A stretch of DNA of 35,701 bases from a virus (Duplodnaviria; Caudoviricetes), in the IMG/VR virus record IMGVR_UViG_3300037419_003064, positions 1-35,701 of that record. The stretch is one strand, 5' to 3'. Position 1 is the first letter of the stretch, and every line of letters starts with the position of its first letter. A program made the position numbers and the translations under genes. The notes below the pieces were generated by a model that had not been told where the DNA came from, ran no database searches, and saw only the letters and a list, made by a program, of their open reading frames with translations. Shown here piece after piece: positions 1 to 35,701 of this stretch.

Positions 1-399
1 TTAGACGTGATGCGCTTGGCGATCATCTACTACGTCACCAAATTTAGATGCGACGTAAGCACGCATAGCGGCTACTAAAGCTGATGCGTCGTGGTTGTCC
101 CATCTACCGCATACTGCATGTTTAGCTGATCTGTGATTCTCATCTAACGTCATAGACCAGGTAATAGGTATATTCTCACGCTGGATTATCGGCCCGCCTT
201 GTGACCAGTTTACGGAAGGGGAATATCGCCATTCTGGCCTGTCCGTTTTTGGCTTTTGGCCGATTATCATTATTGACATCTCAGGGGTATCAACAAGCCA
301 GTAACGTTTGTGTCCACTGTCTTCACGATATGGCATCAATCCTTCCGCCTTTGCCACCCAGTAATCGAGTAGCGGCCCAGTTAATTCACTAACGTTCAT
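1..399 (-). CDS. Phage protein, DUF2591/NinX-like family
   Basis: Motifs 'ELTGPLLDYWVAKAEG', 'YSPSVNWSQGGPIIQRENI' and 'LVAAMRAYVASKFG' are typical of DUF2591 phage proteins. ATGA overlap with the traJ stop. Confidence 0.8.
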   Translation of the reverse strand: MNVSELTGPLLDYWVAKAEGLMPYREDSGHKRYWLVDTPEMSIMIIGQKPKTDRPEWRYSPSVNWSQGGPIIQRENIPITWSMTLDENHRSAKHAVCGRWDNHDASALVAAMRAYVASKFGDVVDDRQAHHV

Positions 400-731
400 C
401 TCAGCATTCTCCCCATGATTTCGTGTGATTGTTTTTGAAGGTTCCGAAACTCTTTCATCATTCGCTCGACTTCTCGCGGATGGGCAAAGAATCCGCGTTT
501 CTCAGTCAGCCAGAGTTCTAGTAATTCGGCCATGCGCCCCAGATCCCCGTTGACCTTTGAAAGCTCCTGTACGGCGTGAATGTCCATGACGGAACGTATC
601 GGCTTGTTCAGTCCGGCAGCGCGAAGATACGCTGACAGAGAAAGATTCGCAGAAGCGGCAAGGCTTCCAATCAAAGCACGCTCATCTTCAGTTACCCAGA
701 CCTTAATCGGCTTGGCGCGTGGTCGGGTCAT
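396..731 (-). CDS. traJ: IncP-type relaxosome protein TraJ (ribbon-helix-helix, oriT-binding; MobC-like)
   Basis: 'PIKVWVTEDERALI..AASANLSLSAYL..G...IRSVMDIHAVQELSKVNGDLGRMAELLELWLT' aligns by eye with RP4 TraJ (PIKVYCLPDERRAI..AAAAGMSLSAYL...VRELARINGDLGRLGGLLKLWLT). Transcribed away from oriT as in IncP. Confidence 0.9.
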   Translation of the reverse strand: MTRPRAKPIKVWVTEDERALIGSLAASANLSLSAYLRAAGLNKPIRSVMDIHAVQELSKVNGDLGRMAELLELWLTEKRGFFAHPREVERMMKEFRNLQKQSHEIMGRMLR

Positions 732-937
732 TTGCCTTTTTTGACCAGATATTTATCTGGATCGAAGCCGTCTTTCCCTTCCTTCTCGGCAGCTTCAATT
801 TGTTTTTCGTAGAACAAAACAGGATCTAAAGAAGCCTCATAATGTTTTTGAGCGTTCTCCATCTTTATCCTTAATTCGTTCAAACTATCTTTTCGATTCT
901 TTAGGCACCATTTGTGCCAATGCATTGGCCTTTTCAT
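728..937 (-). CDS. Hypothetical protein (phage-like, 69 aa, charged helical)
   Basis: ORF coupled by ATGA overlaps to both neighbours. Confidence 0.7.
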   Translation of the reverse strand: MKRPMHWHKWCLKNRKDSLNELRIKMENAQKHYEASLDPVLFYEKQIEAAEKEGKDGFDPDKYLVKKGK

Positions 938-1194
938 TTTATTTTCAGAGCCTCACTGAGTTTCTGGTGAAATTGCTTCTCGGCTAAAGAGACGGCTTGC
1001 TGATATTCATCGACAGCCTGGCGGATTCTGTCGGCCTGACTTTCCGGTTGCTTTCCGCACTTTGGGCATTCATCGGGAAGAGGAACGCCGTGAATGTGTA
1101 CCTTGACCTGGTTGCCGCATGACTTGCACGCAAACGTGTCGTATTCGTCGTCCTCATGGCTGAGGGTAAACCATGGAGTTTTCGGTGCGGCCAT
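934..1194 (-). CDS. Zinc-ribbon protein (CxxC...CxxC) with C-terminal helix
   Basis: CKSC and CPKC motifs. AAGGAA RBS upstream. ATGA overlap downstream. Confidence 0.75.
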   Translation of the reverse strand: MAAPKTPWFTLSHEDDEYDTFACKSCGNQVKVHIHGVPLPDECPKCGKQPESQADRIRQAVDEYQQAVSLAEKQFHQKLSEALKIK

Positions 1195-1233
1195 CTTGAT
1201 TTCCTTATGGTTAAGTTTTAAGCCTCGCAGAAC

Positions 1234-1470
1234 TTACCGCGAAGGTTCATTAACACCCTCGGTGACGTATTTGTATGAAGTCTCAAGCAACCAGAAACCG
1301 ACTCCAATCATTAGGCCATCTTCTAGCCACCCCCGGACTGGTGTTAAGAGCTGCCATAAGAACAGCCATGCAATCATTCTAATTAGCTGCCCACCCTTAA
1401 AGAACACCGTTGCTACTGCAACTAAGCTAACAAAGGTGGCTATATGCTCGAATGTGAAGTTTATGGTCAC
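1234..1470 (-). CDS. Small membrane protein (78 aa, 2-3 TM)
   Basis: Likely GTG start at 1470 with AAAGAGGAAA RBS. Hydrophobic segments. The longer ORF-track start (1590) runs through oriT and is unlikely. Confidence 0.6.
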   Translation of the reverse strand: MTINFTFEHIATFVSLVAVATVFFKGGQLIRMIAWLFLWQLLTPVRGWLEDGLMIGVGFWLLETSYKYVTEGVNEPSR

Positions 1471-1487
1471 GGTTTCCTCTTTGGTTA

Positions 1488-1600
1488 AAGCCTCGCAGAG
1501 CAAGATTGCCCACGTTGAGCCGAAGGCGAATAAGGATGAATGGGCAGTATTGGGAGGACGAAGCGCGCAGCGCGTAGGCCCACAATACACATCTTGCCTA
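1488..1600 (+). other. oriT: IncP/MOBP-type origin of transfer (oriT), predicted nic between 1596 and 1597; overlaps the traJ-II-type leader on the minus strand
   Basis: GCCTCGCAGAGCAAGATTGCCCACGTTGAGC..GCGAATAAGG closely matches RP4 oriT as recalled (GCCTCGCAGAGCAGGATTCCCGTTGAGC...GCGAATAAGG). An imperfect inverted repeat GTATTG(1547-52)...CGCGC-A-GCGCG...CAATAC(1583-88) is followed by ACATCTTG^CC (R751 nic: ACATCCTG^CC). Located between traJ and traK. Confidence 0.88.
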
Positions 1601-1633
1601 CTTTATCAGTAGAACTGAAAAGACCTTTTAGTA

Positions 1634-1739
1634 ACTATACACCATTTTCCGGGAGAAATACACTATACAGCACTATACTGTATTATCAGGGTATAATCCG
1701 TTACAATGCATTGACTATACAGCACAATACTGGTACATT
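1634..1739 (+). promoter_or_regulatory. traK promoter plus phased ACTATAC repeats (likely TraK-binding region)
   Basis: TTGACT(1711-16)-17 bp-TACATT(1734-39). Near-perfect 19-bp direct repeats ACTATACAGCAC(T/A)ATACTG at 1662-1680 and 1714-1732. Confidence 0.65.
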
Positions 1740-1773
1740 GAATTGGCAGCATAGGGATTTAAGGAGGTTTGCG

Positions 1774-2109
1774 ATGGAGGATTCAAAGAAGAGGGCGCGG
1801 AAGGGTACTGGAAGAGTAGCCTTTCTGGCCCATCTGGACGAAATAAAAAAGATGATCGAGGCCGGTCATCCGTTGGTTTCTGTGTTTGAAGAGTATGAGA
1901 GCAAGTTAAGTATTAAATCAGGCCAATTTGGAAAATACGTTAGAAAATATATTAGGAGTAAAACAAATGGAAACACTGATCGAGCAGCAGAAAAAGGAAA
2001 GGACATCAAGAAAGCAGCCCCCATTAGAGCAAGGGAGCCAGGACAGCCAGCCTTTGTTAGTTCCGACATCCCAAGAGACAGAGACAGTCTCATTGGACGA
2101 AAGAAGTGA
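1774..2109 (+). CDS. traK: Relaxosome accessory protein TraK
   Basis: AAGGAGG RBS then ATG 1774. 'RVAFLAHLDEIKKMIEAGHPLVSVFE....F.KYVRKYI' matches the TraK family. First gene right of oriT. Confidence 0.85.
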   Translation: MEDSKKRARKGTGRVAFLAHLDEIKKMIEAGHPLVSVFEEYESKLSIKSGQFGKYVRKYIRSKTNGNTDRAAEKGKDIKKAAPIRAREPGQPAFVSSDIPRDRDSLIGRKK

Positions 2110-2116
2110 GGCCGCA

Positions 2117-2836
2117 ATGAAGAAAGTACATTTTATTCTGCAAAAAAAAGGAGGTGTGGGTAAGTCGGTCGCCGCTTTGATGCTTGCTCAATACCTACGC
2201 AGTATTGGTGAGCCGGTTGAGGTAATCGACACCGATCCGTCCAACGCTACGCTATTCAGCTACAAAGCGTTAAACGGTCAACGTATTCAGTTGATGGAAG
2301 GGAATGTATTAAACGAAGCCAAGTTCGATTTGATGATGAATCGCATACTTGAGGAAGATTCGAGTTTCGTGATTGACTGCGGCGCATCCAGCTTTATCCC
2401 TCTGAGCAATTACATGATCGAAAACAAGGTAGCCGACATGATTGCTGAGAGCGGGAAGCAGGTAGTAGCGCACACGGTTATCGTCGGCGAATCCAATCTG
2501 ATTGATACTCTTACTTCATTTGCGGAACTAGCAGAACAGATGCCTGAGCAGGTGCAAATCATAGTGTGGCTTAATGAGTTTTTCGGAAAGATCGAGATAC
2601 TCGGAACGCCATTCGAGGAACTGGGTGTTTACCTGGATAACCAAAGCCGGGTTCACGGCATTGTCTGCCTTCCAAAAAGAAACCCGGCCACGTTTGGCGC
2701 GGATATCGAAAAGATGCTAACCGCCAGGTTGACGTTTGATGAGGTAAGGCAGTCGCCAGATTTCTACATCATGAATAAATCAAGAATCTTTCGGGTACAG
2801 CAAGATATCTATGGTCAGCTTAAGGCGGTTCTATAA
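2117..2836 (+). CDS. traL: TraL (StbB-like P-loop ATPase)
   Basis: 'KVHFILQKKGGVGKS', 'IDTDPSNAT..YKALN', 'VIDCGASSFIPLSNY', 'VWLNEFFG' and 'MLTARLTFDE' match RP4 TraL along its full length. Start at ATG 2117 with GAGG RBS. Confidence 0.92.
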   Translation: MKKVHFILQKKGGVGKSVAALMLAQYLRSIGEPVEVIDTDPSNATLFSYKALNGQRIQLMEGNVLNEAKFDLMMNRILEEDSSFVIDCGASSFIPLSNYMIENKVADMIAESGKQVVAHTVIVGESNLIDTLTSFAELAEQMPEQVQIIVWLNEFFGKIEILGTPFEELGVYLDNQSRVHGIVCLPKRNPATFGADIEKMLTARLTFDEVRQSPDFYIMNKSRIFRVQQDIYGQLKAVL

Positions 2837-2847
2837 AGGAATTACCT

Positions 2848-3273
2848 ATGGCTAATTTTGAGGAAATTAGAAAGGAGGTCGCAATCAAGCATAATATGGT
2901 GCTTGATGAGAGCGATCCTGTTCTGCTCACGGTAACTATGAGCGAAGAGATTTTGAAACGGTGCGTTGATAGGATCATTGCTCAAAACAGAGAGGACAAT
3001 GAGGCCCATCAAAAAGCAATACTTAACGCGCTACAGCTCGGCAACACAGAAGCAAAGCAGACAGCCGGTAAGGTTATCACTGAGGCCGGTGATTACGTGA
3101 GAGAACAAGTGAACCGTGCGGTTTCTTCTGCAATGGAAGAAGGCGCAGTTCAGTTCATGGAACTGCGCGCCAAGACGCAAGGCTCGGAACGCATCGCATT
3201 TATTGCGATGGTTGTGTCGGTTGCTTGCGCCGTAGTTTCGTTGTGCGTATTAACAAAAGTGTTTTTCACTTGA
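2848..3273 (+). CDS. traM: TraM (C-terminal TM helix)
   Basis: 'EEIRKEVAIKHNMVLDESDPVLL' resembles RP4 TraM 'EELIREIAAKHGIAVGRDDPVLI'. Synteny after traL. Confidence 0.85.
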   Translation: MANFEEIRKEVAIKHNMVLDESDPVLLTVTMSEEILKRCVDRIIAQNREDNEAHQKAILNALQLGNTEAKQTAGKVITEAGDYVREQVNRAVSSAMEEGAVQFMELRAKTQGSERIAFIAMVVSVACAVVSLCVLTKVFFT

Positions 3274-3280
3274 TGAAAAG

Positions 3281-3320
3281 AAAAACCCCGGTATCCTCAA
3301 AGGATTACCGGGTCTTATTT
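3281..3320. terminator. Probably bidirectional intrinsic terminator between convergent traM and ssb
   Basis: Stem CCCGGTA-TCCT/AGGATTACCGGG, with an A-run on the left and a T-rich tail on the right. Confidence 0.7.
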
Positions 3321-3342
3321 ACTTAATCTGGTTAGGTACTGG

Positions 3343-3780
3343 CTAAAACGGTATATCGTCGTCCATATCGTCGAAGCCGCCGCCAGTTTTCTCCTTCGGT
3401 GCGCGGCTTTCTGAATTGTAACTCTTTCCCTGATCCCCGCTTCCTTCCGGCTTCTTGCCAAGCATCCGCATATCGCTTGCAATGATTTCCGTGGTGTAGC
3501 GTTCCACACCCTGCTTGTCCGTCCACTTCTTCGTTTCGATCTTTCCTTCAATGTAGACCTGAGCCCCTTTCTTTAGGTATTCCCCGGCTGTCTCTGCCTG
3601 TTTCCGGTAGAAAACAATACGGTGCCATTCGGTTTTCTCCTGGCGCTCCCCTGATTTGTCCTTCCATGTTTCCGTGGTTGCAACGGTGATATTCGTTACT
3701 GCGTCGCCATTGGGCATATAGCGAACTTCTGGATCTTTGCCGAGGTTGCCAATGATTATGACCTTATTTACTGATGCCAT
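3343..3780 (-). CDS. ssb: Single-stranded DNA-binding protein
   Basis: '[19 protein letters not shown]' OB-fold and acidic C-terminus 'DDDIPF'. Confidence 0.98.
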
Positions 3781-3787
3781 TTTTATA

Positions 3788-3856
3788 TCTCCTGTTTTGG
3801 TGTAATTAACGTTTGTGCTACGATTAATATTATATACTCTGTATCTAGTTTGTCAA
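3788..3856 (-). promoter_or_regulatory. Consensus sigma70 promoter of ssb with embedded operator
   Basis: Minus strand TTGACA(3856-51)-16 bp-TATAAT(3834-29). The spacer contains GATACAGAGTAT. RBS leader ACCAAAACAGGAGA. Confidence 0.85.
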
Positions 3857-3884
3857 CAACTATCTTAAATAAATCAGGTGGTTA

Positions 3885-3912
3885 TTGACAGATCGGATAT
3901 AAAACATATCCT
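3885..3912 (+). promoter_or_regulatory. Divergent promoter firing into non-coding hairpin region
   Basis: TTGACA(3885-90)-16 bp-TATCCT(3907-12), overlapped by the palindrome GGATAT-N5-ATATCC. Confidence 0.5.
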
Positions 3913-3929
3913 CTCATTTGGAACTCTCT

Positions 3930-4180
3930 CGCTCCGCCCCTTGGGGCGGCGGGGGTGGGGGAAAGGGTTTTAAGAAGCAGGCAAAAACGGGGTTTGCTTC
4001 CCGCGTTTTCGTTTATCCCCCCACAAGTCCCTCTCGCAGAGAGTTGAGGGCTTGTTGGGGGGATTGAGTGGGAAGCTATACCGTGTCGGCGGTATACAGG
4101 GGGTTTAGTGACTGCGGCAGGTCAGAAGGCATGACAGGCGAAGCGTACCGCGTAGCGGCTGGCGTGACTCGTGATAAGCA
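3930..4180. other. Structured non-coding region (hairpins plus G-tract); candidate ssDNA initiation signal, origin or ncRNA
   Basis: Hairpins CCGCCCC-TT-GGGGCGG (3934-49), nested GCTTCCC..ATCCCCCCACAAG..CTTGTTGGGGGGAT..GGGAAGC (3996-4076), and TATACCG/CGGTATA (4077-96). No ORF. Confidence 0.45.
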
Positions 4181-4187
4181 GGAACGG

Positions 4188-7100
4188 CTATTGCTTTTCC
4201 AGTGCGGATGATTTTTCCCTGACTTTCTCATTCAGGGATTTCATCGTTGTGGTTATCAGTTCGTCTATCATCTTTATGCGCTCCTTGGGGGCGTCTTGTT
4301 TCAGTAACTCGCGCTTGCGTTTTCTGAGTTCCTGAACTCTCTTTTCAGCGCCATTGGCTGCGCCGATTAGTGTCCATTCTGGATTCTCGCGTTTGTATTC
4401 TGCAACATCCTCACGGTTTTTCATGCGGCCTTTTATCTCCGCTTCATGGCCGTTGATCCTCTTCAGGTTTGCGTAAAATTCATTCCCTTGTGACGATTGG
4501 CCTTTGGTGTCACCGAAGAATCTGCCTATAAGAATTTTCTTGTGCGGCGGCAACTCTTCGCCGGAAATGGCGGAAGCGATTGTCTGTTCAGCCTTCAGGT
4601 ATTCGCGGCCTACGCCGCCAGTCGCTTGCTTGATAAGGTAGTCAATCTGGTCCGGTGTCGGGCTGAATGTCCCAGGTTGGTACTTTGTTCCGCCGCTGAG
4701 TGTGTTGATTCCTTCTGCCAGGAACTTGCTTGCAGCGCTCGCGGTATCCTTTGCCCTTGTGAACCCAGGAGTCGGGTTCATGGAATTAAAATCTTCCCGC
4801 GCAATCGGCTTGCCGGTGAAGTCCTTGTTTTCGGCAAGTGCGCCAAATGGATCGGCAGCCGTTGGAAGGATTGTTTGCAATGACATCCCGGCGTTCCCGA
4901 TAGGGTTGAACGCATCCATTATTGAATCCATCATTTGAATGGTGCGTTTTCCGGGATTCTTGAAACCGGACAATGCGAATTCAGAAGTGACGCGCCCCAT
5001 GTTCGGCAGCACGTTAAAGCCTAGCGGCATTGGAATGGAGATATATTTGCCATCGCCTACCGGAATTATCAGGTTTTTCGATTTCACGAATTCAGGCGGT
5101 TCGTCGTCGCCCATCCCGGCTATAGACAAAAGCATGGCTTGCATTCCGCCCAAGAGCAATCCGCCGGTGATGATTCGCTTTCCGGCCGGGCCTTTCATCG
5201 TTTCAGCTAGGCGCGCCGTTCCCTGAACGGATGCATTGAAGAAGGCATACAGGGCGCCCATTTGCCGTCCCATGCTTCCTTTCCTGTTGAAATTTACAGT
5301 GAGATTTTTCGCAAGACTGGCAGCCTGTTGCTTGCTCATTCCCTGGTCAAGAGCCGTCATGTAAGCCGCCAGGCGCACGGCGTTCTCCATCGAGTCGTTG
5401 TAGTCAGATAGCCAGTCGAATAATGGCTTTACCGCTTTGTCTGCAAATAGTTTCTCGGGAGTGTTCAGCAATCCGCCCGCGGTGATTACCTTTCCGATTT
5501 TGGTTTTCTGCCACCAGTCGGGATCAAGTCCTTTCTCAAGCGCGTCGGCTCTTGCCTTGGCGTTGGCGTACATATCCCTGAAGCCAGTTTTCCCGCCCTG
5601 GCGTTGCAAATCCTCCCAGTGCCGTACCATCGGATTGGTAGATACTTTGCCTTTGCGAGTGCCGCGCATACTCTGGTAAATGGCGAGCAGTGCCGGGCCG
5701 GTGCGCGCCATGATGACCGCCTTCTTTCCAGCCAGCGGCGTTGATGTCAGGTTTAGCATTGCGCCCTGCACGTCGCGGGTCAGGTTGACTATGCCGAATA
5801 TCGGGTTGTACTGGGTATTGATGGAGGAAAAATACCGGGTGACTATCGAGGACGCGTTCAGCACGGCGTTAAGCTGGTCTTGGTCGAGATTCTTCAGGGA
5901 TTTAGCCATGCGCAGTGCGCGCGGGTCGTGTTCGTTGAATACGACAGAGCGTTCCTGGATGTTTCCTTTCTTGTCGGGAATGCGGGCAACAACGACATTT
6001 TCACGCTTCTTATAGTTCGGATCGACGCGATCCTCGACAAGTCCAGTAACTTTATTCACAGTGCGGATTGTGGGCGGTACATCCACTTTCCAGAAATCAG
6101 GATGTGGATTGTCTTTCGCCAGTCCTATGAGTGCGGTAGCCACGCGGTTCTTCTCGCCGCGGATGATATTCTTCTCGCGCTGTTGGGCTATGTTGGCGAG
6201 GATGTCAACGACCTTACGCTTTGATCCGGTTGCACGCTTTGAAGCATTGCCTTTAACTGAAAAGCCTTGCCCGGTCCCGTTGCCGAAAGCGTGATCCATA
6301 TCGTCGCGCATCAGGGGTACGTAATGCTTGTACGCTTTCTGCCAGGTGTTGATGGTATCTTGTGACTCAAGACCGTAGCTTACAAGTACCTGGCGTGATT
6401 TGGCGTTCATCGCATCAACACGCTTTGCCAGTGAATCGTAAAGCGCACGCTTTTGTGGATCAAGATTCGCCAGATATGCGCGGGCATGCTTTGTACTCAT
6501 GCCCGAACCGCTATCTGGAAAATCGGTAGGATTTATCTTGGCGATTTGAATGTTGCGTTCTTCTGCGTGACGCGCCCAAAGATATTCCTCGAAGTCGGCC
6601 ATTTTCACGCCATTAACTCGCATGAGTTTGATGAGCGGGTCCAGTTCGGTATCGATGAACTCTTTTACGCGGGTGGCCGTTCTGCCATGAAACAGCTCTT
6701 CTTGCAGGTAGGCATTGACGTTATCCGCAATCTGTTTGCCGGTTTCCTTGATTGCCTCGGTAACGCGCTTCAGGTCAATATGCTTGTCCTGCAAGGCGTG
6801 AATGAGATCATCCAGGCGTGAGGGCTCGGGAGAGTCGAATGTGCTGCTTGGTCCTCTTGCGGCAACAATGAAAGGGTTATTCGTGTCGAAGTTGCCGTTA
6901 TTTCCGATTGATGATTTGGCCTGCTCTGGATCGAATACCACATATTCTAAGCCGGTCAAGGCGTCAATAATTGCGCCGTCATGACCGTCTGCTTTCAGTT
7001 CTCCTAGAAATTCCTCTTGCGTACCGGCTTGAATGATTCCGTCCCAAGTATCGGTGTCGATCTCCGCCGGATTCTTCAGTGACAGGTACAGCGGGATAAT

Positions 7101-10100
7101 GTGTGACCCGTCTCGGCCTAATGTGTACCCCTCGGCATAACTCGGTTCATCAGTAGCGAAAATTCCGCCCTTCTCCACGCGTAGCGCCCCGCCTTCTATA
7201 TCTGCCGCCGTACCGTGATAAACAACGAGCGGTTTACCGTCCTTGTCTACAACTTTGGAATCTCCGAACCACTTTTTAAATGCTGGTGTATCGGTTTGTG
7301 ATGTCGGCCCCTCTTGTACAACTCTCCCGGCCCTGTCAGGATCAATGCCGTATTCCTTTCCATTTCCTGGAAAAAAACGAGATTTTAGGTTTTCGTCTAC
7401 GGCATCCCGCAAGAAACCATTGTTTATTAAATCTGTTGTTATGGTTCCGTCCAGATCGGTGGATGAACCATAGGCAAAGACAACCTGCGCCCCGGTTCTT
7501 CTCGCAAACCGTCTTACCGCGGCCTTTGCTAGAATCCTGTTTCTGTAAGTAGTTGTAGGGATCTCGGCAATTGCGCGCACGCCCGTTGTGCCGGAAACAC
7601 CAATCAAAGTTACCCAGCCTTCTTTCTGGAATGACTTGCCTATGGCAGCAACCTCTTGCGGCCGCTGGGCTTGTTGTCCGATATAGTTGCTCGGCTTTGA
7701 TGCTTTCAGAAGAGCATCTTCGCCAAAGTGTTTTGTAACTACTTTGGAATGAACCGTGTGCCCTGTTCCAGAAAGCATGATTTGCGCATACTTGTTGGAA
7801 TTGATGACCACATGCCCCTTCATCCCAGGCACCAGTTTTGCCAGGGTTTTTGTCACCATGAGATCTGCCCCGCTTGGTGTCGGATCGCCAGAAGGGTGAT
7901 TGTGCAATAGCCAATAGCCGTCGGCTTCAGCGGTTTGCATCGTGCTTTTCATCCAGTCCAGCCATTCATTCTGAGCCATGCCAGCAGGCATCAATGACGC
8001 GGATGCTGGCAGGCGGGACGTTACGCCGGATGCCAGGACAATGCTGTTGCCTTTGGTGAAGAAAATACGGACGGTTTCATACCGCGGGTTGCGGTATATC
8101 TGGGCTAACTCTGCGAGCTGTGCGGGAGTCGAGATTTTTTGTCCGACGAGCGCCGCAACACCTTTGTGTTGGATGGTTTCCGCGATTCCGTTTGCGAGGA
8201 TTCGCCCGCCTCGTAACGGTTTTGGATTCCCCCGCAAAGAATCATGCGCTTTTTCTTTTGACTTGGTTTTTTCATCGGCTGGCTCAGTGCGCTCAACGAT
8301 AACATCCATCTTATCGGGGTAGGTGGAGTGTGTGCGGGGTCTACCAACGCTTATCCACTTACCATCTTTGTCTTTCTTAACTTCTTCGACGGTTACAGAC
8401 CAATCATGGCCTTTACGGTCAAAGGATATTACGCGGTCATGTTGACCGCCCCGGCGCCCAATAATGTTGCCAGGTGTGTAATGATCAGCCAGTTTTTCAA
8501 GGGCATCTTTATGTCGGGTCTTGAGTGATTTTTTCGGTGCGGCCTTGGGCTTTTCTTCCTTAGGTTTTGCTTCTTTCTTCTGTTCCTGCTTGGGTTTAGG
8601 CTCAGGCTTAGGTGCCGGTTTAGGTTCTGTTTTCTGGCTATCCCACTTCAGTATGGCTTTTCTACGCTCGGATATTGGCAGCGACTCAAATGAGTCAATC
8701 GATTTTGCTCCGGCTATCTTGATGATAGCTTTGTGATCTTTATCGGATAGATCATAAAAGCCTGTCCCAAGAAGTCGGCTTATGCGTTTCTCTTCTGGCG
8801 ATAAAGGTTCTTGTGAAGGTGGAGTATGTTTGGCGTCTCCGAAGCCCTGTTTCAGCCCATTGTTTTTCTTGAAATAATGGTATGCGAGTTTTTGTATTGC
8901 ATCTTCGCCATTCTCAATGGCTGCGGATATTTCTGTTTCTGATGCGCCGAACTCGGCGGCGTCCTTTATTGACGCAACAGAATCAAACCCTTTCGCTTTC
9001 GCGATTGCTTCAAGTCGTGATATTGCGTTATCACGGTCCTCGGCTGTGGCGTATGGGCGCCCAGCCTTCGACTCCGGCTTTACCTGATCTTGTCCGCCGC
9101 TTCCTTTAGGGCTTTCATTATTAGCGGATTGCTTCTCGCTTTTTGCATCAGGTTTACTATCGGGCTTTGCGAAGAGGTCTTCGGAGGTTGGCTGCTTTTC
9201 TGTGATTCTTTCTTTTGCATTTTTCAACAGTTCCGGTTTGGTTGGAATGCTGGCGCCAAACATATCGCCAGATGTCAGGTCAAGTTTTGCTATTGAATCA
9301 TAGTAGGCTTTGATGAAGTCCGCTATCTTCTTTTGGGAGCGAATGTTGGCTTCCAGTACCCGCAGAATATCCTTTTCGGTATCGCTGGGGCCATCGTCAA
9401 ACATGCCGATCTGTGCCAGGTATTCGTCAACCGTCATTCCCTTTGACCGGATCTTGGATAGTTCCTCGACGGCTGAAACAAGATCCTGGCTTACATCGAG
9501 TTCCTTGGGTATTGCGCCTGATTCAATATCGGCGCGAACTTTCGATACCGATCCGGCCGCTTTGACGAGCGCCCCGGAAATATTCCGAAGATCGTTATCT
9601 GTGGACTCGACCAGCCGTTCAAGCGTAGGGGAATTTCCGTATGCCTGGTAGAGCATGGCGTTTCTTATGCGCCGCACTCCTTCTTGCGATAGCTTACCGT
9701 CCTTGTCAACGAGCGCTCCTAGTTCAGCCGCATTGAAACCGCTGAGGGAATGGCGCAAGTTCTGGATATTCGCCCCGGTCAAGGCAATGTCACCCGAATC
9801 GGTGACTTCCAGGTCAGAGAGATTCTTCATCCGGCCAGCATCGATCTTGGCGAGTTCCAGACCGGAATACTGCATCCCGGTGCCTGAGTTGGAAGCTATC
9901 GCCAGCTTGCGGGTATCGAATGGCTGCGTAATGCGGCGTACCAGTACCGGCTTTTTCATGCCGTCTATCTTGGCCGGGTCAATGCCTTTTGCCGCTGCGT
10001 CGGCTTTCAGTTGCGCAAGGTAAACCGCTGCGGTGCCTTGGTCATAGGCGCGGTTGATCCCCTCGAATCTGCCATTGCCGCCAACGATTAAGCCATCGTG

Positions 10101-11864
10101 CGAAAGCGTTGGGGCGCCCACATCCATTACAGGCGAATCGGACAGGCGGCGGTAATCAGGATTGTTCGCAATGCCCTGGACCTGAATATCTGAAGCGGCC
10201 CGCGAGCGGTCCCGAGGCTGGTTTATGCCTTCCTTCAGCGACGCCTTTACAGAGTCGGCATCAACGACATCCCACTGTGCCGGTAGAGTTGTGCTGTCGG
10301 GCAGTACGACTGTCGGCTGATTCGCCCCGGCTTTTACTTCATCCGCAGGTTTGGTGTCGTCAGGCTTTGGCAGAATCGAAGTTGGGGCTTCCGCTTCTTT
10401 TTTTGGCGCGGTATCTTTGGTTTCCTCGTCATCAAGTATGTTATTCGGGATCGCGTCGGGAGCAGGTGTGTTGCGCGTCTCGTCTGCCTTGTCCCTGCCT
10501 GTTTCGATAATGTGGTTTACAGCGTCGCTGGTGGCCTCAGGAGCGTTTGCAATCTCTGGGTCTACCCCTTGGGTTGCCCGGCGGTCTAACTCTGCCTGAG
10601 CGTCTTTTTTGGCGCGTTCGCTGCCACGTTTAGCGGTGTACCGCAAAGCCGCGTCGGAATGTTCGGTAACAGGCTTGCCAGCAATGACAGGCACGCCAGC
10701 ACCCATGCCAAAACCGCCTATGGCGCCCATGGCGCCGCCGAATAATGTTTCCTTGATACTTTCCGGAGTAGTCGGGTTATCGCCTGCTGCAAGCTGTTCT
10801 ATGGGGTTCTGGGCTAGTTCTTCTGCTCCTTCAATTGCCGCACCTTTGCCGCCGCCCTTTAACATGGCTCCCGGCAATGTGGTCGCCGCGAATTTCTCTG
10901 CGAGTTTCGCCCTTCCTTCCTTTGTCATGGCCGCAAGCGCCCATTGTTGCGGCCCGAATGCCTGTTCGATAGCGCCTACAGCGGCAGCGCCCATGGTCGC
11001 AATAGCGATAGCCTTGGCGTCCTTCTCGTTCTTGGGATCGTTCAGGATTTGCTTGTCGCGGATGCCGCCGTAGGACGGCAGGGCAGCGATAGCGGCAGGC
11101 CCGAGCCATGACACAACTTGACCGGCAGCGGCAACGAGAGGCGCAGCGGGACCGGCCAGAGGGGATAATGCGGTAATGCCTTGCCCGACGGCGCGCGCCC
11201 CCAGCATTCCCGCCATTGAAGGCGCTGCGTTCCCTGTTGCTTCAGTAAAGGCAGTACCCGGCTTTGCGGCAATATCCTTGAGGGAATTTACGGCCGTTGG
11301 ATTGGCGTCGATGACAGCTTGACCGTATTGCTTCACGGCGTTATTGCTATCAGCGCCCATGTAGTCGGCCGCAACTTGTCCGGCACCCTTTATGCCTTGC
11401 CCTATGGTGCGCCCGGCAGAGTTGATGAAGCCGCCTTCTTCCGGTACAGGTTCGGATGAAACGAGGGCATTGCCTACCGTTCGTTTTGCGAGTTGTGCTT
11501 GTTTGTCGTTGGCCGCAATTTGACGTACGCGCTCAGTAATCCCCGGTTGTGTCTCCTGATCTGGATTAGCTACCACTTTGGCGTAATAGTCCCGGCGAAT
11601 GGGTACGCCAGGAACTTGAGGTGCGGCTGTGCTGGCAAGCGAAGCGGATTTCTCTTGTGCCTGATCCGCGATGCTCTTCTTCGGCGTGAGCATTGATAGG
11701 CCAGCATCTACCGCATTTGATACGGCAGATTTTGCTTTGGTGAAAGTAGAGGCGTTCGGGTTCAGGTGAACTTCGTTTTTCCTGATAATTGCTGACATTT
11801 CTTCATGTGACATGCCATCAGGGAATTCAAGGAGATTGCCCCATGCCTCTACTTGTTGCGCCAT
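4188..11864 (-). CDS. Large polyvalent internal virion/ejection protein: ddrB-like ParB, JAB/RadC (MPN), ART-PolyVal ADP-ribosyltransferase and C-terminal LPD38 domains
   Basis: 'QPRDRSRAAS..Q...IANNPD..RL..SP..D.GAP......IVGGNGR' (ddrB-ParB, ~9.9-10.3 kb). 'HNHPSGDPTPSGAD' (JAB, ~7.9 kb). 'FKKWFGDSKVVDKDGKPLVVYHGT...LKNP...GHDG...EYVVFDPEQ.KS..GNNGNFD' (ART, ~6.9-7.3 kb). 'AKNLTVNFNRKG...LYAFFNASVQG...IPMPLG...ENKDFTGKPI' (LPD38 region). Last gene of the virion operon. Confidence 0.85.
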   Translation of the reverse strand: MAQQVEAWGNLLEFPDGMSHEEMSAIIRKNEVHLNPNASTFTKAKSAVSNAVDAGLSMLTPKKSIADQAQEKSASLASTAAPQVPGVPIRRDYYAKVVANPDQETQPGITERVRQIAANDKQAQLAKRTVGNALVSSEPVPEEGGFINSAGRTIGQGIKGAGQVAADYMGADSNNAVKQYGQAVIDANPTAVNSLKDIAAKPGTAFTEATGNAAPSMAGMLGARAVGQGITALSPLAGPAAPLVAAAGQVVSWLGPAAIAALPSYGGIRDKQILNDPKNEKDAKAIAIATMGAAAVGAIEQAFGPQQWALAAMTKEGRAKLAEKFAATTLPGAMLKGGGKGAAIEGAEELAQNPIEQLAAGDNPTTPESIKETLFGGAMGAIGGFGMGAGVPVIAGKPVTEHSDAALRYTAKRGSERAKKDAQAELDRRATQGVDPEIANAPEATSDAVNHIIETGRDKADETRNTPAPDAIPNNILDDEETKDTAPKKEAEAPTSILPKPDDTKPADEVKAGANQPTVVLPDSTTLPAQWDVVDADSVKASLKEGINQPRDRSRAASDIQVQGIANNPDYRRLSDSPVMDVGAPTLSHDGLIVGGNGRFEGINRAYDQGTAAVYLAQLKADAAAKGIDPAKIDGMKKPVLVRRITQPFDTRKLAIASNSGTGMQYSGLELAKIDAGRMKNLSDLEVTDSGDIALTGANIQNLRHSLSGFNAAELGALVDKDGKLSQEGVRRIRNAMLYQAYGNSPTLERLVESTDNDLRNISGALVKAAGSVSKVRADIESGAIPKELDVSQDLVSAVEELSKIRSKGMTVDEYLAQIGMFDDGPSDTEKDILRVLEANIRSQKKIADFIKAYYDSIAKLDLTSGDMFGASIPTKPELLKNAKERITEKQPTSEDLFAKPDSKPDAKSEKQSANNESPKGSGGQDQVKPESKAGRPYATAEDRDNAISRLEAIAKAKGFDSVASIKDAAEFGASETEISAAIENGEDAIQKLAYHYFKKNNGLKQGFGDAKHTPPSQEPLSPEEKRISRLLGTGFYDLSDKDHKAIIKIAGAKSIDSFESLPISERRKAILKWDSQKTEPKPAPKPEPKPKQEQKKEAKPKEEKPKAAPKKSLKTRHKDALEKLADHYTPGNIIGRRGGQHDRVISFDRKGHDWSVTVEEVKKDKDGKWISVGRPRTHSTYPDKMDVIVERTEPADEKTKSKEKAHDSLRGNPKPLRGGRILANGIAETIQHKGVAALVGQKISTPAQLAELAQIYRNPRYETVRIFFTKGNSIVLASGVTSRLPASASLMPAGMAQNEWLDWMKSTMQTAEADGYWLLHNHPSGDPTPSGADLMVTKTLAKLVPGMKGHVVINSNKYAQIMLSGTGHTVHSKVVTKHFGEDALLKASKPSNYIGQQAQRPQEVAAIGKSFQKEGWVTLIGVSGTTGVRAIAEIPTTTYRNRILAKAAVRRFARRTGAQVVFAYGSSTDLDGTITTDLINNGFLRDAVDENLKSRFFPGNGKEYGIDPDRAGRVVQEGPTSQTDTPAFKKWFGDSKVVDKDGKPLVVYHGTAADIEGGALRVEKGGIFATDEPSYAEGYTLGRDGSHIIPLYLSLKNPAEIDTDTWDGIIQAGTQEEFLGELKADGHDGAIIDALTGLEYVVFDPEQAKSSIGNNGNFDTNNPFIVAARGPSSTFDSPEPSRLDDLIHALQDKHIDLKRVTEAIKETGKQIADNVNAYLQEELFHGRTATRVKEFIDTELDPLIKLMRVNGVKMADFEEYLWARHAEERNIQIAKINPTDFPDSGSGMSTKHARAYLANLDPQKRALYDSLAKRVDAMNAKSRQVLVSYGLESQDTINTWQKAYKHYVPLMRDDMDHAFGNGTGQGFSVKGNASKRATGSKRKVVDILANIAQQREKNIIRGEKNRVATALIGLAKDNPHPDFWKVDVPPTIRTVNKVTGLVEDRVDPNYKKRENVVVARIPDKKGNIQERSVVFNEHDPRALRMAKSLKNLDQDQLNAVLNASSIVTRYFSSINTQYNPIFGIVNLTRDVQGAMLNLTSTPLAGKKAVIMARTGPALLAIYQSMRGTRKGKVSTNPMVRHWEDLQRQGGKTGFRDMYANAKARADALEKGLDPDWWQKTKIGKVITAGGLLNTPEKLFADKAVKPLFDWLSDYNDSMENAVRLAAYMTALDQGMSKQQAASLAKNLTVNFNRKGSMGRQMGALYAFFNASVQGTARLAETMKGPAGKRIITGGLLLGGMQAMLLSIAGMGDDEPPEFVKSKNLIIPVGDGKYISIPMPLGFNVLPNMGRVTSEFALSGFKNPGKRTIQMMDSIMDAFNPIGNAGMSLQTILPTAADPFGALAENKDFTGKPIAREDFNSMNPTPGFTRAKDTASAASKFLAEGINTLSGGTKYQPGTFSPTPDQIDYLIKQATGGVGREYLKAEQTIASAISGEELPPHKKILIGRFFGDTKGQSSQGNEFYANLKRINGHEAEIKGRMKNREDVAEYKRENPEWTLIGAANGAEKRVQELRKRKRELLKQDAPKERIKMIDELITTTMKSLNEKVREKSSALEKQ

Positions 11865-13144
11865 TATTTAAAATCCTTACCGAAGATCAATACTTTTTTC
11901 TGGCCTGGTGCCGGTGCGGCTTCTGGTGGCGGTGTCTCGTCGCCGCGAAGTTGCCCGGTTAATTCATTTACCTTTCCGGCAATGTCGCCATTTTCGCCGT
12001 AAGGGGAAAGCGTCTTGCCCACAAGAGTTGCCGCTACCTTCTGCCCGGACGCACCGAATAGCGGTTTCCCATTAGTTCCAGTGAGAGCTTTCTGTGTGCC
12101 ATCGGACATTACGGCCACAATTCCCTGATTAGTTTCGACGGTTCGTACTACTCGGGGAAGTTTGCCGGGTCCGCCTAGACCGCCAGTTTTCCCGACATTT
12201 TTGGTTTCTGCATTCAGTTTCCCTACCCTGGCATTGTTCACCAATACTTGTGAGTCAGAGACGTTGCGCTTTCCTTGCGCTACGCTTTTTTCCAGGTCGT
12301 GTTTCAGGAACTTGTCAGGGTCGAGCGTTGTTTGCAGGAGATTCCCTATGTCCATTACCTTTTCGCCCACGCCTTCTATGTTGATTTTCCATAGCCGTGG
12401 ATTATTCGGGTCTGCTGGTTCTGGACGGTCAGCTAGTTTGACGCCGCCGCGCCTCAGGCTGTCTATCGCGTCATCCACCTGGCCGCGCATCAGTTGCATG
12501 GCACCATCTATCATCCCGGTTTTCTTTGCGGTGTAGGCGCGCTCCAGGAACGGCGTAATGGCCTTGCCCATGCCGTGCAATTCCGCGAATGCCTGCATTT
12601 TGCTGAGCTTGTCAGGATTGCTCAGCAAGTCGGTTGTCATCATCGCCTTGGTGATTCGTTGCTGAGGCGTGAGATTTTCTTCCGGCGCCTGCTGGGGTTG
12701 CTGGGGTTGGGGCTGTTGTGGTGGGGCCATGGTGGATAACCCGACGCTAGACGGCGGTACTCCACCAGAAAATACGCCATCGTCCAGAGTTGCCAAACCG
12801 CCTTGTGCGTATCCCTTGATGATCCCCATGCCATAGTTGGGGCGGTCAGTCATGGGGCGCAGCGCCATTGATTCCTGAGTCGGAGCCATGTTCATCGGTG
12901 CGCTGCTTCCATCGGTGCGGAATGAAAGCGGCTTGGTCCCGCCATCGGCAATGTCGGCAAGGCCGGTAAGGACATCTTCTGATGTTGCTGCGGCCTTGTC
13001 CCTGTCATCTTGCTTCTGCTTATGTTCCAGCGCGCTCTGGTCCGCATATTGCTGGTAAATATCAAGATACTTCTTGCTGTTCTTGATGTTCATTCCGGTG
13101 TTAAGGCCAGATGTCAATCCGCCCATGAATGAGCCAAGTCCCAT
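11864..13144 (-). CDS. Putative internal virion (DNA ejection) protein
   Basis: Gly/Met-rich N-terminus 'MGLGSFMGGLTSG', Q/P linker, and position between ejection-type genes. TAATG coupling. Confidence 0.6.
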   Translation of the reverse strand: MGLGSFMGGLTSGLNTGMNIKNSKKYLDIYQQYADQSALEHKQKQDDRDKAAATSEDVLTGLADIADGGTKPLSFRTDGSSAPMNMAPTQESMALRPMTDRPNYGMGIIKGYAQGGLATLDDGVFSGGVPPSSVGLSTMAPPQQPQPQQPQQAPEENLTPQQRITKAMMTTDLLSNPDKLSKMQAFAELHGMGKAITPFLERAYTAKKTGMIDGAMQLMRGQVDDAIDSLRRGGVKLADRPEPADPNNPRLWKINIEGVGEKVMDIGNLLQTTLDPDKFLKHDLEKSVAQGKRNVSDSQVLVNNARVGKLNAETKNVGKTGGLGGPGKLPRVVRTVETNQGIVAVMSDGTQKALTGTNGKPLFGASGQKVAATLVGKTLSPYGENGDIAGKVNELTGQLRGDETPPPEAAPAPGQKKVLIFGKDFK

Positions 13145-14271
13145 TATGCTGCTCCTTCTGTCATTTCTTCCTGTTTGCCATTGAGCATTGCCAACCCGCC
13201 AGAATTGATACGGTGAATGAAATCTTCGCCCACCAATTGCACAGCTTCCTTGTTGAGCACTGCTTCGCCATTTGATACGCGAATAGGCTGCACACCTTCA
13301 ATGCTGGCCGGAATAGAATCGCTTGTGCCGGTTCCAGGACCCTCGATCATGCCGCCTTCATCGTAACCTTTAGGCCGCAATCGCCCGAGTGAAGGAGGTC
13401 GCTTGAGAGTTATGCGCGGCCTGTATGGGCGATAGCTTTTGATCATCCCGCCCTTGCGCAAAAACATCATTCCGCCCAATCCGACCATTGATCCGATACC
13501 GCTTAATGTGTCGTTAAATTGGTTTTGTTTCATCTGCGATCTTTGAAGCTGTCCTTGGTACAGTCCTAGCCCGAGATTGCCAGCAGAGCTATTGGCGTTG
13601 GTTGCGCCGCCAAACCAGTTTTGTGCTGAGGCCATGCTTGCGTTTCTCGCGGCATTGCTGGCGTTCATGTTGCTAACCGCTGAGTTGCCGCCATTCAAAG
13701 CCGCGGCATCCGCTGCAAGCCCCGTATTCGGCATGTTGCGCCCGAATTGCGCTACGCCTTGGCGCAGCGCCAAGCCTTGTAGTTCGGTATTCGTGCGCGC
13801 TGTATTCATGGCCCCGGCAGTATCCTTCGCCCTGTTCAGATTCACTTCATTGTTTATCGCGGCGAATCGGCCAGAGTTTGGGTTGATGCCCATGCGCTCC
13901 ATTTGCCTTTGGTTCTGGTCTGCGGTGTTGGCATAGGATTGCGTCACATCGGCGGCGGCTTGCCCCGCCATCCTGTCTTTGCGCTCCTGGGAATCGAAAT
14001 TGTTAGCGTCGTCCACCATGCGCTGCTCGACAGGTTGGAACAGGTTTTTGTAGATATTCCATTGCTCATCAGCGCGTGCCTGATTGGTATCGCCTTGTGT
14101 GATTTGCTGATTGACGATCCTCTGGACTAGAGGATCTTGCACGGCCGCACGGTCACGCTCCCAGGCAAGTTGGTCCTTCGCGATGTCGCGCATTGATGCG
14201 GCGATGTCTGAATTCTGTTTTGCTGCTTCGCCTATAGCGGGATCTGGCTTGGGAATTTTCGGGGAACACAT
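13144..14271 (-). CDS. Putative ejection/pilot protein with tape-measure-like C-terminal motif
   Basis: MC N-terminus, A/N/Q-rich helix, hydrophobic Gly-rich segment, and 'GYDEGGMIEGPGTGTSDSIPA...SNGEAVL'. Confidence 0.6.
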   Translation of the reverse strand: MCSPKIPKPDPAIGEAAKQNSDIAASMRDIAKDQLAWERDRAAVQDPLVQRIVNQQITQGDTNQARADEQWNIYKNLFQPVEQRMVDDANNFDSQERKDRMAGQAAADVTQSYANTADQNQRQMERMGINPNSGRFAAINNEVNLNRAKDTAGAMNTARTNTELQGLALRQGVAQFGRNMPNTGLAADAAALNGGNSAVSNMNASNAARNASMASAQNWFGGATNANSSAGNLGLGLYQGQLQRSQMKQNQFNDTLSGIGSMVGLGGMMFLRKGGMIKSYRPYRPRITLKRPPSLGRLRPKGYDEGGMIEGPGTGTSDSIPASIEGVQPIRVSNGEAVLNKEAVQLVGEDFIHRINSGGLAMLNGKQEEMTEGAA

Positions 14272-14273
14272 AT

Positions 14274-14876
14274 TTAATCCTCCAATACTTTGGTTAAACC
14301 GTTTTCGACGTGGCTATAGCCGAGCATCCTAAAGAAGCGCCCCGCCTTGTTGACTGTTTTCACTGTTACGCAAATTTCGCGTACTCCGATTTGCTTCAGC
14401 GCTGCTTCGCAATAAGCAATGAATGAACTTGCTACTCGTCCACGCCTGGCTTTTTTCAAAAGGTATAAGGTATCTTCGGTAGCAATGAGCGTTTTTGTAT
14501 GGGCACTCATATCCAGATACATTGCGCAGTTTCCGACCAGTTCCCCGGTGTCCCGTAGAGTGAAAAGAATGTAGCGCCCGGCCCGTTCGTACCGAATGAA
14601 TGTGTCGTAGTCTGGATTAAGGTCGAGTCCATGGCGGTGACCTTCGGTTTCAGCCCAGTGCGCCCGGTGCAAGTGGCGCATACAGTCAACGATGTCGCTC
14701 ATTTTCTCGACCGAGAACGTGAAATCGCCGCATGAGGCTGGCTTTACCTGATCTATAACGTTCAAAGGTACAAGTGTTGGCACTCGATCTGCCGCAACCA
14801 GAATGTCGGCGGCCAGGTCCGGCGAGAGAGGCTGCCCAATGTTCGCCTTCAGGATTTCGTATAAGTGTGGATGCAT
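14274..14876 (-). CDS. GNAT-family acetyltransferase (virion operon)
   Basis: 'EDTLYLLKKARRGRVA', 'ALKQIGVREI' and 'AGRFFRMLGY' GNAT motifs A/B. Confidence 0.8.
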   Translation of the reverse strand: MHPHLYEILKANIGQPLSPDLAADILVAADRVPTLVPLNVIDQVKPASCGDFTFSVEKMSDIVDCMRHLHRAHWAETEGHRHGLDLNPDYDTFIRYERAGRYILFTLRDTGELVGNCAMYLDMSAHTKTLIATEDTLYLLKKARRGRVASSFIAYCEAALKQIGVREICVTVKTVNKAGRFFRMLGYSHVENGLTKVLED

Positions 14877-16333
14877 TAGCTATCCAATCTATTCAAGAGT
14901 TGATCGACTGAATCCCTTACCGTGTTGACATAAGCATATAAAGCCTCACACTCAGCTTTAGTTGGCGTTGCGGAAAAAGTCAATGTTTGCGCTGCCGGAG
15001 CCGTTATCTTGTTGCCGCGCCGGCCCAGTACGATTTCAATAATTGTCTTGAGCCAGTCCGGTGTCCCGGCGGGTACGCCTGGTTTCTTTATAGCGGTCGA
15101 TACCGCCATGGAACTTAGGAAGGCATCAGGAACGATACCGACCATGGAGATTACGCCAGTACCGCTCAGATTAGCTTGAGTCGCGTTCTCTGCCGTGAGA
15201 TCGCCAGTGCTAAGGCCGATTGCGCCAGTGCTCCCTAGATTCGCTTGAACGGCATTCGCGGCAGCGAGGATATGTGCTTGGACAATCGGGGAAGCGGCAG
15301 CAATGTTGTCCTGCACACTTGCCGCCATTACCAGAATATGAGTCTGGGTTATTGCGCCGGTTGATGACGGATTTGCCTGGTCGCTTGGCGCTATGGTGAG
15401 ATTGGCGCCGCCCGCTATCGATCCGGTGCTTGAAGCATTCTCCTGAATGCTGCCTGCTACAGTGAGAATGTGCGTCTGCGCTATCGATCCGGTGGAACTC
15501 GCGTTGCTCTGGGTTGAGCCAGCCCCTGTGAGCGTATGAGCCTGTGTGATTGCCGCCGTGCTGCTGGGGTTGGCTTGAGTAGAGTTTGCCCCTATAAGGG
15601 TAATCCCGCTGGCGGGAGCTACCCATAACAGTCTGGGCGCTGCCTTGAATAAGGCGTTGCCTTTACTGTCATGAAACGCTTTAGCTTCAGCGGGACGCCA
15701 CGCCCTGTTGGTGTAGGCAAAAGACAGCATGGAGCCATCGGTATCGATGGTAGCCGCCCCGCTGTAATTGCCGATGTGTAGAAGTTTGGTTCCGGCAGGC
15801 CATGATGCGGGAGTCGCTGACCATGCCAGGCCGCTATCTGCGCCATCAATGTAGCATTTGGTGCCCGCCGCGGTGCCGTCTGTAGTCAGCACCATCGAGC
15901 GATTGGTTGTGTTGAACCAGCCGGATAATGGTGTTGTCGAGCCTATCCCGGCAAAATACAGGGTCCCGCTGGGATAGTGATACTGGGTGAACCATGCGGC
16001 TGTTGATTCAGCAAGGTAAATATGGCCGAAGTCATCATTTACGCCAACTCTGGTAAACCAGATTGCCAGCGTTCCGACATTGCCGGATAACTCCGGGTAT
16101 CCAGAGTACTCAAGGTAATCGTCAACGCCATCGAAGTTGATTGCCTTGCCATACTTTGTCGTTATGGCCTTTGCGTCGCCGCCTGCTGTCCATGCCCTGC
16201 CGGTTGCCTGATCAATTAGGCCAACGGCAGGATTTAAGAGGATTTGCGCTCCCTTGCCGAGCCCTTGGCGGTCGATGGTTGCAGCATATTGCGGCTGCTG
16301 CACAAACCGCTTTGGGACTAACAGAAAGGGCAT
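14876..16333 (-). CDS. LamG/ConA-like lectin-domain tail fibre/adhesin with 22-aa repeats
   Basis: 'GKAINFDGVDDY', 'KCYIDG' and 'LHIGN' LamG motifs, followed by seven LxxAxxxQxNxSSTGxIxQxH repeats. Confidence 0.7.
   Translation of the reverse strand: MPFLLVPKRFVQQPQYAATIDRQGLGKGAQILLNPAVGLIDQATGRAWTAGGDAKAITTKYGKAINFDGVDDYLEYSGYPELSGNVGTLAIWFTRVGVNDDFGHIYLAESTAAWFTQYHYPSGTLYFAGIGSTTPLSGWFNTTNRSMVLTTDGTAAGTKCYIDGADSGLAWSATPASWPAGTKLLHIGNYSGAATIDTDGSMLSFAYTNRAWRPAEAKAFHDSKGNALFKAAPRLLWVAPASGITLIGANSTQANPSSTAAITQAHTLTGAGSTQSNASSTGSIAQTHILTVAGSIQENASSTGSIAGGANLTIAPSDQANPSSTGAITQTHILVMAASVQDNIAAASPIVQAHILAAANAVQANLGSTGAIGLSTGDLTAENATQANLSGTGVISMVGIVPDAFLSSMAVSTAIKKPGVPAGTPDWLKTIIEIVLGRRGNKITAPAAQTLTFSATPTKAECEALYAYVNTVRDSVDQLLNRLDS
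15140..15605 (-). repeat. Seven degenerate 66-bp (22-aa) intragenic tandem repeats
   Basis: Examples: TLTGAGSTQSNASSTGSIAQTH / ILTVAGSIQENASSTGSIAGGA / NLTIAPSDQANPSSTGAITQTH. Confidence 0.8.
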
Positions 16334-16810
16334 TTAAGTAGGCACGTAGCTGAACGGAGTTACTTTGACGGTGGTCGCCACGCTGGTATAGCTGATTTGC
16401 TGGCCTGTGCTGTTCTTGATAGCGAACTTGGCTTTCTGTACGCCGTCAATTGGAAAGATGATTGCCTTTACGTGCGCCACATCCTGATTGTCAACGATGA
16501 ATGAGCCTACATACCGGGCAAGGTTGTCAATGTCGGATGCGCCGGGTACAGGTGTTTCATTGGTGGCGCCGTCTACGCTTTCCTCGTACATGAACAGGTC
16601 AACGGTGCCGCCCGCTGTTGGCGCAGCCGCGAAGGTATCATTGATATTCAGCACGGCCTTTGCCATTGGGTAAAGCGTAGTGCTGTTATCCAATTGGGTC
16701 ATGGTGCAGCTTGCCAGCCCCGAATAGGTATTCGCACCGCTGGAAAGGGCGGCAGCGAGACTTATTACAGTAGTCGCGCTACCAAATACCATCTTCAATT
16801 CATTTGCCAT
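16334..16810 (-). CDS. Putative virion structural protein (beta-rich)
   Basis: A/T/S-rich, coupled within the virion operon. Confidence 0.6.
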   Translation of the reverse strand: MANELKMVFGSATTVISLAAALSSGANTYSGLASCTMTQLDNSTTLYPMAKAVLNINDTFAAAPTAGGTVDLFMYEESVDGATNETPVPGASDIDNLARYVGSFIVDNQDVAHVKAIIFPIDGVQKAKFAIKNSTGQQISYTSVATTVKVTPFSYVPT

Positions 16811-17283
16811 TATTGGAACCTATTGAGGGATTGCGACACGTCATTCAGGTTTATCAATCCCGGCACGTTCAGCTTTTTGGCTGTCACAGTATTCGTGGTT
16901 GCGTCGGATGAGCCCAGATACAGTTCGCCGTTTGTGGCAAACCGTGTACATGCGGTAAGCACTGCTACACTGTCAGTGTTCCCCCAGGTGTCCACAACGG
17001 CGTTTCGCATCTTCTGGCGGGATATGTCGATTGGCGAATTATCGAGCAGGAGTTTCCATGCGTCGCGTTTCCCTTGAGTAAGGCCGTCGAACTTGGTGAC
17101 GTTTGTCGCCTCAAATAGATCCCGCTTCGCCATGGTCGGATTCCATGCGCTGGTTGTGCTTGCGGTATTCACCCAGTTTGTTAGCGAAATGTCGTCGCGG
17201 ATAGCGAGCGCATCTACAACGACCTGGTTTGTCTCGGCGCGCAATGCAGTTGCGAGTATCTGCATTTGTGGATCTGTAAGCAT
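16810..17283 (-). CDS. Hypothetical virion-operon protein
   Basis: AGGAG RBS, TAATG coupling. Confidence 0.65.
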   Translation of the reverse strand: MLTDPQMQILATALRAETNQVVVDALAIRDDISLTNWVNTASTTSAWNPTMAKRDLFEATNVTKFDGLTQGKRDAWKLLLDNSPIDISRQKMRNAVVDTWGNTDSVAVLTACTRFATNGELYLGSSDATTNTVTAKKLNVPGLINLNDVSQSLNRFQ

Positions 17284-17292
17284 GGTTACTCC

Positions 17293-17676
17293 TTAGGTGG
17301 GTTGATTGCTGGTGTATGTCAGGCTAGGAAAATTGATCGTGTTGCCGCTGGTCACTACCTGATCACTGGTTTCATCCGTCACCCACAAGACCTTACTTAC
17401 ATTGTCCGTGAAGGCGATATGCAGATTCGGAGTTGCGCCGGAACCGGCAGAGGCGGTTCCGGTTTTGGCGGCGACTGTCAGGACACGCGGCGCAGCATCC
17501 GCGCCGGATAAGGTGTAGTCGCCTGAAACCATTACGACGGTGCAGATTGCATTGCCGGTCACGGTCGCATAGCTGTCTCCGGCGGCGTAAGCCTTGAGTA
17601 GTAGCATTCGAATTGCCACGTTCTTGATACCATTCAGGCCGCCGTCTAGAACGTCTGCGTGAGCGTATTTCGCCAT
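17293..17676 (-). CDS. Putative tail-fibre-associated structural protein
   Basis: AAAGGAG RBS. 'QVVTSGNTINFPS' C-terminus as in small phage tail proteins. Confidence 0.65.
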   Translation of the reverse strand: MAKYAHADVLDGGLNGIKNVAIRMLLLKAYAAGDSYATVTGNAICTVVMVSGDYTLSGADAAPRVLTVAAKTGTASAGSGATPNLHIAFTDNVSKVLWVTDETSDQVVTSGNTINFPSLTYTSNQPT

Positions 17677-17700
17677 TCAATAACTCCTTTCTGTAGTCGT

Positions 17701-17726
17701 AAAAAAAGCCGCTATTTCAGCGGCTT
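17701..17726 (-). terminator. Intrinsic terminator
   Basis: AAGCCGCT-loop-AGCGGCTT followed by a T-run on the minus strand. Confidence 0.75.
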
Positions 17727-17770
17727 ATGTGTTAAATCTGTAAAATCCTATAAAAATATTCTTAAATTAT

Positions 17771-19804
17771 TCAGGCACCCTTCAACCCATCCATCGTTTC
17801 GGCCAGCACCACGCCGGTTACTTTTACATTCCCAGATAGGACTATTTCCACGTTGTCGGCCTTATAACCTCCCGGCAGCCTGAATGCGCGACTGTTTATA
17901 ACCTGCTTCGTGTGCTTTAGCTGTCCGTCTGCCCAGAGCTGGAATTGCAGGGAATCGGCAACCAAAGCGGGAATCACTGCCATTTCATCGCCGCCTATCT
18001 CGTATTCGCCTATTGAAGGGTCGGCCAGGCTATCATTCATTGCTCCGTTTGTGATGAGCGCTTCATTCGCTGCCACAGCTGCGTCATATGCGGTTTGTGC
18101 GGCAGCCGATTCCTCTTCTGACATATCGAAGTCAGCATCTATTTTCGCCGCCCCGTAATTTACTGGCGGCGCCGTGATGAATTTCTTGCTCTTCCATTCG
18201 TACGATAGCTTTGTTCCAGGATCGCCTTCCCATTGGTATATTTTCTGGTCGGTAGCGACATAAAGTTTTCCGGTCCAAGGGTCGGCCCATATCGCGCTGA
18301 TGCGTTGGTTGACCTTCAAAAAGGAAGCCGATTCGTTCTTGTCTATAACGAACATGAGGGAACTGCTGTCCGCTGTATATCCGCTGTAATAGCGGTTATC
18401 TGCTGAAGCGGCAATGAACGTATCCGGGTTCAGTTCAGACCATTCTTTCAGCGTGAAGAGGTCTTTTGTAACGATATCCGTTGGCGTGCCAACTATCACG
18501 AATCCTTGCGGCGCCGGGTAGCCAACGCCAAAGGCGAAGGTGGCGACGCCGCGCTTTGACATGCACGGCCAGGCCACACCCAGCTTCTCCATGCCGCCGC
18601 CCATGGTTACCGGGTCTACGCCGGTAATGGTGAACGGGTTTCCCTTAGTCATGCCGACAAGCGTTGTGCCGGTAATGCCGATGGCTACGATGTCCTGGTC
18701 GTACGTTTGCCGGTAGGCGGTAGGCCACGCATAGGGCCTGAATGGTTCAGAGAAACAAACTTCGTTCCCGAAGAATCCGCAGGCAATGCCGTTTGCCATG
18801 ATTACGATGCCCAGCATATTAGCTGGCGGCATGAGCCAGGTTGTGGACGGCAATATTTCTCCGAGGTTGGCGTCAAGGGTTGTGTCGTTGTAGGTTGTGG
18901 TCGCGGCGGTAATGGTTGCAACGTATTGATATTCTGTCCCGCTGGTGCCGGTTACAGAGCGGTAAATGCGCTTTGTCATGGCAACAGTGTTATGCGGTGC
19001 CACGCGCGCCCAGGTTCCGCCCGAGGAATAAACCTGTGTGGTGGATAGCAGGACAACCACTTTGTTTGTGGCTGAGTCTACGCTTACCAAAGGAAACTTT
19101 GCATTCAGATCGGTCATGCCAGCAACCGAGGCGAATGTGATTTCCTCGTATGCCCGGAGCCCGAATACAGAATCAAGGGTGACTGTCACATACCCGGCTG
19201 AAGGCGTATCCTTGACTGCCGCGCTTGCTGTCCCGCTGTTGGGCGGAGCGGTATCCATTGCTGAAAGCGCCCAGGTATCATCTATTTTTCCAGTGGTGAC
19301 GGTAGAAGCAGGAGACGGCGCGGATTCTTCGCCCCATGGAGTGACGAAGGTATAAACGTAAGCGCGTGATGAGGTTGTACCGCTTACCCCGCCAGAAGGG
19401 CCGACTGTAGGCGCGGTGATTGGGGGCGATACTCCCAGCACATAGCAACCTGAAGGATAAGGCCCGATCCCGGCGGTCGCCGTGTCGTAATCGGATGTGC
19501 GCGGCTCGCCGTCGCCAGTGTAATAGAATCGCCGTGAAGTATTCCCGGCAATCGGGGATCTGGCAACATCAACATCCTTATCCCAGGCCAGCCACTTTTC
19601 GTTCCCATCCTTTTCCATGCGGAACATGGAAACGATGTCTGCATCAATGACTGGCGCAGCTATCAGCAAAGGCCCGCTACGTGGCCGTAAGTCTCCGCTG
19701 GTTAGATTGCAATTTGTCGCAACTTGCGCCTGGTTGGGGGCGAGCAACTGCTTTGCCGCTCTGGGAACGAGGCCAGAGAAGCCAGCAATACGAAAAGCAG
19801 TCAT
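17771..19804 (-). CDS. Putative podovirus tail nozzle / DNA-stabilisation protein (P22 gp10 / tail tubular B-like)
   Basis: 677 aa, beta-rich. 'F.GL.PR....L....AQ.A.NC', 'YVYTFVTPWGEESAPSP', 'FSEPFRPYAWP' and 'YEWKSKKF' motifs. Confidence 0.65.
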   Translation of the reverse strand: MTAFRIAGFSGLVPRAAKQLLAPNQAQVATNCNLTSGDLRPRSGPLLIAAPVIDADIVSMFRMEKDGNEKWLAWDKDVDVARSPIAGNTSRRFYYTGDGEPRTSDYDTATAGIGPYPSGCYVLGVSPPITAPTVGPSGGVSGTTSSRAYVYTFVTPWGEESAPSPASTVTTGKIDDTWALSAMDTAPPNSGTASAAVKDTPSAGYVTVTLDSVFGLRAYEEITFASVAGMTDLNAKFPLVSVDSATNKVVVLLSTTQVYSSGGTWARVAPHNTVAMTKRIYRSVTGTSGTEYQYVATITAATTTYNDTTLDANLGEILPSTTWLMPPANMLGIVIMANGIACGFFGNEVCFSEPFRPYAWPTAYRQTYDQDIVAIGITGTTLVGMTKGNPFTITGVDPVTMGGGMEKLGVAWPCMSKRGVATFAFGVGYPAPQGFVIVGTPTDIVTKDLFTLKEWSELNPDTFIAASADNRYYSGYTADSSSLMFVIDKNESASFLKVNQRISAIWADPWTGKLYVATDQKIYQWEGDPGTKLSYEWKSKKFITAPPVNYGAAKIDADFDMSEEESAAAQTAYDAAVAANEALITNGAMNDSLADPSIGEYEIGGDEMAVIPALVADSLQFQLWADGQLKHTKQVINSRAFRLPGGYKADNVEIVLSGNVKVTGVVLAETMDGLKGA

Positions 19805-20043
19805 TCAAATGCACCTGAGCCCGGTTTATAACGAGAAAGGTATTCTTCCAGAGAGGCCCGCTCGATGTCGCTTAATCCTCGCAAACTGTACTCACTTATT
19901 ATGTAATTTCCGTCTATCTGCGTAATGGTTGCTGCCAAGTAAACTGGCTGCCTTGACCATACCATTCCGAGTGTGCCCATTTCGCGTTCCGCCGAGTGAT
20001 ACCATTCAAGACAAAGTTGCCCCATCCGCCATTTCTTGCCCAT
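19801..20043 (-). CDS. Hypothetical protein (80 aa)
   Basis: ATG 20043 with GAGGG RBS. Overlaps the lysozyme 3' end. ATGA coupling to the nozzle gene. Confidence 0.5.
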   Translation of the reverse strand: MGKKWRMGQLCLEWYHSAEREMGTLGMVWSRQPVYLAATITQIDGNYIISEYSLRGLSDIERASLEEYLSRYKPGSGAFE

Positions 20044-20545
20044 GTGCTGCACCCTCACATTGCGCCCGCTGTGCTTTTCTACGCACAACGAGGCCGCGGC
20101 AATTGTTCTTTTTATCGCGGCAATCTCGCCCGCCCACTGTGACGCGCCACCCCTCTATCGCAGCGCACGCACGCGCATAATCTTCATCTGTACGTGCGGC
20201 ATTGAATTTAGGTGCAAGTTCCCGACACACGGCGCCCACGCCAGCATTATATGATATATTTATAAGAGCTTCAAATTCATGCGGATACAGAGGGACAGTG
20301 ATACATTTCCGCACTCCGGCAGCGTATTTATCGTTAATGTTGTTGTATAAATACTGCATTTCCCGCACTGGATTGGTCTTGTCGCCCATCTTCACGCCTT
20401 CGGTGCGCCCGGCTCCAATGGTCGGAACATCGCCAGGAACGGGGATATATGCTTCGTCTCTGTATCCTTCGTATTTCAGGATTCCAATTAAAAGCGCGGC
20501 GCTAATGCCTATGCCGCTTACGGCCATTCTGGAAGGTTTAATCAT
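20006..20545 (-). CDS. Endolysin, GH24 lysozyme with N-terminal SAR-like anchor
   Basis: G/A/S-rich hydrophobic N-terminus, then 'YEGYRDEAYIPVPGDVPTIGAGRT', 'YNAGVGA' and 'GLVVRRKAQR..C'. Confidence 0.9.
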   Translation of the reverse strand: MIKPSRMAVSGIGISAALLIGILKYEGYRDEAYIPVPGDVPTIGAGRTEGVKMGDKTNPVREMQYLYNNINDKYAAGVRKCITVPLYPHEFEALINISYNAGVGAVCRELAPKFNAARTDEDYARACAAIEGWRVTVGGRDCRDKKNNCRGLVVRRKAQRAQCEGAAHGQEMADGATLS

Positions 20546-20703
20546 CTGTCCACCGTGTACTGAATGATCCCGGCAACAATCATGCAAAAGCCATTGACGA
20601 TAAGGCCACTATCAAGCCCGGAATTAAGGGCAGTCCCCATGGATAGCGATGTAATGCCCATGAAAGTTACCGGCCAGCCTTTAAACCAATTGATCCACTT
20701 CAT
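20542..20703 (-). CDS. Small 2-TM membrane protein (holin/pinholin candidate)
   Basis: 53 aa with two hydrophobic stretches. ATGA-coupled to the lysozyme. Confidence 0.45.
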   Translation of the reverse strand: MKWINWFKGWPVTFMGITSLSMGTALNSGLDSGLIVNGFCMIVAGIIQYTVDR

Positions 20704-20957
20704 TTCGTGCCATGCTCTTTCAGGCAATCCAGTTTGGCGCGCACATCTTCTGTTGGATCACCAGTGGCAATATCCACACACGGCGATTGCTGTGGGGGTT
20801 TCGGTTTCGGCGCAGGCTGAGGCTGTACGGTCCGCGGCGCCGTGATTTTAATCTCCGGGGAAACAGGGGCTGTCTTTGTCTCCTGTGCTTGCTCCATAGG
20901 AGGTACAGTGCAGGCCGCCAGAATGATGGCGGATGTCAATAGTGCATATCTCATCAT
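20700..20957 (-). CDS. Proline-rich lipoprotein (o-spanin-like)
   Basis: Signal 'MMRYALLTSAIILAA-C' lipobox and Pro-rich mature part. Confidence 0.65.
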   Translation of the reverse strand: MMRYALLTSAIILAACTVPPMEQAQETKTAPVSPEIKITAPRTVQPQPAPKPKPPQQSPCVDIATGDPTEDVRAKLDCLKEHGTK

Positions 20958-21244
20958 CGTCTCCCTCGTTGAGGCCACTGTTCGATAATCCTGTCCAATT
21001 TTTCGTTGAACTCCCGCATGGTTTCGCGTTGCTCATACCGGGCCGCTTTGATCTCTTCACTAAGGCGCTGGTTTGTCTGCTCCTGGTACATCTCCCCCCT
21101 TTTCAGGGTTGCGATATCGTTTTGCACCGCGTTATAAGTGGCGACGCCAGAGGCTATGAGCCCAGCGACGGCAATGATTCCGCTGAATGAGAGCGTGTAG
21201 TTTGATGGGCCGCGCCGCCGGTCGTCGCCTTCGTTTTGCGCCAT
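20954..21244 (-). CDS. Membrane protein, 1 TM plus coiled coil (holin-like or i-spanin-like)
   Basis: 'GIIAVAGLIASGVATY' TM followed by a heptad coiled coil. Confidence 0.6.
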   Translation of the reverse strand: MAQNEGDDRRRGPSNYTLSFSGIIAVAGLIASGVATYNAVQNDIATLKRGEMYQEQTNQRLSEEIKAARYEQRETMREFNEKLDRIIEQWPQRGRR

Positions 21245-21247
21245 TAC

Positions 21248-21430
21248 CTACCTCGCAAGCAGGATGGATACGCCCCAAATCAGAAGGCAAATTGCGGCGC
21301 CGCCGACTATGATGGCCGCCGTCCATTTTGATGCCTTCAACTTATCAAGCAGAGAGTCAGCTTTCGTGTCTGCCTGCTCTGCCGCTTGCCGCGCTTCGTC
21401 TCCTGCCTTTTCCCATACTGATTTAGCCAT
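21248..21430 (-). CDS. Small protein with C-terminal TM helix
   Basis: AGGAG RBS. 'WTAAIIVGGAAICLLIWGVSILL'. Confidence 0.65.
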   Translation of the reverse strand: MAKSVWEKAGDEARQAAEQADTKADSLLDKLKASKWTAAIIVGGAAICLLIWGVSILLAR

Positions 21431-21439
21431 TTACCGCTC

Positions 21440-22267
21440 CTATTGTTGATCTATGTAAGTAATCCAACTGCCAACCGGGTTAGCGAATATATCCCCGGAA
21501 CAGTTTGAGATCGTGCCGCCCCATGCACTTGCATCTTCGATGAAAGGGCAATTCTCCTGAATGATCCCCACGCCAGCGGCAAGCCACAACTCTATTGCAT
21601 AGGAGTTGTAATCCTTGTAGCTCTGGTAATAGGCACCGTTCGCGGTCATAGGCCCAATACAACGAACTTGCGGGCTGTTCGCGTTCTTGGTGCCGTGATA
21701 CATCACAATATGTATTACATCGGCATATGTCTTGCTGCCGCCTTCGCACCAAATGCCGTTTATGTCCCTGCCGAACTTCGGTGTAAACGTATCGAAATGT
21801 TCTATTAGTGAGGTTCGTGAATAGGCTTTCGTCCCGCTGTTACCGTACGGCGCACCAGGGGTGTTTTGTCGCCACACGTCACACTCGACGATAGCGGGAG
21901 CCGTGGATATTCCCCCTACAGGCGCCCATGCAAGCCCCGTATTAACGCCTGATGTAGTCTTATAACCAAGGACTACATTCGGGGTGCAAGGGGTTGAGGC
22001 GTACCAGTCGCCTGTTTCGGTAACTGATTGATCGTCGCCCATGAATAACACGGCATATGTGTCTGTACACCACACCCCATTCCGCCAGTATTGCTTGCAC
22101 CATTGGTACGGCACGCCTGGCTTAGCCAGGTTGTGGTATCCCCAATAGACGTTCTCAATGCCGTTGTGCGGGTCTTTCAGGAAGGTGTACTTCGTGCTTT
22201 GGCTGCCGCTGTTTTTGTTCAGGATTACGGTGTTCGAATTGGGAAAATACAGGCGTAAATCAATCAT
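21440..22267 (-). CDS. Hypothetical protein (Trp/Tyr/Cys-rich, beta-rich) after tail fibre
   Basis: 275-aa ORF immediately following the fibre gene stop. Confidence 0.7.
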   Translation of the reverse strand: MIDLRLYFPNSNTVILNKNSGSQSTKYTFLKDPHNGIENVYWGYHNLAKPGVPYQWCKQYWRNGVWCTDTYAVLFMGDDQSVTETGDWYASTPCTPNVVLGYKTTSGVNTGLAWAPVGGISTAPAIVECDVWRQNTPGAPYGNSGTKAYSRTSLIEHFDTFTPKFGRDINGIWCEGGSKTYADVIHIVMYHGTKNANSPQVRCIGPMTANGAYYQSYKDYNSYAIELWLAAGVGIIQENCPFIEDASAWGGTISNCSGDIFANPVGSWITYIDQQ

Positions 22268-23317
22268 TTAACTTATCCTAATAGCCTTAATTTTTCCATA
22301 TGCAGATAATGTGCTTACGGTAAAAACCCCGTACGCGACCAAATAAACCCTAGTTGTTGATGCTGCGGGAACCTTCACTTCAACTTCTGGACACGCCCAT
22401 CCCATAGGGATTAAAGTTCCCGGAACTACCCCCCCAGGGAAGGAGTGAGATGATCGTTCGGTGTTATTCAAGGCCGCGGACGAGGTAGACCCACCGGCCT
22501 GTAAATGGGTGATGCTTGTTGTGGCCCCGTAGGTAAACAGGACATTGGGGTATACCATCCATTGGCCGGGATCGAGGTCTATATAGGTAACGTTGCCAAC
22601 AACGCTAGATGTAAGCGGTACTGCGGATGCAACGAGAACCTCGGATTCTTTCTTTTCGCCGATGTGCCCTGCGGCTGGCGTGCTATTCGTGGCTCTTCCG
22701 ACGATTCCGCCGGATGGCGTCAATGTGCCGGACAGCGTCTTATTACCTGCTATGGTTTCATCCCCGGTTAACCCAACAGTCCCGAGAGTTGCCCTTGCTG
22801 TGGCTGCATCCACGTCGTTCAGGAAGGTTTGTATGAACGCGCTTATTCCGAGTGTCGCTAGGACAGATGCGGCGTCGGCATCATCAATAAATGTTCTCGC
22901 AAATGCGCTTAAATCAGCCAGCGCCGCCGTACCGCTCCCGGTGAAGTAGGGCAACTTGTCGGCAGCGGAAACCAGCGCCCCAAGTGCGAACAGATTTGCA
23001 TTGCCGACGGATTCATCCAGAGCGATATTCGTCAACCCTGCAACGAAGTAATCACCAGCCGCCCATGTTCTTGCCGTTGTTCCATCCAGGCCGCGGCTAC
23101 TTGCTGCAATGGTCATGGTGTCGGTGGAACGCGCTTCCACCTTGACCACTTCACGGTTGCCAGAAGCATCCTTGAAGATCCCGTAGAAGTAGTCCCCGGC
23201 TCCTAGCGTCGGGAAAAACAATCCTTTCCCAGCTTCCACGGTAAACGATAGGCCGGTTGTACCGGAAGGCGCGGATGCAATGATTGCCTTGCCGAAATTA
23301 CTAAATTTGAGTCCCAT
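22268..23317 (-). CDS. Tail fibre protein
   Basis: N-terminal anchor '...REVVKV..R..D.MTI...[15 protein letters not shown]' and the common fibre motif '[37 protein letters not shown]'. Confidence 0.8.
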
Positions 23318-23947
23318 TTATGATCCTCGCCGCAGTATCGTGGTGCGTAGTGGCGCCCTGGTGAAGTTCCGGTCTTTCCTAAGCCCGGCCTGCCCAGTCA
23401 GCACCACAAATTGCTGTTGGTGGTAGGTCGCAAGCGGAGGACTGCTATAAGGCTTCTTGGGTGACAGCATCAACCGGGAAAGGGCGCCGTGAACGATGGC
23501 TTCCCGGTATTCGTTGAAAATGTCGTCATCAATTCCGGCAGCGGATGTGGAAGGCTTCAATGAGACTTCCATCGATAGCGTTCCTGATACATCCGGCGTC
23601 GGGACCAGCGTTAAAGCAGTAGCTCCGCCGAAAACATATTCGGGTGTGCCAGTCTGGTTGCGCCAGTCATCGAGCGTGATTCCTGATTCACCTGTCCTGC
23701 ATCCGATCTCGGTGCCGTCGAATTCCGCATAGGTAATGACATGCACCACGGCATCTGTGGGCGGAACGAACGGGTATGAAGCCGTGGCCGCGACTATCGC
23801 AACGTCAGGATGCGTGTATTTCCACGCCATTGATTGAGCACAGAATGCGATTGCCGCCTGGCGTAGGGCGAGATCAACGGCAGCAAGCGCAACGCCTGGC
23901 AGATCAGGCAGAACGTAATCGTAAAAATCCGACCAAACCTTGCTCAT
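23318..23947 (-). CDS. Head-tail adaptor / tail tubular protein A-like
   Basis: 'LRQAAIAFC..S..W', 'LTLVPTPD', 'LKPS' and 'YREAIVHGALSRLMLSPKKPYS' adaptor motifs. Confidence 0.75.
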   Translation of the reverse strand: MSKVWSDFYDYVLPDLPGVALAAVDLALRQAAIAFCAQSMAWKYTHPDVAIVAATASYPFVPPTDAVVHVITYAEFDGTEIGCRTGESGITLDDWRNQTGTPEYVFGGATALTLVPTPDVSGTLSMEVSLKPSTSAAGIDDDIFNEYREAIVHGALSRLMLSPKKPYSSPPLATYHQQQFVVLTGQAGLRKDRNFTRAPLRTTILRRGS

Positions 23948-24276
23948 GGCTGGGCCTCGGCACCGAATAGTTGGGCGAATACCGCTACCCGGCCGGAATC
24001 AACATGCTCATCGTCAGTCATTTCGGCGCGCGCAGTCACGTAATCTGCCAATGTCTGAACGTATCCGGGCGCCAGCGGGAAGGTATCAGTCAAGGCTTTT
24101 TGTCCATCTGGCAGCGCGGAGAAGTTGCCTATGAACAGGTCCGGGCGCCTCTTTGCCAAGGCAAGAATGCCGTGATTGGCATAGCTGAGCAGGTCAGCAT
24201 CCGAATAGCGGGCCTTGTCCGTATCATTCAAGGGCAGGCGTGCGAGATCGCAAACTGATTGATAGGTGAATGCCAT
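23944..24276 (-). CDS. Small head-completion/adaptor-like protein (DUF6682-like)
   Basis: 'R..LND....RYSDADLL.Y.N.G......RRPDLF...LADYV..RA...DDE'. Confidence 0.6.
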   Translation of the reverse strand: MAFTYQSVCDLARLPLNDTDKARYSDADLLSYANHGILALAKRRPDLFIGNFSALPDGQKALTDTFPLAPGYVQTLADYVTARAEMTDDEHVDSGRVAVFAQLFGAEAQP

Positions 24277-24638
24277 TACGTGACGAGATCCGCTTGGTGC
24301 TGTCCAAAGAGGGCGATTGCTTTATGGCGAAGGCTCTCTGTGCTTAATCGTTTGTCCAGTTTCTCGTTGTACTCGCGGGAAACGAACTCAACTATCGCGG
24401 CTTTGTCCATCGCGTGAAAATCAATTACAGGAAGCGGCTCTTCTGTCGGCTTTTCCTCGGAGATCAGACCTATCTCTTCGCCGGTGCTTTCCCCTATTCG
24501 TACCCACGTATCCTTGAATGGCAACAGTCGCTCAGCGACTCCCAGTGACACGTTGCGCACCTGGCCGGGTTCCCAGTGCAGCCCTACGCCGCGTATGCTG
24601 TCTTGCTTGCTGCATTTACCGATGTACTGTATTTGCAT
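24276..24638 (-). CDS. Hypothetical virion-operon protein
   Basis: Likely start MQIQYIG at 24638. TAATG coupling downstream. Confidence 0.65.
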   Translation of the reverse strand: MQIQYIGKCSKQDSIRGVGLHWEPGQVRNVSLGVAERLLPFKDTWVRIGESTGEEIGLISEEKPTEEPLPVIDFHAMDKAAIVEFVSREYNEKLDKRLSTESLRHKAIALFGQHQADLVT

Positions 24639-24650
24639 GTTTGAATCCCA

Positions 24651-24677
24651 ATAAAAAGGGCGCCCCAAAGAGCGCCC
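24651..24677 (-). terminator. Intrinsic terminator after capsid/decoration genes
   Basis: GGGCGC/GCGCCC stem followed by TTTTT on the minus strand. Confidence 0.65.
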
Positions 24678-24697
24678 AGTGTGGCTGCATTAAAGAA

Positions 24698-25138
24698 TTA
24701 CTTGCGGCCGGTTGCCAGTCCTTCGACGTACGCAACAATATCGCCACTGGCGAATGTGGTTGCGGCAGTCGTTACCGTGAATATCAGATCGACATCGAAC
24801 TCAAACTTGATCGGAGCAAACCGGAACCGGGTAAGAGAGGCGGCTGACAGGAACGTAGTTGCGGCGGTGAAGTAATCCAATACGGCAGTCGGACCGTCGG
24901 CGGAATTGACCGGCGTATAACCGATCTTGACAGCGAATGCCGTGCCGCCTGTATCCAGGTCAGCATTGTTGATTTCAAGCCCGGTAACAGTCATGCCAGC
25001 GGGAATGCGAACCGGCTTATAAATATCAGCCGCTGCGCCAGCCGTAGGCGTCACCGTGCCATAGACGCGCATGGCATTGCCATATCCGCCCATGTACGGG
25101 GTTTTGCTGTTCAAATCTGCTGCGCTAAAAGTAGCCAT
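24698..25138 (-). CDS. Putative capsid decoration/cement protein
   Basis: 146 aa, A/T-rich, immediately after the major capsid gene, with strong AAGGAG RBS. Confidence 0.65.
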   Translation of the reverse strand: MATFSAADLNSKTPYMGGYGNAMRVYGTVTPTAGAAADIYKPVRIPAGMTVTGLEINNADLDTGGTAFAVKIGYTPVNSADGPTAVLDYFTAATTFLSAASLTRFRFAPIKFEFDVDLIFTVTTAATTFASGDIVAYVEGLATGRK

Positions 25139-25205
25139 TGTTAAAACTCCTTAAAAAATATGAGACTAGAGCGGCCCGAAGGCCGCGCTATTTGATCAGA
25201 ATGGA

Positions 25206-26477
25206 TTACAGCGGAACGGCGGAGTCAACCGCGATCACGCCAAAGTCTGTCGGAACCTTCGAGCCGGTGCCGTCATCAACCGAGAACCGGGTTTTCATGT
25301 GGCCGCATACTTTTTCGCCCATGACTTCAAGATTGCTCTCGAAGTTGTACCAGTGCTCTTTCCAACCGAACTGCATACCGGATACCTTCGTCTTGCCGTA
25401 GGCAATACCGAGGGCTTGGGCACCCAGCAACAGGCCGCGTTCGACTGCGTAGCCAGAGGTGAGCGAAGCATTGACAGCCTGATCGGTTTCGGTAGCGGTT
25501 GCCGCGTTGGCCGAAGTGATGATCTTGGTGGACTCGCTGATTGCGAAACGCACAGCGCGCTCGTTCTTGATCACCAGAATGCCATTCCACATTCCGACTT
25601 CACCCGCAAAAAGAGGGTGCTTGGTATCGAAATAAGCGGCCCGGTTCACGGCATTTTGCTGGAATGCCCGAAGCGATCCTTCCGTCAACAGAATCGAATA
25701 CTGATTAGGCGTTGCCAGGAAAACCCACATCTTGGAAGTTGCAGATGCCTTATCGCCGGGCAGGGAAACAGGCTGCAAGGGTTGATCCATGTCATCCAGC
25801 TTCTTGCGAAGCAGGTCCAGGTGCACCAGCTTCAGCGCATCTGTCGAAACGATGGAACCCAGTTGCTGTCCGCCTTGCGTCAGGCCCGAGCCATTCACCA
25901 CGAAATGGCGGTTATAGGTCGGTGCCTTGACCGTATTTACCATGATCGAGGCGAAGTTCGCGGAACTCTGGATCGGTATGGTCCAATCCATTCCTGTCTG
26001 GGAACCGCGAGCCCCCGCCAGGTGCACCAGCGAGGTTTGTGAGGATAACCGGGGGAAATAGCCGGATAACTGCGCCAGCGCGATTTCCCGCAATTGCCAT
26101 TTGGTGCGTTGCTGCGACATCGTTCCGCCAGCGTCTACCACTTTGCTGGACAGATCAATCTTGATGTCCATCGAAGAGAACGAAAGTGCGCTGCCACGGC
26201 CTTCGCGGTTCACGTCGCCCATGATAGGTTCGCCGCTGATCGTATCCACCAAATCGAGCGATACCGTGTCACCCGGATTCTTCATCAGGTTGTCGATACG
26301 CACGATAGGCAAGCCGGGCTCGGTCTGTCCGGCTACCTTTTCCATTGCCGAGGACGGATCAATCGGGCCAACCAGGTTGTCCATTGCCGTGCTTGCTTTC
26401 AGCGTATTCGCAAAGAGCGCGGCGCTATACTGCTTGATTGCTAACGAACTTCCGCTCGCTATGTTTGTTTCAGCCAT
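25206..26477 (-). CDS. Major capsid protein (N4-gp56/DUF4043 family)
   Basis: 'PIVRIDNL.K..GDTVS.DL', 'PIMGD...EGRG..L.FSS..IKID', 'GG.MSQQRT', 'HLAGARG', 'HPLFAGEVGMWNGILV', 'LLGAQAL' and 'DFGVIAVDSAV'. Confidence 0.92.
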   Translation of the reverse strand: MAETNIASGSSLAIKQYSAALFANTLKASTAMDNLVGPIDPSSAMEKVAGQTEPGLPIVRIDNLMKNPGDTVSLDLVDTISGEPIMGDVNREGRGSALSFSSMDIKIDLSSKVVDAGGTMSQQRTKWQLREIALAQLSGYFPRLSSQTSLVHLAGARGSQTGMDWTIPIQSSANFASIMVNTVKAPTYNRHFVVNGSGLTQGGQQLGSIVSTDALKLVHLDLLRKKLDDMDQPLQPVSLPGDKASATSKMWVFLATPNQYSILLTEGSLRAFQQNAVNRAAYFDTKHPLFAGEVGMWNGILVIKNERAVRFAISESTKIITSANAATATETDQAVNASLTSGYAVERGLLLGAQALGIAYGKTKVSGMQFGWKEHWYNFESNLEVMGEKVCGHMKTRFSVDDGTGSKVPTDFGVIAVDSAVPL

Positions 26478-26490
26478 TTCTCAAATCCTT

Positions 26491-27441
26491 TTAATCAAGT
26501 TCGGCTCTCAAGGCTTTCGCTTTGTGCGTGGGCATGCTCATCAGCTTCTTTGTGAGGTCTTGCGGATGCATATTCGCAATCTGTTCGGCCTCGGTAGCTG
26601 CCGGGCTTGCTCCGCCCTGAATATCCGATAGGGTTGTGGGTTTCCTTGCCGGGGCTTTCTCGACCTTGGCTTTCGCTTCGGCCTTTACTTTTTCCGGGTC
26701 GGCTTGTTTTTTCGGTGCTGAGGCGTCGGGCATGATGGCTCTTACGCGGCGGACAACTTCCGCGAACCGCTCCGCATAGGGCTTGTTTACCCATTTGGAA
26801 TTTGTCCGGAGAATCTCGTCCTGCCGTAAGGCTTCGTCCCATGCTTCTGGATCGCTGTTTTCCCAATGAACCAGGTCCGGGTTATTGTCCTTCGCTTCGG
26901 CTACTTGCTCTGCAACGCTCTGTTGCTGTATGCGCTCGGATTCCTCTTTTTCGCGCTTCAGTTCTTCAAGCGTTTTTTCCAGCTTTTCGCCTTGCTTGCG
27001 GCTCCCTTCGAGCACGGCGGCAATCACGGTATGGAGTTCAGGCATCTCTTCCTTGAGATTAGAAAGATGCTTGGCAATGGCGTCGTCTGCCTCTGCCACA
27101 TCTTTCTTGCTCCCGGCTTCATCCTTTGCCTTCAGCAGCTCATCCAGTTTGCTTTGGGCATCCTGTAATTGCTGCTTCAGTGTCGAATTCTCGACCCGTA
27201 ATTGCTTGTGCTTTTCGTAAGGGATAACCCCCTTGCCGCTCTTGTTCAGAATGACCGGCTCTTCCTCTTCACCCGCGCCGTTAGCCGCGCCTTCCTGCTC
27301 TTCCTGTTCGGGTTCATCGGTTTCCTTGCCGCCCTTTGCCGCCATGATTTCATCGAGCTTTTCTGGATTGGTTTCCAGAGTCTCGATTTCTTCAGGTGTC
27401 AGGGATGCGACTTGTTCATTTGTAAGCTGATCCAGTTCCAT
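26491..27441 (-). CDS. Capsid scaffolding protein
   Basis: Acidic coiled-coil with 'KSGKGVIPYE' motif, directly upstream of the capsid gene. GGAG RBS before ATG 27441. Confidence 0.8.
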   Translation of the reverse strand: MELDQLTNEQVASLTPEEIETLETNPEKLDEIMAAKGGKETDEPEQEEQEGAANGAGEEEEPVILNKSGKGVIPYEKHKQLRVENSTLKQQLQDAQSKLDELLKAKDEAGSKKDVAEADDAIAKHLSNLKEEMPELHTVIAAVLEGSRKQGEKLEKTLEELKREKEESERIQQQSVAEQVAEAKDNNPDLVHWENSDPEAWDEALRQDEILRTNSKWVNKPYAERFAEVVRRVRAIMPDASAPKKQADPEKVKAEAKAKVEKAPARKPTTLSDIQGGASPAATEAEQIANMHPQDLTKKLMSMPTHKAKALRAELD

Positions 27442-27606
27442 TGCCTTATCTCCAACTACTTGACCCAGTGAGCGGGCCTGCCGTGGCAGGGTTGATAGAA
27501 AACTTCGGTGTCGCCGTGAGCGCGTTTCAGTCCGTCGCAAATTGCGACGAGATCAAATTCCTTAATAAAATCAATTAATGGGGGAAAATCCCCCTTTTCT
27601 CAGGGC

Positions 27607-27632
27607 CAAAAAAAGCCGCTCGAAAGCGGCTT
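27607..27632 (-). terminator. Intrinsic terminator
   Basis: AAGCCGCT-TTCG-AGCGGCTT followed by a T-run. Confidence 0.8.
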
Positions 27633-27650
27633 AGGTTAAGAGTGAATATA

Positions 27651-29222
27651 TTATTTCCTCATCGTGTATCTTGGTGAGGCTGTGAGGTCCTCTACAGCGC
27701 CAAAATTAGGCGCTTGGTAAAATGGCCGTCCGTAGTAGTCCTTCCCTCCAAGATTAGCCCCAGATCGCATCAGCGCTGCCGCTTGTGGGCGGTAGAGCGT
27801 GTCTAGCATAGGGTGAACGCTCAGATCGTTGGCACCCTGGGAGATCCCAACGTATGGATTGGGAGAACCATAGATGTTGTTGTAATCAGCGGTAGTAGAG
27901 GGATTGGCTCCTATGAAGAAACCTATACCGCAGTTATGCATAATATTGTTCTTCACCGTGATATTCCCGGTTAGCGCGCTGGTCCCTACCTTCCATACGG
28001 CGGCATTGCAGTTAATGAAAGTGTTGTTCAGGACATGATTGCCTGTTTCTTCCGATCTTCCGAAGAATGTCCCGCGGTTGCAGTCCTTGACAATATTCCC
28101 GATGTACTTTGATCCGGTTGCAGTCCAGAATGCCAGTCCGCACCCGCTGTTAGGATCGCCCGTACTGATCAAATCCGCGATGTAATTACCGTAGGCAAGA
28201 CCATCTATGGTCAAGTCATCGAAGAAAATTCCATTGCCGTCTATGGGAAAGCCATTCTGGAAGCTGGCCGTATCGGTGCCTGAGCGAATTCCTGTCACTC
28301 GGTTGAAGATGATTCGTGGCTGCTTGTTTTTGGCAGTCTGAATCCCGCCGCCGGTAACGTAGCAATCCCTTACCGTGTTATTGGCGATCAGCGGAGCGAC
28401 GAAACCAGATAAAAGCAATCCTCCATGATTGCCGTTATCTCCCGCTACGGTGCCGCAGTCATGAACCGTGTTCCCGGACACAACCAAGCCCGATGAATAA
28501 ATAGGCGGCGGCGTTGTTTTATCGTTATTGCACGTCCTGAGGTAGATCGAAGGTCCGGGAGTGTTATAGACCGTGTTGTTCGCGACCAGATAATCCTTGA
28601 AGCTCGACGTATCCCAAGCAGCGTTGGTAGATTCAATAGCAAGATAGATGCCGTACAAACCAGTATCGTGAACTGTGTTTCCAGTTATTTTGATCCCGGA
28701 GGATACAATCGACGCTGTGCCTATGCCTTGCGCGATGCCCATATTTTCCTGCCCCGAGATAAGGCAATTGCTAACAGTCATCGAGGTATAGGCTATGCTT
28801 GAGTCTAGCCCCACAGCAGCATAACCACCGACCAGGGAGCATCCATCAATTACTATACCGGCCGCAGCCCCAATGTATATGCAGTATTGCCCACTGGCTG
28901 TGCTAGTAATGGCCAGCGCTTTGATCGTTGTCCACGCTCTACTGCAATTCATCCAGCCAGCAACCGTGAAGTTTATGCTCCCAGCGTCGCCGGAATAATC
29001 GCCTCTGATCGTTGCTCTGGTTGTATTGGATGATCCGCCGTGCGCCCCCACTGCTATGGAAGCGGTATAAGCATGAGCGCCACAAAGGTAGAGCGTATCG
29101 CCTGCATTAACGCCGGACGCGCCCCAAACGATCTCAGACCAGCCGCCCCATGCCGTGGCATAAGACGTGCCGTTGCGCGTTCCGCTATGGCTTGTATCGG
29201 GGCGAACGTACCAGGTCGTCAT
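27651..29222 (-). CDS. Right-handed parallel beta-helix (pectin-lyase-like) protein; depolymerase/spike candidate
   Basis: Repeated PbH1-type strands 'ITGNTVHD', 'VANNTVYN', 'VSGNTVHD', 'IANNTVRD', 'VLNNTFIN' and 'VKNNIMHN'. Confidence 0.8.
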   Translation of the reverse strand: MTTWYVRPDTSHSGTRNGTSYATAWGGWSEIVWGASGVNAGDTLYLCGAHAYTASIAVGAHGGSSNTTRATIRGDYSGDAGSINFTVAGWMNCSRAWTTIKALAITSTASGQYCIYIGAAAGIVIDGCSLVGGYAAVGLDSSIAYTSMTVSNCLISGQENMGIAQGIGTASIVSSGIKITGNTVHDTGLYGIYLAIESTNAAWDTSSFKDYLVANNTVYNTPGPSIYLRTCNNDKTTPPPIYSSGLVVSGNTVHDCGTVAGDNGNHGGLLLSGFVAPLIANNTVRDCYVTGGGIQTAKNKQPRIIFNRVTGIRSGTDTASFQNGFPIDGNGIFFDDLTIDGLAYGNYIADLISTGDPNSGCGLAFWTATGSKYIGNIVKDCNRGTFFGRSEETGNHVLNNTFINCNAAVWKVGTSALTGNITVKNNIMHNCGIGFFIGANPSTTADYNNIYGSPNPYVGISQGANDLSVHPMLDTLYRPQAAALMRSGANLGGKDYYGRPFYQAPNFGAVEDLTASPRYTMRK

Positions 29223-29225
29223 TCT

Positions 29226-29798
29226 TTAATCCCCAACGAAATGAAGGCAGCGGTAATACTCAAGCGCCATTGCTTCGCTTGCTGCGCGTTGGCCTAATAT
29301 CTGCACGGTCACAGCCACCGAAAAGTCGATTGAATAGGTCGCTGGTGCGCCTGAACCCGCCGTAATGTATGTGTTGTCGTACGGCTGGATTTGTGATGCA
29401 AGCGAATTGCGGTTCGCCAGGACGATTAGCGGCGCCTCTTTAACAGATGTCGTGCGCGTCGTGTTGTACACCGTTGATCCGCCCACTTTGACCTTGCAGA
29501 GCTTGTTATTCGCGCTGCTCGCGAATGTCCAGAGGGGTTCGATTTGCAGGATACTGTTCGGCCCCAGTATTCCAGCCGCAATCGTGAACGCCGCCAGAAT
29601 CTCATCAACGCCAGTAGAGGAGCATGATACGGATACGGCAGAACTGGATAGAACCTCGACCGGCTTGGTGACAGCGGGGTAATTAACGGCATCCCCTTGG
29701 GCTATTAAAGCGGTTTCAGTCGGCGTGTCGAACAGTGCCACGGAGCCCTTGCCATATCGGTAGCCATAAACCGTTTCATCGTTCAGGAACTTAATCAT
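29226..29798 (-). CDS. Hypothetical virion protein (beta-sandwich)
   Basis: AGAGG RBS. Lies between portal and beta-helix genes. Confidence 0.65.
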   Translation of the reverse strand: MIKFLNDETVYGYRYGKGSVALFDTPTETALIAQGDAVNYPAVTKPVEVLSSSAVSVSCSSTGVDEILAAFTIAAGILGPNSILQIEPLWTFASSANNKLCKVKVGGSTVYNTTRTTSVKEAPLIVLANRNSLASQIQPYDNTYITAGSGAPATYSIDFSVAVTVQILGQRAASEAMALEYYRCLHFVGD

Positions 29799-29809
29799 TG
29801 AGTACCTCT

Positions 29810-31957
29810 TTATGCGTTGACATTATTAGCAAACTTGGTGCCTTGTGCCGCTAGATTGGCCGCCGCCGTGCGCTCGTCAAGTGCTTGTTTTCGTTGAGCG
29901 ATCGTCACATTTTCTGCACCGATTATTGCGTCGGAATGCGCTTTCTCTGCCTGTATGCTCAGCGCATCGGACTTGTCGGATAATGCTTGCTTGAGTTGTG
30001 CGACCTGAAGCATTAACTGCTGAATTTGCGGCTGCGCCTGAGCGTCTGCCTGTAGTTTCTGAATCTCTGCCTGTAGCTTATCGACCTGAGCTTGCTTGGC
30101 TTGCAGGTCCAGTTCCACGGCTTTCATCTGTATCGCCTGCTGCTGTTGTGCGGCTTGCGCTTGCGCCTGCTCCTGCTCTGGCGTAGTTGGGCCGGGCACA
30201 TTGCCTACCTTGCGCAGTTGATCCGCGACCTCATGCCGGTTTGGCACATCGGACAATTCAAGCATGATTGGATAGAGCACGGCTTGATACGGCGGCGGAG
30301 CTGCGGTGACAATCTGACTGAATGCGTTTAATTGCTGCGCCCGGAAGCTAGGCGTCGATGGGATGTCCTCAAGCACCACCTTGACCATGGCAGAAGCAAT
30401 ATCGTTCTCGATAACCGGGCCTTGAGGCGTCATAACCTCTCGGTTGATGTAAATGACCTTCTTCTGTGCGCCTTGCTGCACTGATATTTGCGACGGTTTG
30501 CCTAGCAAATCCTGCTTCACGAACGCCAGTATCTGTTGCCCTACCAGGCGCCGCGCATACCGGAAATTATCGTTCGGCTCTGCCAATACGGTTGAACCCT
30601 GCTCGACCAGGTTATTAATAGCGATACCGCTTTTTGCATCGTTGGATTGCCCCAGCATTGCCCGGTAGACGCCGCTTACTTCCTCTATTCGCTGTTTGCG
30701 CTCTTGTACAAGCTGAAGTACCTGGCTTGCCAGAGCATTGTCAGCCGCCACCCTGAACCCTTCGGCATTGCGGCGTTGTGCATTGAGCACCACAAAAGAT
30801 CGTGGACTGGCGACATTCTGGGCCACTTCCTGATACGTGTTCTGTGTCAGGTCCAGTGCATCGTTATCGACTTCTACGCGCTTCGAGTTCAGTACCTCAT
30901 AAAGCAAAATATCCAGATCGATGATCTGATCCTGAGGCCCGCGCATGTCGCGAATCAGGCCGTACGGCGTGCGGCTCCTGTCCTTGCGAAAACACCAGAA
31001 TGGAATGTAGGGAAAGCCGTTATGCGGCAATGGCGTCGGCTCATCCATCAACTTGTGAGGCCCGAGCCAGATAGAGACGCGCATACGCGGCAAAAGGGCT
31101 TTCTGTACCTGTACTACGCCTTGCGCAACCGCTGCCTCATGGTATGGATTGCCCGGCTGATATTCGACCGCAGAGCCCGTAGGAAGCCACAATACAGGCG
31201 CTTGCTCATAGTATCGATACCAGAGTTCAGAGAGGCGCACCATGCCCGCAGCGCGGTTAAGGTAATCGTCCTGCTGTGCGCCCCATTGCTGTTCGACCTC
31301 ATAGGCCCGCGCCATGGTAGAGTCGGAACCGTCGTACACATCCAGATTATTCCAGCCGTTCCAGGTGTTCTGGATCAGAGCCGCCTCATCCGGGAACATT
31401 TCAAGCGCTTGCGAGCGATCCACCCACTTGTCGCGGCGAAGGTAACGCGCATCTGACAAATCCGGTTCGCGTGCTGTCCAGTCCCAATAAATGTCGTTGC
31501 GGTGAACTTCGCGCACTCTGTAGGGATACTTTAATGGATCAAATTCGCGGGATACCTCGACCCACCCCAGACCGGCGCGCATCATGCCCGAATAGGCGTC
31601 GGACATGGCCCGGTCAGCACGTGATTCCGTCTCAACTTCCTTTATCTTGGCAGAGAGTGCCTGTGCTATCTCATCCTGTGCCTCATCGTCAGAAGTAACC
31701 TTGTAATCAGTGCGGCTGCGCGCTTCCAATCCCAGCACTGCGTTGATCGTGGGCTTGATCAGATTCGAGTCTTGCGGGGGGATTCCGGCCTCTTTCAGCT
31801 TAGCGTTGACCGCTGCCGTGATCTGAGCACCATCGTAGTAATCACAGTCAACATTCGAGTCCTCACGCCATTTTGGTTGGTTTCGGATGTCTCGACATAT
31901 CTTGTCGTATGCCTCGATTGTGATGTCCTTGGTGATGGGTGATAGCGGATCATTCAT
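29810..31957 (-). CDS. Portal protein (P22-like, C-terminal Q-rich barrel)
   Basis: 'DYYDGAQ', 'NLIKPTINAVLGLE', 'DLSDARY', 'PYGLIRDMRGPQD', 'SGIAINNLVEQG' and a Q-rich coiled coil. ATG 31957 is ATGA-coupled to TerL (alternative start 31966). Confidence 0.92.
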   Translation of the reverse strand: MNDPLSPITKDITIEAYDKICRDIRNQPKWREDSNVDCDYYDGAQITAAVNAKLKEAGIPPQDSNLIKPTINAVLGLEARSRTDYKVTSDDEAQDEIAQALSAKIKEVETESRADRAMSDAYSGMMRAGLGWVEVSREFDPLKYPYRVREVHRNDIYWDWTAREPDLSDARYLRRDKWVDRSQALEMFPDEAALIQNTWNGWNNLDVYDGSDSTMARAYEVEQQWGAQQDDYLNRAAGMVRLSELWYRYYEQAPVLWLPTGSAVEYQPGNPYHEAAVAQGVVQVQKALLPRMRVSIWLGPHKLMDEPTPLPHNGFPYIPFWCFRKDRSRTPYGLIRDMRGPQDQIIDLDILLYEVLNSKRVEVDNDALDLTQNTYQEVAQNVASPRSFVVLNAQRRNAEGFRVAADNALASQVLQLVQERKQRIEEVSGVYRAMLGQSNDAKSGIAINNLVEQGSTVLAEPNDNFRYARRLVGQQILAFVKQDLLGKPSQISVQQGAQKKVIYINREVMTPQGPVIENDIASAMVKVVLEDIPSTPSFRAQQLNAFSQIVTAAPPPYQAVLYPIMLELSDVPNRHEVADQLRKVGNVPGPTTPEQEQAQAQAAQQQQAIQMKAVELDLQAKQAQVDKLQAEIQKLQADAQAQPQIQQLMLQVAQLKQALSDKSDALSIQAEKAHSDAIIGAENVTIAQRKQALDERTAAANLAAQGTKFANNVNA

Positions 31958-33267
31958 GCTCGCCACCCTCCCATCCTTATGCCGCGGGCGCTTGCCGTGC
32001 GCGTATCTTCGGCAATCGATAGGGCGAAGTACCGGAACGCGTCGGCAGCATGGCTGTGATAGTCGTGCAAGGGTTTCCCGCTGAACTGTTTCGTGTCCGG
32101 GTCAACGTCGTAGCGGTAATGCCTCAAGCTCTGTAACCCATCTGCACACTTGCGCTCATCGAAATAGCACCGATTAAATACGGTCCTGGCAGCGTTGATG
32201 CCATCGAATATGGATAGGTTTGGCGTAATCTGTACTTTTCGCCCAGCCGCCAGCATGATTTCCTCGACAGAGCGCCCTGTTGCAATTGTCTTAGCCTTTG
32301 CATCGTGCGGTAGCCAGTCTGTACCATAGATGTATCCCTTGTTTTGCAGCACGCCAATGTAATGCTGAATGGGTAGCTGGTTATTGCTGTAGTAGTCAAT
32401 CAATCGCAGCTCAGCCCCTACAGACTGCGCGAACCATATACTCGTGTTATCTGCCCACCCAAGATCAAAAAACGTCTGTACGGGCTTCGTCGCGTCGTAT
32501 GGCACACTTCTTATGCGCCCTTCGTCCTGTGCCTGGCGCAACTCTTTCGCATAGATCGCACCATCGAGGGTTACCCGGCAATTCCCCTCCCAGATGTTCT
32601 GATATGCATCGGGATCTTTGCGCTTGAGTTCGTCCTTCTCACCTGGCAGCGTGGTTTCATGGAACCATGGATTGTCACTCCAATTTATCTTCTGAACTAT
32701 CGCATCAGATGGAGGATCAACCACAAAGCGCTGATAGGTTTCATCGCTTTCTAAGACTGGATTAAAAGTTATCCATATCTCGGAGCCTTCTTTCCGTATC
32801 GTCGGGATCAGTGTTTCCCAGCTTGATTTCGAGACGGTTTGTGCCTCTTCAATCCAGGCAATGTCCACATCTTCAAGCGATTTGATATTGGTTATGTTGT
32901 TTTTTAGTCCGCTGAAAATGAACTCGGAGCCATTGGCCCCGAGAATTGTTGCGTTCTGCACTGTGTAGAAAGCCTGCATTCCCATCTTATTTAGCTGGGA
33001 CTGTAAAAGATGGTGGACAGATTCCTTAATCGAATTCTGAAATTCGCGTGCGCAGAGTATGCGCAGCGGTTTGCTTGCTGCCAGGATCAATAAAGCTCTG
33101 GCTACGCCCCAGCTCTTCGATCCACCCCGGCCACCGTACATAACTTTGTAGCGGGCTGGTGCAAACAGAAATTGCAGCTTCTCGGGGAATTCGGCGTTAA
33201 GTGTGGACATCAATAAACTGTCAGAATAGGCTCTATAAGTACTTTGATCGTGTGTCAGACTAATCAA
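31954..33267 (-). CDS. terL: Terminase large subunit (PBSX-family)
   Basis: Walker A 'YGGRGGSKS', 'CAREFQNSIKESV', Walker B 'WIEEAQ', 'PTIRKEGSEIWITFNP', and RNase H-like 'DLGWAD...SHAADAFRY'. Start is TTG 33267 or ATG 33210. Confidence 0.95.
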   Translation of the reverse strand: MISLTHDQSTYRAYSDSLLMSTLNAEFPEKLQFLFAPARYKVMYGGRGGSKSWGVARALLILAASKPLRILCAREFQNSIKESVHHLLQSQLNKMGMQAFYTVQNATILGANGSEFIFSGLKNNITNIKSLEDVDIAWIEEAQTVSKSSWETLIPTIRKEGSEIWITFNPVLESDETYQRFVVDPPSDAIVQKINWSDNPWFHETTLPGEKDELKRKDPDAYQNIWEGNCRVTLDGAIYAKELRQAQDEGRIRSVPYDATKPVQTFFDLGWADNTSIWFAQSVGAELRLIDYYSNNQLPIQHYIGVLQNKGYIYGTDWLPHDAKAKTIATGRSVEEIMLAAGRKVQITPNLSIFDGINAARTVFNRCYFDERKCADGLQSLRHYRYDVDPDTKQFSGKPLHDYHSHAADAFRYFALSIAEDTRTASARGIRMGGWRA

Positions 33268-33288
33268 TAATCAATCCTAATCGGACAG

Positions 33289-33483
33289 TTAAACTGTCAG
33301 ATCAAGGTGTCCGTCTGGGGTATACCCTAACTTGACGATCTGGAATGGCGCATCATCAGGACGCTCTCTTTCCAGAAGACTTACCGCATAAATCAAAAGA
33401 CTCTCATTGCCAGCAGAGAGAAAACGGCCTGTTGGCTTGCCATCGTTATCTATGATTCCCCAACCGTAGTGCTTATTTGGCAT
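33289..33483 (-). CDS. Hypothetical protein (64 aa)
   Basis: ORF in operon orientation between TerS and TerL. Confidence 0.55.
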   Translation of the reverse strand: MPNKHYGWGIIDNDGKPTGRFLSAGNESLLIYAVSLLERERPDDAPFQIVKLGYTPDGHLDLTV

Positions 33484-33556
33484 GATTTCCCACTTTACCC
33501 CTGTTTTATGGGTATCAAGCCGGACACATGAGCGATACTTTTTCCCACTTTACCCA

Positions 33557-33835
33557 TTAAAAAGCCTGTCCATTGCCGCAGTTAATGCAGATAGCCTGAG
33601 TAGTCGTAATGCGGAACAAGTCACAACCGCAAGCACATTTCCAGATGTGGCCGGATGCAGGCATCCCGGCGTATATCATCCTGCCTTTTTCGGTGCGGCA
33701 GTTCGGGCATTCGAGTAGCGTAGACCCAACGGGAGCGACTGCCACCCATTCATGGCTACATGCCATGCATACCGCTTCGCCTGACATATGCGGCGCACGC
33801 GGCTCGGGCTTTTTGAATTCAACTATGATGGGCAT
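33557..33835 (-). CDS. Cys-rich double zinc-ribbon protein
   Basis: CMAC, CPNC, CACGC and CINC motifs. ATG 33835 with GGAG RBS and TGATG overlap. Confidence 0.7.
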   Translation of the reverse strand: MPIIVEFKKPEPRAPHMSGEAVCMACSHEWVAVAPVGSTLLECPNCRTEKGRMIYAGMPASGHIWKCACGCDLFRITTTQAICINCGNGQAF

Positions 33836-34029
33836 CAGCTCTGCTCCAGGACTTGTGGCTTCAGATAATCCAGGTAATACCGCTCCATGTTTCTGGGATT
33901 GGGCTTGCGTTTCCTTTTCTTTTGTCCCTGCCTTGCCTGTTGCAAATTCCTGATGCAAACGTCATGTTTCCCTGACTTGCGAGGTTGACCGCACCAGTTG
34001 CAGATAAAACAATTAATTTTCAGGATCAA
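33835..34029 (-). CDS. Small basic Zn-finger-like protein (CxxC..H..C)
   Basis: 'CNWCGQPRKSGKHDVC' with K/R-rich tail. TTG start is uncertain. Confidence 0.45.
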   Translation of the reverse strand: MILKINCFICNWCGQPRKSGKHDVCIRNLQQARQGQKKRKRKPNPRNMERYYLDYLKPQVLEQS

Positions 34030-34093
34030 GCCTATGCTTAGGTATTAACCACTGGATTTAAATCGATTGTAGAGCGTTTAAATCGCTTAGTTA

Positions 34094-34546
34094 TTAGGCA
34101 GTTGGCGGCTTTTGGGCAGAAACAAAGGAAATCGTTATTTCTTGAGTGATTGGCTTGCTTGGATCGCCGCCCTGATGTTCGTTTACAACTTTGTCACCGT
34201 ATTTCTTCGGTGATAGTTTCGATGCGTACCATTTGCGCGCATCAACTCGAAGGCGCGAACGGTTTACAACTTCGTGGTCTGTGACTTCATAACCGTCTTT
34301 GTCAGTGCGCTTATCGAATCGGCTATCATCGGCAATCTCAATGATTTCTTCAGCCAGGTAATCAGCGCATAACTCCTTCGCGCGCGCGTATTGCTGTACC
34401 AATTCTTCATCGTTGCTTAGCCAGTTCCACAAAGTTTTTTGTGAAATGCCAGCTTCAATGCACATTGACCGAGCAGATTTTCCTTGTGCGATTCCTTCAA
34501 GGATCAAATCTACTTTGGCTTTTGTTTTAATTGTCTTGCGTGCCAT
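34094..34546 (-). CDS. terS: Terminase small subunit (Sf6 gp1-like HTH)
   Basis: 'I...IAQGKS.RS.C', 'TLWNWL', 'QYARAKE..AD..AEEI.EIADD' and 'RSRLRVDARKWYASKLSPKKYGDK'. Confidence 0.92.
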   Translation of the reverse strand: MARKTIKTKAKVDLILEGIAQGKSARSMCIEAGISQKTLWNWLSNDEELVQQYARAKELCADYLAEEIIEIADDSRFDKRTDKDGYEVTDHEVVNRSRLRVDARKWYASKLSPKKYGDKVVNEHQGGDPSKPITQEITISFVSAQKPPTA

Positions 34547-34803
34547 TATTTGCTGCATCCTTTTACGGCTGCTCTCATCTTGACCTCACAAGCTGCCCGC
34601 TCTTCGAGTTCGGCCCTCAGAGCCCGATTAACTACCAGCATATTGTCAGCAGGGGAAACGCGGTCAACCGCGTATGCGTCCTTGCATTCGCCAGGTATTT
34701 GCACTTCACACGGTACTTGAATGGGTCTATCGATGACTTGAGTCTGAATTACCGGCTTCCCCGCGCAACCGGCGAGCATGAGTGCAACGAATATCATTCT
34801 CAT
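34546..34803 (-). CDS. Outer-membrane spanin (Rz1-like lipoprotein)
   Basis: 'MRMIFVALMLAG-C' lipobox, 'PIQVPC' and 'RAL.AE...R...E..MRAAV.GC'. Confidence 0.8.
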   Translation of the reverse strand: MRMIFVALMLAGCAGKPVIQTQVIDRPIQVPCEVQIPGECKDAYAVDRVSPADNMLVVNRALRAELEERAACEVKMRAAVKGCSK

Positions 34804-34967
34804 TGCATTTTTTTCCAATGCGGCTCTTGATCTTCGCTCTCTGGGGCTCCTGACCTGATCCTTCTAACCCCAGCCACACCAGGCAACAGCGACGTGATGC
34901 AAGCCACCAGTGTCTCGTCTTGTGGCGTCGCGCCTTCTGCCATTTCAATAATTATTTCAGTCGCCAT
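34800..34967 (-). CDS. Hypothetical 55-aa protein (not in ORF track)
   Basis: MATEIIIEMAEGATPQDETLVACITSLLPGVAGVRRIRSGAPESEDQEPHWKKMQ*. Starts inside the i-spanin 3' end and its stop forms ATGA with the o-spanin start. Confidence 0.6.
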   Translation of the reverse strand: MATEIIIEMAEGATPQDETLVACITSLLPGVAGVRRIRSGAPESEDQEPHWKKMQ

Positions 34968-35340
34968 TTCTGCGCCCTGTTACATATTCGATCTGTTCCC
35001 GCTCAACGGCCTGGCATAGCGTCTCATCTTGGCGAATTGGCGCCGATTTGATGACTATTGCCCGGCTTGTGTGTTTATCTGCCTTGGGCTGTGCCTTTAC
35101 CACTTCGGCTTCGGCTTGCTTGACTTTCTCAGCAGCGGCCTGAGTGAGTGCGGCCACATCAGCGCGCACGCTCCGCACATCGGCGGCACAGCGATCATTT
35201 GCGGCAGTGAGTACGGAATTATCGGAGTTTAGCTTCGCTATCCGGGCACCTGATCGCCAATCACTGACCACAAATCCGCCAGTAAAGGCAAGACCCGTAA
35301 AAATAGCGATTACTACCGCGAGAATGGCTGGGCTTATCAT
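34957..35340 (-). CDS. Inner-membrane spanin (Rz-like)
   Basis: N-terminal TM ending 'GFVVSDWR', Ala-rich coiled coil and C-terminal Cys. Confidence 0.75.
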   Translation of the reverse strand: MISPAILAVVIAIFTGLAFTGGFVVSDWRSGARIAKLNSDNSVLTAANDRCAADVRSVRADVAALTQAAAEKVKQAEAEVVKAQPKADKHTSRAIVIKSAPIRQDETLCQAVEREQIEYVTGRRNGD

Positions 35341-35352
35341 TTATTTTGGACG

Positions 35353-35374
35353 AAAAAAAACCCGCATAAGCGGG
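35353..35374 (-). terminator. Intrinsic terminator directly before the first late gene (tR'-like)
   Basis: CCCGC-TTAT-GCGGG followed by T8. Confidence 0.8.
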
Positions 35375-35403
35375 CTGGGTGCAAAACTCGACACTACAAA
35401 AAG

Positions 35404-35433
35404 ATGATAAATCATGTACCTGGCTTTTGTCAA
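35404..35433 (-). promoter_or_regulatory. Late-operon promoter (pR'-like)
   Basis: Minus strand TTGACA(35433-28)-18 bp-TATCAT. Confidence 0.6.
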
Positions 35434-35469
35434 GGAAAAAATATTTATAAAAATAATTGATAAAACCTC

Positions 35470-35524
35470 TTGACAATGGATACAGAGTATCTATAATGAA
35501 CACATCAACAACCAAAACAGGAGA
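35470..35524 (+). promoter_or_regulatory. Consensus sigma70 promoter with operator, paralogous to the ssb promoter
   Basis: TTGACA(35470-75)-16 bp-TATAAT(35492-97). Palindrome GATAC-AGA-GTATC in the spacer. RBS leader ACCAAAACAGGAGA (35511-24). Confidence 0.85.
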
Positions 35525-35530
35525 ACAGAA

Positions 35531-35701
35531 ATGGAAAACGGATTAGTTAGCGGATACACATTGCAAAGCATCAAAGATGGGGCTCTTGTCGAACGCCTGT
35601 TCTTTGTTGACGGCAGCAAAATATTCGAAGGCGTTGATCAGAAAGTCGGCCCTAACTTCATATCTCATACATGGGTTGTGTCTAATAGACACCTTGAATG
35701 G
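35531..35701 (+). CDS. Hypothetical protein, truncated by window end
   Basis: AGGAG RBS, ATG 35531, open to the end (MENGLVSGYTLQSIKDG...). Confidence 0.7.
   Translation, partial: MENGLVSGYTLQSIKDGALVERLFFVDGSKIFEGVDQKVGPNFISHTWVVSNRHLEW

Follow-up and report, generated by a model that had tools for sequence, protein, structure and literature searches.

The window (the whole 35,701-nt stretch of DNA analysed) is probably about half of a temperate phage that measures some 65–68 kb in full. Its genes, read together with those of its relatives, indicate that a plasmid-type mating system is woven into the phage's own genes throughout the lineage. We regard it as probable that the element is a likely circular, capsid-sized (∼65–68 kb) temperate podovirus, probably of Nitrosospira, with a fixed module of MOBP relaxase, coupling protein and MPF-T genes, and predicted to spread both in virions and by self-conjugation. 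CheckV estimated the completeness of the window at 56%; the virion operon is complete, the genome is not. A 2025 review described the combination of phage and cell-to-cell conjugation as never found.

The first-pass annotation had placed a podovirus virion operon directly beside traJ, oriT and traKLM, and this was confirmed (Table 1): all ORFs of the virion block (4188–35,340, minus strand) were open and tightly packed. On the minus strand, positions 26 to 1 read MIAKRITS, which is the start of the relaxase at the related locus L126 and had not been noticed earlier. The NinX-like gene is found at the equivalent position in G028 and L126. Stop/start overlaps (ATGA) join the Zn-ribbon gene, the 69-aa ORF, traJ and the NinX-like gene, bearing out the proposed coupling of traJ to phage-type genes. 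A 118-aa ORF listed at 1234–1590 overlapped oriT, and only its 78-aa 3′ part was accepted as a gene. The putative nic site, CATCTTG^C, lies at 1590–1597; this nic-like motif (CATCTTGC) was kept in all 10 aligned Nitrosospira-type loci and also occurred in two more distant ones.

Table 1. Features of the window, with positions, strands and supporting matches
Feature	Position	Strand	Match or remark
MOBP relaxase TraI, first 8 codons	1..26	-	gene runs off the window
P22 NinX-like phage gene between traJ and traI	1..399	-	PF10765 E 8.5e-19, phrog_4389
TraJ relaxosome protein, ribbon-helix-helix type	396..731	-	PF21983 E 4e-19, NF010451
Three small inserted genes, oriT to traJ (69 aa; Zn-ribbon 86 aa; 78-aa hydrophobic ORF)	728..1470	-	
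oriT / traJ-II motif	1489..1599	-	Rfam RF01760, 49 bits, gathering 40
TraK-like oriT-binding protein (predicted)	1774..2109	+	PF17273
TraL P-loop ATPase	2117..2836	+	NF010461 E 1.5e-74
TraM	2848..3273	+	NF010470 E 5e-8; PF11657 weak
ssb with own consensus sigma-70 promoter and common 12-bp motif	3343..3856 (SSB 3343-3780)	-	
Polyvalent protein, 2558 aa (ddrB-ParB, JAB, ART-PolyVal, LPD38)	4188..11864	-	last gene of virion operon
Two virion/ejection proteins and GNAT acetyltransferase	11864..14876	-	phrog_9667, phrog_8003, PF00583
Structural ORFs and 677-aa virion protein (likely tail nozzle)	14876..19804	-	phrog_511 E 9e-164; relatives keep it
Endolysin and small adjoining lysis-region genes	20006..21430	-	PF00959
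Tail fibre, two SU10-type adaptors, small head genes	21440..25138	-	
Major capsid protein (MCP, 423 aa) and likely scaffold	25206..27540	-	PF13252 E 3e-144, phrog_334, phrog_479
Beta-helix protein and 190-aa ORF	27651..29798	-	PF13229
Portal (P22-like), TerL, small ORFs, TerS	29810..34558	-	PF16510, PF04466, PF20901
Rz1/Rz-like spanin pair	34546..35340	-	phrog_456, phrog_2466
Sigma-70 consensus promoter with common 12-bp motif and early gene start	35470..35701	+	cut by contig end

The shared promoters suggested earlier were found as two perfect sigma-70 promoters, at 3856 (minus) and 35470 (plus), both carrying GATACAGAGTAT, which occurs twice in the window against 0.08 expected occurrences. 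The ssb gene, previously counted with the transfer module, does lie next to it but belongs to its own promoter unit and is absent from the traM-virion junction in G028, L118/L120 and L122/L123. No integrase, resolvase, Rep3 or tRNA was detected in the window, and the 44 ORFs scanned matched no transposase family, in agreement with the reported absence of an IS or integrase at the junction; nor did run X1, which may itself be the source of the window, show an assembly break at 3.8–4.2 kb. Hairpins at 3.93–4.07 kb have counterparts among short repeats of other contigs; they are probably terminators rather than att sites.

A full complement of terminase, portal, capsid, tail/adaptor, ejection and lysis genes was found in the window, and on this gene content the virion/lysis block is intact and of a 933W-like podovirus type. 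The earlier designation ‘N4-gp56’ is only a capsid family name; the capsid scored 59.5 bits against TIGR04387 (cut-off 60). The 2558-aa polyvalent protein is likely an ejected internal protein. Genes for a lambda-type repressor-like HTH protein, an O-like initiator, RecT, YqaJ and NinB are present in the relative G025, outside the window itself; the phage is likely temperate, and its host is likely the soil nitrifier Nitrosospira.

The module had been called IncP-type. Its traJ-oriT-traKLM core is real, but by gene order and similarity it belongs with the MOBP and MPF-T type of pNRS527-1 and pSN1216-29, not with IncP-1 proper (RP4/R751), from which the pSN1216-29 type has been set apart (PMC6232296). 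The backbone order and TrfA/Kor control of IncP-1 were not found, the order being that of pSN1216-29/pNRS527-1, and the Tra proteins scored under the IncP NCBIfam cut-offs (TraJ, 82 bits against NF010451, cut-off 134; TraL, 250 bits against NF010461, cut-off 360). Identity to pNRS527-1 was 85% for oriT (77% to pSN1216-29), 67% for TraJ, 37% for TraK and 48% between TraM and the gene following traL; TraL was 53–59% identical to those of the pSN1216-29 family and pNRS527-1. Shared with these plasmids are the order traM-traL-traK-oriT-traJ-relaxase-T4CP-peptidase-slt, a convergent trb operon and an ATCTTG nic, the putative nick of pSN1216-29 being identical to that of the window (PMC6232296). Unlike the present element, they have no virion genes, and nic-to-traJ distances in non-phage elements are 97–150 bp versus 859 bp in the window and 859–1851 bp across phage-linked elements, where the space is filled with phage-type genes. 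pSN1216-29 was experimentally self-transmissible (PMC6232296).

Relaxase, coupling protein and secretion genes, which the first-pass annotation had proposed seeking in the flanks, were found left of the window. A 36.6-kb contig (36,642 bp) of run X1 showed 0 differences from window positions 1–12,000 and ran 15.6 kb further left, matching the L126 relaxase in exact register and containing relaxase, coupling protein, transglycosylase and trbI in the same order as in L126 and L122; the relaxase and coupling protein of the window's own element were assigned by DNA match to this contig. A 6.2-kb contig in run X3 had the same leftward continuation. Against NF041893 (cut-off 250 bits) the relaxases of L126 and L122 scored 472 and 459 bits, and their TraG proteins 776 and 813 bits (cut-off 586); both loci also continue into TraF, VirB1 and TrbI/H/G, which were read directly. 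The Tyr and HUH motifs of the relaxase, as we take them to be defined, are intact, as is the Walker A motif of VirB4, a protein assigned to phage-linked elements through source contigs of equal bp size. In none of the phage-linked elements were TrbB, C, D, J, K, L or F read directly; they are placed by available space only. Of the proposal that the element is mobilised by an IncP helper, the transfer module stands and the helper dependence probably does not: relaxase, coupling protein and trb genes lie beyond the left end, and the element looks self-transmissible on its predicted gene set.

The same traM-virion junction recurred in four more diverged lineages. In all five (the window; G025/L126/L136; G028; L122/L123; L118/L120) traM lies tail-to-tail with the LPD38 gene, at a single position but with five different junction sequences, and TraL identity among them is 59–93%. 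Phage-type genes, in sets that vary among elements, are interleaved with tra and trb genes on both sides of traJ. The recurrence of the junction in diverged lineages and the phage-type genes within the tra operon support the view of one element rather than chance neighbours, and argue against a prophage repeatedly inserted in a small conjugative plasmid or ICE (a cointegrate or phage-ICE tandem), whose halves would be distinct and whose phage would excise before packaging. Such an arrangement would fit the GC content (46% in the tra block, 53% in the virion block), the existence of close non-phage versions of the module (L124/L125, pNRS527-1) and the TraL tree, where phage-linked copies do not form one clade and L126 groups weakly (84/59) with the non-phage L124/L125. 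There is also precedent: in phage-ICE tandems (PMC13651849), Hodor megaplasmids (>300 kb; PMC12934698) and the cointegrate p1002-1 (10.1101/2025.03.14.643293) conjugation moves prophage DNA. In these, however, the partners keep separate identities, side by side or nested (‘rather than a hybrid element’, in the words of the tandem paper; PMC13651849), whereas here they are interleaved, recurrent and capsid-sized. A tyrosine integrase was found in none of the three partial records (G000, G025, G028) but was detected in the controls G012 and G009; Rep3 was likewise absent from the three, and a resolvase was found in G025. With total sizes in a narrow capsid-like range and almost no room for a plasmid backbone (see below), repeated insertion is improbable.

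For the relatives, co-location of proteins means that they are recorded on source contigs of identical bp size, no complete genome having been read, and circularity rests on the same records. A 68,229-bp contig carries the G025 MCP, RecT, methylase, relaxase, TraG and TrbI; one of 68,211 bp carries VirB4 (P0290, not recorded on the former), and the two are separate assemblies of one element. DUF1643 lies in G025 10.3 kb past the right end of the 68,229-bp contig yet is recorded on it, which points to circular permutation and suggests that the G025-type genome is a circle of 68.2 kb. The 9.9-kb gap in this inferred circle fits trbA-G (8.6–9.5 kb in plasmids), leaving 0.4–1.3 kb unexplained, with about 10 kb unread. 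Other contigs were of 67,383 bp (G028 MCP and a VirB4), 66,613 bp (L122 relaxase and TraG) and 131,088 bp (window proteins with two alleles each of VirB4, MCP, TerL and SSB). No TrfA was found on the 66.6–68.2-kb and 131-kb contigs among the best 120 of 614 matches. The inferred sizes of 65.5–68.2 kb compare with 61.6–69.9 kb in four near-complete relatives without tra. Carriage of the module by related phages does recur, TraL being present in two of 50 related virus records, but the other 48, including all five near-complete ones, lack it.

Every record is metagenomic, the 131,088-bp contig with its two allele sets may be a joined assembly, and L193, the sole IMG/VR locus matched by the VirB4 alignment, was rejected as a probable chimera (in mid-gene its VirB4 runs into a phage protease/capsid ORF), showing that such artefacts occur in the collection. 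That the element itself is an assembly chimera of a phage and a plasmid of one host is nonetheless very hard to credit: the junction is shared by five diverged lineages, separate assemblies gave 68,211 and 68,229 bp for one element, the borders of the modules are spanned by overlapping reading frames, and six of eight runs, from different studies, contained ≥83% of the words in window 1–8000 (four flagged as a possible source). In two runs not flagged as source, tra and virion pieces had similar depths, 3.5–5.6 versus 4.6–8.8 (X5) and 3.2–6.3 versus 4.1–5.9 (X6); no run is recorded as a virion preparation. For X2, 61% of which was read, gaps in coverage were left out of the evidence.

Purifying selection acts on virion genes and tra genes alike: between tra-linked elements dN/dS was 0.03–0.06 for TraL, 0.15–0.30 for TraM, 0.06–0.07 for MCP and 0.05 for LPD38, most pairs being near dS saturation. 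Because the phage-linked TraL proteins are not one clade, some of this selection may date from plasmid ancestors; a quick, unfinished MCP tree (38 rows) gave little resolution. These values bear on whether a fused element has only one working route today, either as a conjugative plasmid in which the virion genes are vestigial, or as a phage that uses its T4SS for something else (protein delivery, exclusion) and in which transfer is rare or lost. P1-like phage-plasmids that gained a relaxase or oriT had lost phage genes (PMC10879196), and between slt and trbI both L126 and L122 lack the primase and topoisomerase genes that pSN1216-29 has; yet pNRS527-1 likewise has no primase at that spot, the nic site and relaxase motifs are intact, as are TraG and VirB4, size remains capsid-like, and virion genes are full-length in the window, G025 and G028 under the MCP constraint given above. 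A single working route is rather unlikely.

Database scans returned few comparable loci. In IMG/VR neither the window TraL alone nor the L126 relaxase gave a match, the TraL alignment found one locus, and the oriT pattern and TraJ alignment each found only G025 and G028; the relaxase family was absent from 45 shorter related records (all fragments). GTDB yielded seven distant TraL loci (≤49% identical), none with the window's phage genes, and an order-level sample of 301 genomes gave no close host genome, four having weak MCP matches (27–41%). The 10 PLSDB records with MCP (≤41% identical) were all typed non-mobilizable. Among 50,697 GenBank phage records none had TraL, one matched the relaxase weakly and four unannotated short records matched VirB4. 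The best GenBank matches were genomes of 57–63 kb (MCP 36–50%); 933W/Stx2-type podoviruses and Achromobacter phage CF418P1 share the capsid family, P22-like portal and giant LPD38 protein. Like the phage-plasmids P1, N15 and SSU5 (PMC7969092, PMC12282955), the element has full virion/lysis genes and is probably an extrachromosomal circle; unlike them it adds relaxase, coupling protein and T4SS genes, and no plasmid Rep/Par was identified in the parts seen. A 61.6-kb family member without tra (G032, with terminal repeats) has TrfA, ParA and a resolvase.

From these data we infer two transmission routes, virion and conjugation. The tra/trb module would sit after the last virion gene and before the early-left operon, the place taken by int in integrative relatives and by TrfA/ParA in a plasmid-like one. 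The lysogen would most likely be an extrachromosomal circle. There, relaxase would be loaded at nic by TraJ/TraK, and the complete genome would cross through the T4SS into an adjacent cell while the donor survived. After induction, lambdoid-phage replication would be followed by headful packaging of the whole genome, tra included, and host lysis. It appears reasonably likely, if slightly less so than the reading of this one element, that a natural family of conjugative bacteriophages exists, each a single capsid-sized replicon able to spread through lysis and virions or, without killing the cell, through self-conjugation, perhaps maintained with neither integrase nor classical plasmid Rep, and hidden because provirus callers split it at the tra genes. 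Counts of such elements are likely too low, since each of the three IMG/VR records bears the label ‘provirus’ and stops at or within tra genes.

A recurrent lineage with both machineries under purifying selection would supply the combination that schemes of mobile elements have so far lacked and, if the reading is true, the choice between lysis and mating could be tested directly in one element. With entry by conjugation, lysogen range would no longer depend on receptor range. Soil ammonia oxidisers being the likely hosts, the element is relevant to mortality and gene flow among nitrifiers, and it might yield a native transfer vector for a genus that is hard to manipulate.

The record, 35,701 bp long, carries the IMG/VR label 'provirus' and a CheckV completeness of 56%. 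The GenBank capsids closest to that of its late block (see the table) were those of Achromobacter phage CF418P1 (50%) and of Stx2a and Vibrio phages (36–37%), with genomes of 57–63 kb. The domains of its giant virion protein are swapped between relatives, identity ranging by segment from 34 to 71%. At least 13 provirus records of 20–27 kb (L018, L028–L030, L032, L034, L041, L052, L055, L071, L075, L076, L078 and similar ones) start with Rz and apparently consist of the virion block alone, their capsids being 78–85% identical to that of the window. In the related record G019, which lacks the LPD38 gene, the virion block is followed by a type ISP restriction gene and by host genes. Proviruses reduced to the virion block are possibly a domesticated, gene-transfer-agent-like remnant.

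Features of the window and of the related records G025 and G032
Feature	Stretch	Position	Basis or remark
traJ, traK, traL, traM, ssb	window	left end	
traJ-II motif	window	1489-1599	Rfam
nic-like CATCTTGC	window	1590	
15-bp direct repeat, equal to the end of the traJ leader	window	1217-1231 and 1485-1499	brackets an inserted 78-aa gene
12-bp motif with short inverted repeat	window	3834-3845 and 35479-35490	in spacers of two perfect sigma-70 promoters
Complete podovirus late block (minus strand): spanins, TerS, TerL, P22-like portal, capsid, adaptors, tail fibre, endolysin, ejection proteins, 2558-aa LPD38 polyvalent protein	window	4188-35340	family scans of 44 ORFs
Giant virion protein	window	4188-11864	joins ParB-like, JAB, ADP-ribosyltransferase and LPD38 domains
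Acb2/Tad1-hairpin (anti-defence) gene	G025 (L099)	16668-16916	adjoins Rz
FliA-like sigma factor	G025 (L100)	6596-7288	within early operon
TrfA, ParA and resolvase	G032 (L105)	462-3373	

The traJ-II motif was 85% identical to the traJ–traK gap of the Nitrosospira plasmid pNRS527-1 and 77% identical to that of pSN1216-29, for which PMC6232296 gives ATCTTG as the putative nick. The 15-bp repeat looks as if the end of the traJ leader had been duplicated when the 78-aa gene was inserted. The first-pass annotation had pointed to translational coupling and to shared promoters; the ATGA overlaps and the two promoters with a common 12-bp motif are real, the motif being found twice against 0.08 times expected. 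It is likely to be a shared operator serving early genes; it was absent from the corresponding promoter of G025.

Two virus records out of the 50 related ones, G025 and G028, had TraL; its absence from the other 48, all five near-complete ones included, speaks against the hybrid reading. Among 36 metagenome TraL loci, six (L118, L120, L122, L123, L126 and L136) had the LPD38 gene tail-to-tail behind traM, all of them within the 11 loci whose TraL was at least 66% identical. Two of these 11 (L124, L125) lacked the window's phage genes, L119 gave no clear answer on linkage, and L121 and L148 stop too early to show it. Since L126 and G025 represent one and the same element, with 0 mismatches over 13,341 bp, the six loci, the two records and the window make up five lineages with phage genes linked to traKLM, their TraL 59–93% identical and their junction contents different. 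The proposal that virion operon and tra genes form one element is supported; the combination of phage and conjugation genes is real and recurs.

L126 and L122 encode a MOBP relaxase and TraG, both above curated cut-offs, as well as TraF, VirB1 and TrbI/H, with TrbG in L122. Their tra/trb gene order is that of pNRS527-1 and pSN1216-29 but, unlike these plasmids, they have small genes inserted in the nic–traJ interval, in that between traJ and traI, and within the trb set. The nic–traJ distance is 859–1851 bp in phage-linked elements and 97–150 bp in plasmids, and seven of 17 inserted small genes scanned in the relatives match PHROG families.

Bases 26 to 1 of the window translate to MIAKRITS, the relaxase start of L126. 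A 36,642-bp contig from sequencing run X1, which may be the window's source, showed 0 differences to window positions 1–12,000 and reaches 15,631 bp further left. Aligned to L126, it matched, in the same order, relaxase (register exact), coupling protein, transglycosylase and trbI; the MOBP relaxase and coupling protein sought in the flanks do lie left of the window. The same pieces occur in a 6,170-bp contig from run X3, another possible source.

Element size and shape are inferred from the recorded bp totals of contigs. One 68,229-bp contig is recorded with the G025 capsid, RecT, methylase, relaxase, TraG and TrbI; L126 lies on a 68,211-bp contig for which a VirB4 is recorded. If G025 is collinear, its DUF1643 gene should fall 10.3 kb past the right end of the latter; the protein is nevertheless listed for a contig of 68,211 bp, as would be expected if the genome were circularly permuted and ~68.2 kb in size. 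P22/Sf6-type terminases package DNA by headful. The unread gap in G025/L126 is 9.9 kb; trbA–trbG occupies 8.6–9.5 kb in two plasmids, leaving 0.4–1.3 kb. Seven trb genes of the tra-linked elements are predicted from this space. A 67,383-bp contig holds the G028 capsid together with a VirB4, and a 66,613-bp contig the L122 relaxase and TraG. For the window's proteins the recorded contig measures 131,088 bp. Capsid (98%), TerL, SSB and VirB4 (92%) each occur on it as two alleles, so it probably comprises two sister elements of ~65.5 kb each, either arranged in tandem or joined during assembly. Window, left extension and a G025-sized early region also sum to ~65.5 kb; four near-complete relatives without tra genes measure 61.6–69.9 kb. 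In the IMG/VR locus L193, probably an assembly chimera, a phage protease/capsid ORF is joined in frame to mid-VirB4.

Between pairs of tra-linked elements, many close to saturation, dN/dS was 0.03–0.06 for TraL, 0.14–0.25 for TraK, 0.15–0.30 for TraM, 0.06–0.07 for the capsid and 0.05 for LPD38. Phage-linked copies do not form one clade in the TraL tree. Together with the near-saturated pairs, this suggests that exchange of the module with plasmids is ongoing, and part of the purifying signal may be older than the fusion.

The region after RecT/YqaJ holds integrases in G012 and G009 and ParA, TrfA and a resolvase in G032, a record with terminal repeats (100% complete); conjugative members would carry trb/tra genes there. 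These contents at one place suggest that functions for integration, plasmid maintenance and conjugation can replace one another in the slot that runs from the early-left operon to where the virion operon ends. G032 (L104–L107; 61.6 kb, without integrase or tra genes) is a probable phage-plasmid member of the family, and its TrfA belongs to a clade of more than 30 close homologues. G025 encodes a repressor-like HTH protein, an O-like initiator and a resolvase. Neither an integrase nor Rep3 was found in the partial records G000, G025 and G028, and among the best 120 of 614 TrfA matches none lay on a contig of the lengths seen for tra-linked elements (68.2, 67.4, 66.6 and 131 kb). Our best guess is an extrachromosomal lysogen. 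We infer Nitrosospira as the host: the window's capsid cluster (90%) contains a Nitrosospira MAG protein and that of G028 Nitrosospira sp. 56-18, the plasmid nearest to the module is from Nitrosospira, and all eight sequencing runs are from soil or rhizosphere. PLSDB types that plasmid, pNRS527-1 (L161), as non-mobilizable despite its full relaxase, T4CP and trb set, so MOB typing misses the module.

In published work, P1 derivatives gained a relaxase/oriT and lost phage genes (PMC10879196; 10.1101/2025.08.29.673033), separate elements can travel jointly (PMC13651849, PMC12934698), p1002-1 is one named fusion, a conjugative phage-plasmid (10.1101/2025.03.14.643293), and T4SS domains are sporadic in phage-plasmids (10.1101/2025.11.07.687105). 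The 51 vOTUs bearing plasmid hallmarks in 10.64898/2025.12.20.690322 could include related cases. The main text of PMC11849493, on soil nitrifier viruses, contains neither 'conjuga' nor 'plasmid', and no description of the window's lineage was found in the literature searched, where most subscription papers were out of reach. Judging from sequence, one capsid-sized unit very probably holds both virion and conjugation gene sets; that both routes work is less assured, if still fairly likely.
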